Positions 1-64,000 of a stretch of DNA of 64,000 nt are shown one piece after another (the stretch's first letter is position 1; each line of letters begins with the position of its first letter). The translations under genes were made by a program, and so were the position numbers. The DNA lies in NCBI GenBank assembly GCA_026770705.1, contig JANJGN010000039.1:6138001-6202000 (forward strand). Direction: 5' to 3'. The stretch is from Isurus oxyrinchus (Eukaryota). Under the pieces are notes generated by a model, which was not told the origin of the DNA, did no database searches, and saw nothing but the letters and a program-made list of their open reading frames with translations.

Positions 1-850
1 TGTCTGTCTGATTGTCGGTGTGACTGCGTGAGTCTGTGTGTCTGTGTGTGTATTTCTATGTCAATGTGTTTGTCTCTGTCTGGATCTGTGTTTCTGTGAG
101 TGTGTTTGTTCGTCTGTGTTATTGTGTTAATCTGATTGTACAAGTTTGTTTTTGTATGGGAGAACGTGTCTCTGCCTGTGCATATTTGTGTATCTGCGTG
201 TGTGTATCCGTGACTGCATGAGTCTGGGTGTCCGTGTGTGTTTGTGTGTGAGAGAAAGTGTTTCTGCCTGTGTGTATTTGTGTGCCTGTCTTTGAGTGCC
301 TGTATGAGCATAGTTGTCTCTGTGTGAGTGTCTGTACTTTTTTGTTTGCCTGTGCAATTGTGCGCATGTCGATGCATATTTATCTTTGTGCGCGTTTGTG
401 TGCAAGCATGTGTCTGTATCCGTGTGCGTGCGTGCGCAGGTGCCTGTGCCTGTCTGTGTATCTGCCTCTGTGTGCACGACTGTCTGTGTGTGTTTTTGCC
501 TACCTGTACATGTACGTGTGTCTGTGTGTGTGTGTGTGTGTGTGTCTACCTTTGCATTCGCGTGTGCCTCTGTGTGCATAGTTGTCTATCTGTGCATGCG
601 CCTGTGCCTGTACATGCGTGTGAGTCTACCTGTTCTTGCAGTTATATCTGTATGTGCGTGATTGACTACCTGTGCACGCGTGTGTGTGTTTGTCTGTGTG
701 TGTTTGTCTACCTTTGCATGCGCCTGTGTCTGTGTGTGCATGTGTCTGTGTTTGCTTGTGTGGCTGTCTATGCATGAGAGTGTGAGTCCACGTGGACATG
801 TGTCTGCGCGTATATGTGTGAGTGCATGTGATTCACTATGCATTTGTGCA
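1..850. repeat. Degenerate (TG)n microsatellite / low-complexity tract
   Basis: Continuous TGTG-rich sequence with a pure (TG)n run near 523-545. It produces the spurious C/V-rich and H/T-rich ORFs. Confidence 0.95.
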
Positions 851-2029
851 AGGGTGCCTGTAGATGGGATATTCCCGGCCCGTTCCCAGTGGCTGTCATG
901 TTGGGTGGGTGCGTGCAATATTCTGATTTTACAAAGATGTGTTTCAAGGTGCTGCCCCACCAGTTTGCAACCATCAGTTCCACCCGTCAATGGCGGGCCA
1001 CGTCTCACCTCGCAATACGTCTGGAGCCTAGTTTCAATACATCAGTGTAACAGTCTAAGCCCCGCTTACCAGAATCATCCCTCCCACGCATTATCATTGG
1101 GCATCATGATGGGGTTTTTCACAACAGAATATAAGTGATTTGCACCAGGTGGGCTGCACTTCCCTCGAGACTTCGAGGCTTCTTTTGTCTACATTGCTTC
1201 AGGCAGCACTCACAGTCATCAGTGTCAGGCTTTGCAGGCGGCACCACAACAATTTTATGGGGTCTGACAGGCATATCTCAAACCACCAGGGCTGTTGGAT
1301 GGCGGGGCCGGCTTCCCAACACCTTCAGGGCTAGGACTTGTTTGCAGAAGGGGGAGAAGTAGCCTCAGGCAAGGGACGTGGCTGCACGGTGGGAGCTGAC
1401 CTGGAGAACGGCAATTATCCCAGGGTGTGTTTGGGGTGAGGTCACAAGTTGATCTGTGCAAATGGCCTCAATATGGAGAGGGCTGAGCTGCACCACACGG
1501 CCCAACTCAGGAAGTTCGAATCCCATGGTGGCAGATGGTGAAATTTGAAGTTAAGTAAAACGTGGAGTTAAATGTCTAATGTAATCAGGTTTCTAATTAG
1601 GAGCGTGATTCATACGAATGTAAGAAATTAATGATAAGCTACATACCTGAAACTCGACAAGTAAGTTTCCGACCCTGAATCTTCCTTGCCAAAATTTGGC
1701 AGCAGAGGTGCCCCCGAAAGATTATTCCCTCCAGAAAGACATTATGACAACCCAGTGGAGCCTGACTGCAGTGTAAAACACTTACTCAGGGAAAGCAGAA
1801 TCGGGAACAGTGTCCTCATCTCACCAGCTAAAGTTCTGCGAAGGCAAACAGGGCAATAGTATGGCAGAGCTCTGAGGATTTAGGGGTTCGGAATTAAACT
1901 TTCAAAACTGAGTGTGACAAGAGCTCAATGCGCTCAGCTAGTGGGTGTGGGCGAGCTGCCTCTCTCCACCTTATTGGGTTCCCTGAAGACAAGGGCCATC
2001 TCCACCACATTATATGGTCGCTGTTATCC

Positions 2030-2595
2030 CAAAACCCTCATCTTCCGACTAGGCACCTTACAGCCTTCCGGACTGAATATTGAATTCAACAACTTTAGGT
2101 CGTGAGCTCCCTCCCCCATCCCCGCCCCCTTTCTGTTTCCCCCTTCCTTTTTTTCCAATAAATTATAAAGATTTTCCTTTTCCCATCTATTTCCATTATA
2201 TAAAAAACACCCCCACTAGAACTATACCTTGAGTGCCCTACCATCCATTCTTAATTAGCACATTCGTTTAGATAATATCACCAACTTTAACTTTAACACC
2301 TATGTGTTCTATTGTACCATTGTCGTTGACATCTTTTGATGATCTGCTTCTATCACTGCTTGTTTGTCCATAAAACCACACCCCCAACACCCCCCCCCCC
2401 ATTTCTCTCTCTCTCTCTCTCTTTCTCTCTCCGCCCACCACACACACACCTTAAACCAGCTTATAATTCAACTTTTTCTTGGACTCGAACTCAAGTTCTG
2501 TTGAAGGGTCATGAGGACTCGAAACATCAACTCTTTTCTTCTCCGCCGATGCTGCCAGACCTGCTGAGTTTTTCCAGGTAATTCTGTTTTTGTTT
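2030..2595 (+). mobile_element. Penelope-like retroelement 3' fragment (GIY-YIG C-terminus plus pseudo-LTR)
   Basis: Reads LIFRLGTLQPSGLNIEFNNFR, followed by a terminal module (GAAGGGTCATGAGGACTCGAAAC...GATGCTGCCAGACCTGCTGAGTTTTTCCAGG) that recurs at 16380, 32170 and 54210. Confidence 0.8.
2494..2532 (+). ncRNA. Degenerate minimal hammerhead ribozyme motif (Penelope pseudo-LTR)
   Basis: AGTT-CTGTTGA-A-GGGTC-ATGAG-GACTC-GAAA-CATC-AACT. Stems I and II are intact, but the core has CTGTTGA instead of CTGANGA. Confidence 0.5.
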
Positions 2596-3679
2596 TGCCC
2601 TCAATTTACACCTTCTCTGGCTCCTCTTACCCCCAAACTGTTCAATACCAAAAGCACCATGGCTAATCCGCAAGGTTTCTGCAGCTGCCCATGTATAATA
2701 GAGGTGATCGGGAAAATGTGGGGCCTGGGTGGAGGGGAAAGAAAATCTCATGTTTCCAATGGTGGGAGGGATGGAAGGGCAGGCAACAGAGGCGGGAGGC
2801 GATTGGCTTAAGAAACGATGGGGTCAAGAGTTGTTGGGACCTGGACTGCGCTGCCTCAGAGTACAGGGGGTGGGGAGGCAGGGACATTCGAGGCAGCCAT
2901 TTGGGAATTGCACCATTACCTGAACGGGAAGTAGGTGCAGAGTCGCAGGGATTTGGCACTATGCGAATTGATCATTCAAAGGGTCAGGTCATCAGATCGT
3001 AATAAATATCGGCAGAGGGAGCTTATTCAACTAAATGGCTCCACGTCTGCTGCAAAAATTCAATGGTTCTAGTTTTCACTCTCCTCCCTGGCCCTGGTCA
3101 TCGTCTGTAATTGGAGCTTTAAAATATCCTAGAATTGGACCAACAAAGTGATCTTATTGGGAAGACGTAGACATTAGCTGCATTTTGGAGATACCAAATG
3201 AACAAAAACCTATATCTTCACAAATAGTTACATGAGTCGCCAAAGGAGGTGTTCCTGCATGCGACACGGTGGGTTCAGGTCACCTGCTTTCTCCAGAGTC
3301 TCGGGTAAAATGCGTAGTGTGCAGTCTCAGCCTCAGCTACACCCAACACCACCCCCTCACACTGGTTGACGACTGACGTCAGTGCTGGTTAACTGGAATA
3401 ACAAAGGTGCATAATACTGCAACATTCATGCAAAGCAATGAATTTTAATGAACGGGCCTGTGATAAAAAGGAAGTAAGCATCTTTTCTGGGTCTTTGGTA
3501 ACCGGGTGCGTTGGTAACATGCCTTGCTCAGGGTGAAGGGTGAAGGGAGATGAGGACTGGAGAACAGTCGACGCATGTTGGAGTCTGAACTGGTGAATAG
3601 GCTTTGTGAAATGGAAATGTAATGGACCCAGTGTGAGAAGGAGAATGTGCAGAGAATATATCACTCTTGTTTGATTTCT

Positions 3680-4460
3680 TTTCATTCATTCACAAGATGT
3701 GGGTTTCACTGGCTGTGCCAAGATATCTTGCCCATTCCATTTGCCCCTTGAGAAGGTTGTGGTGAATTACCTTATTGAAAAGCTGCAGTCCATGTGGTGC
3801 AACAATGAAGGAATGGCGTTGTATTTCCAGGCCAGGTTTGGTACCTGGCTTTGAGGGGACTTTGCAGGTGGTGATGGTCCCTTCTATCTGCCGTTTATGT
3901 CCTACTAGATAGTAGCAGTCGTGGCTTTGGAAGGTGCCAAGGAGCCTTGGTTAATTCATAATTGAAAATGGTACATATTGCTGCTATTGTGCTTTGGTGG
4001 TCGAGGGAGTGAATATTTGTGGATGTGGTGCTTAAAGCGAATTTATTTTGCCTGGATGGTGTCCAGCCTTTGGGAGTTGTGAGAGCTGAACTCATCCAGG
4101 CAGGGGGAATATACAATTACAATCTTAAATTGTGCCTTCTACATGGTGGACAGGCTTTGATGTGTCAGGAGGTGAGTTGCACACTGCAGTATCCCTAGCC
4201 TTTGGATTGCTCTCTTAGCCACATTATTTGTATGGCTAGTCTAGTACCATTTCTGGTCAATGGTAAGCCCCATCGTGTTTAAAATAGGGGATTCAGTGAT
4301 GGTAACGCCTTTGGACATCAAAGGGTGATGGCTTGATTCTCTTTTTGGAGATGTTCATTGCCTGACAGTTGTATGGCGCGAAGGTTACATGTTGCTTGTC
4401 AGCCAAAGCCTGGACATTTTCCTGGTCTTGCTGCATGTGCACCTGAGCTAATTCAATATC
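3680..4460 (-). mobile_element. CR1-type LINE 3' fragment
   Basis: The end at 3683-3750 (TTCATTCATTCACAAGATGTGGG...TTGCCCATTCC...TTGCCCCTTGAGAAGG) is the reverse complement of the tail seen on the SINEs here. The minus-strand remnant MSSALTT..WTPSRQN matches the LINE ORF2 C-terminus. Confidence 0.7.
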
Positions 4461-4599
4461 GTGGACTGCTGATGAAAACTGGCTGTTGGAACTGAGAAAT
4501 GGGCGGAAGCGGAATGATCAGAGAGAGGCAAATGGAAAACTTGTATATTCAATCATTGTGCAGGTCAGGGGGTAATGGCAATTCTGTGAATGCAGAAGA

Positions 4600-4720
4600 A
4601 ACAGAGGAGGAATATTGTTCGCCAGAGAATGGCCACAAATGTGAAGAACGAGCTGTTCAACCTGCACAGAGCAAAGGGCGAGCTCAGCAACATTTGGAAA
4701 CAAGGCCGGAAGAGGATGTG
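4600..4720 (-). pseudogene. Tentative, highly decayed GPR139-like TM3 remnant
   Basis: Shares the 13-mer AATGGCCACAAAT with the intact gene's DRFVAI codons. Minus frames give ALCSVQ.../FTFVAIL versus TDCSVW...DRFVAIC. Confidence 0.25.
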
Positions 4721-5188
4721 TTCAGACTGCAAATTGCTGTAAGATTTTTGCAACCCAGACATTGGCCGCTGCTCATTCAATGACATTTCGGTGGTAAAAG
4801 GGCTTCCAACATCCCTGTGATTACTGAAAACTTCGGGCATCAAGATGTCTGAATCAACAAACTCTTAAGCTCTACACCGAGTTGGGGGAGATGGTGGGAG
4901 AGGTGGAGATATTGGGCCATTGCCCCCTGCACGGACCCATTGTGGATGTCCATATCACAATACACTCTGTGAGGCACAGTGTCCCATGGAGTTCGCAAAC
5001 ATATTGTCTATAATCTCGAAATGCTGACATGTTTCCATATGAGGGGGATATGCATCTGAGGTGAGACTTACCTGACCCCCTAATCCTTCTCAGACCATTG
5101 GTGCACCAGGGAGCGTAATGGCTCCAGCCTGAATGAGGTTGAATGTAGAACAAGGATTGGCATGCAGTAAATATAAGGCATCTATCTA

Positions 5189-6130
5189 TTGTAAGGAACA
5201 TTTTTTTTTAAATTTCTGTTGGACTGTGGATTGAAGACTATAATGGTTGCAGTTGGAAAGATATGTCCACTGGAACAGAATGAGAGATACATACAGTGTT
5301 GCAGTCCTGGAAGTGAGGGTGCAATGAAAGAGAGCTTGTGGTTGGAAAAGAGTTCTGCACGAAGGGCGATAGCTGGCTGTATTGCTTTAATTTGCTCCTG
5401 ACAAGTTGGCCATGCTTTGTGTGAGAGTAGCGCAGAATGGTTCCAAGCCTGAAAGGAACAAAACTTATAATCTCGTTCGACTGTGTTTGGAAGATGCCAT
5501 TGATTCCACAATAACTGCTATCTGGCTTTTTCTCCTCATGTCAGTATCATCTGCTTTTGCTGAAAACCGCTATCAAGCGGCAACGGGGAAAATCACCATT
5601 GGAGACATTGAAAGGTAAGATCTTCACCAGTGAACTAAAAACTGAAAGTGCTGGAAGAACACCTCGTGTCATCAACAACGAGCTGGAAAGAATTTGGAAG
5701 ACATTTATCAAAATCAACCCACTGAATCCTGTACACTCCTATTGGTGCTGTTGAACTTTTTATCCCACCCTTGAAATCCATGTTTGCCTCTCTTATGTAT
5801 CTTTTTCGTGTGTGTTTTTAGGGATTGATGAATTGGTTAGCGTTTAAGTTATAGTATTCAAAGTTAGCAGTCCGTATTTCCTTATTTTGGGGCTGGTAAC
5901 TGGCAGTTGGATCAATAAAGACTTATTTACTTATCATGCTTACACATGGTGCAATTATTCTGTTGACACTTGGCTAGAACTGGGGCAACCTGCAGTCTTC
6001 ATCAGGCTTTTTCACATTTGCAATGTTCCGGGGAACAGTGGGTCTTGATGTTACAGAGCCACATCGCCAGCAAGCCGCGACTTTGTTCTTCAGGAGCGGT
6101 GGTCATCATGGAACCATCCGTGATGCTCAG
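5189..6130 (+). mobile_element. Probable gypsy-type LTR remnant
   Basis: Starts TGTAAG and contains AATAAA near 5914. It is followed by a PBS-like ATGGTGGCG at about 6135 and a gag-like A-rich tract. No second LTR copy is visible. Confidence 0.3.
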
Positions 6131-6594
6131 ATTAATGGTGGCGTTGGGCTTTCATCTTGAGAGCTCACGGCCCATGGGGTGTGTGACTTATGCTCCTCGA
6201 TTTCAGCTGGGGCTGCGATCAGCCAGGCAAGTAGTAAGTTATCTCTGTCGCTCCAGTGAACTGTGCGGAACTAAATTGGAGAGTCGTTATTCACTACACT
6301 TGCATGCAATCACCAGTCTCTGAGTTGCACTCCCCATGTTAATACCTTAGAGCTAAAGTTTTATTTATGAGAATATTAAAGTTTCAAAAGTAAGGCAATT
6401 GAAATGCTACGGTTTATAGATTACCAGTAACTTAGGAAATGAAAGTACAAAAGGAAATCTGGCTTTGCTTAGAAAGGGCAGGAGTAGGGGCAGCAAGCTA
6501 TAAACAAAACCTAGCTTGTCACAATTAGCTGGGAAATTTGGGATGTGATGTTTGCAATGCTTACAAAGAAGCGCAGTCCAGAGGAAAAGGTGGA

Positions 6595-6950
6595 AGTGAT
6601 GGCCTAAAAGTATTGCTGTGGAATTACTAACCCATAGTAATGCTTTTGGGGACCTGGGTTTTGTTCCTACAGCAGCAGATGGTGGAATTTAAATTCAATA
6701 AAAATCACGAATTAAAGGACTAACGATGACAACGGAACTATTGCTGATTTTTGTTAATAAAAAAACTATCTGGTTCACTCCTCTCCTTTAGGGTTGCGGA
6801 AATCTATCGCCTTTACATGGTTCTGCAGACGTGAGTGCAGACCCACTAGCAATGTGTTTGACTCATAATCCTTCCTCTGAAGCTATCCCTTCGAGGGCAA
6901 CAAATCCTGGCCCTGCCAATGTAGCCAAAATCCAATGGATGAATAATCTT
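6595..6950 (+). mobile_element. tRNA-derived SINE (HE1-like), decayed
   Basis: GGGGACCTGGGTT B-box-like region, GCAGATGGTGGAATTTAAATTCAATAAAAA core and a LINE-shared tail. Similar to 14130-14497 and to the fragment at 1510-1580. Confidence 0.7.
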
Positions 6951-7354
6951 ATAAAAACTCTGAAATGTTGCAAAACTCTTTTCCTTCCTGAGATCCAAGG
7001 AGAAAATGCAAATTAGGGATGAATAACCTAGAGGGCAATTGATGGAGTTTTGATGTTTTTGTGACTTTTGATGGGGATGCCTTTAAATTTCAAGGGGAGA
7101 TCTTCAGACGTGCTTATTGGAGACATTTGTGTCGAATGATTGTCGGTTGAGCTATTATCCTCCAGAAACCAACAAGCCAAAATAATCAAATTACCAAAGA
7201 ACACCAAGAGGAAACAAAATGAGAAAATTTCACTTTTTAAAATGTTTACTTTAACAATCAAAACAAAATGAAAATGAATGACATTAAAATGAACAAGCAC
7301 ATTGTATTCATTAGAAATTATAACTTACTCTTTAAATAGCTTATTCACCAGGCA

Positions 7355-8470
7355 ACATTCAGTTCAGTTTCCAGTCAATAATAAGCCGCAGGATGTTGAT
7401 TGTGGGGGGCTCAGTGATGGTAATGCCATTGAACATCAAGGCGTGATAGTTAGATTCTCTCTTGTTGGTGATGTTCATTGCCTGACACTTGTGTGGTTGG
7501 AATGTGACTTGAAACTTGTCAGCCCAATCTTGGATATTTTTCAGGTGTTACCTTTATACATGGATGCTTCAGTATCTAAGGAGCAGCAAATGGAGGTGAA
7601 CATTGTGCAATCATCAGCGAACATCCCCACTTCTGATGTTATGATCGATGGAAGGTCATTGATGAAGCAGCTGAAGATGGATGGGCCGAGGAATCCACAC
7701 TGAGGAACCCCTGCAGTTATGTCCTGGAGCTGAGCTACTCACCTCCAACAAACATAACCAGCTTCCTTTATACTATGTATGACTACAAGCAGTGGACAGT
7801 TTTATCCGTTCTTTCTAATGATTACAGCTTTGCTAGGGCTCCTTGATGCCACACTCGTTCAACTGCGGCACTGATGTCACTCGCACCTCACCTGGGGGTT
7901 TCAGCACTTTTTTTTCCATGGTTGACCCAAGTCTGAATTGTGGTCATGAGCTGCGTAGCCTACGTTTAACCACAAATGAGCCTCAAGGAGCAAGTTGTTG
8001 CTAAGCAAGAGCCGCTTCATAGCACTGTTGATGATCCCTTACATTAATTTACTGATGATGGACAGCCGACTGATGGGAAAGCAATTGGCTGGGTTGGATT
8101 TGTCCTGCTCTGTGTGTGCAGGATATATCTGGGCTCTTTTCCACATAACTCGGCAGATACCAGTGTTGTAGCTGTACTGGAACAGCTTGGCTAGCTGTGC
8201 AGCAAGTTATAGAGCACATATCTATTGCCGAAATACTGTTAGGGCCCATTGCACTTGCTGTACACAGTGCCTTCAGCTGTTTCTTGATAACACATGTAGT
8301 GAATCGAATTGACTGAGGACTGGCATCTGTGATGCTGTGGACCTCCGAAGGAGGACGATTTAGATCATCCACTCGGCACTTCTGGCTGAAGATCGTTGTG
8401 AATAATTGAGCTTTATAGCTTGCACTGCTGCCCTGGGCTCCCCCATCATTGAGGATGGGGATATTTGTGG
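7355..8470 (-). mobile_element. CR1-type LINE ORF2 (RT) fragments
   Basis: The minus strand encodes FSCFINDLPSIITSEVGMFADDCTMF (RT FADD motif, about 7600-7675) and an upstream ITDASPQSIRFT...KKQLKAL..ASAMGPNSI segment. Frames are disrupted. Confidence 0.8.
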
Positions 8471-8479
8471 AACTCCCTC

Positions 8480-8830
8480 AGTTGCATTGGAGCCTTGGTT
8501 AGACCGCACCTGGAGGAATGTGGTCAATTTTGTTCTCCTTGCGTAAGGGAGAATGAGCTGTCACAAGGGAGTGGAGTGGATGTTCACCAGGTTAATCACT
8601 TGGATGGTTGGATTTACTGAAAAAGGGACTATGAGGTCGCGGGCCGGTGGCTGGGAGACGGGGCAGAGTTGTTAGGGAAGGGCTAGTGCTAAACAGCAGT
8701 CGCCGAATAGGAGGCAGGAGATTTAATATCTCCATCCCAGGGAGCTGTGGGGGCTCAATCATTGGCTGTGTTTAACTAGGAAGTCAGTAGATTTCTTGTT
8801 CTTAATGACATCAATGGACACTGGGATCAG
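8480..8830 (+). mobile_element. CR1 LINE 3' fragment
   Basis: GCCTTGGTTAGACCGCACCTGGAGGAATGTGGTCAATTTTGTTCTCCT translates to the ALVRPHLE.C.QF.SP motif of CR1 ORF2. Confidence 0.65.
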
Positions 8831-9829
8831 TACTGAAAATTGGTGTTGGGCTAAACATCCAGCCTGGCCTGGTGGGAGGCAGAGCAGGCTCGAGGGGCTG
8901 CACGATCTCCTCCTCATTACACCTTTCTGGGTACCTCCATTTCCCAATCTCGATAGAAAAGCAAAGTCTGCGCCTGCTTTAAGCCTGGAGCTCGAACCAG
9001 GAAATGCTGCAAATGCTCAGCAGGGCAGCATCTGCAGGGACAGCGGGCATAAAGTTACCATTTCAACGTCCCTGACCAACTCTAATGGGAGGTGGCAGCA
9101 CTGGGAGGGATCTGATACTGTCCGTCGGTTGTTTGCTCGCTCCGCTCTGCCTATTGCTATGCTGTTCCAGCTGCTTCACACATACCCATCCACTTCTTGC
9201 CACCTCATGGACAGAGAGGCTGGGCGCTGCTCCTATTATTTAATTTAATTCAGATTGAACCATGGCTGCGATGGGACCTAAACTCGCACCTCTGCAGCGT
9301 CCGTCTACACGACCGGCACAGCAACATAAGCATTGTAATCTCATTGCCACTGGTGAAACAATGCCCTGAGGGAGCAGGCCCCGACAGGCTGGGGCATTGG
9401 CATCAAACCAGCGACCTCACAGTGTCACTTGTCCAGGGACATTGAACAACCTCTGAGCCCTTTCACTTCCTTCACCTTTATTTGCATGTGTTTAAATGTG
9501 CACCGGTGTTGTTCAACAGATCTGAAATCGGATCTGAACGGCCAATGTCTCTCAGCATGCGCGTAACAATTGACAAACGTGTCAGTATTGGATATTGCGC
9601 TGTCTGTGTCGCTGAAAAGTGAGTGAAACACAAGGAATATTCAGATGATAAATCCAACAATCATGATCGTTTCTGTAAGCGACATATCCGAGTTATCTAC
9701 ACAAAAGGTCAGCATTTATTGTCCATTCCAATTGCCATTCCACTTGCTTAGAAGAGATACAGACACTGGAAGTGCAAAATGTTTTTGTTCACGGGCAACA
9801 TGATTGGCGCAGTCTTGGAGTGATGAAGG

Positions 9830-12800
9830 ATCTGTTACTATACTGTACTTTACTTTGTTCTTGTTCTTTGTTCTGTAGATTGGGACTGTAACTATAGTTT
9901 TAGATTGCATAGAACGTCAGCATGTTGACAGCGCTGCGGGTTACTGACTATAATAATAGAATGCTTACACTGTCAGCATGTTGACAGAACCGGGTGTCCG
10001 TCACTATTGTAATAGAGCGCTTAGACTGTCAGCATGTTGACAGAACCGGGGGTCTGTCACTATTGTAATAGAATGCTTAGACTGTCAGCATATTGATAGA
10101 ACCAGAGGTCTGGCGCTATTGTAATATAGTGCATTGATTGTCAGCATGTTGACAGAACCGGGGGTCTGTCACTATTGTAATAGAATGCTTACACTGTCAG
10201 CATGTTGACAGAACCGGGTGTCTGCCACTATAGTAATAGAGTGCTTAGACTGTCAGCATGTTGACAGAACCGGGGGTCTGTCACTAGTGTAATAGAGTGC
10301 TTAGACTGTCAGCATGTTGACAGAACCGGGTGTCTGTCACTATAGTAATAGAGTGCTTAGACTGTCAGCATGTTGACAGAACCGGGGGTCTGTCACTATA
10401 GTAATAGAGCGCTTAGACTGTCAGCATGTTGACAGAACCGGGTGTCTGTCACTATTGTAATAGAGTGCTTAGACTGTCAGCATGTTGACAGAACCGATAG
10501 TCTGTCACCCCAGTAATATAGTGCTTAGACTGTCAGCATGTTGACAGAACCGGGGGCCTGTCACTACAGTAATAGAGTGCTTAGACTGTCAGCATATTGA
10601 TAGAACCAGAGGCCTGGCGCTATTGTAATATAATGCATTGATTGTCAGCATGTTGACAGAGCCGGGGGTCTGTCACTATTGTAATAGAGTGCTTAGACTG
10701 TCAGCATGTTGAAGGAACTGTGTGTCTGTCACTATAATAATAAAGTGCATAGACTGTGAGCCTGTTGACAAGCCGGGTGTTTGTCACTATTGTATTAGAG
10801 TGCTTAGAATGTCCGTATATTGACAGAGCCGTGGGATGTCACTATAGTAATAGAATGCATAGACTGGCAGCATGTTGGCAGAGCCGGGGGGCTCTCACTA
10901 TTGTAATAGATTGCATCGTGTGTCAACATTTTGACAGAGCCGGCAGCCTGTAACTATTGTAATAGAATGCATGGACTGTCAGAATGTTGTCTCAATGGTG
11001 GAGCTGTTACTATTGTGAAAGAGTGTATAGACTGTCAGCATGTTTAAAGAGCCGTGACGGATGTCATTATAGCGATAGAATGCAAAGTCTGACAGCATAT
11101 TGAAAGAGCCGGCGTGGATGGGTTTTGTGGGTGGAGGCGGTGGGTGGAGTGCTGTCACCACAGCAATAGAGTGCATAGACTGTCACCCTGTTGACAGAGC
11201 CGGGGTATTGTCTTTATAGTAATAGAGTGCATAAGTCGGCAGTATTTTGACACAGCCGGCGGCCTGTCTCTAAAGCTAGAGTTTGGGGAGATTGTCCGTA
11301 TGTTTACAGAACCGATAGCCTTTCAATATATTATTGGTGTGCATAGAATGTAAATTTATTTACTCTGCCGAGCGCAATGTTGACACAGCCGGGGGGCAGT
11401 CACTATAGTAGCACAGTGCATAGACTGTCAGCATGTTGACAGAGCCGGGGTCGGTCACTAATAATACTGTGCATATTCATTCAGCATGTTGAAGGAGCCG
11501 GTGGGATATCACTATATTAATAGAGTGCATAGACCGTCACCATGTCGACAGAGCAGGGGGCTTGTTACTAGAACAATAGAGTGTTTATAGTGCCAGCAAG
11601 TTGATATAGCCGGGGTGGCTGTCAAAATAGTAATAAAGTGCAGAGAGTTCCAGCACGGTGACAGAGCCGATATGCTGTCAATTTATTAATAGTGTGCAAA
11701 GACTTTCAGCATCTTACAGAGCCAGGGGGGTGTCACTATTTGTATTAGAGTGCATAGACTTTCAGTTATTTGACAGAGTCGGGGGGTGGTCTGTATATTA
11801 TCTGAGTGCATAGACTGTCAGCTTGTTGGCAAAGCCAGGGACCTATCACAATTGTCAGTATGTTTGCAGAGCCGAGAGCCTTTCATTATAGTATTAGTGT
11901 GCATAGACGATGAATTGATTTACAAAGCCGCAGGCCTGCCAGTATATGAATACAGTGGCATTCTGCCAGTTTGATAAGAGAGCAGGGGACCTATCACTAA
12001 AGGAACATAATGCTATTCTGTCAGCATGTTTACAAAGCCAGGGCTCTGTTACTGTAGTAATAGACTGGGGAGGTTCTCATTATGTTTACAGATCGGCAGC
12101 CGGTCACAATATTAATCGAAATGGAGACTGTAAGCACCATTATAGAATTGGGGGCTTGTCAGATAAGTCATAGAGTGTGGTGTCTCACTGTATGATTAAA
12201 GAGCTGGGACATTGTCAAAATATTTGCAAAGAGCCTAGACTATCACCAGTATTAAATAACCCGCGTCTGTCACTAAAGTAATATATTGGAGAGACGGGTC
12301 AGTGTGTTGATAGAACCAGCGTCTTGTCAATATAGTAATTAAGTGCGTAGACTCTAAGTTTGCTTACAGAGCTGGGCGCTGCCACTAAAGTAAATAGTTG
12401 GGGAGACTGCGAGGACGTTTAGAGAGGCAGGGCCTGTTTTTTTTTCATAACTATATAGAAGGGATAATTTTAGTATGTATGCAGAGCCGGGGACTACCTT
12501 TATATTAATGGAGTGAGGAAGCTTGCAGTAAGTTTAGAAAGCCGGGGCGTGACAGAATAATAATAGAGTGGAGAGATTGTCCATGTCCTCACAGAGCCGG
12601 GAGAAGAATTTACTATAAGGAGATTGTCAGTATTATTACAGAGCCTGAGGACTGTCACGATAGTAATAGAGTGGGGAATCTGTCAGTGTGTTTAAAGAGT
12701 TGGGTATTGTCACCACACGAATATGGCGAGCAATTGTTTTAATGTTTACAAAGCCTGGGACCTCTCACTATCGTAATCGAGTGGAGAGACATCCAGCAGT

Positions 12801-14965
12801 TTTAATGAGAAGGTGGCCTCCCAATATAGTTATAGACAGGGTAGCTGCCAGTATGTTTTCTGTGCCAATGGCCTGTTAATACATTAATAATGCGAGTGGA
12901 CTTTTTTAATGTTTACAGAGCTGTGGGACTGTTACTATAGTAGTAAGTTGGGGAGACTATTGGTACGTTGAATGAGTCCAGAGCCTCTCTCTAGTACTAG
13001 AGTGATGTAACTGTCTATGTTTCACTATAGTAACAGTGTGGACAGTTAGTCAGTATTTTTATAGAGCCGTGGACCATTCACTTCGGTAGTATCGTGGAGA
13101 GAACGCCATATACTTCATAGAGCTGGAGACCTGTCACTGTCGTAATAGATTGGGGAGACTACTGGTATTTTTGCAGACCCGGGAAACTGTCAGTGTACCT
13201 ATAGATTGTATAGACTGTCAGCATGCTGGAAGAGCTGGGGCCAGTCATTGCATTATTAGAGATTGTAGACAGTCAGGGTTTTACAGAAGCAGCGTCCTGT
13301 CACTAGAGCAATTGAGCAGGCAGACTGTAAGGATATTTACGGAGCCAGGGGCCTATGACTAGATTTTGGAGCTGTCAGTATATTTACCTCTCGGCAGCCG
13401 GTCACAACAGTAATATAGTGGAGAGACTGTCAGCAGCTTTACAGACCGGGTTTTGTCACTATAGTATTAGAATGGGGTGACTGTCAGTATGTTTACAGAG
13501 GCCGGGACCTTGTCACTAATGTAAGAGAGTGGATAGTCTGTCAGCACGATTACAAAGCCAGTGGCCATTAACTATAATCCTGGACTGGGTTGGCTGTCAT
13601 TATTTTTACAGAGCTGGGTTCTGTCTGTATAGTAATAGAGTGGGTAGTCTGTCAGTATGCTGACAGAGCTCGAGGTTCTGTCATTAAAGTCATAGCGTGG
13701 GTAGACTGTCAGTATTATTACAAAGCTGGGGGCCTGTCAATATAGTAACTGAATGTGCAGGCTGTCAGCATGTTTAAAGAGCGGGGGGTTCGATCAAGTT
13801 TGTAATAGAGTGGGTGGCCTTCAGCATAATGAAAGAGGTGGAGGCCTGTCACAATAGTCACATACTGTCATAGGCTGTCAGTATGGTTATACAGTTGGTA
13901 GTTTTGTCATTATAGCAATAGAGTGGGTAGAAAGTCAGAATGTTTACAGAGCCCGGAACCTGTCACTGTAGTAACATAGTGTGGTTACTGTCTCTACGTA
14001 TGAAGGGCTGGGCACCTGTAACTATTATAATATCGTTTAGAGACTGTCGCTATGTTAACAGAGCCGGGCACCTGTTACTATAGTAATGTACTGGAGAGAC
14101 TGGCAGTTTGTTGACAGAAACGGGGCCTGTCACTAGGCTAGGACGAGTAATCTAGAGACACAATATAATTTTCTGGGGACCCGGGTTTGAATCTCCCCAT
14201 GGCGTGAGGCAAAAATCAAATTCAATAAAAATTGTCAGTAAAAAAAATAAGAGTAATTAAATTTCCTAATTATGAACATCAAACCAGTGCCAATTGTTGT
14301 AAGAACACATCTGGTTTGCTAATGCCCTTTGAAGAAGGCCCTGCTGTTATTTCCCGCTCTGCCCTACATGTGACTCCAGGCCAGGAAAAATGTTGCTGAC
14401 TCATAAATACCATCTGTAAAAGGGAAATTAGGTATGGGCAATAAATGCTGGCCCGGCTAGGGACGCCCACATCCCTTGAACGAATTTTTAAGAAAAGTAG
14501 CATAGGGGAATTGTCAAAATATTTATAGTATCTGGGATCTATCTCTCTACGAATGGATCGTTTAGACTGTCAGTAATTTACAGTGCCGGGGACTGTTGAC
14601 ATAATAATTGACTGGGTCACCTGTCAATATTTTACAATGCCATGGCTCTGTCAATGTAATAATCAAGTATGTACACTGTCAGTATTTTACAGGGCCAAGG
14701 GATTGTCAATATAATAATTGACTGGATAGACTGTCAGCAATTTACAGGGCCAGGCGTCCGTCACCACAGTAATTGAGTGGGTAGGTTGTTGTTGTTTAAT
14801 AAGGCCAGGGGACTATCATTTCAGTTATTGAATGGATAGTCTGTCAGTATTTTACAGGGCGAGGGACCTGTCACTGTAGTTTTTGAGTGGGTAGACCTCA
14901 GTTTTTTACAGGCCCAGGGGCCTGTCACTATAGCATTTGAGTCGGTAGACTGTCAGTATTTTAAT
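9830..14965. repeat. 56-bp tandem minisatellite array (~5 kb)
   Basis: Unit GACTGTCAGCATGTTGACAGAACCGGGGGTCTGTCACTATAGTAATAGAGTGCTTA. Period 56 was checked (CTGTCAGCATG at 9970 and 10026). Units are near-identical at 9950-10750 and increasingly degenerate to the right. Confidence 0.95.
14130..14497 (+). mobile_element. tRNA-derived SINE (HE1-like) inserted in the minisatellite
   Basis: CTGGGGACCCGGGTTTGAATC B-box region, CATCTGGTTTGCTAATGCCCTT core and the tail GGGCAATAAATGCTGGCCCGGCTAGGGACGCCCACATCCCTTGAACGAAT. Confidence 0.8.
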
Positions 14966-15169
14966 TTGTGAATTCCTAAGAAATGCTGAACAGGCTTTTG
15001 AATTTGAATCACCCCTCCATCGTTTTCACATGGTCCATCTATGACACTTCCCTTCCCTTCCTTGACCACTCTGTCTCAATTTCTGGTGATAGACTACCCA
15101 ACAATAAGAATTACAAGCCTACCAACTGCCAGAGCTAACTAAGGACACCCCCCCATTCTCTCAGTTACT

Positions 15170-16515
15170 TAACCTCGTCGCATCTGTTCTGATAATGCCA
15201 CTTTCAAAAACAGTTCCTCTGACATGTCCTCCTTTTTCCATAACTGAGGTTTTCGACCCATGGTGGTTGAGAGGCCCCTCAACCATGTCCGGCCCATCAC
15301 GCGCACATCCTCCCCCACAACTTCAGGGTCCCCTGAAAGCTCCCCTTGTGTTCATTTAACACCCCAGCAACCACCACATTCAAAGGATCATCCTCCCATA
15401 TTTTTGCCAACTCCAGTTTGATGCCACCACCAAACACATCTTCTCTCCACCCTACCGACCCCCTCCCACCCACCTCTCCCCCCACCTCCACACCACCCCC
15501 CTCCCCCCCGGCGGCCCTGGTCCACTTCTCCATCAGCCCCTACACCTAAACTCCCTCCCACGGCACCTTCCCATGCAACCGCAGAAGGTACAAAACCTGC
15601 ACCTTGACCTCTCATCTCCTCACCGTTCAAGGCCTCAAACAATCCAGTCAAGTGAAGCAGCATTTCCCTTGCACGTCCCTCAACTTAGTTTACTGCATTC
15701 ATTGCTCCCAATGCGCATTCCTCTACACTGGAGAGTTCGAATGCAGACTGCGTGACCAGTTTGCAGAACACATTTGGTCTGTCTGCAAGCATTACACCAA
15801 CCTCCCTGTCACTTGCCATTGAAACAATCCACCCTGTCCTCATGCCCACATGTTCGACCTTGGCCTGCTGCATTGTTCCAGTGAAGATCAACGCAAACTG
15901 GAGGAACAGCACCTCATCTTCCGACAATGCACTTTACAGCCTTCCGGACTGAATAATGAGTTCAACAATTTTAGATCATGAATTCTCTGCTCCATCCACA
16001 CCCCCTTTCCCTTTTCCCCCTCCTTTTAGTTTTTTTTTTTCAATAATTTATATAGATTTTTCTTTTCCCACCTACTTTCATTATTTTTAAGAGTATTTCC
16101 ACTCATTGCTTTATCTCTACCCTTTAGCCTATTTCGATCCCTTCCCCCCACCCCAACCCGACGAGGCTTATCTGTTCCTTGCTCGTCCTGCTTTCTACCC
16201 TTAATTAGAACATTCATTTATATACTATCACAACATTCAAGACCTCTTTGTCCTTTTGTTCTTGACATATTTTCGTTATCTCCACCTATCACTGTTCCAC
16301 TATCCAGCTCTTCTTGTCCAGCCCCACCACCCAGCCCCCTAAACCAGTTTATATTTCACATCTTTTCTATTTTTACTTAGTTCTGTTGGAGGGTAATTCG
16401 GACTCGAAACGTTAACTGTGCGCTTCTCAACAGATGCTACCAGGCTTGCTGAGTTTTTACCAGGTATTCTGTTTTTGTTTTGGATTTCCAGAATCCGCAG
16501 TTTTTAGCTTTTATT
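15170..16515 (+). mobile_element. Penelope-like retroelement (RT C-terminus, GIY-YIG endonuclease, pseudo-LTR), degraded
   Basis: Frames give LRRICSDNATF, GTFPCNRRR..TC and the GIY-YIG signature NLVYCIHCSQCAFLYTGE...RL.DQFAEH. The 3' end is homologous to 2030-2595. Confidence 0.85.
16379..16417 (+). ncRNA. Degenerate minimal hammerhead ribozyme motif
   Basis: AGTT-CTGTTGG-A-GGGTAATTCGGACTC-GAAA-CGTT-AACT. The core is mutated, while stem I and the AACGTT palindrome are retained. Confidence 0.4.
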
Positions 16516-16559
16516 TCGGCTCTGGAAATTAGTGGGCGGAGTCGGGAGTCGGGAATTTG

Positions 16560-17090
16560 GCGGTTTCAACGTGGTGACGCAGATTGAAGTGCGAAAGGAA
16601 CCCATTTAACCCGTACGTGCAAGGGGGTCAGCAGCATAGTAAATCTACCAGATGGCTGGGTAAGGGGCCTGGAGATCAGGAAATGGTACACAGAATGTGC
16701 AAGTTGTTGAAGGATTGGGGCAAATGATTAGGTGCTGGAAATAATATCCAAGGGATGAGTAAGAGTTTTTGGGAAGCTGCTGAGGGGAATAGAGGAGTCT
16801 CAGGAGATGTGGAATAAGTTCAGTGAGAGAAGGAGTTGCCGTCTGTGGGCAGGCGGGATCACGGTACGTGGAATTATACAGTTCGTTGGGAGGAGGGAGC
16901 AGAGGAGGGGAAGAATTTCTGTGTTTGGAGGCGGGGATTAGGCAGGGAGAGGTTTTTAAGGAATCAGGAGGCCGGAACAGAGGAGGGAAGGAGCTTTAGT
17001 GGCTGAGGAAAGGGTTAGAAGTGACCAAACATTTATGTGAGTGAACAATATGGTCAGGACAAGAGGAGCCATTTCACTGGGTAGGAAGGG
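16560..17090 (-). mobile_element. Old LINE (L2-like) remnant
   Basis: Purine-rich plus strand (GAGGAGGGAAGGAGC...GAGGAAAGGG), typical of the antisense strand of C/T-rich L2 ORF2. No intact motif. Confidence 0.3.
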
Positions 17091-17249
17091 AATGTCAATG
17101 CATTTGAACCGTGGTCTTTTTTTAAGTAAAGTCCTTTTTACAGGATGTGGTAATAACACATCCCGCCCCCTGTAACGCTCCCTGATTATCCCCCTCACTC
17201 TGTTTCTGTGGTTCCAATCTCTGCTGGAACTTTATTTCCACATGTCACC

Positions 17250-17520
17250 CATGCCTATTACTAAATATATTTTCCCACATGTCATATTGCAGTGAAATAT
17301 GTTCCATCTTCAGCACACAGTTCCCGATGGCAGTGATTGTTTTCGGCGTAATGAAGAGGTAAAAATACTGATAGTAGGGGAACAAAAGTAAGAATATCAA
17401 AATGAAGTGACACTCTGGATAATGGCATGCAAACACATAGGAAACCAGTGTGATTTTGTTTGTTACAACTTGAACAGTTGGCATCAGAATAATGAATATT
17501 ATGGAAAAAAATCAAAAACA
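17250..17520 (-). pseudogene. Tentative, highly decayed GPR139-like TM3-TM4 remnant
   Basis: Minus frames give SRVSLHFDILTFVPLLSV and YAE/KTITAIGNCVL, versus DCSVWFTVTFTLDRFVAI and YCSEKTAAVILGTV in the intact gene. Confidence 0.25.
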
Positions 17521-19784
17521 GTTTGATTGTACCAAAATGCCTTGGGGAAAATGCGCGCTTTGAAACAAAATTGATAATGAAGGAAGTTAAACTTAGTAAT
17601 AGATCAGGAATTGTGTTCTTAAATGGCCATGGGCATTAAGGGCTGAATGGCTACTGCTGCTTCGGTTTCTGATATCCATGTGCCTGTGATGTACTTTGCT
17701 CTGTAAACCACATGGATGCTGTATTTTTTTAAATTAATATCCTTATCCTTGGCAGTTTGACTCTGCAACTGACGCTGTCTCGTCGACATACAAATGAACC
17801 TTAATTATTTGAATATGTTGTAAGCAATTGCTGCTGGACCACTGACTATATTTGTATCTTCGAGGACAGAGGTGCAAAGGAATTGTGTGTCATGGCAAGT
17901 TTGAACAGCAGGAGAAGGGCAGGTCAAGAGGCCACCAAATAATGGAAGGGTCGCGGAGGAAAATCTGGGAGAGAAGTTTCATAACTGAGTAAAGATTCTG
18001 CGGTGAGTACAGCAGGAGATTGCAACTACAGCAATGGATCTGTGAAAGGCGGGCAGGGAACAGGGACAATGCTGCAAGGTTTTTGCTGTGTACTACAGGA
18101 CGGAATGCTTACCCCGTGGATGAGAAATCTACCAAAGCAGCTGTCATGCAGTTATACCTTTAAAAAACTCACCGGAGTGAGAGGGGTAGAGGGAGAGGGA
18201 GAGAACAAGAGATATCTAGCGAGAGAGAGAGAAGAGAGAGAGAGAGCCAGAGAGAGACTATTTCATTGTTTTCGAGCTTAAATTAACCGAATGCATCCTA
18301 ATTATCCCGGTTCACACCTGATTTAACCTTTGTTTATTTTGTCTTTAAGATATTTAAGTACTTCTTTCATTTATTCATTCATCAATTAATTTCGAAGCGT
18401 TTATTTGTCTTCCTTATTTTGCTTTCTTCCCTAACGCTGTGCGTTCTCTTCATCGTCTTCTCCTTTATTCTCATTCTGTTTATTGCATGAGATTCACCTG
18501 AATTTCTATTTCTTACTCCCCTCCCTTTATTCACCCAGGAACGTTGATTAAAAGCTATCATTCTGGTTGTATTAAAGGAACATATTAATCCAGATGCCTA
18601 TACATTGCGTATAAATATATATTTCCCACAGTTATTGGCTCTTTATATAATTAATAATCGGTTCCAGTTTATCCACAAAACCTCATTCTCATTGCCACAA
18701 TATCAGCTCCTTGCTGTCTAGTTTCATTTGGGCAGGATCTTTCCCCTTACTCTTCAACAATGTTTACCAAAAATATCTCATTGTCGTCTGATTGATGGTG
18801 CCTCTATTCCATGCTAAAGGGAATTTTCATGCCTGTTTCTGTTACTTTTCAAAGTCTGGATTTATAACCACTGCGTTGGTGTATTTCCCATCTAAGGGGG
18901 CTGCATTGCGCCTGGTAATACCCCTTAAATTACTCACTTTAAATTTGCTCCAAGATTAGTTGGACTGTAGAATGCATTTTGAATTATTTAAACTGCCTCT
19001 GTTCTTGGTCGAGCGGCTGTCTCCAACATGGAAATAGGTGTTGAAGTAGGAATCAATCACATGCCAGTTAGTTAAGAGTTGAACATAAATTTCGAACCGG
19101 ATGTAATCGCTTCAGTTACAGAGACAGGCTGTGAAAAATAAGGGTATAAAACGCTGAAGATGAATAGGGCGAAACACATTGAATGCATCTTCTCACCAGG
19201 ACATAACTATAGATGCAGCAGGAGATCATTGTGTCACCTCAGCTTGCAGCCCTTTTCGATTATTTGTATCTAATCATTTACTTATTTTCATACGCTGACA
19301 CTTTCCATGAAGCATTTCACCCCAATCATCTCCAAAAGTTGGATTAAATCATTCCTTGTTTAAAATCAATGACCGAGAAGTCTGCTGCTTTCTGTAGCAG
19401 AAAGGTCCAAAGATTCACAACGCTTTAACTGACAAAACAATGATCGAAATTTATTCATAAATGATTAAACCTTGTTCCTTATCTCCAGGGTTTAGGTTAC
19501 CCTAAGAACATGTATACACAAGGGAGCAGATGTCTATGCTTGGAAGATGAAATATAACAAAACACGATCAAGAACGGAGTTGGGTGAGATGCTGAAACAG
19601 ATCTGCGCCATAGGTTAAAAGCAAAAGGAATCTTTCCTGGAATGAAATGACAGAAAGTTATCTTGCCGGCGATGTAAAAGCGGAGGTCGTCGCGTTAAAT
19701 GTGTTCAGTGTGTTTGCTGAGCTTGTGAGGAGTTCAGTGCGACAAAATTAATCGTATGTTAGAAGATAGGCCCGGCGAAACGGG

Positions 19785-20000
19785 GACAGAGAGAGAGAGA
19801 GAGAGAGACAGAGTGGGAGAGACAGAGTGAGAGAAAGACAGAAATAATGATGCAGTGTGAGAGAGGGAGGGGGACATTGAAAGAGAGAGGGGGAGGGAGA
19901 GAGTGAAGCAGAGACAGATGGAGAGAAAGAGAGAGAGAGAGGTGGTGGGGGGTGAGGGTGTGGGGGGAGGTGGGGGATGGGTGAGGGGGGAGTTGGGGGG
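19785..20000. repeat. (GA)n and G-rich low-complexity tract
   Basis: GAGAGA runs followed by G-tracts (GGTGGGGGGTGAGGGTGTGGGGGGAGG...). Confidence 0.9.
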
Positions 20001-20849
20001 TGGTGGTAAAAGGAGCCGGGTCAATCATCTCCCAATAAAAGAGAAAGCAAGGAGTTAATCATAAAACAATAGGAAGAAAAAATGAATCAGAGGGACTATA
20101 TAAATGACAGCAAGCATCAGTCACTAAGTACAAGGGCGAAAATAACCAGGAGGACGAAATGCAGATCAAGAAGTTCGGGAAGATTTTGTAAACAGAATGG
20201 CATATGCCGCAGTAGTAATTCAGGAATGAATAAATCGAATAAATCTCACAACATCCTACAAAAATAACAAAATACTAATCAAAATGTTGAGCGTGACAAT
20301 AAAAATTAATCAGAAAGAATAAACTTAAGAGACACGGACAAAGATGTTCGATGTATCTCTTTATCTCACTCTCCCTCGCATTATATATAGCTATCTCTCT
20401 CCGTGCCTCTCTCTCTCTCTCTCCCTCTTTCTGTCTCTCTTGTCAGTCAGGATTATTACTTTATTATTATGTCCTTTCATAAAAAAGTTCACAGTGAACC
20501 AGCAAGCCGCCTAAACATATATCAGCTACGAACATCATCTTCCAGATTTTAAAAAAAATCATCTTCTCTGGACTGCCACCGTGGCATTTGGCAATTCATC
20601 AAGAGGATGTTTTACTTTTGTGTTTAACCTCTGCTGCAGATCTGGCTCTCCAGCTAACCAATCATTGGTAATTTCATATTATAACATTTCATTTGACACT
20701 AACATGTCTGCTTGCTTACATATGCAGGGTGGTTAGATAATCGATACATGAGGTGCACTAAGTGAGGAAATTTCTTCAATCAAAAGATGATGAATCTTTG
20801 AAATTCTCCACCATAGAGTGCTGCAGATGCTCAGCCATTGAACAGCTAC

Positions 20850-23350
20850 ACCCCTTTACAGCATGGCCAAACTATCACTCTGGACCTAGCTATACCACTA
20901 CATGGGCTACAGACTGACCTGAACATGTTATACAAATATGCCGCTGCTCCCACGACCCAGTAGCCCAATTAAACTGTTTACCACCAACAGAGCCCGGCCA
21001 ACTTCTGAACCGGCAATTCTACCGCTCACCACTGTCACCACCGCCCAAACTCAAGTGACTAATCTGTGCAAACAACGACTAATCAGCTGGGCCAAAATAC
21101 CCCCAGCATGTACTGAGAATCCCCTGACAAGTCCCCACTACCCACCAGAGATGTCTACATCACTGCCCTCACCCGAGTACCCCTCTGCATCACCTGACAG
21201 CTTCAAGTCCACCCCAAGTAACTAACATTGACTCGACCTTCCTACCTCCCTGAACTAATCACCACGTGCCATCTGACCAAACTGCCCAGAGACCTGACCG
21301 ACTGCACACGGTGTTGAGCAGATGACGCCCTTCTCCAATACCACTTACTCATCCTCAACCGCAGCAAACAAGGTACCGGTCTTTAACCCGTGACCGAACC
21401 TGAGAAACCCCGAGCCAATCCGAGTAAGACTCATATGCGCCCCAATTATCCATCCAATTCACATACCTCTCAAATCCGGCGCGAATACCCAACAACCTGA
21501 TTTGGTTACTCACGACCTGTGATGATTTTCTTTAGCTGACAAGATTACACTGCTGACCTGACTGGATACCACTATTACCCGCTGGGTAAGACTACCACTG
21601 CATGCTCATCTGACTACTCCGTGTCGAACTATCTTAACAATCCAACAAATCAGGCTGAGACGTTTACCCAAAATGACTATCCGCTGAATTGAATATCCTA
21701 AAATGGCAACCATTCCTCACAATTAAACAACTAACCTAAGGCTAGCCGATTGAAGCTCGTCCACCCAAACGAACCTGACATTACTGCACACTGCGAACTG
21801 AACTGGCTACACTCAAAAGCTGACCCATTTTCCCAAACCGACATGACTGCCATTGAGCACTAACTAAATTCCTGTGGCTCCAACCTGAAGACCGAAACAA
21901 TCTACTTATCGAAACAATGAAGCAACGATCCCTGACCTGAATGGACTATCCCCCAATTCGACGCAACTACTCCAATGATCGAATAGAGCTTTCCCACGGC
22001 TTGGCCTGTCTACAGCTCGAGTTGCTGAACAAACACACGGGCAAAACAAATTGCCTCCCACTTCCCCTAACCCGCGAGCTGACTAGATCTTCCACCCCAG
22101 CAGATCTAATTATCCCACGGCTGAACAGACTTTTCAACACACAAGACCCAGCTACAAAATGACTCTACCCGACTCCATCCAATTTCCCCGACTTCTTTGG
22201 ACGATAGACTCTGCACAATGCATACACCCTCCAGCTGATGAAATCTGCATCGATGTGACTCTCCCCCAAGTTCAATTTAAACAGTACCCTGATCACTCAT
22301 GAGCTATTATCAAACAGGCTTGAATATGGACATGACCCAAAGTGACTAGAGCCCCAATGAGAAAAATAACTCAGATCGAGGCACCACCACAATCCACCAA
22401 CATAACCTCCCTCTTCCCAAATACCACCTGACCCCATTCATCTCACGAAACACCCGAAGCACCTCGACCTTCCACAGTTGATCCAAATCGCTGTACCTGA
22501 CCAAATTCACCACTGTCCCCAATAACCGCTTAAAACAACCCGACCTTTTTGCAGGCCAGTTAACTACTGCCAAAAAAACCCAATAAGATTTCATTCATCC
22601 TCGCTGCATTTCTAAGCACACACAACCAATTAACCTGACCTGATTACACGATTGAAAGGTCTCAGTTAACCCCCTATTTAACAAAATATCCTATGAGGCC
22701 AGACTACTTACTGACTTGAACGGAGCTGACTAAACTTGGCCACCCAACTAACCCATTGAGTAAATGCAAAACCCAATTGCTTGACTTCCCAACAAAAAAG
22801 ACTGCTCCTCTGTCCCGGCCACACTGACAGAAAGGTCACTAATCTTGACTCGGCTCACCCATCCAAAAGCGCTAATTTCCCAAGATGCACACCCCAGTGA
22901 TTCCTACACTCGAAGCAACCAACCTTAATATAACTAGCCTGGACAGAATTTATTCATTGACCTCTCTAGCCCCGAATCTTATGAAAACAAACGTCAAATA
23001 CACACAGAGCATCCAGTGAAAGAAACACACGCGCCCTTAGATAACATCACTCATTAGCAAACCAGGCTAACACCCAAAAAGCATTGACATTGCCCTGTGA
23101 CCTTACATGAATACCACGATACCCAGCCTTGCTGGATTACCCACGAACCGATTCAAATGACCTTTCAAACTTACCAACTACCCTGCCGATCTGAATGGAA
23201 AACATCCATGAATTGAGCCGAAAGCCCGGGCGCAAGCCAATTGCACATCGGCTCGACATCCCTTACTACCTGATCCGAATATGCAGCAAACAGGCATGTG
23301 TATGGAGGACACCACCCCCACCTACTCCCCTCAATCCACTTCCCCATGTG
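20850..23350. repeat. Ancient degenerate A/C-rich tandem repeat region
   Basis: The plus strand is G-poor over about 2.5 kb, with recurrent CTGACC, ACCCGAC and GACTACCC words and no coherent ORF. Confidence 0.55.
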
Positions 23351-23509
23351 AATTGCATGGGAGAACATCAGAAGCTTGGAAACCTGCACCAATGTTTACG
23401 GAGGAGTTCAATCCTTGCACTTCATGCAGCGCCAGCAATGTTTCATCATGTAAGTAGCCCATTCCATGCTGCTCCTGGTGCTACATTGCTCCCCTTGAAC
23501 AAGGAAGAT

Positions 23510-26500
23510 TAAAAGCACAGACAATAGGATCAGCTGTAATCCTTTTGGCCCTTCGATCCTGCTGCCTCATCATATGTTCACATTTCCTCATCCAAAATAA
23601 TGCTATTGTCCAGCTCTCTCCTCATAAGGTTTGATGTCTTTAGAGTCCAGAAAACTCCTTCATAGTCTAGAAAGCTGTCCACTGTATTGCTAATATATCC
23701 AGTCCGTTGGCACCCGCAGACTTCTTTGGTCGATAAACCCTTAGATTCACCACGCTTTAGGTGGAGAACTTTCTGCTCACCTCAATCCGAAATGGCCTAT
23801 CCCATATCGTGACACAATGACACCTTGCTCCAGATCTCGCAGCTAGAGAGGACATCGTCCCTGCAACAAGTCTGTAAATTGCTGCCGAATTGTATACCTT
23901 TCAATGTGATCCCCTTTCAATCAGCTAAACTCCAGGGAATGCTGGCCTGGACGACACAATCTTTCATTATAGGACAATGCTGCCATCACATAAATCATTC
24001 GGGTAACCATTCGCTGCACTCACTCCATGGCGATATTCTCTTTCTTTGGGAAGTAGACCGAAGCACACAAATCAATGAGTGGTCTCACGAATGCCCTCCA
24101 GAGATGCAGTAAGTCATCCTTGCTCCTGCACTCAAGTCCGGCAGTAATGAAGTCCAGAATGTCATTTGCCTTCCAAACTGCTTGCTGAAATCTGTACACC
24201 AGCTTTTCCCCGTTTATCACCATTTAAATAATATTATTGTATTCAGGCTTTTTGTGACCGAATTGGAATATGTCACACTTACCCAAAAAACTGCATCTGT
24301 CATATCTTCGTCCACTCGCTCAACTTTCTTAAATTGCCTTGAAACGCCTTTAAATCATCCTCACGCCTAACATTCCCTAATGTTTTGCTGTCAGCAAATT
24401 TAGAATTATTGCATTTTATTCCTTCATCAAAATCATTGATGTGTAATGTGAACAGCTTGGACTCATTCACTGATACATCCTGTACCAGTTTCGGCAATGC
24501 CTGCCACTCCAGAAAAAAAGAACATTTATATCTATTCTCTGCTTTCGGTCTGGAAACTATTCTCAAACCATGCCAATGTATTGCCTCTGTTCAAATGTGC
24601 TTAAATTTTGCACACTAACCTCCTTTGTGGGACTTTACCAGAAACTCCGTGAAAGCCCAATTGCACCACATCAATTGTTCTCCCTGATATTTCTAACTGT
24701 TGCATCTTTTAAAAATTCCCATTAGGTTTGTAAAAAACGATTTCCCTTCCATAAACCCATGATGGTTTTGCCCAGTAATAATGATATTTTCAAATGACCT
24801 ATTAGCACAAGCTCTATAATAGACTCGAAAGTTTTCCCTTCAAGTGATGGTGGCCTGCATGTAATTTTCTGTTTTATTCTTCGCTTCTTATTTTGAACAT
24901 AGTGACGTTACATTTGCCACTTTCCAATTCCAGGGCCTGTTACAGAATCTGCAAAATTTTAGTAGATGAAAGCTAACACAATCTCTCATTTCATGGCCAT
25001 TCAGTTAGCACCCCCGAATGTAAATGATCACGTCCTGGGGATTTATCGGCTCTCAGTCCAATTGATTTTTCCAGCGCTGTATTTCTTTTATTTTTTCCCG
25101 TGCTGATTTCCTTAAAATGATAGTTCTCGCTGGTTCTTTTTGCTTTTCTGGCATCTCTGGTAAGTTACTTGTGTTTACTCCTCAAATTACGTAAATAAAA
25201 TAGTTGCTTAAATACTCTGCATTGCCCTGTTCTCAGTTATAAATTCTACATTTTCAAACTGTAACGGTCCAACATTTGTCTTCACTAATATTTTTTACAT
25301 TGTACATGCTTGTAGAAAATTTTGCACTCCACTATTATGTTTTTTGCAAGTTTACCCTCATGCTCTATGCCTTCTAAACCATCGCTTGGTAACCCTGCGA
25401 TAAATTCTAAGCAGTTCCCAAATTGCTACTTATGCTAACAATTTTAACTGACTCTTCACTGGATTTAGCACTATCCGGATATCGTTTTGTTAGCTGTTTT
25501 TGGGCTGCATTTACTGCTTTTTTTCTTATGAAGCCATGAAGGTGAATGTAATTGCAGCAATGCACAGATCCAGTCCAAAAATATAAAAATTTGCCTGAGC
25601 ACCATGTATTTTAATGAAGTTACCCAAATTATCTAAGCCAACTCACCGTCTCATATCCTCGTAGCTTACTTTGTTTGAATGTGTGACGATAGTTTCAGAT
25701 TGGACTATTATACTTTTCATCCAAATAAAAAATTCTATCTCACTTTGGTCACCATTCTCTTTAGCACATTGCACGACACGGTTATTAGCTTTCTCCTTCT
25801 CATGACACGATATCAAATCTAGGATAAACTGCTCCCTGGTTGGATCCCCGACGTAATGGTCCAATTAAAAAAAAGCTTTTCGCACACACTCGACAATTCA
25901 TTCGCCAGAATGTCATTGCTGATTGAGTTTGTCCATCAAACATCCATGATTTCTGCAGCATGTGAGTTACATGCATCTCTACGTTTCAGGTTAACGCCTT
26001 TCCTTGCCTTATTGCTACATTTTGGCGCCTTTAGACAAATCAGCAAACTGTTCTGCACCTTGTCCCTTTTTCGCTACAGCAAGACTAAATCTGCATCTAG
26101 ATATTTTGAGCCAATATCAGTTCTCACAGTTGTACTCATTTCATTCTTATCTTGTAGCCCCGCCTCACCTCTGCTTCTTATTTCCCTGCCCGCCCGAAAC
26201 ATGGAAAACCCTTGGACAATCACTTGCCAGCGTTGGAAGCCGTGCAGCCGTGTCTCAATGACCAAAATCATATTGTGCACGTTGAAACCTATTTGCGCTG
26301 TCAATTCGTCTAGCTTATTTTAATGCTCCATGCATTCAGGTGCAATGCCTTTAGAGCTGTTTATTCTAATATTTTTACAGCACCTAATTACATTTTGTCC
26401 CTATTTCCTGCAAACTCTATGTTCATTTGCTTACCACATTTCTTTTTTAGTACTCTTTCATTTGTTTCTTTGTTCCCTCTCTTGTTACCCACCGCTGATG

Positions 26501-27440
26501 CTCCCAAGACCTCGTCACCATAATAGTCTCCTCCCCTAACCCTCCCCCACCCATCGGCACAACAGAGAAAATGATTAGCCCTGCAAAGAATTGGTTTTGG
26601 TCCTGCTTGCGTGCAACTTGTCCAGCTTATACAAACCCCATCTTCCGTAGAATGTGTCCCATTCCCTCAGGAATCTAAATCCCTACACAATTACTCCGTT
26701 TGGACATTGAACTGATCTATCCTCCTTTATCTGATCTCGTTTGCACGTAACACTGGGTGTTATACTGAGATTAAAAACCTTGTTGTTCTGCTTTTTAATT
26801 TGTTTACTCAGCTCCCCATTAGTGCCTTCAGGACCTCGTCTCTACCTTAGCCCATGAGGCTGGTACCATGTGGGTCACTACATGTATTTTCCACCCCCCC
26901 CCCCCCCACCCCGTTCAGAATGTTCTGCAGCAGCTCAGTGACACCCTTGCCCCTAGCAGCAGGGATGAAACATCCCACCCAGCAGTAATACCTGCGACCA
27001 CAGAAACGCCTCTCTGTTCACCTTGCGATATAATACCCTGGCACTATTGCTCTCTCACTGTTCTTTTTAATCTCCCATTCTCTCACCACACTCTCCCCAA
27101 GCTCCCCGTGCTGTTGAACCACTCGAAGCGCAAGGGACTTGGCTCTCGCTGCGTTCCCCTGAGAAACCAACTCGCCAAGCAGTATACACATAGAAAATTT
27201 ATTACAGAGGTGTTTGGGCCCATTAACTGCCCAGTGCCTTTAATCTGCCTGTGGTAACCAATTGCCTTTCTGCCTGTACACACTTTGACTGTGGTATGAC
27301 CATCTCATTGTACGGTTTCCAGGAAGATATCGGCCTTAAGGATGGTCTGCAGTGACACCAGACGCAGCTGCAATTTTCGAGTAGCTGTGGCTGGAGACAT
27401 TTCTGCACACGTGCTCATCACGTGTCCGAATGCATGTTCA
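23510..27440 (-). mobile_element. Near full-length degraded CR1 LINE
   Basis: Minus-strand remnants occur in the correct order: an ORF1-like QKCLQPQLLEN near 27400, endonuclease DHYVGDPTREQFILDLI near 25800, RT LFTLHINDFDEGIKCNNSKFADSKTLG near 24400, and QQAVWKANDILDFITAGLECRSKDDLLHLWRAFVRP near 24100. Confidence 0.85.
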
Positions 27441-27454
27441 GGAAGTAATAGAGA

Positions 27455-28090
27455 ATGGTCATAGAATGCGATTGTATATTAGTATAGAACTTTGAAATAC
27501 ATGGAAGGATGTTATGCTTCAGTTATACAGGGCACTGGTGAGACGCCATCTCGAACGCTGTGAGCAATTTTGTTCCCCTTATTGAACTAAGGCTTTTAAG
27601 GATTAGCGGCTGTTCAGAGGAGCTTCCCTAGATTGGAACCTGGAACGATTGGGTTGTGTTATGACGGTAGCTTAGAGAGGCTGGGTTTGATTCAGCTGGA
27701 TTTTGGCAGAGTTAGGGAGGATTTTTTTTTTGAAATACATAAGTTCCTGAACGGGCTTGACAAGTTTGACAATGAAATAATGTTTAACAGAATTAGTAGG
27801 AATTGTTTAAAAATTAGGAACCGCCTTTAGGACAGAATGAGGAGGTTGTTTTATCCCTCTCAGACGTTGTGTGACTCTGGAACTCTCTGCCTCAGAACGC
27901 ATTGGAGTCTGTCATTGAATGAGTTTAAGGCGAACGTTAACATTTTTTGTCCGGCAATTGAGACAGAAGTTATCGGGGTCAATGGGAAAGTTGAATCATC
28001 AATACAAACAGAGCAACCAGGTTATAACTGAAAGGTGGCGCGGGATCCAGGGGTCCAATGGCCAAATTCTGCTCCACGTTCATGTGTTCT
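27455..28090 (+). mobile_element. CR1 LINE 3' fragment
   Basis: ATGCTTCAGTTATACAGGGCACTGGTGAGACGCCATCTCGAACGCTGTGAGCAATTTTGTTCCCCTTAT translates to MLQLYRALVRRHLERCEQFCSPY, followed by the CR1 3' UTR. Confidence 0.8.
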
Positions 28091-28159
28091 TTAGATGTGA
28101 CACTGGTCTCCAACGTCGCATGGCCGGAGGAATCCAAGTGGCTGATCGGCCCTGCCATA

Positions 28160-28780
28160 ACCTTCCCTTAAATTTATGCCCGAGGCCTCGCTATTTAATC
28201 TGTCCGAAGTATCGCTTTTGAAACTAAATTATGCCTCGCTGTTTAACCTGTTTGAATTCTCACTCTCCAACATTTTTGAAGCCTCCCTGTTAAACCCATT
28301 TGAAGTCGCCCTGTTACACGTGATTAAAGTCGTCATGTTGAACCTGATTGATGTCCCCTATTCAGCATGTTTGCAGTCTCGCTGGTTACCCTGCTTGAAG
28401 TCTGCCTTTTTAAAAATGTTTGAAGTGTCCCTATTCAACCTGCTGCAACTGTTTGACATCTCACCCTTTAAGCAGTCCCGAAGCCTCCCTGTTCAAACGG
28501 CCCGAAATCCCTATGTTTAAACTGCCCAAATTCTCACTGTTTAACCTGCCCAAAGTCTCTCTGTTTACACTGCCACTTAGACAGGCAGTTTGAAACAACT
28601 TAATGATCAACATTTAGCGGTTTGATGTCTGCTTGTTGAAACTGTCCCGACGACTCGCTGCTTAAGTTTCCCAGAGTTTCGCTTTTTAATCTATTTGTTG
28701 TTTCGCAGTTTAAAGCTAATTTAAGTCTCTCTGTTTAATGGGTTTGAAGTCTCGCTGTTTTAACTACGTGAAGCTTCGAG
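28160..28780. repeat. Degenerate 24-bp tandem repeat
   Basis: Consensus about GAAGTCTCCCTGTTTAACCTGTTT. Successive units (GAAGCCTCCCTGTTAAACCCATTT, GAAGTCGCCCTGTTACACGTGATT) give the 8-residue periodicity in ORF 28176-28520. Confidence 0.85.
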
Positions 28781-28809
28781 GTGTGAAAAGTTGTTATTTG
28801 GTACCGAAG

Positions 28810-29210
28810 CTATTTTCACTTGTGTGATTGGCGGCCTGGAATGGCCATGTGCTGGCTATTTTTAGCCATGTATCGAGGGGCAGCCTTCATTTCGGTCCTG
28901 CCCGAAAATGGCGAGCGGCTTCAGAGTGCAGGATTCCTGGCTGCTGCTAAGATGGTGATCGTTCACCAACATGATGTGCTATGCATCGTTCACGCACAGG
29001 ACATTGAAGCAGTGAGAATTCTTTCATTTTCTGTTCCTCTCCTTGTTAACAATGGGGGGCCGCAAAAACAACATTGGGAATCCGGCATTCCGACAAAAGC
29101 ATAGAACGTCTGAACTTTCATCTTCCTGCTGGGAGAGAGAAGGATTATTCCCCTCACCCAGCTAGCCGCCATCCAGCATTTCATGTACTGCCATTGATAC
29201 GTGCAACACG
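28810..29210. other. Unidentified dispersed element, copy 1 (homologous to 53240-53640)
   Basis: Shared colinear blocks: GGAATGGC, CCATGTAYCGA..GGGGCAGCCTTCAT, GTTCACCAACRTGATGTRCTRTGCAT and CAGTSAGAATTCTTTCA. Confidence 0.6.
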
Positions 29211-29709
29211 AGACAGCGATAGTTTAATACACACAGCAGGAATATTTTATGATATTCAAGTTAAAACCTGCTTCAGTTTTGTTACACCCGATGTACTTGT
29301 ACATTGGCTTTTGAAATGAAATGAATTAAATGATGAAAATTGACTACTTGCAGCAGACAGGATACCTTTTTTTTACAACCATGATGATTGTCTTTTCCAA
29401 ACGACTCATCATTCAACAGACTAACACGGGAAATCGCATGGCAGCACCAAGGGTCTGGTTCAAGAGGCAGTGTCCGGATGAAAGCAATTACTCAGGTGTA
29501 AAAGTGGGTATTCAGGAAGCGATAGGAGACTAAGTAATACAGATGGTTAGTGTCATTGTCTATTGGAGAGAAAGTAGGAAAGAATACGTAGAGATGGGAG
29601 AGAAAGAGAAAGGCAGTAAGAGAGGCAGGACAATTAAAAGTATATCACGTATGAGTATTGCACCATGATGCACTGCTGAACGTTCAAGTACGTTAATAAC
29701 AAACATCGA

Positions 29710-30230
29710 TTAAAACCCAAGAGTGCATTCGGCCCAGCATGTCTGTGCCTGCCCTGAATAAGAGTAACACTCCTCTGCACCTACCCCGCTTTCTCCGGAT
29801 AGCCGTGCAATTGTTTGCTCTTCAAATAATCATCCAAGCATATTTTTGAACGTCTCAATTGAATCTGCTCCCAACACATTATTCGGTGAGCACCCAAGAT
29901 CCTGACCAATTGCTGTATAATGAAGAACGGACGAATGTCACTTTTGTCTCTTATTCCAATTACCTAAAATTGGCTCTCTATAGTTCCACAAAGAATAACA
30001 ATTCATCCCTTCTTTTCTGTGCAAACTAATTATTTTCACCACCTCTTGATCTCCACTTTGACTTCTCTTCTACAGGAAAGACAATCCCAAATTTTGCATT
30101 CCAGATACACAAAGGAACTTCTTCATCCCTGCATCTTTGTTGGCGAACTATTAGCAACTTCCTTCTTCCCTGCACACACTTCCTCCAGAAACGGTGGCCT
30201 GAACAGGAAAGAATACTCCATTTCAAGACG
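29710..30230 (-). mobile_element. CR1 LINE 3' end
   Basis: GCATTCGGCCCAGCATGTCTGTGCC...AATTGAATCTGCTCCCAACAC resembles the antisense CR1 3' UTR. Confidence 0.55.
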
Positions 30231-30249
30231 AGCAAAATGCCCATCCAGG

Positions 30250-30900
30250 CCTATCAATGCTCTTCTACTTTGCACGCTCCCCAAAGCCTCTATAACATCT
30301 GCGACATGCAGGTCAAGGTTATTTTGTAATTTCTGCGAGAAGTTTGACACGACAACTAACAAAGCATTCTTATTGATTGAACTCCATCCAATAGCTATAA
30401 CAAACACTCCGTCCATTATCGGGGCACAAGACTTTCCATGTGTGCTAAATACAGGATATTCTGCAACGAGTTACTAAAAACTTGACGGTACATTCCAAAT
30501 GTACAACCTTGTTGGCCTAGAAGAACAAGGGCAGCATGTACATTGGAAGAATATAGCAAACAGTAGCTCAAGGAAGGCGTTTTGTCCTTTAGAGCCTGCT
30601 GCACGCATCAACTGATCTTCAACCTCATATTGACCTCCGTGTACAATCATCATATCTCTCAATTAACATGGTACATGAACAGGCATTGGACATATTCATC
30701 GTCTAACTGGCAGAAGTGTATCGCCATTCTATCATCATCATATATATCGATCTATCTCCCTTTCGAATTTCCCAGATACGGCAACAACACGAAAAAGACC
30801 AATTATCGTGAAATGTTGTGAATTTAAGACATGGTGTGGATTTTGCAACTGGGGGACTTTCAAAGTTCCCAGTAATTTTATGTTTGTCAAATTCTCATTC
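30250..30900 (+). mobile_element. Decayed non-LTR retrotransposon RT fragment
   Basis: Remnants resemble RT domains 3-4: ...EKFD...AFLLIEL, and GTAGCTCAAGGAAGGCGTTTTGTCC approximating VPQGSVLSP, followed by LIFNL. Confidence 0.35.
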
Positions 30901-31624
30901 TGATCTTGCGGATGTTCAATTCCCATTTATTTTTTGAACGGGGTAAATAAGCATAATAATAAATTCTGTGGTCTCATTATTAGCACAATGGTTTTAGAAA
31001 CCTGTCTGCAGTATTCACTGAAGGGCCATGTGGTTTTCATATATTTTGATTAATTGATTTGTAATTCGAAATCCAAAAAAAAATCAACCTATATTATTCA
31101 CAAGTTGTTTTCTTCTCTCAGGGTGACAACTGTGTAGGTTAAAGGTTCAATGCCTCTTCAGTTGTGTTGCTATGATCAATAGATTTCCCATGAGTCGCGC
31201 AAAGTTCATATGTACGAACAGCAAGTCAACTAGAATGATGTGTTTCTGTTTCCAAAGAAATACGGTAGAGAAATGGTGATCTTTTAGGACAATTATACTG
31301 ACAATTATTGCAGAGACCACATCTAAGATACTGTGTATAGTTTTGATCTCCAACTTTAAGTAATTATTACAATTCATTCGAATCAGTTCAGATAGCGTTC
31401 ACGCTGCGGATGCCTGGAAGCGGAGTTGGTGGAGGGTGGTGATGGTTGTGGTGTAATCTTATTTGAAAGATTGGACAGCCAGTGCCCATTGAAATTTGGA
31501 AAATCAAACGTTGCCCTTAATGAAACAGGTAGGATCCTGAAGAATTTTACATTCTGCATGTAAACAGTGTGTTTCTCTTGTGGGTGAGTTTGGAACAAAG
31601 CGAACACATTTTTCTACTTTTCGG

Positions 31625-31900
31625 TCTCCCGTTTAAAACAGAGATGGGAAGGTTTTTATTTCACTCAGAAAGTTGAATGGCTTTGGAACTCTCTTCTCCG
31701 GAGAGTGGTAGGCTCAGGCTGATGGAATATTTTTCAGGCAGGGGTCGTCAGTCTCTTTACAACCAACGATGTGAAACGTAATCGGAGGTGGACGGAATGT
31801 GGAATTGAGGCCACAATCAGATGAGCCACAATGGAATTTAATGGCGGACATGACTCGAGGAGCCGAATTCTCTCGGCCTGCTCGGGATTTCTTTGTTTGT
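31625..31900 (+). mobile_element. CR1 LINE 3' end
   Basis: TTTAAAACAGAGATGGGAAGGTTTTTATTCACTCAGAAAGTTG...TGGAACTCTCT (FKTEM...FFTQ.V..LWNSL) plus the 3' UTR ACTCGAGGAGCCGAAT. Confidence 0.75.
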
Positions 31901-31959
31901 GTTTTTCCAATACCATGTGCAGCTGTGTCTCCCATTGAATGCTAGAATCTCTGATCCTT

Positions 31960-32310
31960 GCATTTAAAGTATGGTTTCCTCATGCATGAATTCAGTTTGC
32001 CCTTGTACCTAAACCAGATCCTCTTGTCCCAACACCTCACCCTCCTGGAGATTCTGAAAGCTGCGTTCTTTCTCTTCCTCCAATCTCGATAACTCACTGG
32101 CACTCTGCCCAGCTCCATCTGTCCCACCCCCTCTAACAGCTTATATTTCAGCACATTTCTATTGTTTTACTCCTGATGAAGAGTCATGCGGACTCGAAAC
32201 GTTAACCCTGTCTTCATTTCCACAGATGCTGTCAGACTTGCTGACTTTTTCCAGCTATTATTGTTCTTGTTCGATCACTCACTGGTTCAGATTCCGGCTT
32301 CCGCTTCTAA
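31960..32310 (+). mobile_element. Penelope-like element fragment with pseudo-LTR
   Basis: CAGCTTATATTTC...CTGATGAAGAGTCATGCGGACTCGAAACGTTAAC...AGATGCTGTCAGACTTGCTGA is homologous to 16340-16470. Confidence 0.75.
32169..32207 (+). ncRNA. Minimal hammerhead ribozyme motif with intact catalytic core
   Basis: CTGATGA (32173-32179), A, a perfect stem II GAGTC/ATGCG/GACTC, GAAA (32196-32199), the palindromic AACGTT, and a GUU cleavage triplet. Stem I is imperfect. Confidence 0.6.
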
Positions 32311-32766
32311 ATCCATCCGAAAAGTGAAATTGCCAGCCGTGGCTGTCCGGCCTTTCCCGTTTTCTAACACCCGCTGTTGACACTTTAAAACCAATGGAAT
32401 AAAGAACTTCTACCTGCTACTGTCCCATGGCATCCCAATATATAGTTTGGAGCAAAATTTCACTTGCATCGTTATATCCACGTTCAGCTGATTCGTGCAT
32501 TGAGCACAACGCCCTCACTCAGTACTTCCAGTGGATTGTATACAGACATTGTTTACTTCATTTTTGCAATTGCCCCGGGGTATTGTTGATAAAGGTATTT
32601 AGATACATTTTTGTGACTGAATGTTTTGCCCAGGTCATTTATCAGTTTAGATATTTAATGCAACAAAGAGCTGGGATTTTAGCCCAGTTCGAGGCACGCT
32701 GTTCCCTTGTCTCCATATCTGATTAATCACTTTTGGGTATTTTCTTCCTGCTTTTGTCTGCTCCAG

Positions 32767-33043
32767 GTAAATTCCGGGAGGTTTTGTTCCTGAAGCGATG
32801 AAAGTGTTCTACCTCAAAATGTGTTTTTTGCTACTTGGAGTGAATGGCAGACACCAAATTCCTTGTTGTTATCACAGATCCAATACTAAGAGGGAGTTGT
32901 CAGGAGGAACTCCCAGTTTTATATATGTACAACAGTCGGATGTTTAGGTGCACTGCGGTTCCTAAACTTTCAACAAAAATCACCTTGTTCTGCTTCACTG
33001 ACGCCTTTACCTATGGTCCTTTAGAGGATATTTCTTGCAAGAA
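32767..33043 (+). pseudogene. GPR139-like GPCR pseudogene (exon 2, TM1-TM3)
   Basis: After a pyrimidine tract and CCAG acceptor in phase 1, it reads KFREVLFLKR*KCSTSKCVFCYLE*MADTKFLVVITDPILRG...FCFTDAFTYGPLEDISCKK. This aligns with NLVTIVILRRRRCGLSNCVTRYLEAMAVADLLVIILDLILR...VWFTVTFTLDRFVAICCPK of the intact gene. TGA stops lie at 32799 and 32841. Confidence 0.8.
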
Positions 33044-33062
33044 GCATTTGCATTTATTCACG

Positions 33063-33205
33063 NNNNNNNNNNNNNNNNNNNNNNNNNNNNNNNNNNNNNN
33101 NNNNNNNNNNNNNNNNNNNNNNNNNNNNNNNNNNNNNNNNNNNNNNNNNNNNNNNNNNNNNNNNNNNNNNNNNNNNNNNNNNNNNNNNNNNNNNNNNNNN
33201 NNNNN
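33063..33205. other. Assembly gap (143 N)
   Basis: Run of N, flanked on the right by a CT-rich tract. Confidence 1.
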
Positions 33206-33449
33206 TCTCGCTCATTCTCTAATTCACTTGCTGTATAACTCTATCGTGCTCTCATTCTCTGTCACCCTTGCTCTCTGTGCCTCGGTCTCTCACCCTCTCG
33301 CTTGCTATTTCTCATTTTAATTAATCCGTTCAATGTTAAGTCTTCTATTTGTGTAGCCATCTGTCCATCTATCAGCCTGTAGGTCTGCCTGTCTAACAAT
33401 GTTGATGATTGGTTTTCACGACGCTATCACAGATCAGTATCCAAGCAAT

Positions 33450-34260
33450 AAAAAAGTGTCAGCGTGGTACCTTGTGTGAGGTTACACCAGTTCTATGTTA
33501 GCATTACCGATTGCAAAATTTGCATATCAAACTTGTACCAGCGGGATAATTAAACTTTGTCCGCGCACGCTTTGCTTGAAGGGTTTTTTATCCTCTTCTC
33601 CTCAAGTTTTGAAATCATTGGTTGATTTCTCAATTTGGCTGTGCCCAAGGTTTGCATACATTTTCACGTTTATATTTTTAAATGTGTTCTTCAATTGCTG
33701 GGGGTTTCTTTTTTTGGCCCACAAGATATTGCACGTTGCATTGCCAGAGGAATCCACGGGCATATCTGGGCAGGGTATCTGTTCTCTCTACAAGCTTGAT
33801 TGTCACAGACAAGCATCCCACATGTGCCCTGTTTGGACATGGAGTGGGCCCCGAAACAGAAAACGGTGGCAAACAACTGTGCTTTCCGCATTACTTCCCC
33901 TGGGGCTTCAGGCCTTTTCATTTACATATATATACTTTGATCTAAATTGATAAAAGTTTATTTCTCAGCATCAATTTCTGGGACAATTGTTCACCATCCC
34001 CTATAGTATTCACCTGTTCCTCAGGTATATACACCCCGGAATTGTCTTGACAGCAGACGTAATTCCTTTTTTTTGGCGTTTCAGTTTGAAAATTTTTCTC
34101 TCATAAGGAGAGCGACTGACATAATCTGTTTGTTGAATGACTGAAACAAATTGATTTCTTCAGGCAGTATGAATGCGTTAATGGAGATTTATCTGCTATA
34201 TAAATAGGAGTTTCTCTGAAAGTATCATCTCATGATTTCCAGCAGTCTCAGTATAACTGC
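33450..34260 (-). mobile_element. Gypsy-type gag remnant
   Basis: The minus strand has PEEQVNTIG and a Cys/His-rich decayed zinc-knuckle-like segment (CFGAHSMSKQGTCGMLVCD). Confidence 0.35.
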
Positions 34261-34409
34261 TTCAGCAGCAGTTTCTTAGTGCTTATCACAGTGACTAGAA
34301 TTTGTTATGCTTCATCATTTGCTGACCATTTACAAAACTGTTGCAGAATCTCTCGTGGCACCATGTACGTGGATTCACATATTCTCAGGCAAACAATATA
34401 CACTGCTGA

Positions 34410-34720
34410 TTTTCCTTCCATTCAGGGGATATGGGCAACGTTAGCTAAGCCAGCATTAATTGCCTTTCCGCAATTGTCCTTCAGAATTTCGTGGTGAGCT
34501 CTCTTTTCCAGCTGCTGCAGCCTGTGTGGTGTAGGTTGTTTTGGATGTTCAGCACTTTGACACAGAGACAGCGAGGTAACGGCGACATATTTCCAAATCA
34601 GGGCGATGTGTGGTTTGGAGGGTAACTTCCAGCTGGTTGCATTCGCAAATATCTATTGCTCTATTCTTGCTAGATGGTAGCGCCTGTGGGTTTGCAAAAT
34701 TAACAAAAGGACGTCATGCA
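34410..34720 (-). mobile_element. CR1-type LINE 3' end
   Basis: CCATTCAGGGGATATGGGCAACGTTAGCTAAGCCAGCATTAATTGCC...GTGGTGAGCT is homologous to 3683-3930. Confidence 0.65.
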
Positions 34721-34862
34721 CGCAAAAGGTGGCAGTTTTTCTCTGTTCCCTGTTCCGAATGCTATGGTGCCAGTTCTAACCCGATATTCTGTGTTTAACT
34801 AATGTGGTATCTCCTTCTGGCTCTCCGATGGGTTTACCATGTTTCTTTTTCTTTCTGAAATG

Positions 34863-34870
34863 TATTTAAA
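34863..34870 (+). promoter_or_regulatory. TATA-like box upstream of the orphan GPCR exon 1
   Basis: TATTTAAA about 90 bp upstream of the ATG at 34957. It parallels the TATTTATA upstream of the intact gene. Confidence 0.35.
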
Positions 34871-34956
34871 GGATACCGAGATTTGTATGTTTCAACTCAG
34901 ACCTTCTATTATTTGCTGTGTATCCATCTCAGCAGGAAAGTCTCCTTCTCATAAAG

Positions 34957-35026
34957 ATGGCAAAACTGAGACTTCGCCAGATTGAAGACATTTACTATTC
35001 TATTCTCGGGGCTACTGGTGTACCTG
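34957..35026 (+). pseudogene. GPR139-like GPCR exon 1 (open frame; probable partner is the defective exon 2 at 43378)
   Basis: AAGATGG start context. Reads MAKLRLRQIEDIYYSILGATGVP plus G, then a GTGAG donor at 35027. It has the same phase-1 position and TM1 motif as YFPILALVGVS-G|GTAAG in the intact gene. Confidence 0.75.
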
Positions 35027-35544
35027 GTGAGAGCATAAAAACATCATTGGATGTATAAATGGATGTTGACTTTGTTCTCAAACGACGTTTCTGATAACGT
35101 GAAATGGTTTCTTTACTGTTGGAGAGTGTTCAAAGCTGAGATGCCAATTTAACCTGAACGTCACCTGATTTCTTATTTTTGCTGCATCTCTCATACGGGA
35201 GTTTCCAGTGATGACATTTTATTTATTCTATAGGGAATGTTTTGTAACTGGGTGGACGCTGCAATAAATGTTATAACCAAGTGCAAACCGAGCTTGACGT
35301 TGTCGATACCACAATCTGTGCAAATCAATGCAAGATTCACCTTGAAATAATTGAAAGTGTTGGCTAATGGTTTCCAACGGTTTTGCAATATTGCCAGCAC
35401 GGAATCCCTGCCAAATCCCTTACATTTTGAGGCAGCAATAATTTTTACAGCTCAGTATGCAGGAAGGAGAGCTGGGCTGAAAGATAAAGCTCTGCGTGCT
35501 GAGGACAATCGACTATCTTCCTTGTTTGTATATAGATTGAAAGA

Positions 35545-35950
35545 TATTCATTTCTGTAGCATCTTTTATCGACCACCTTAATACATTTACATGAAGTATA
35601 GACACTGTAGTAACGCAGATGTGCGACAGTCAGTTTGTGCTCTGGAAGCTTCCACACGCAGCACATTGACAATGACCCGATGATCTTTGTTTGTGAGTTT
35701 TAGCAGAGGTATTTCTATCAGTCAGGGCACAAACGGTTAAGAACAGCTTGTTCTTCAAAATGGTGGCAAGCTTTTTTCTTCTTACGGTTAACCCGTGAAT
35801 CCATTTTATATACGTTCTGAAAGTTGCTACTTCAGACAATGCATAACTACCTCACTACGGCAATGGAGCATTAGCTGAGAATTTTGTTCTCAAGTGCTGC
35901 CGCCGGACATAAATCGGTAACATCTATCTCATCATGGGGATTGGTACGGA
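35545..35950 (-). mobile_element. Deu-domain SINE (SacSINE1/AmnSINE-related), decayed
   Basis: The minus strand reads ...CCATTTTGAAGAACAAG...AGATCATCGGGTCATTGTCAATGTGCTGCGTGTGGAAGCTT...ACAAACTGACTGTCGCACATCTGCGTTACTACAGTGTCTATACTTCA, matching the DeuSINE core and tail as I recall it. Confidence 0.6.
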
Positions 35951-36179
35951 GTCGTAGGTGGTACAATATTGAAACAGCAATGCAACCTGAGCACATATCT
36001 CATTCTCATTTTTGTGCTCAATTTAACTTCTCACCAACCACTTCCTGCTGCAGTAAACCACACTACCAAATATAAGTGATTTACATTGAGAATTGAAGTG
36101 GATCGATATTATGAATTTTCGGACATTCCTGTCCCTTTGGAAAGCCCACATTGCAATCATATGCAGGTGCTTACAAAGG

Positions 36180-36660
36180 GACATAGGAACCTAAGAAATG
36201 GGAGTAGAAGTTGGCCATTCGGACGCTCGAGCTTGATCCACTATTGAAGTATCTCATGGCTGAAATCATGTCTCAAGCTATTTTCTTGCAATATCTCATA
36301 GTTATGTTGCATTTAATGTTTACAGATTGGCTCATTTATGCCTTCAACATACGCAATGGTTGAACCACCACCGCAGCTGAAAGGAAATAATTTCGAACAT
36401 TCATCACCCTCTGAGTGAATAAATTTCTGCTCACCTCAGTCATAAATATCATATTTTTGTTCTGAAATTGTGTCTCCGGCTTTCAGTCAACCCCGATATG
36501 GGAAGCATCCAACCTGCATCTACACCACTGAAGCTCTAAGAAAGGTTTGTGCTTCTATGAGATCACTCCTTATTTACCAAAGGTCCAAAGAGCTTGGGCT
36601 CAGTCTCGCCAATGCCTCCACATAGGCCAATCCCACCTAATTCCCAATTATATAAGGTGT
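36180..36660 (-). mobile_element. CR1 LINE 3' end
   Basis: ACATAGGAACCTAAGAAATGGGAGTAGAAGTTGGCCATTCGG...CACCCTCTGAGTGAATAAATTTC is an antisense CR1 tail. Confidence 0.7.
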
Positions 36661-36669
36661 AAGTCTAGT

Positions 36670-37370
36670 GAACTCTCCATTTCGCACTCCCTCACGTGTT
36701 ATCCTTACAATCAACCCCCATCGTCTCCAAATACAGACCATGACAATTTTACTTTTTTTTTATTTTGGAAAGAAGACCGGCAGTGTTTATGATACACTGC
36801 TTGAGATGAGGCCCATCAGTCACTCTGTTTGCTCTCCAATACTCAATTGCTTCACCAGTGAAACTCAATCGTAATTTTAGGAAGTATTGGGGCTTCTCGT
36901 TCACGGTTGTACAATTATCATTCACACGCCCTCATAGCCTGAATCAGCTTTTGCCTTCAAGAAGAAACCGGTCAGAAAGTAACATTTTCAACACGTCAGT
37001 GGCTGAATCAAAATCCATAACGAAGTTGGAAATCTCCAATTGCTTTCCAATGGCCTTGTAATTTCTCAACCCCCCACAATCAGTCTGTTGGGCACCTTGG
37101 GTGACATGAAACTTAACCGTAGCTGCCATGTAAAAGTTGGCCTCGAAAAGTAGGTCAGACATTAGAAAATACACTGAGAGTATCTCATCTATTAAGATTC
37201 AGATTCAGGGCACCATCAACTGCGCGTGTATTAGGAGAATGGTTAACAAACTGAGATGGCCGGGATTATTTCAGTGACAACAACAATTCAAAAACTCAGC
37301 ACAAGAAGAATGAAGTTGGCTGCTTGATCGGTATCACAACCATCACCATAAATGTTCCACACGATAATTA
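36670..37370 (+). mobile_element. CR1-type LINE RT fragment
   Basis: CCAATACTCAATTGCTTCACCAGTGAA...GTTCACGGTTGTACAATT approximates the FSCFINDLPS...FADDCT region. It is sense-strand homologous to 7355-7720 and 4000-4100. Confidence 0.5.
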
Positions 37371-37479
37371 CAGTGTTGGGGATCTGTCAGCCTTGTGAAT
37401 ACATATTCTGGTTTGTGCACAACTCTGCTGCAGCTGATTGTTCAGAGCGCCTGGTGAATGCCCAATTTTGAGTTGTTGA

Positions 37480-39500
37480 ACACGTTGACATTTACCTCAT
37501 TTAGCGGAATGTTTTTGCCACACAACGCGATGGAGGGAATCCCCAAGTGAAGGCGGATTTTGTGTGCTCAGGGACTGTGTGAGGGTCAATACTATCAATA
37601 CTGCCATGAGCATATCCACGTGGGTAGGTTATTGGGGCGAGTTCAGTTTTGTGTTTCCATCTTGTTAATTTCCTGACCACATGCAAAAGACCCAGTCTAG
37701 CAGTTTTCTTTATTACGTGGCCAGCTCGGCCATTAGTAGTGCTAGAGATTCTCTCTTGATCATAGACACGGAAGCCCCCTACGTGGAGTATATTTTTTAT
37801 TGGCATCCCAAAATCTTCCTCCATTGATGATCACTCATTCATCATCTGAGACGACCGATAGGGCTTAATTAGCAGTGGACTTTCCTTGCCCAAGTAATAC
37901 CTGATCCCATGAGATTTCATTGAATTTCCAATTACTTTTAAGGCTGTTTCAGATGCGTCACATTGAACATAAAAGTTTTGCACCGATGGCATTTAAGAAA
38001 GCAACAAAAAATGAGCGATGGCTCGAAATGTGATTGGGAATTAAGTTTTTAGATAGGGCTATTTAACTGAGAGGTTGGCTTATGATTGGGATGAGCTTTG
38101 AAAGCAATAAGAACTATTAATCTACAAAAGATAAACTGCTTGAATCGTTATGGTAGTGGAACTGCTGTCAATCAAGCAGGGTGCTTTGTCCTAGATTAAT
38201 TCAATATTCTTGAATGTTATTGGGACGTAACTCAACCAGACAAGTGTAGTATTTTCCAATCACACTCTTGATTTGCGCCTTGTAGAAGAGAGACGGGCTA
38301 AATGACAAGGGTGTTTGATGGATAATTATTTACTGTCGATGATCATTGACTGTCGCCGGTGTGTGCCGAATATAACTTGTTGGTTTTCAGCAGAGTTCTG
38401 GGTGTTGCCCAGGTCCTGTTAGTTACACATAGGCAAAGATTTCTTCAGCATCTGTTGAGTTGCAACTTTTGCTTAAGTTTTCGCAAATATGAGTGGATGC
38501 TATCTCCACCCCCCGCTCCCCAAACCCAAACCTTTTCTGAGCACATGATGGAGAGAGATTCATTGATGAAGTGGATTAAGATGGTTGCGCCCGGACTATG
38601 ACCTCAGCATCTCCTGCAGTGATATCAAGAGGCTGAGGTGGGTGACTTGCAAAAATAAAAATTCCTTTGTGCTCTGCATACTACAATTAGTAGAAACTCC
38701 CCCCACCCCCTTACATGTATTGACTCAAATTTCGCTTCCGATCCCTGCTACCATAAAATGACAAATGTTGTATTGATATGAAGCACAGTCGCTCTCGCAT
38801 CACATCATGAGTTCAGCACCAATGTCCATGTCTGTATCAAATCTGATCGAAGAGCTGGAGCTCAGAGACAACATATTATGAGCGTCAATGAACAGTTTAT
38901 GTCTTTTCGCGTAAAGGCCGGTATTTTAGCTGTACTATTACAACGTGGCGTGGAAGGATTTTTCAGGGACACTGATCTCCAATCCAATTGGTGAAATCTG
39001 ACAGGACCCATATCCTCTCCTTCATCCAGCCCCTTCAGTTGTTTCTTCATATCACGCTATGTGAATCACATAGGCTGAGGACTGGCCCCTGTGATGATGC
39101 CATCTTCAGAATGAGGACGGAATGACCCATCAACTCCTCACTTCATCCTGAATGTGGCTACAAATTCTTTAGCCATTTTTTAGCACTGATGTGCTGAGCT
39201 CCACAATCATTGCCGATGAGGATATGGGTGGAGTGTCCTCTGCAAGTGAGTTTTTTGAAATATGCAACAACATTTAAGACAGCATGTGACAGGAATTGAC
39301 GGCTGATATTTTCTTATTTGTTTGTGGGACCAATTAGCACTTTCTGTTTTGCGCTGCTTCCGCTGTTTTTGGCAAGCAAGTAGACTTACCTTGCAGATTC
39401 ATCAGGTTGAAACCTCGTTATTATCTGGGAATGGTGCCGCTCCAGACATATTACGTATGTCGGCAAATATCCTTCTCCAGTATCCTCGAACACTTGACTT
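37480..39500 (-). mobile_element. CR1-type LINE fragments (endonuclease to RT)
   Basis: Minus-strand MKKQLKGLDEGEDMGP near 39000 and EEDFGMPIKNILHVGGF near 37800. Homologous to 7950-8470. Confidence 0.55.
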
Positions 39501-42500
39501 CGAACACCTGGAAGGGCAAGAACATAGGGACAATATAAATTTCACATTCCTTTCCAAGTCACAAACCAAAATGACAAGGAATATTTCACCGTTAATTGAG
39601 TGACATTGCATCAAAAACCTGGAACTCATTCTTCGAGCACTGTGTGTCGATTTGCCTTACTTCAGCTGCAACACTATAAAACCATTCCCTTCAAGAATAA
39701 ATAGAGAAAACGGAATAAAGACTGATCTTGTCAATATATCGCAAGCAGAGGAAGTGCCACATCATGCTGAATCTATGAATAATGCGTCTTTCTGCATTGA
39801 AATGATGAACCTAGCTGACTCCTTTGTTCCGAATAGATTGAGACTAATCTCACATGCTTAAGTTATTTTAAGTAGTATCCAGTACCCTGGTCGCGAACTG
39901 AGAACATACACCTTCAAGTCACTCTTGAATATCCAAGTTTGTACACAAAAGGCTTGGCTGAAAATTTTGCCCACAAACAACCGCGCCAAACATCTTGCAA
40001 CACCCCCTCCACACCCTTGACCCCCAACCCCTACCGCCTTTCTATTCACAGCATTGAACCCGTCCCCATCAGGTCAAGGATTGCACTTCCGATTGGCTGC
40101 CGACACAGTTTTGAATCTCCCATTGCCTCCTGCCCGTTGTCATGGTCACATTGCTGTTAAACTGATGTCGGATTTCGGCTCGTGGACAAAATCCCATCCC
40201 TCTCTGTTTGATCAGTCTAGGATCATGGGCCAAAGAGGATCATGAGCCAAAGTGCACTGTACCTGGTCTCAGTTTATTTTCCCAACTGCAAATTTTTAAC
40301 GTGTCAGGAAGAGATCGTTGTTGTTTAAAATAATGGATAATTACACAGCATGTACATATTTTAATTTCTCTATTTAATTTAGCAGGAAAGCGTCTGGATT
40401 TGTTTTCATTGTATTCTTAATTTGATAGATACACTAATGGACCATCGTTTGCATTGTTCAATATTTCTTTCAGCTGATAATTTACCGATTCATTTTTTGG
40501 GTATTTCAACGTTTAATTCGGAAATATAACAGAAAATATGTTGTTAATTTATTGATTTATTTTATATAATTAGTCTTTTCAAACTTCGGCTGCATCAACA
40601 TGTAACTGTGAAAAATATTGTTTTTTAACGAGTTTCCCTATTGGCAGAGATGGCCAAGACAGTTTGAGTGCTGATATTTTTGTTAAATTTTTGCATATTT
40701 CATGAAAGCGAATTGATAGTATGGAAATGACAAATTAAATCTCAGTGTAAATGCATCATGTTGTAGGGATGTAAATAGTGGGTTTGCTCAGCTAACACCT
40801 GGATAGTAAAAGGGCAAATGAAGGCCGACTTTCATTTCTGTCGGACTTTGGTTCTTTCTTATGGATTTTGATTTTCTAATACATGCATCATTTCCAGTGC
40901 AGCCTAAGGGTCATCAGACAATCCCTACTCAGTTTATGCACATTATGTGACCCTGTAAGGTTGTTATGATTGGTCTGATGGGATCTGCCACAGCCAATCA
41001 ATATTGGATGCTTGCAATCGCTATTCAAAATTGTGAATGAGAGTTAGCTTATTAACTCACAAGCTGATCCAGAAATGTAAACCGTTCTTTATCCTTATTC
41101 GAATAATTCTTCTTAATGTTTTCAAAGTTCGTCAAAATCGTTAATCAACAACTTGCCTAAATAATCAGATTCAAATTATTGATTCACCATCCAATCAACA
41201 TACAATGCCACATTGCATTGTTGTTTTCCTAAGTTCCAGTGTGCAACGCCTATGCATCAGTGTGCAGCATTTCCTATAACCTTAAAACAACTTCATACTT
41301 CAATGAAAGCTCGATTGTGAAAATGTGAATTTTCCATTTCTAATCTGTTCCTCTCGAGCCTCACTGGAGATTTCAGTCGGAAAGCTGTTCTGAACCCTTA
41401 CCTGATCCATGGTAGGCTATTGCAACCGGGACTACACACACAATGGAATTTAAGGATATGCATTTAGTCTAGTGTTATGTAATTAATTTTGAAATGCACA
41501 AAATGATTTGATAAACGTTTGAATTAAGAAGTTGCATTTCTGGCTGCATCCAATTTGTCCCTTCAGATTCACTGAGTAATGCTACCCCTCGAAATGCAAA
41601 CGGAGGTTATTTAAGTAAGCAACATGACTTATATGATGCAGCCAGGATCATGCAAGGATCAGAACAATTTCGCTTCATTTTTACTGATGAGTGAATATCA
41701 TCAGTCTTTAATTGAATGCTCTTACTGTAAACTTCCGCATAATAACAAAGCATTGAATGAATTCACTAAAAAGTTCCTGCTTTTTGAAAGAAAATTAAAT
41801 ATGGATCTACCAAACAATTCTAAAATGCACTGGTATTCTGTTCCCGACAAATGTAAAATGAAATTAGAATAAAAATCATTACTTTAGAAATGGATTTGTT
41901 CTCTATCATCAGGTAATCAACAAATCGCAAACTAATTTTTCCAATCATGTTTTAGCTATTTCAAATACTTTACCAACACAAGTCGATGTGCAAATCATGG
42001 TCAATTTCTCTCTGGGTTTTCTACATTTGGTGTCCAGCAGGAATCAGTGTTCAATTTTTCATTTCTAAACGTTTCACAAGGATGCAGCTTCTGAGATGAA
42101 AATGATTCTTTTCTGCCCTTTCAGAAACAAATATTTTGTACTTCACCCGGTCAAAAAAGGGACCTCTCTCCTGTGCCCTGAGTTGGAAAACGCTGAGTTA
42201 AATCGCAGCCGAATAATTTTTCTGAATTGCTCATTCACCATGTTTTGGTTATCGATCTAATTCCCATTCCCCCTGCATTTTACCATATCTATTCAATGTG
42301 CTTGAAAACTGGCCTGCCTAGAAAAAAACATGGCCATGCACAAAACTAACTCTGCCCTGAAACTGCCAATAAATATTCCCCGACCAATATAATCAGTCTG
42401 CCTGACAATATCGCTTTTCTCCCATTTGGAGATTAAACTGCCCCTTGATCAGCACTGACTAAACCAGACTTCCCACCCTGCATAGTACATGTTGCTTCAG

Positions 42501-43377
42501 TCCTTCTGCAATGAATCAGCGAAAGATACTTTCTGAACTTTTCCTCGACAATGCTCACCTTGCCTATCAATGTCACATTACTCATCGTGCCTTAAAACTA
42601 CTGACTGGTCTGTCATGAACCCCTACTTCACACCGCTAGTCTCCATAAACATACTTCCTTACTTGTATTGTCGTTGAACGCCAGCATGAGGGCGCCTGAG
42701 TAAACATTCATTCAGCCTCTTCTATGTGGGACTTTTTTGTAGTCCAGTGACCATTATAACATTTCCTGTTTATTGCAATTCCACCTATACCATCCCAACT
42801 GCCCAGACCTGCCCAGGGCTACGTTTTTTCTTCAAGCTGTCTCTCCTGTTGCACAATGAAACATCCCACCACTTACTGAATCTATTAAATACCCGGCACA
42901 CTTTCCACCACTACATCTTACAGAACAGAACTCTACTATGCTAAATCTTTATTTTGTGCCCGCATTTCACAGTCCACATTGCACCTTCACACGTGAATTC
43001 GCTCGTTCCACCTCCTTTTTCTCACTTAAAATTTAACAAGCCGAGGCTTTTTTGGACCTTCAGTCAGTCCAGTACACATTCACCCTCAGCGCGCTGAATC
43101 TTCAGTGCACAATAGCTGTTCAGAATTCATTGAGGGTGCTGCTCCCTAAGGATGAATAATCAATTAACGCTTAACCATCCTGCGCACTTTCACTACGTTC
43201 AATGCATATATAAAACACGTTGCTATTGGAAATCATGCTAAACATGATTGCATTAAACAATTTAAAAGATGCATGAAGAAACTAAATTTGCAATGAATAC
43301 CGTTTGCTGCAAACAAAAGAAAAATATGTTCATCTTTGTTGTTTATCTCATGTTATGTGTCTCTCTCTCTCTTACAG

Positions 43378-43480
43378 TGAATGGCTTTGCAATTGTGAAT
43401 CTTTTGCGAGGAAAGCATGGTCTCTGCAAATGCATTACATACTATATGATGGCAATGGCAGCGGCTGGTCTCCTTATTGA
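43378..43480 (+). pseudogene. GPR139-like GPCR pseudogene (start of exon 2, TM1-TM2), truncated
   Basis: Strong acceptor CTCTCTCTCTCTTACAG|TG in phase 1, reading (V)NGFAIVNLLRGKHGLCKCITYYMMAMAAAGLLI. Similarity is lost after TM2, the frame stops at 43559, and a gypsy element follows. Confidence 0.8.
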
Positions 43481-43699
43481 TTGTGCTGTTATCACAATGA
43501 CCTGTTTAATTCTGGTCATTGAGGCCTGTGTGCCAGCTAGCTGCGACAATGCTTTATGAGTCACATCAGCCTCTTCTGGTTAACATTGATATCGCCCTTA
43601 TGGTCACTGCGTTCTGTAATACACTCTGTCTATGCTTCGTGGTAAGTTCTCTAATATAACTGTTTTATGTGTGGCTCTTTTTTCCTGTTACTCTACCAA

Positions 43700-46200
43700 C
43701 TACCTTAATCTATACGTCTCAGGTTCATTATCTTCAATTCTTTCTTTCTAAACAATGTTATCAAATACATTGTTAGAGAATTGAATTTCAACACATTCTC
43801 CCTGACCTTTAGATTCCTGTTCTTCATGTTTCAACCTGTGAGCTTGTGATCTTGTTCCAATGCAATCGGGAAGGAACCTAGGATGCTCTTTCTGCAAAAC
43901 ATAGGTTGAAAATAACTCTACATATGCTCAACTACAATAGATATCAGCCACATCTGTGATCCAGGAATTACATTACCTAAAACAAATTGTATCAATGTAA
44001 TGGGCAATTTGCCACTCCTCAGACAAACAGCTGACCTGTTTTCCACCTACTGTTAACATGTACCTTCCACAATGAACTAGGCTTAGCATCTCGATGATTC
44101 CCAATTATTATCACCTGTTCTGGCAATACATCCTCTGAGCAACAAATATCACTCTCCGGCAACATTAAGGATTGTCTCGCCCATGTATTTCTTTAAATTC
44201 TAATATATTTTCCTGCTCTGCCCTATACACAGTGAAAGATCTCCGCATCATGTACAAAATGTTTATACATTTCCACAACCTGCTCCCCAGAACACGCTTG
44301 GGTTATGAACACATTCAAGTCATTCTTGACATATCATTGATTCTTCCTTTCTTTACCGCTAAACGAAACATTTCTTTTTCCTCTGCCTGAAGCTCAGAAG
44401 CCACAATAATTTTATACCCAGAAATTTGCTGCATCTGATTAATTCCCTGAATTTTCCCTGAGATTTCCAACACACTGAGTTCTTGTGCCCAACTTTATCA
44501 CTTTGAAAACACTTCAAATTTGGATTGTCTCTTCAGTCCTTAGCACCGTCCAATTTACTTTTTGAAAAATAAATTGTTGCTTGGATATTGCACCTGCTCC
44601 TTCCCTCCCCTTATTACACACAGTACTTTCAGTTTCCTATTTTGTATACCTCACTTATTTAAAAGGGTGACGAAAAGAAACGAATAGATGTAGGAGATAA
44701 CTTCTAATGGTCAGCTATTTCTGTGGCATGTCTTACCGTTTTAACCCTCTGTCCCTCCACATGAGATCTCACTACCGAAGGAAGTGAATCTTTTAGTTAA
44801 TCTAAAACTACTCCTTCTCGGAAGCACCATATGTTGTCTCTATATTTAATGCTTGGATTTATCAATCGAAATTATTGTGTTTAACTCTTGCAAACTCAGT
44901 TTACATTTGCCCAGGCTCCTTTCTTGTACTCCTAAATTTCTTGATGTCTGCCTCAAGATCCAACTCATATGCACTCAAATATGTATCTTATCACTTCAGA
45001 ATACATTGAGCTTTCTTCTGACAGTGAAGCGTAACTATAATGAGCTCCACTCAATAACGTATACCTTAACAACAATGTCAGGTTTACTTCTGGTGAGTTA
45101 ATCTCTTTATTATCTCCTCAAATGTAACAGAGTGCGCCTGGACGTCTCTCCCTCATCAATCTTGGAAAAGATTGAACAAATTTAGATAGCTCCCCAGCAG
45201 GATATACGTTTTTCAAAATCAGAAGTTACATCAACATCATATGTCTCTTTTTAAAAACTCTAACGTATTAAAATCAGAACTCTCTATCTCTTTCCTTGAA
45301 TCTCTCCTCAATTGTTAACGTTTTCTTCTGGAGATCAAGTTTTTATATTTCCAAAATTTTTTGATATAATCTCTTTTGTTTTTCTTTTGCATCCAATTCA
45401 AGTTTTTTCAGTTACTTTGCTTATTGAAATTCAAGCCTCCTCAATTCCAACTGGAGTTTCACTACCTCCAGCTTTGACACATTAGTTTCAGTTTTTACTT
45501 CCAACATAAAATGTTGTGCTATCAGTTCAACTATATCTGCTTTCTTTTCTCCCACATTTAGCCTCAACTGCAACTTAACCAACAGACCTGTTGCTTACCC
45601 TTAGATTCTTTTGCTGTAACCAAATGGGAGTTATTAATGCTATTTCCAGTAACGATTTAGCCATTGATAAGGGCATCTTGCTGTCTCCCAACTTTAACAA
45701 TACCTCAAGCCAACTCCTGAATTCAAAGCGCTTCTCGTACCTCCAACCTTAATGTTCAGCTTTTCCAAGCCACTCAAATATTTTCAAATATACAGCAATT
45801 ACTCCTCATTTTTTATGATGCGACAATGATGTGGGCTAGGTGGATGAAACAGACAAAAAAAACTTGTTCAAGCAGTCACAACGATTTGGCAATATGTATT
45901 TATTTCGAGATGCATGCCCTAAATTGAGGGGTTATAAGCCCATAAATTTTTCGGTAAACTAAATTAAGCATGCAATAACAACAGTTAGGATCAAAAGCAA
46001 ATGCATAGGTCTACAAATTAACACACTAATAAATCCTAAAACGCCTAATTAATTTGGCTTCCATTTACACCCTCGTTAAGGCAACAGTAAAACAAGAAAC
46101 ACATCCCGCCTAGTCACACATCACCCTGGACAGAATAATTCAAAGTGGCGTTTTTCACATAAAATAATATCACGAGAAATATTAGATATTCGGTAAAATA
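43700..46200 (-). mobile_element. Gypsy-type LTR retrotransposon 5' part (LTR, gag, protease), degraded
   Basis: Minus-strand gag start MPLSMAKSLL...LQLRLNVGEKKADIVELIAQHF near 45500-45680, then a protease-region remnant near 43870-44190 related to 59700-59900. Confidence 0.65.
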
Positions 46201-46829
46201 TGGTTTAAATGGATTTCTAAAATACATAACATCAAGCCCTCAAGGAGGATATTGTTTTCATTACTGGACACAACAATTTTACAATAATTTGAAAGCATTT
46301 GGACAGTTGCAGAATAATTTCACCACTATCGCTCTGAGGAAGAGAATTATAAATTACTTAGCAAGATCGTAGCAGTTGAAGAGGGAAAGGTTCAACATGG
46401 CTCGGTAGGGAGAGAGTTAATAAACCTCATGGCGGTTTGAGTTTATTGTAAACAGGGCCAAGTGAACTGGTTTGTAAATGCTCAAAAGGAATCGGCAGGT
46501 TTGTAGCCCAGGGGCCGCTGACAGTTCAATAATCCTTGGGGAATGAAATGATGCTCCCTGATTGGGTGAGGTAGGTGTTGATCACCGGGCGGATTTCTCT
46601 GATTATGTCAGGCGAATGTCAACGAAATACCAAATAGGCTGAGTGAATCGTGGTTCACCTGGTCAATCATTCCGATTGGATGAGGTGGCTTTCAACAATG
46701 GGGTGCGTGAATTAATAGAGTGGTTGTTGTGATGGTGGTTTGGGGTAATGTTTGTGAGTCCCTGGGTGAAGCTCCGGCTTGACTGTGCTACCTGTAAGAC
46801 AGCAGGTGGAGCTCCCGGATTGGCTGAGT

Positions 46830-47040
46830 CTCTGAAAAATATGTAGAACCGATACTTCACGACAGTCTTTAACTGCTGTCTGATCATGGACTGACTCACC
46901 CCATAAATTAACATCTTTGTGCAGTAACTTTAATTCATCAGCATAAACTTGGCACGTTAACATATATAGTCAGGAAATCTATAGTATACTAATTCACTAA
47001 TTTTAACATATACGAATGTTTAAGATTCCCCGACCAGGAA
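46830..47040 (-). pseudogene. GPR139-like GPCR pseudogene (TM7 and helix 8)
   Basis: Minus strand FMLMN*SYCTKMLIYGVSQSMIRQQLKTVVKYRF aligns with FMLQLLSCCTNTWIYAVTQTRFREQLWKMLKYPF of the intact gene. There is a TAA at 46930-46932, and upstream similarity ends at the 50-bp array. Confidence 0.8.
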
Positions 47041-47462
47041 TGTGATTTTGTGCTGGTTAGAATACATTCATACAGGGTGTTGATAATTGAGTGGATTTAG
47101 TGCTGGGTAACATATATTCAGCAGAGTGTTTGATAAGTGAGTGGGCTTACTGCTGGTTAAAATCAATTGAGCAGAGTATCGATAAGTGAATGGGATTTAG
47201 AACTGGTTAAAATACATTCAACAGAGTGTTGATAAGTGAATGGGATTTAGAGCTGTTTAAAATACATTCAACAGAGTGTTGATAAGTGAGTAGATTTAGT
47301 GCTGCTGAAAATACATTCAGCAGATCATTGAGAAGTGAATGAGATTTAGTGCTGTTTAAAATACATTCAGCAGAGTGTTGATAAGTGTGTACTGGTTAAA
47401 ATACATTCAGCAGATTGGTGCTAAGTGAATGGGATTTTTTACTGTTTAAAATACATTCAGCT
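47041..47462. repeat. 50-bp tandem minisatellite (~8 copies)
   Basis: Unit GTGTTGATAAGTGAATGGGATTTAGWGCTGKTTAAAATACATTCARCAGA. ACAGAGTGTT recurs at 47221 and 47271. Confidence 0.92.
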
Positions 47463-49019
47463 GCCATTTCCATGTCCCCCATTCTTAATGCGCAAATCTC
47501 ATCCACGATGTGACTAACATTTAGTTCCTCTTTTGTTTCATGTGTGTTTGAAGGCTCTTTTAATGTATGTTGCCACATTTCTTGCCAGGCATGCGCTAAT
47601 GTCTCCAACCGAATTTTCTTTGGAAACTGTTTTGCATGTGCCTACATTTTCTCAGTCTTCTGGCCGAATGCTAATCTTGGCTTAATTGTGCACCGTTCCT
47701 TTCCAGGTATAAAACCCGTGCCTTTCTGAGTTAGCCACGGGGACATCACCCTTAATTTAGTTGATGACCATTCCTAGAATAAACTACTTTTTAATTATGG
47801 CGTGTGTGAATGGCCCCCACTCTCTCAGACTTTGCCTATACTCTCAAAGATTTGCAAACCGTTTAATCCTTAAAACCAACTTACTAATTTTCCACACACA
47901 TCTCAATAATTTAGTCACCATCTCACTGAGCGTCATCAACAATCTTTGATATAAAGTTCCATGTTGCTGCATCAGGGTTTTATGTGCATTTTAGTGAACT
48001 GGCAGCTGAGGCTGCAGAACAGATCCTGGGTTGACACAATCACTCATGTTTGTTGGATTGGAGGACACCACCTTTTTCTGAATGTCTGCCTCCCACATTT
48101 TAATTTCTTTCATATCCTGGCCATTAGGGCGCTCCCAATTCCATTCAACCCTAACATGTACCTCCTTTATCAGGGAAGAATCGATATGAATTAGCAGCCG
48201 ATCACGGCACAAGAATACATAAAGGTCCATTTATTTTTAATGCTTGAAATGATTTAAAGAAAAGGACGGCAACCACCCTCGGATATTCCTCATCGGGAAA
48301 CTAGAGTCGATTTGAAAGGACAGACAGTCACCACTCCCTGCATCATGACAGAGAAAACCATTCATATCTGATTTTACAGGGATAATCCACGGCTGCCCTC
48401 TCCAGAAATCCTCACAAAAGTCACCACTGGGACACTAAGGATGACCAGAAAGCGGCACAGAGGACGGCAGCAGCGCGAAAATAATGCGCCCCCTCCCCTC
48501 CCCGGTCACTAAAAGCTGGTTAGCCTGTGATGGTCATTATCGAAGGCCAGTGAAACGCTACCAGGAGACATCATATATGGGATTAGCTCACTTGATGTTC
48601 AAATGGGGGCAGACTGTATTTGAATGTAAGAGTGATAAATAGTCTGATTTCGTGTCGTTATTCTCCAACAATGTTATTGTGAAAAAGGGTCCTAGACTGA
48701 CTGAGAGCAGGGATCGAGTCCAACCCGCCTGACAGCAAACCCTCAGGTCGAATGTTGCTTTCCAATTTTAGCAGATGGCTCTCTGATCGAGCAGAATGAT
48801 ATGTTCAACATCCCAATAGCAGCACGGGGTCACGGCTTCGTTTACCTTTCACTGCAGTGAGTCTAGTGACTCCTCCTAAGGCACTTCCAGACAGGTTACC
48901 CTTCTGACATTGCATGTTTCCTGGCAGATTACCTTAACTGGGTGATGGATCTTTTGAGAAACTATTGTTATGTGGAATACTGTAACTCTATTGCATTCCA
49001 ATACAGCACTGACGGATTT

Positions 49020-49230
49020 CTGCACTGATGGACTGTCAGTACTGAATTGTACTGCAATATCTGTGCTTCAGTACTGAGGAGTTGCTGCACCGCCAGAGAG
49101 TCAGTACTGAGAGAGCAGGACACCGTCAGAAGCATCAATGCTGGAGCAGAGATGAATTACAGGATGGTCGGTACAGCTCAAGTGCTGCATTGTCGAAAGA
49201 TCAGTACTGGAAGTGTGCTGTACGTTGAAG
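49020..49230 (+). repeat. Decayed ~30-bp repeats (CAGTACTGAGGGAGTGCTGCAC type, SINE-derived)
   Basis: Recurrent TCAGTACTG...GCTGCAC motifs at about 49036, 49068, 49101 and 49201. Confidence 0.55.
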
Positions 49231-49479
49231 ACAGGGATAGAGTGAGACAAATGCAGAGGGAGAGAGAATGAAAGACAGAGATTTTGAGAAAAAAAAACAA
49301 AAACAAAAATAGAGGTAACAGGAAGGCGAGATGAAGAGAGAGGGTGAGAGAAAGAGGTGGACAGCACTGATGGAGCGCTGCACTATCGGTGGGTCAGTAC
49401 GAAATCATGCTTTTCTGTCAAATTTCAAAACCGAGGGGGTGCTGCACACTTGTAAGGGCAGCGCTGAGGGATCATTTCT

Positions 49480-49950
49480 GTTTATTTGTCTCTCCGTCTC
49501 TCCCTCTCTTGCTCTTCCTCTCACCTTCCTGTTATCTCTCATTTTGTTTTTGTTTCTTTCTCAACATCGGTCTGTCTGTCTCTCACTCATTCTTTGTCCT
49601 TCTCTCAGTCAATCCCTCTCTTAACTCCTTTTCACGTCCTCTGCCCTGTCACTCAATGTCGCCCTCTCTCCCTCTCTTATTGTACGTCTCTCCCTTTCTC
49701 ACTGTTGTTCTCTTCCAGCCTCTAGTTCTCTCTTTATCACTTTCTCGCTCTCTGTCTTTCTGCCGCTCTCCAGCCCAGCATGTTCACCTCTCACTATGCC
49801 TCCACCTCTCTCTCTATCAGCCTTTTCCTCTGCCCCCACTCACACTCTTTCTATCTATTTTTCAACCTGTCTTTGTCTTTCTCTGTCTGTTAAGCAACCT
49901 GCGTCTTTCTCTCCTTCTCTCTCTATATCAATCTGCATCTCTTTTAGGGA
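49480..49950. repeat. CT-rich low-complexity tract
   Basis: TCTCTC-rich sequence. It gives the spurious L/S-rich ORF 49389-50033. Confidence 0.9.
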
Positions 49951-51016
49951 GATCGAGGTCCAGTTGTGCCATCTTGCCCAACACACACACCTCAAATCCC
50001 CTGCAACACCGCCCCCTTTCTGCGCTGAATTGATACCCACTTCCGTTATAAACACAAGCATTCAATCGGAGCTGGCATGCTGCCCATGCACTGATTTCCA
50101 CTGATACCTCACTTTCACTTTGTTATCTTACTTGCGTTGTTGGTTACCCTAAGTCTACGCTGTGACCACATCTCCTCTGACGAGAGCGCACCACGCTGCA
50201 CTCTGACATGCCATTTCGGCTTCCAATCACGTGTTGGAAGGAGGACTCATGTCCAATCACTGAGAAGCAGCGGGCGGTTCCACCGGCGATTTTGGAAGTA
50301 GGCGTCAGTGGCTTAGTTCTCTGCTCAATCAGTGCGAGAGAGAAGTATAATGGCCATGTTTCGTCGGCAATGGAAGTGTGGAAATGGCTTGAGATGTGTT
50401 TCCTTGTTTCCTGCCTTACCGTGTGAGGCTTGGGGACGATGGGTTTGCATTCGTCCAATGGGATGGGAGAAGTAGGTCAGTGGTGAACATTCAGGGCCTC
50501 CCCTCGCCCCCGCACACCCCACCCTCCCACCACCATCTCCCACACCCCCGCTGCTGTAAATAAGATAAAATGATTTAATTCTGGAAAATCATGGTTTCTT
50601 TGTTCGCACAGTGAGAGACATTTTCCTCCATTCAAACTGAGCAATGAACTGATAAAATATTGGAAGCGCTGAGTGATTCTGTTCCTTTGATAAGGACACC
50701 TTGAACGCACAAGACAACACCATCCTACCCCCATTCCCCCGTGCCAGCTGGCAATGTTAAATTCAAGGAGAGAATTCATGAAACTCCTAGTAATTCAATT
50801 CTTCCAGATAGTAAACCCACTTCCACCTCACAAAAATCCCCACCCCATCTCCCAGCCACATCTGCTGAAAACGTTAAGTTAAATGTTAACATTCAGCAAG
50901 TTCGCATTGATTCTTTCTGACCAGTGACAGACCCATAGCCCCTGCTGAAAATGTGAAATAATGTCCTATAAATGTCAGATATTCAGCTGTTCTAATCATT
51001 GAAATAAGTAAAGAAT

Positions 51017-51894
51017 TTAAGTGAAAGGATATTTCAACATTTTCCACAACTGCTCCCTGAACCTAGTCTGTGTCACAGCATAAATCCAAGTGTTTGTGCA
51101 GCAACTAAGGAGCTGCAGCATGAAGCCCAATTCCATAACAAAAAAATCTAGATACAGGGAATTATAGCCTAAATCAGACAACCGGATCCATATGGAAAAA
51201 AACATTAGCATTCCCCATAAAACGATGAAATTGGCTGAAATATAAAAGAGTAACATGATCGATTTCTTTCGATTCTCCACCGCTGGGTCTTTGGGACTTT
51301 GCCCAGTCCTGTGAGGCCGGAGTCTCTTGCGGGCCCTGCTGGTCACTAAAATATACTCGATGGTCAAAATATTGATGAGCAGGATCAGCACAAATGGGAC
51401 ACACGGTGTTAGAATCTGATGGGTGAACTCGATTGTTACCCAGGTAGGATTGAACAGAACCTCCTTTCTGTAACCACAAAACGAGGGGAAGTTTACCATC
51501 CAGTACTGACCTGTGAACAAAAAATACCAGAAAATGTTCTTTGAACAGCTCAGTGCAATGACGGTTCCCAGAATCACAGCTGCCGTTTTCTCACTGCAAT
51601 ATTTAGTTTTCAGCTTCGGGCAACAAATGGCCACAAATCGATCCAAGGTAAAAGTGACAGTGAACCACACAGAACAGTCAGTGGCTGCATAAAGCAGGAC
51701 AGCATGGATATTACACACTGAGATTGATCGCAGGAAAGAAAAATACTTATCAAACACAATTGGAATATGCCTCAGTATCAGGTCCAGGATAATGACCAGT
51801 AGATCAGCGACTGCCATGGCCTCCAGGTAACGGGTAACACAATTGGAGAGGCCACACCTCCGGCGCCTGAGTATCACAATCGTGACCAGGTTCA
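51017..51894 (-). CDS. Class A GPCR, GPR139/GPR142-like (probable G-protein coupled receptor 139 family), exon 2
   Basis: Acceptor TTTCCTTGCAG|TG and an open 878-nt frame. It contains TM2 MAVADLL, TM3 C...DRFVAICCP, TM4, TM5 LTPCVPF, TM6 RKKSIMLL..IS..F..LW, TM7 SCCTNTWIY and helix 8 FREQL, with stop TAA at 51017-51019. Confidence 0.93.
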
Positions 51895-53239
51895 CTGCAA
51901 GGAAAGGTAATAAATAATAAAACGCTATATCACTCTGGTACCAAGGTTGCCAGTAAAATTGAGATGCGATGGAGATGTGTTACAGCAGCCTCCAGTGTAT
52001 TGAAATGAATGGTCCAGAAACAAGGTATAAAAAATGTCTGTGATATAGTGGAAGGCAGGATACATTGAATGGTTAAAATAAGGAGGTGGGAATAAGGTGG
52101 AGATGGGAGTTTGCGGGAGAGCGGGAATATTTGCGAGACAAAGGAGGAAAGGAGTAATCGGGGATAATAGGTGCGCATAGCGGTGATAACAGCGCATGGA
52201 GTGGCGGGCGAGCGTGCCCATTACGTGTGGTACCCATGGGTGATGGTGGAACTCATGAGTGAGAGGGGAGACGTGTTTGAGTGAGAGCAGCCAGAGGTGA
52301 TGATTGCGTTCAGGCAAATAAGTGAAATGGGGTAATTTTATATTTTGCTCAACATATCTCCTGACAGGAAGGCTCTGCAGTTATGTGATGGAATGTTTCC
52401 TCGTCCAAGGATGTTATTTTAGGAATTTCGAAGAGAGCTTTCTTGCGAATTATCATTTCAAATTAAAGGATAAATGACCATTTCTTACAAAATACGAAAT
52501 GCAAGTTATAATGATCATGTACACGACAAACACTCATACACCCTCACACAAAAATAATAATTTGCAGAAATGCTGCACATACTTAAATTATTACGAGTGT
52601 AGAACAGGAACAGCTCATTCCTTAATGTGCTTAATGTGCTGGTTGTAAACATTGCAGGACTGAGGTGTTCATTCCTCAGCGATTGAAGACAAATGGAGTT
52701 TTTAAATATCTGGCTTTTAGTCTACAATGTGGTGGAGCCTCTGTGTTGAAGATATGTACCAACATGTACAGCCTATCAGCCTCTTTTAATGCCTGAAATC
52801 TTCAAAAATGTCTCTTAAAAATATTATTTTGAAGTGTTTCTATTATGAGCAAGAGTCTCCCTGTCCTTCGATCTTGGTGTTGGATTTCCATTCTCCAAAC
52901 ACTAAATTTTACGTTGTGTACAACTTCAGAAAATGAAGTTATGTTCAAACTGGTTTCTTAGTGGCACAGCTAGACAACCTGTCAAAGGCGAAAGCATCCA
53001 GAATATATCTTACCACAATCTCCTCTTCTCCTGCAGTGTACTCCGGATTCCTGGTGACAATGCCTGTGTCCTTAAGATGGTGATGATATGAAGGATGCAG
53101 CAGAACACTATGAACATCAGCACCCGCTCCAGCGTGTAAGGGAGGGTTCACTCCCAATGGCTCAGGAATGAGAAGCGTTTCTTTCCCACAATGGCGGGCT
53201 GATCCACAATGGCCTGTGCGACTCCATTACTCTTGGTAT

Positions 53240-53640
53240 TGAGGTGTTATGTTCACCTGCTTTGTTGGAGGTAGGGAATGGCAAAGTTGCATTCTTTTGA
53301 TCCATGTACCGACGGGGCAGCCTTCATCTATGAAAAGCCACTGTGTGCTTCCCTATGGAGCTACCGAGATGCTGGAAACGTCCGACTGCTTCATAATGAA
53401 GGTATTGTGGTTCTCGCCAGGATATTGGATGTTCACCAACGTGATGTACTGTGCATAAATATACATCAAATGGACGTGAATTCAGTCAGAATTCTTTCAG
53501 AGCCTTTAACTCTGTCCATTCTAATGGGGACACGGCAGAATTACGTACACCACTGGAATCCCTCTGCCCTGGGAGGCCATGGAACCGATCATTCTGCTTC
53601 TCCCTATTAAGGGAGCAAAAGTACAAACGTGGCACCCAAC
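53240..53640. other. Unidentified dispersed element, copy 2 (in the GPCR intron)
   Basis: Colinear similarity to 28810-29210 in the same orientation. Confidence 0.6.
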
Positions 53641-54171
53641 AGAGATGTTCTCTGTCAGCTAATGAATACATAGTTAGACAACATACTGGGAGATAATTAA
53701 TATAACATCAGCTATTCTCCTGCGTGTACTGTTCCGAATCCATAGCACTTTCAATGATCATGTGAACACCGTGTCCAAAGACAGCAGCTCCCTCACCCTG
53801 GTGTGCGGCCCCAGGTCCTGTTGAAGGAGGTGACTCGGGTCTGTAGCACCTTATTGTTGTGTCAGAGTTATATCCGTCTCTGAACATGTTTTGGGTGTAG
53901 GTTTGTAAAGTGTTCCTGACAATCCAGGGGTGCTTAGAGCAGTGCAACACCTATCCCCCCCAAAAAAATGTTAACAGACGGTCCCCTCCCTATTCACTCC
54001 GCTCATTTCGCTCGTCATGGTACAGGTCCAGGTGCACTGTAACTACATCCTCAAAACCTCTTCCAAGGTTGGGCCTATAGATACTCTATCCTCTCTCAAT
54101 TCATGCAGCCCTTCACAGCACAGCACCAAGGAGACAATCTAAAGCACTTCAATGGACTTTGAAATAACAGT

Positions 54172-54309
54172 GATTAAAAAAAACAACTGCAGATGCTGGA
54201 AATCCAAAAAGTTCTGTCGAAGGGTCATGAGGACTCGAAATGTCAACTCTTTTCTTCTCCGCCGATGCTACCAGAACTGCTGAGTTTTTCCAGGTAATTT
54301 TGTTTTTGT
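54172..54309 (+). mobile_element. Short Penelope pseudo-LTR insertion with inverted 5' segment and target-site duplication
   Basis: Flanked by TTTGAAATAACAGT at 54158-54171 and 54310-54323. It contains an inverted tail (AACTGCAGATGCTGGAAATCCAAAA) and a hammerhead-like module at 54210-54248 nearly identical to 2494-2595. Confidence 0.85.
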
Positions 54310-55103
54310 TTTGAAATAACAGTAGTCTGTCAAAGTCCGTTCAGCTGACAGTCAGATGTCTGGCCCGTTTCAATTAAACTGGAAAGGGTGCCTCGTATTT
54401 TTTAACAAATATTTAGCTGAGAGTGATTAACACAGCTTTTTGGTGGCCGGTACAGCCAGTGTTTCAAAGACATGCATCAAACATGCTGAAAACCCCCGGA
54501 CAACACGGGACACCATGTGTGAGTTTCTGGACATGGGATTGATTGGAGAAGCGAGATTAAATTGTGATCAAATCACACGATTGATAATTTTGAAATTGAC
54601 GGACTGAAAGACCTGGCAGCAATCTTGGCCCTTGAGCACAGGGATAATTGTGCAATGAGATTTGGCATGGGCAAGTTTACAAAGATTAGAGTTTTGTATG
54701 GGGTATGTTTTAAGAACGTTTGTAGCAGCAATTGTCTGGCCAGATTAACATTTTAATAGCCGAGTCTGGCTTGGACAAATGCACAGCTGAGGGATCATTC
54801 GGGTGATGTGTTGATGCAGCGAGGATAGTGGGTGAGACTAAATAGCTGGTAGAAGACAGGCTTAAGGATAGAAAAGGTGAGGGCTCACAAATCAGCTCAG
54901 GGCAAAATGGAGCATGGGAGTCGAAGACACTATGGTTCAGGCTTAGATAGTAGTGCGGTAGGCGGGTGGAGCGACTGGATATGGAACGATCATTAAAACG
55001 GGAACAGTAGCAAATGACTTCCATCTTCCTGAAATGTAAGAGACAGTAACAGTAATACAGTCAATCTGATTTAAGGAACAGATTGTTGCATATAGGTTCT
55101 TAC

Positions 55104-55278
55104 CGCTGACACCAACAAGAGCCAGGATGGGGAAGTAACCAACTTGGATTAACGAAATTACTCCCTCGATCCTAACAGCTAATGATATCCGATCTTGAGA
55201 AAGGTAGTAAAGCCCCGAGGATAAACTCCTGTCCATTTTTGTAAAATTCCAAGATTTTGTTCTAAGATTCTGATTCAT
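55104..55278 (-). CDS. Class A GPCR, GPR139/GPR142-like, exon 1
   Basis: ATG at 55278 (alternative ATG at 55236) reads MNQNLRTKSWNFTKMDRSLSSGLYYLSQDRISLAVRIEGVISLIQVGYFPILALVGVS plus G, then a GTAAG donor at 55103. G+TG gives Val in frame with exon 2. Total length is 350 aa, with an N-F-T sequon. Confidence 0.88.
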
Positions 55279-55412
55279 TGTTGTCACGTTCCAATCTATT
55301 ATTCTCAGGCTCTGATGTTTTCTCTCCCGCTCTCAGGAGTCGTTGATCCTTGCGACTGCTGAATGCGACTGTCCCCCTGACATTAGGGGACAGCACTTTG
55401 AAATGAGCCCCG

Positions 55413-55420
55413 TATAAATA
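55413..55420 (-). promoter_or_regulatory. TATA-like box of the intact GPCR gene
   Basis: TATTTATA on the minus strand about 135 bp upstream of the first ATG. Confidence 0.4.
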
Positions 55421-55834
55421 GCACTGTGAAACCCTCCAGTGACACAATTAGGATCCAGGGAGATTGAAGTTAATTACAGGGACTGAACAAATCGGTTCAG
55501 TTAACGCCTTGCATTCCAACAATTTTTGTCTCACAACATAGTAGAAGATTTACTTGGCGTGGATCGGATGTATGTCGGTCGCTAAGGGATGGAAGGCTGC
55601 GAATAGAGGTTTGACTGACCATGACATGTAAATGCACCTGGGAGTGATATCCGAGGACAGGAGGGTTTTAATTGTTCCACGCTATTTATAAAAGCAGAGT
55701 TCCAAAGCAGAATGGAACCTGGATTGATGACCTATTTTGAAAAATCATTTATTTTGGAAGCGTGGGTTCCTTACTGAAGGAGGTTCACAGGAGCCTGATT
55801 TGACTTTGCAAGATTCACAAAAAAGATGTAATTA

Positions 55835-58800
55835 ATCATGATCATATTACACCAGGCAACCAAACGCTTGGTAAGTTTTCATTACAGAGACCACGAAATA
55901 AGTGGCAGAAACTCACGCTGCTCCTTTCATCCTACTAATGCCCTTATTAACCCAGGACCCCAGCGGCCAGGCACCATTATTTTTGGACCAAGGATAACGT
56001 TTGTTCAGTGGTAAAGAAGTAGATCTTCCAGTGGTCTCCTGAACATTCACTAGAAGCAATTGCACAATTGGTATATCCCTTTAGATATCCAGAACACTCA
56101 GTCTAAATTCACCTCTCCTTTAGTGTTAGAGGATTATCCACGAGTTCCTTAAGAATCTGGCATCATGCCAAGTTGCAGACAAACTGAGGCCTTTTCGTCA
56201 AGTCTTGACTCATTGGCAATCTGATACAACTGAAACTACAAGGTCGTAGGCTCCTAGTCTTTATGTATCTGTGCAGCTCCGCCTGATCACAAGTTGCGAG
56301 TCAACAACACAGTTTTATTTCCTACTTCTTGTCTTAGATGTGACTTCACTAAATCACCAACACCTTTAGTAGCCAATCTCTTCATTTCAAGATTCGTAAT
56401 GCAGCCATTAAAATGTATACATTTAAACAGTGCCCCAGGCTGGCCGGCTAAATGTCACAAAAATCCAAACTGAAACCAAGCCCAGGCTTCACATTACAAA
56501 TACAATTGTAGCTTGCCTAAAATAATATCGAGTTCCCATCATTTACCCCGCAAAAGGATAAGAATTGAAAAGGTAGCTTTAAGAGGCATTTTCATTTCCC
56601 GTTAGCATCTCCTCTCGTCGCTAAATCTATCTCATCTTAGAGCTTTTACAATAGCTGTAATTATGTTCTTACAACAAATAAGCAAGTATTTCCATAAGAA
56701 TCATATTCTATACAAGTCCATTTTAATTATGGCGTTCGTCTTCCTCCATATTTGCACTTGATGAAATATCTGTTGTTACACTGTAAGTTCCAGCGAAATG
56801 GCTGAGTTTTTCATTGGAAGGGAGTGGCCTTAAACTCAACCAAAATAGTATTGGTTTCTTATTCTGAAACTTTTCTAGGAAGGATATTGGATTTTGATTC
56901 TTATAAAATAATAATTTCTGCAGAATGTTTGGATGAGGAGACATATTGTACAGCCAGCACTATATTTAGATAATCCTTCTCACTTCTGAATATTTCCCCT
57001 GGTAAAAAAAAAGTACATTTCCAGTAACTTAACAGACTGGCCGTCTCGTCGCCCTGTGGTAATAATGCTCCAACACTCACTAGCATCAAAAACTAGTTTA
57101 AATGGCTTCACACAATGTGATGCTGCTAAAGCCAGTGGAGTGGTGAGTACAGCATTCAAGATGCCAAAGGCACTTAGGCCATCCTTTGTCCATTCAAATA
57201 TTTTTGCTTTTCTTTACCGAGATGAAATTCAGGACAAACGTCCTATAAAATGCATTTTTGCCAAGCGACCATAACATCGCTCCATTACTCTTAAGCACTG
57301 TCAATCCTGGATTACCCATATTTTTGCTTTTCTGGAGATCAGTTTGCCTTTTCACTAGAGCTTGGCCCAAATCAATCACTTTCGTTTTGGAAAATTCACT
57401 TTATGCAAATTTTATGACTAAATCGTATGTTTGTAAATGACCATACACATCATTCAATTGTATAAGTTCCCCCCAAGCTCAGCCTAACACAACGAACTTC
57501 TCACTTTATGTATAACACTGTTAAATAATCCTTCAAAAACGCGTTCGCTTAATCATTGACATGTTACTGTTGCATTCTTCATTCCGAAAGACATGAAATT
57601 ACGTTCAAAATACCCATTCGTGGTTGCAAAATCTGTTGTTTCTTTGGCCACTTCTGTTAATGGGACTTTTCAGTACCCCTACAATAAATCATTTCTTTTA
57701 GCAGGAAACTTGCTTGCCCAATCTTTTCAGTACAGTTTTCCAATCCTGGAATAAGATATGGATCCGCGTATGTGAATGCATGAACGTTGCCATAAACTAT
57801 ACACAATCATTCTGACCCATCTAGTTTAGGTGATTTTATAAGAGGTAAGCTCCATGTACTGTGAATCGGTTGAATAATGTCATCATCGAACATAAACTTT
57901 ATTGCTTCCTTCGCTTAGATTAACATCCCTGGAATAAGCCTGATAGATGTTGCTTTTTGGTGACATCCCCAACATTGCAACATATAAGGCCAAAACCGTT
58001 TTCCTTGGTCGATCTGTACTTTGAGTTTCATGAGTTTGTAATAACTTTCATAAGACATCTCGGAATTATTTTCTGGAAGTGAGCGTAATATGGCAGGGGG
58101 ATCACGGGTTATCTGGCTTAAATTGCTAAATGGAAATCGAAACACTGGAAGATCAAATATTATCTTATTGAATAGTGGAGCAGGTTGAAGGGACTGATTG
58201 TTCAACCGCTGTTATTATTTCTTATGCTCTTATCTAAATTTTAACGGCCTCTGAACTGTACAATATAACCACTGGAGAGTTGAGTTTAGAATTTCCGATT
58301 TCTGGTTCATTCTCCAAATGGTTTGAGATATTAATTTCTCCCCTTTCTCCTTTCACTTATGCAAAAACATTCTTCTCCTGGTTACCTTCCCAGCCATTAT
58401 TTGGCTTTAACATATTGATGGGAAACATTCAGTTGAATTTCCCCCTGCTTGGAGTGCTCACTAGATCATTCACAGAATTGAGTTTCTTTGTGACTTGGTA
58501 AAGGCCGATGAACCTTGCTTTTCTCTTTTTACTAGCGAAAAGTCACCAAACTCAAGCATTTTATTCAGCAACAAAACTTCGAGTTTTGGAATAGATATCT
58601 GCACCTGCTTCCATTGTTTGTGGTGCATTTCTATTTTTACATGATTTTTGGCAGACCCACAGGCCTTCCCAGCAGTTTGTCACGTTGGTCAAATGTGACA
58701 TCTCGGAACTTTGGTTGATAAATTTTCCTTTAATAAATTTCACTGGATCTCGCACCACTTCCTCAACTATCAGGTCAAAAGCACTAAATGCTGTGGACTC

Positions 58801-59910
58801 CTTCTGGGCGTCCCTTAGAAATACCAATCGAAGGACTCTATCACAAAAATGGACCATCATTGACAATATATTTTAATCGTCGTCTTTAAAGTTGGATTTC
58901 ATTTTGCTAAAGTTCCTTATAACTGTGAATAAAACGCTGAAGGCTGAAAATATTTTTTCCCTCTCCAAAACTTTTCATTTTTTATTTGAATATCTGTGAC
59001 ATAAAATATGAGCCTTGATCTGATTAATTTTCCTGAGGAAATCCACATATTTTAAACAAATGAACTGGCTTTCCCCCTACAATTTTCACCATGATCTTCC
59101 TGAAATGCACTGCCACTGGAAATCTTGTTAGAGCTACCATAATTTTTGAAAAACACTGTTTCCCACTTCTGATTTAGCTGGGGGTCCAAAACAATCTATT
59201 AAGGAAGTGCTAAATGGTTCTGTACAAGCTGGTATTGGACTGAATAAAGGATGCACTTGAATTGATGATTCTGGCTTCCCCACTATTAGCATGTATGTCA
59301 TGTCTGGCAGAAACTAACAACGTCTTTATGAAACCATGGGAAATAAAATATGTTTTAGCATGTCAGCCTGTGTTTTCCTAAAGCATGCATGAACTGCCAT
59401 TGGAACACCGTAAGCAACTCATGATGGAACGTCCACCAGATGAACTATTGTAAAGTGCCGATTGGCTCATATTTGAGGTGGTCTCCCTTTCCTCATTAGC
59501 ACAGCATTTTAAAATAATAACACCCAGGTACTGATTCTGATTCAGGCTCTGATAGGGTGATATAGCAAATTCTCTCAACTTAGGATCAGCCTGTTGCATT
59601 TCTACTAAAGTAGATGGACCAAAATGTCATCCCCATTCCCTTTACATTCTTCAGTTTGCTTCAGTTCCTTCTAAGGCTTCCTTTTTTTGCGGGGGCTGAG
59701 ATCTAGCCATGAAGCAGTCAAGAAACAATCCAGGATATTCCTCAAATCGCGCCTCAGCTACTTTCCGTTCCACTTGGTGTTATAACAGTCTCGGTGAGGC
59801 TAATGTATTTGAACCAGCTGTCTCATAGCCCAACATGAAATCAATTCGTTATTTAGTGATTTGATCCAAAGCTCCAACTGCTGCCTCTCCTCTCACTAAC
59901 TGACTTATTT
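55835..59910 (-). mobile_element. Gmr1-like gypsy LTR retrotransposon (PR-IN-RT-RH order) with probable 3' LTR, degraded
   Basis: Reading 5'->3' on the minus strand: protease tail (IDFMLG...YPGLF.DC) at 59700-59900, QQADPKLRE and integrase (DCFGP..KS.VGN) at 58700-59600, RT (DPYLIPGLENCTEKIGQASF...MSFGMKNA) at 57500-57780, RNase H-like (DASECWSI) at about 57080, and an LTR-like region at about 55835-56540. Confidence 0.8.
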
Positions 59911-62753
59911 TGGGTGGAGTCTTCTGAGCCCACTGACGGCGGGTGTGATATGTGGTGGGCATGGAAAATATGGTGGGGCCCACTTCAAGACGGCATGAAG
60001 GCAGGTCGCAATCTTTTCCTCAGCTTACCGCTAGCGGGCTGTGTTTCTCACCATCGGTCAACGAGAAGCAGTAGCAAGTGTGATTTTATTTGATTCAGGT
60101 TGCCTACGCGCGCCTTTAAGGATCCAAGAGGCTCGAAAGTGCCATCAGCCGCTCCATGTCTTACCCGACCGTCGCCCCCCCCCCCCCCCCCCCAACTGAC
60201 CCCCATAAAAACGGGCACTGGCTTCAAATCCGCCAGCACTTCATTGCACTGCACAACAGTTGCACTGCACACGTTGTGTAATCTCTTCGCCAGCACTGGT
60301 TATGCAGCAGTCACTGCTGGAGGAGCTGTCAGCTCCTTGCATATTCAGCATCATTCTTTGTATCAGTGTCCCCAATGCCGAATGTTGACAAGGCACCCAG
60401 GCAGAGCAATCCTCCCTGGCATTCTGAGGGGTGGCCAGCACTTTCTGGGAAGCATTATGGGTTTTTACTAAAGGACCAGCGATGATTACCACGTGTCGCT
60501 CTCTTTCGTGCTGTAGGAGGACCATGTCAGGATCCTGAATCCTGGTTACCTAGCAGCACGCCTGATGGCCTACAGAGACCGTTTAAGATGGAAGAGAGAG
60601 CGACTGGTCAGGCAGCTTCAGGAGCAAAATCCAGCAGTTAAAGGCTGCATGCTGGCTGTGACGCTCTGGCTGTGAAAACTTTGGCCTCAGTCCTCTCAGA
60701 GGCCGAGATTTGCAGGACACCTGTCTGTTTTCATCGCAGTGGCATCCTGCTCGACCTGTGCAGCTGGATCTGTATAGTCTACAGGAAGAGGGAAGGCACA
60801 TGGGCCTGTCACTCGCTGAGTCACTCGGTTGGATGGCCCCGGAGAGTGCACATGCTGACCTTCCTCCCTATGTGTGCCCGAGAACCCCTTGCTGACTCAG
60901 TGGGTGGGAGGGGCAGCTGGATTGAGATCATGCATCCGAGGACCCATCTTATGTACGGTCTGCTGGACGCCAACTATGGCAGCAGCAAAAGAGTTAAGCC
61001 CATGCAGCATTGCATGAGTAGATGCTCTGGACCAAGGTCTCCATGGCAAACACCATAATGCCAGTTTTGGACACTGCATGTTGCAATGCCGGTGCTCCTA
61101 CATGAGCCTGGAGATGGACGGTCTCCTCCATCGTGCATTACAATTTGAGGAGTGCAGCCGACAGGACTTTCTGATGTTGGCTGGCTTACCTTTGCAGCTC
61201 CAATTCTGAGATATGACCAAGTCCAGTTGCTCAACATCTGACTCGTATTCAACAACTTTCTGGCTTCAGAACTCCGTGTGTGGAGACCAGGGAAATCCGT
61301 GCCTCCACCTGCTGTGGAGGGGGCAAGTTGTCATCAGGTTATGATCCCGAGGCTTCTCTAAACGTACGTCCCATGGAGTCGTGTGTCTCTACACTGGTAG
61401 AGGGCGTGGATGAGCGCTCTAAAGTAAGTTAGGCAGGGTGCCTTCAGACTCCTCCTCAGACTTTTAAACGGAGCTGTATGGGGGCACAGGGTCCTGGAAT
61501 CCGTCGGCCGTTTCGCAGGTGTACCTGAGAAAACAAGGGGAAATAATCAGTGCATGATATTGGCATGTGATAGAGGACACATCACACACAGAAGTGTTTG
61601 CTAATGAATGCTGCAATCCTGAATCCTCACTTGGTAGATCATTGCCGACCTCATCGTTAGCGCAAGAGTGGTCCCAGTTATAATTGCCCAGATGAATGAC
61701 TCTGTTGTTCAATTCCGTCAGAGTGTTGATGTCCAGCAATTCGTTACTGTCTGTGATCTAGCCTTCCTGTTGTGATCCAATTTGTCCATCATGGATAGAG
61801 ATAAGAGGGTGTATCATGATTCCTGCCAGGCCAGATGACAAGTATGCCTGGCATGTGTGGGTGGTGAGTGGCCCAATGTGCGGGATGAAGACAATGGCGG
61901 CCTGTGTGAAAGAGTCAATGTCGCCGTCCCTTGCACTGGCAGTGAGTGAGGGCCTTGTGTTTGAGTGATAGGTTTGTGAGAGTGTGTTAAGCGTGAAGGA
62001 AAGAATGACTTGCACTGGAGGGACAGAGGAGATCATTCATACTTATGTGACTCTTGGTGGTTGTCTTTATCTGCAGGTCGTTTGCCCTGACCAATGCTGT
62101 GAGCGCTGTCCAGTCTGGGTTTGTGACATTGATGCCCATCCTCCAGATGCTAGGGCACATCCCGGCGGCCCTCCAGCAGTATCTCGAGGGATCCATCATT
62201 TAAGAGGGTGGCTGCAGGCATTTTACCTTTGTTGGCCTTATCTCCCAGACAGAAGTGGTGAGCTGGTGGTGATCAGCCATTTGCTGAGGGCTGCATTGTA
62301 AAGGCAACGGCCAGGGTGATGCAAAAGCGCTTTAATGTTGAGTGATCAAATCGAAGTTCTGCCACCTTGGAAATAATGTGTTTATTATGCATAAATAATA
62401 AAGTGGTCTTGGGAAGTTATGGCATGAAAACCCGCCATTTTGTCGGTGGCCAGGGCTCCATTTCACCAGCATGCTAGCGCAATTAGAGTAATTATGGGGG
62501 GGTTCCAGCACTGAAACAATGTGTTAAGAAAAAATAAGTTATTTTGGCTGTGGGCTTTCAGAGCCGAGGCACCAACGGAAGGAGCACAGCAGCCCTTTTG
62601 CAGCCAGGGCCATCCCACAGCTGGAGGTGAATAGAAGCTACTCTGAAGTAATCGACCTGCAGGGATTGAGATCCCATGAGTATTTATTGTGCCTGAACGA
62701 AAAGAATCATCAGTTCTTTCAATGATCAGTTTTGGGAGGCCAAGATGACGCCA
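59911..62753. mobile_element. PIF/Harbinger DNA transposon, degraded
   Basis: Minus strand 62020-62220 gives LLNDGSLEILLE..RRDV...VTNPDWTALTALVRANDLQIKTTTKSHISMNDLL, a Myb/SANT (NAIF1/MSANTD-like) domain typical of the Harbinger second gene. Faint transposase-like remnants lie on the plus strand at about 60390-60540. Ends are approximate. Confidence 0.65.
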
Positions 62754-62857
62754 TTGAAGAATTGCTCCATTTTTGCTTCCCCTTGCAATATTGATTATTG
62801 ACCTTTGGGAGAATTCCAATTTTTCCAGTGTGTTTTTGAGCAGATGAGTGTTTGCGT

Positions 62858-63915
62858 ATCTGTCTCACTCTCTACCTCTCACTCCATATGCCTCTCTCTG
62901 TTCAGGTCTTTCTCTTTGACTCCCTCTCTCTCTCTCGCTTTCTTTTTCTACCTCTCATCTCTCTGTTTCTTTCCCCCTCTCTCTTAGATAAATGTATCTC
63001 TAATTTTCCTTTTCAGTTCCCAAATTAACTGGGAATTATCCTTGACCCTTCGCCCCTCGCTTCCTCCTGGAATTTGTCTGGCAAATGTGTTTGTGTTTGT
63101 TTGAGTATATTTGCCTACGTTTGTGTGCCTGTGTGTATGTGTTAACATGTGTGTTTCTGTGTGTGTGTGTGTGTTAATCCATGTGTGTGTTTATGTATGT
63201 GTGTGTGCACACTTGTCTGTCAGTGTGTGTGTCTGTGTTTGCATTTGTTGGTCTGTGTGTATGTCTCTGTGCATGTACACACGCGTGTGTGTGCGTGGAA
63301 GTGCTCAAACGTGTGTGTGAGTGACAGAGAGAGAGAGAGAAAGAGAGAGAGTCTTTGAGTATCTTGTAAAAGTGGTTAGTATAACTTCATATTCAATACT
63401 GCAAGTTAACAACTTTTGCCTATCTATTTAACAGGACTGGTCTTATAATTAACAAACATGATTGTTATTTACTGAACGAAGCTTGATTAACGTCTCTTTT
63501 ATTCTACCAGTAGCAAAAGTAAACAATTGGCTAATTTAGTGTGTGAATCTGTCTTTTAAACTATTGGTATTACCTGTGGAGTAGTGGGGTTAAATATACT
63601 GCACTCGTATCCCAATTGATCGAAACAGGCTATGTCTGTCTCTGCCACTCCTCTGCTGCCTTGTGCTCTCATTCTCTCTCTGCTTATCTGTCTAACTCTC
63701 TACCTCTCACTCCATATGCCTCTCTCTGTTCAGCCCTTTCTCTTTGACTCACTCTCTCTCTCTCTCTTTGTTTTTCTATCTCTCATCTCTCTCTCTCTCT
63801 CTCTTTCTTTCCCCCTCTCTCTTAGATAAATGTATCTCTAATTTTCCTTTTCAGTTCCCAAATGAACTGGGAATTATCCTTGACCCTTCGCCCCTCGCTT
63901 CTTGCTGGAATTTGT
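62858..63915 (+). repeat. Local direct duplication of ~220 bp (62858-63077 and 63685-63915)
   Basis: Both copies contain CTCTACCTCTCACTCCATATGCCTCTCTCTGTTCAG...CTTAGATAAATGTATCTCTAATTTTCCTTTTCAGTTCCCAAATKAACTGGGAATTATCCTTGACCCTTCGCCCCTCGCTT. Confidence 0.92.
63085..63355. repeat. (TG)n then (GA)n microsatellite tract
   Basis: Direct inspection of the sequence. Confidence 0.92.
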
Positions 63916-64000
63916 GGGGTTGTGTGATGGAAATTTGTCTGACAAATGAAAGGGTAGTTTTGCCATGTTGTTGATTTTCATTGGAATCAGTGTGACGAAT

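What the first reader, a model, noticed from the sequence alone, without database searches (positions are those of the whole stretch)
32767..55278. Birth-and-death cluster of GPR139-like receptors: one intact gene among several dead paralogues
Seen: one intact 7TM gene plus four clear paralogous pieces on both strands. Every copy that includes the splice site has the same phase-1 intron in TM1. Known: mammalian GPR139 and GPR142 are single-copy receptors for aromatic amino acids (Trp/Phe), and sharks have very small odorant-receptor repertoires. Inference: a clustered, divergent, pseudogene-rich family with this turnover behaves like a chemosensory or immune receptor family, so this may be part of an uncharacterised lineage-specific sensing system, for example for amino acids or peptides.
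Basis: partly seen in the sequence, partly recalled or inferred. Interest (0 to 1): 0.8.

Follow-up and report, generated by a model that had tools for sequence, protein, structure and literature searches.

The report
Large overlooked shark receptor gene family
This stretch of shark-like DNA holds one nearly complete gene and the broken remains of probably three others from a very large, fast-turning-over family of cell-surface receptors that databases label as GPR139, and whose varied binding pockets suggest a so-far undescribed way for sharks and rays to detect many different chemicals.

Summary
Two corrections: the four pieces are most simply three dead genes, and the 'intact' gene has a stop seven codons before the family's usual end.

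The family is very large. 1,373 protein clusters match; 116 of the top 120 are named shark proteins, auto-labelled 'probable GPR139', and paralogues group by species.

It is not GPR139 proper: human GPR139 scores 31 bits, two non-mammalian orphan lineages 89-98. A tree joins the shark family to an amphibian/sturgeon gene (95/94; the alternative is not rejected, p=0.07). GPR139's polar amino-acid anchors (R244, N271) are missing, so Trp/Phe sensing does not carry over. At matched background identity, pocket positions are 34% identical between family members against 73% between single-gene orthologues, as expected for a ligand-diversified sensor array.

Expression, ligands and dN/dS are untested. 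Ten literature searches found no description of the expansion. Verdict: a real, apparently undescribed receptor repertoire; whether chemosensory or immune is open.

The parts
55104..55278 (-). Exon 1 of the near-intact receptor gene (N-terminus and first half of TM1); second in-frame ATG at 55236; phase-1 donor G|GTAAGA
   Evidence: matched by 80 of 118 tblastn queries (the window's own protein among them)
51895..55103 (-). 3,209-nt GT..AG phase-1 intron inside TM1, just before N1.50
   Evidence: 26 of 152 database models of relatives lose similarity abruptly at the same point, as expected if they share the intron and were mis-spliced (inference)
51017..51894 (-). Exon 2: rest of TM1 to helix 8, open frame, ends in TAA
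   Evidence: Pfam 7tm_1; model pLDDT 87, pTM 0.85, seven long helices counting the partial TM1, plus helix 8
50996..51016 (-). Remnant of the family's C-terminal tail behind the early stop (six sense codons, then TGA at the family's commonest stop position)
55413..55420 (-). TATA-like octamer 142 nt upstream of the ATG (weak; pattern chosen after seeing it)
   Evidence: 25 such sites in 64 kb, both strands
32767..33045 (+). Dead copy A: start of exon 2 (TM1-TM3) behind a phase-1 acceptor; 2 in-frame stops; no exon 1 found; runs into an N gap
34957..35026 (+). Piece B: short-type exon 1 (ATG, 23 codons plus one base, donor GTGAG at 35027), TATA-like site at 34863; probably exon 1 of the gene whose exon 2 is C
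   Evidence: not significant by score alone
43378..43478 (+). Piece C: start of exon 2 behind a phase-1 acceptor, about 33 open codons, then similarity is lost (a frameshifted continuation to about 43540 is visible by eye only)
46831..47019 (-). Dead copy D: end of exon 2 (TM7, helix 8), 2 in-frame stops; its upstream side abuts a 50-bp tandem array
47038..47461 (.). 50-bp tandem array (8.7 copies) lying where the rest of copy D's exon 2 should be
   Evidence: no further family match upstream above control scores
33063..33205 (.). Assembly gap of 143 N that ends the readable part of copy A

Best explanation
The window is a piece of an old tandem cluster of a very large elasmobranch family of class A GPCRs. 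The family arose from an orphan GPR139-like lineage distinct from GPR139/GPR142, probably the one still seen as one conserved gene in amphibians and sturgeon. Genes multiply by DNA-level duplication with the intron kept, and many die (shown). Selection keeps the cytoplasmic, G-protein-facing half and lets the binding pocket differ between subfamilies and the loops and pocket rim differ within them (shown at protein level). So the family most likely works as a receptor array in which different members bind different outside-world chemicals and feed one common G-protein pathway (inferred), in sensory or barrier cells such as olfactory, gill, skin or gut epithelium or their nerves and leukocytes (inferred; no expression data). 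The window's subfamily keeps an aromatic floor (Y3.33, H5x43, W6.48) and a charged rim (D2.57, R2.61, E5.39, R6.59, E7.36), which suggests polar or peptide-like ligands with an aromatic group, not free Trp/Phe bound the GPR139 way (inferred). The window's own gene may be functional with a shortened tail, or in early decay.
For: Size: 1,373 clusters at E<=1e-10 among 1,852 candidates; 116 of the 120 listed carry shark names from 10 species, 4 are unnamed; a skate member is named; 107 representatives at E<=1e-30 even after 50% clustering. Clustering elsewhere: 10 of 13 Rhincodon and 11 of 25 Heptranchias hits share one contig length. Turnover: 17 species-label changes against a shuffled mean of 53.4, 0 of 200 shuffles as low; all 22 Heptranchias rows form one side of a branch. 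Pocket: at 50-60% background identity, 31 pocket positions are 34% identical in 604 family pairs against 73% in 564 lineage-A orthologue pairs; at 40-50%, 26% (1,516 pairs) against 64% (361, A) and 71% (16, B). Outer versus inner conservation is 0.27/0.55 (divergent set) and 0.62/0.80 (close set), but 0.55/0.60 in lineage A and 0.85/0.74 in lineage B. Origin: family plus lineage B 95/94. Context: catshark has only 2 OR + 6 OR-like, 3 ORA, 3 TAAR, 2 TARL and 32 canonical V2R genes (PMC11979771, section 13).
Against: No expression or ligand data were found. Inside the window's own subfamily the deep pocket is conserved (0.78-0.79, only slightly under lineage A's 0.81-0.87 at like background), so its many copies may bind similar ligands. 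The divergent set consists mostly of unnamed 50%-cluster representatives (37 of 41), which may include broken gene models or non-shark sequences; pairs are not independent; pocket positions were taken from recalled generic numbering, not from model coordinates. Species clustering can also come from gene conversion. The AU test does not reject family plus lineage A (p 0.072), and true GPR139/142 were not in the tree. No Olf/EBF-like site lies within about 600 nt upstream of either start codon (motif recalled).
Confidence: 0.6

Rival explanations
1. Narrow form: a further olfactory or taste-type receptor family of elasmobranchs, expressed sparsely in olfactory or solitary chemosensory cells and making up for the tiny OR/TAAR/ORA repertoires.
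For: Repertoire size, tandem clusters, pseudogenes and pocket divergence; small known repertoires.
Against: No Olf/EBF-like promoter site (weak); coding intron, unlike typical OR/TAAR/V1R genes (recalled); the catshark top-50 list for brain plus olfactory epithelium had no GPCR, which is uninformative because V2Rs were absent too.
Confidence: 0.3
2. An immune or nociceptive pattern-sensing array, comparable in role to FPRs or MRGPRs, on leukocytes, mast-like cells or sensory ganglia, detecting microbial, parasite or damage peptides.
For: Same evolutionary signature; closest solved relatives after GPR139 are peptide receptors (NTSR1, PrRPR, GHSR, NMUR2); cartilaginous fishes lack MAS1 and relatives (PMC8455134 passage).
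Against: No immune gene or other protein family in the window (0 of 65 frames hit Pfam); no expression data.
Confidence: 0.22
3. Receptors for endogenous ligands (neuropeptides or aromatic metabolites), as GPR139 is; the extra copies give dosage or tissue-specific variants.
For: Profile's best solved match is GPR139 (98 bits, next 78); Y3.33, H5x43 and W6.48 are kept in the window's subfamily; that subfamily's deep pocket is conserved.
Against: Endogenous-ligand lineages A and B conserve the pocket more than the rest; the family as a whole does the opposite. R6.51 and N7x38 are lost (0 of 111 close members keep either).
Confidence: 0.15
4. Mostly neutral genomic drift: segmental duplication in repeat-rich regions multiplies a gene of which few copies matter.
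For: Three of four loci here are dead, and the fourth has an early stop and 4 departures from 78 conserved columns.
Against: Over a thousand long open protein clusters; 78 columns at least 90% conserved in 152 proteins; region-specific conservation; no shared flanks between copies.
Confidence: 0.1

Closest known systems
GPR139 / GPR142 (vertebrate aromatic amino-acid receptors)
   Same: Best solved-structure match by sequence; no Pro in the TM7 NxxxY motif; aromatic floor 3x33, 5x43, 6x48 kept in the window's subfamily; databases give the family this name.
   Different: Only 30.9 bits to human GPR139; R244(6x51) is Leu, N271(7x38) is Phe, E108 is Leu, P6.50 is lost; dozens of copies per genome instead of one; two other vertebrate lineages are closer.
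Lineage B: orphan 'probable GPR139' of amphibians and sturgeon (P0247 family)
   Same: Joins the shark family at 95/94; shares the TFDR..CC.KLK..YC and DPEM..RR.SI.LL motifs.
   Different: One cluster per species among the 21 listed; pocket 95% conserved, keeps K6.51, P6.50, N7x38. Sister position not proven (p-AU 0.072).
Lineage A: orphan 'probable GPR139' of sharks, bony fishes, coelacanth, amphibians and reptiles (P0243 family)
   Same: 97.7 bits to the window protein; similar TM1-TM2 and helix-8 motifs.
   Different: Separate clade (100/99) with its own shark members and a species-like branching order; conserved pocket. Two records are named as TMEM183A isoforms, hinting at a fixed neighbour. 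A review table lists 'NMOGPR' and 'Orphan 139-like' families (PMC5207463); these may be lineages A and B, which I could not check.
Vertebrate chemosensory arrays (OR, TAAR/TARL, V1R/ORA, V2R, T2R) and FPR/MRGPR
   Same: Birth-and-death clusters, pseudogenes, species-specific blooms, variable outer face on a conserved inner face.
   Different: No descent from any of them (Pfam gives 7tm_1 only above cut-off; best matches are GPR139 and neuropeptide receptors); phase-1 intron in TM1; sensory expression unshown.

Membership tests
Class A (rhodopsin-like) GPCR | 7tm_1 profile above cut-off and a seven-helix fold | tested here: met
   54.4 bits against 30.5; model pLDDT 87; the 50 listed fold matches are all class A GPCRs, TM-score about 0.63-0.74
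Class A (rhodopsin-like) GPCR | D/ERY, C3.25 with an ECL2 Cys, W6.48, NPxxY | tested here: met
   DRF 143-145, C119 and C198, W285 present; NPxxY reads NTWIY and P6.50 is absent, as in most of the family
GPR139/GPR142 proper | GPR139/142 are the closest vertebrate relatives | tested here: not met
   30.9 bits to human GPR139 against 97.7 to lineage A and 88.6 to lineage B
GPR139/GPR142 proper | Trp/Phe site F109, H187, W241, N271, R244 (PMC5430874) | tested here: not met
   Y127, H217, W285 fit; F316 and L288 do not; 0 of 111 close members have N at 7x38 or R/K at 6x51
GPR139/GPR142 proper | One copy of each per genome | tested here: not met
   54 Heterodontus and 25 Heptranchias clusters among the 120 listed
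GPR139/GPR142 proper | Orthology by a tree containing true GPR139 and GPR142, and by synteny | not testable with these tools
   No true GPR139/142 sequence was identified among the stored hits; no neighbouring gene in the window
Co-orthologue of lineage B (amphibian/sturgeon orphan) | Forms one clade with lineage B to the exclusion of lineage A | tested here: inconclusive
   95/94 in the free tree; alternative 21.4 log-likelihood units worse but p-AU 0.072
Known chemoreceptor families (OR, TAAR, V1R/ORA, V2R, T2R, FPR) by descent | Sequence membership | tested here: not met
Chemosensory-type receptor array (works-like) | Large, lineage-specific, clustered repertoire with pseudogenes | tested here: met
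Chemosensory-type receptor array (works-like) | Pocket more variable than the signalling face | tested here: met
   Met between subfamilies (0.27 against 0.59 inner TM, p 2e-8, columns treated as independent); within the window's subfamily only loops and rim vary (pocket 0.79 against 0.82, p 0.82)
Chemosensory-type receptor array (works-like) | Positive selection (dN/dS over 1) at pocket or loop sites | not testable with these tools
   No coding DNA of relatives could be fetched
Chemosensory-type receptor array (works-like) | Expression in sensory or barrier cells; activation by exogenous ligands | not testable with these tools
   Catshark expression supplement unreadable; no mention in three other papers' supplements beyond one orthogroup label GPR142
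Olfactory-receptor-type promoter | Olf/EBF site beside a homeodomain site upstream of the start (motifs recalled) | tested here: not met
   0 of 1 strict and 0 of 40 loose sites in the window fall within about 600 nt of either ATG; homeodomain hexamers are common everywhere (187). True start sites unknown.

The most novel reading that the evidence does not exclude
Sharks and rays have independently recruited an orphan neuropeptide-receptor-like GPCR lineage into a chemoreceptor repertoire of the order of a hundred genes per genome, larger than their V2R set. It is hidden in databases under the name 'probable GPR139', is expressed in olfactory or other chemosensory cells, and has one conserved amphibian/sturgeon gene as its surviving bony-vertebrate counterpart. 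This would be a new vertebrate chemoreceptor family and would answer how sharks smell so well with almost no ORs.
Probability: 0.3. Interest if true: 0.92.

Novelty: new variant of a known kind. Interest (0 to 1): 0.72.

Why it matters
Cartilaginous fishes are described as poor in GPCRs (PMC8455134 passage) and as having tiny odorant-receptor sets (PMC11979771). A class A family with at least 54 distinct members in one shark's closest subfamily alone contradicts the first statement and offers a testable candidate for the second puzzle. The test is cheap: existing catshark tissue RNA-seq only has to be read for genes named 'probable GPR139'. The result also shows that this database name covers at least three lineages other than GPR139, and points to a single conserved Xenopus/newt gene through which the ancestral ligand could be found.

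Tried and rejected
More dead copies: two frameshift-aware scans found nothing else above the control maxima of 21.5 and 20.0; weak hits at 20180-20383 and 41025-41135 (E 0.024, 0.72) did not recur above controls and were dropped. No exon 1 for A or D was found. Neighbour genes: 0 of 65 stop-to-stop frames of 90 aa or more hit Pfam at E<=0.01 (low-complexity and receptor frames were left out); 0 Rfam matches; so no synteny. Transposon carriage or retroposition: rejected as the main route because the intron is kept and self-BLAST shows no shared flanks; old carriage cannot be excluded. Dead copies as recent offspring of the intact gene: rejected; 61-68% DNA identity, and each scores better to other species' members than to the window protein (A 46.2 vs 36.6, C 45.8 vs 33.1, D 42.7 vs 37.0). 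Fold search does not discriminate among class A receptors (GPR139 at rank 13). The protein atlas returned clusters with the same automatic name and adds nothing independent. Species names for the unnamed representatives could not be obtained, so presence in chimaeras stayed unchecked. Literature: 10 searches showed no paper on this expansion; the library lacks most subscription papers, and Yun et al. 2015, the likely source of the 'Orphan 139-like' label, is not held. Whale-shark orthogroup table: three rhodopsin-type groups are large in few taxa (199/17, 174/19, 157/12), but their members are not given, so none could be tied to this family. Rows dropped before counts: three models with duplicated ends (P0001, P0002, P0013), two partial models (P0113, P0116) and four unnamed hits from the close set (111 of 120 kept); 51 of the 120 lineage-A hits used (named, near full length); 41 divergent rows of 295-400 aa plus four named ones counted within that 41.


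Full report
1. What is in the window. A stop-free frame of 320 codons at 51979-51020 on the minus strand is exon 2 of a two-exon gene: ATG 55278, a 175-nt exon 1, a 3,209-nt GT..AG intron in phase 1 just before N1.50 of TM1, and exon 2 from 51894 to TAA at 51017, 350 aa in all. Exon 2 scores 54.4 bits on Pfam 7tm_1 and folds as a helical bundle with helix 8 at pLDDT 87; the 50 listed fold matches are class A GPCRs. No other protein family (0 of 65 frames) or RNA family was found; the rest is satellites, simple repeats and short dispersed repeats.

2. The dead copies. A family profile finds three exon-2 remnants at E about 1e-7 to 1e-8. A frameshift-aware scan gives 35.8 (A), 56.4 (C) and 38.3 (D) against a best reversed or complemented control of 21.5; a second profile agrees. 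A (32767, +) and C (43378, +) begin at AG acceptors in exact phase-1 register with the family's N-L-V-T-I. D (47019-46831, -) is the TM7/helix-8 end, cut on its upstream side by a 50-bp array. B (34957-35026, +) is an ATG-led 23-codon exon 1 with a G|GTGAG donor. B is weak by score (18.4; 12.5 against a control best of 11.0) but has the right anatomy and a TATA-like site 94 nt upstream, as the intact gene has 142 nt upstream. B and C are in order on one strand, 8,351 nt apart, so I count three dead genes, not four. They are 61-68% identical to the intact gene in DNA, match other species' members better than they match it, and share no flanks with it: an old cluster, built by DNA duplication.

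3. How intact is the intact gene. Its frame is open, but it stops one residue after KYPF. All 101 of 113 close relatives with a locatable tail have four or more residues there, most often eight, and the DNA behind the TAA still reads like that tail and ends in TGA at the consensus position. It differs at 4 of 78 near-invariant columns, where close relatives differ at a median of 1. The stop lies after helix 8, so the receptor may work, but early decay is possible.

4. Size and range of the family. Exon 2 retrieves 1,373 clusters (90% identity) at E<=1e-10 among 1,852 candidates. Of the 120 listed, 116 are shark proteins automatically named 'probable/putative GPR139': Heterodontus 54, Heptranchias 25, Rhincodon 13, S. 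canicula 6, Stegostoma 6, S. torazame 4, Chiloscyllium 3, Carcharodon 2, Pristiophorus 2, Mustelus 1; best identity 71%. Names of the other 1,253 were not shown, and some will belong to other lineages. Ten of 13 Rhincodon and 11 of 25 Heptranchias hits share a contig length, which suggests clusters there too. A skate member is named. After 50% clustering, 107 representatives remain at E<=1e-30. On a tree of 111 close members, species labels need 17 changes against 53.4 for shuffles: species-specific blooms, or gene conversion. The window's protein falls with galeomorph sharks (100/97), so the source is probably one (inference). An order of a hundred genes per genome is my extrapolation, not a count.

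5. It is not GPR139. Human GPR139 is the best solved match but scores only 30.9 bits. Two other vertebrate lineages score 97.7 and 88.6. Lineage A occurs in sharks, sturgeon, teleosts, coelacanth, amphibians and reptiles, with no mammal or bird among the named rows of the 120 listed. Lineage B occurs in 20 amphibians and sturgeon, and its next hits are the shark family (word-index search, so absence elsewhere is not shown). In a 59-row tree, lineage A is a clade with its own shark members, and the expanded family joins lineage B at 95/94; forcing it with A costs 21.4 log-likelihood units, p-AU 0.072, not a rejection. True GPR139/142 were not available for the tree, and the outgroups are unnamed. 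A review table lists 'NMOGPR' and 'Orphan 139-like' families beside GPR139/142 (PMC5207463, passages and table), so such bony-vertebrate orphans were noticed before; whether they equal A and B is unchecked.

6. The pocket. Mutagenesis places Trp/Phe in a hydrophobic floor (F109, H187, W241) with polar anchors N271 and R244 (PMC5430874, passages). The window has Y127, H217 and W285 but F316 and L288; none of 111 close members keeps either anchor, while lineage B keeps K6.51 and N7x38 and lineage A keeps R6.51 (register checked against the GPR139 alignment). Using 31 generic pocket positions (list recalled), single-gene lineages conserve the pocket more than the rest (A 0.73 against 0.58 overall, B 0.95 against 0.78), and the divergent family set does the reverse (0.27 against 0.59 for inner helices). 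At matched background identity of 50-60% the pocket is 34% identical in family pairs and 73% in lineage-A pairs. Within the window's subfamily the deep pocket is stable (0.79) and the loops (0.51) and rim positions 5.43, 6.58, 7.32, 7.35 (0.09-0.32) vary. Caveats: 37 of the 41 divergent rows are unnamed representatives, and pairs and columns are not independent.

7. How it most likely works. Shown: duplication and death in clusters; a conserved signalling face; a diversified ligand face. Inferred: an array of receptors for many outside chemicals feeding one G-protein pathway (0.6), split between an olfactory or taste-type role (0.3) and an immune or nociceptive one (0.22), with the remainder in gut or other barrier sensing. 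Rivals are an endogenous-ligand role (0.15) and drift (0.1). Against an OR-like programme, no Olf/EBF-like site lies near either start codon (weak test). No expression data could be read: the catshark atlas supplement was too large, and three other papers' supplements did not name the family (one scanned file of the skate paper and six files of the whale-shark paper were unreadable, and its large table was stored cut).

8. Novelty. The proteins are in public annotation under a misleading name. Ten full-text searches (listings and abstract starts seen) found no paper describing the expansion. Term searches in the catshark, zebra shark, bamboo shark and whale shark genome papers and in a 2025 GPR139 review (PMC12208981) showed no mention; I saw passages only, plus section 13 of the catshark paper. 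The whale-shark paper speaks of a paucity of GPCRs in cartilaginous fishes. Subscription papers were not searchable. A GPCR bloom is a known kind of event; its occurrence in this orphan lineage, at this scale and in this group, appears undescribed. I rate it a new variant of a known kind, interest 0.72, and 0.92 if sensory expression is shown.

Noticed in passing
window 9774-14963: Long degenerate satellite of 55-56-bp units (with a 28-bp sub-period), most homogeneous at 9882-11044.
   Followed up: no
window 2434-2597, 16315-16482, 32106-32271, 54209-54313: Four copies of a 100-170-bp dispersed repeat, 75-94% identical, one inside the intact gene's intron; probably a SINE or LINE tail (guess).
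   Followed up: no
window 62853-63077 and 63681-63915: Local direct duplication of about 230 nt, 91% identical, 828 nt apart.
   Followed up: no
window 29968-30474, 58564-58872, 24303-24590, 15550-15819: Frames that read by eye like decayed reverse-transcriptase or endonuclease pieces of retroelements (recalled resemblance); none reached Pfam E<=0.01.
   Followed up: partly
P0243 family: A conserved, apparently single-gene orphan GPCR lineage of non-mammalian jawed vertebrates also carries the name GPR139; two records are called TMEM183A isoforms, suggesting fused models with a neighbour.
   Followed up: partly
P0247 family: A second orphan lineage seen only in amphibians and sturgeon, with a 95% conserved pocket; likely has a specific ligand and is tractable in Xenopus.
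   Followed up: partly
P0265, P0267: Two unnamed proteins group with lineage A (96/85); possibly invertebrate-chordate relatives, source unknown.
   Followed up: no
family proteins: 26 of 152 database models lose similarity right before N1.50, so many annotations probably miss or mis-join the short exon 1; exon 1 comes in a long type (like the intact gene) and a short type (like piece B).
   Followed up: partly
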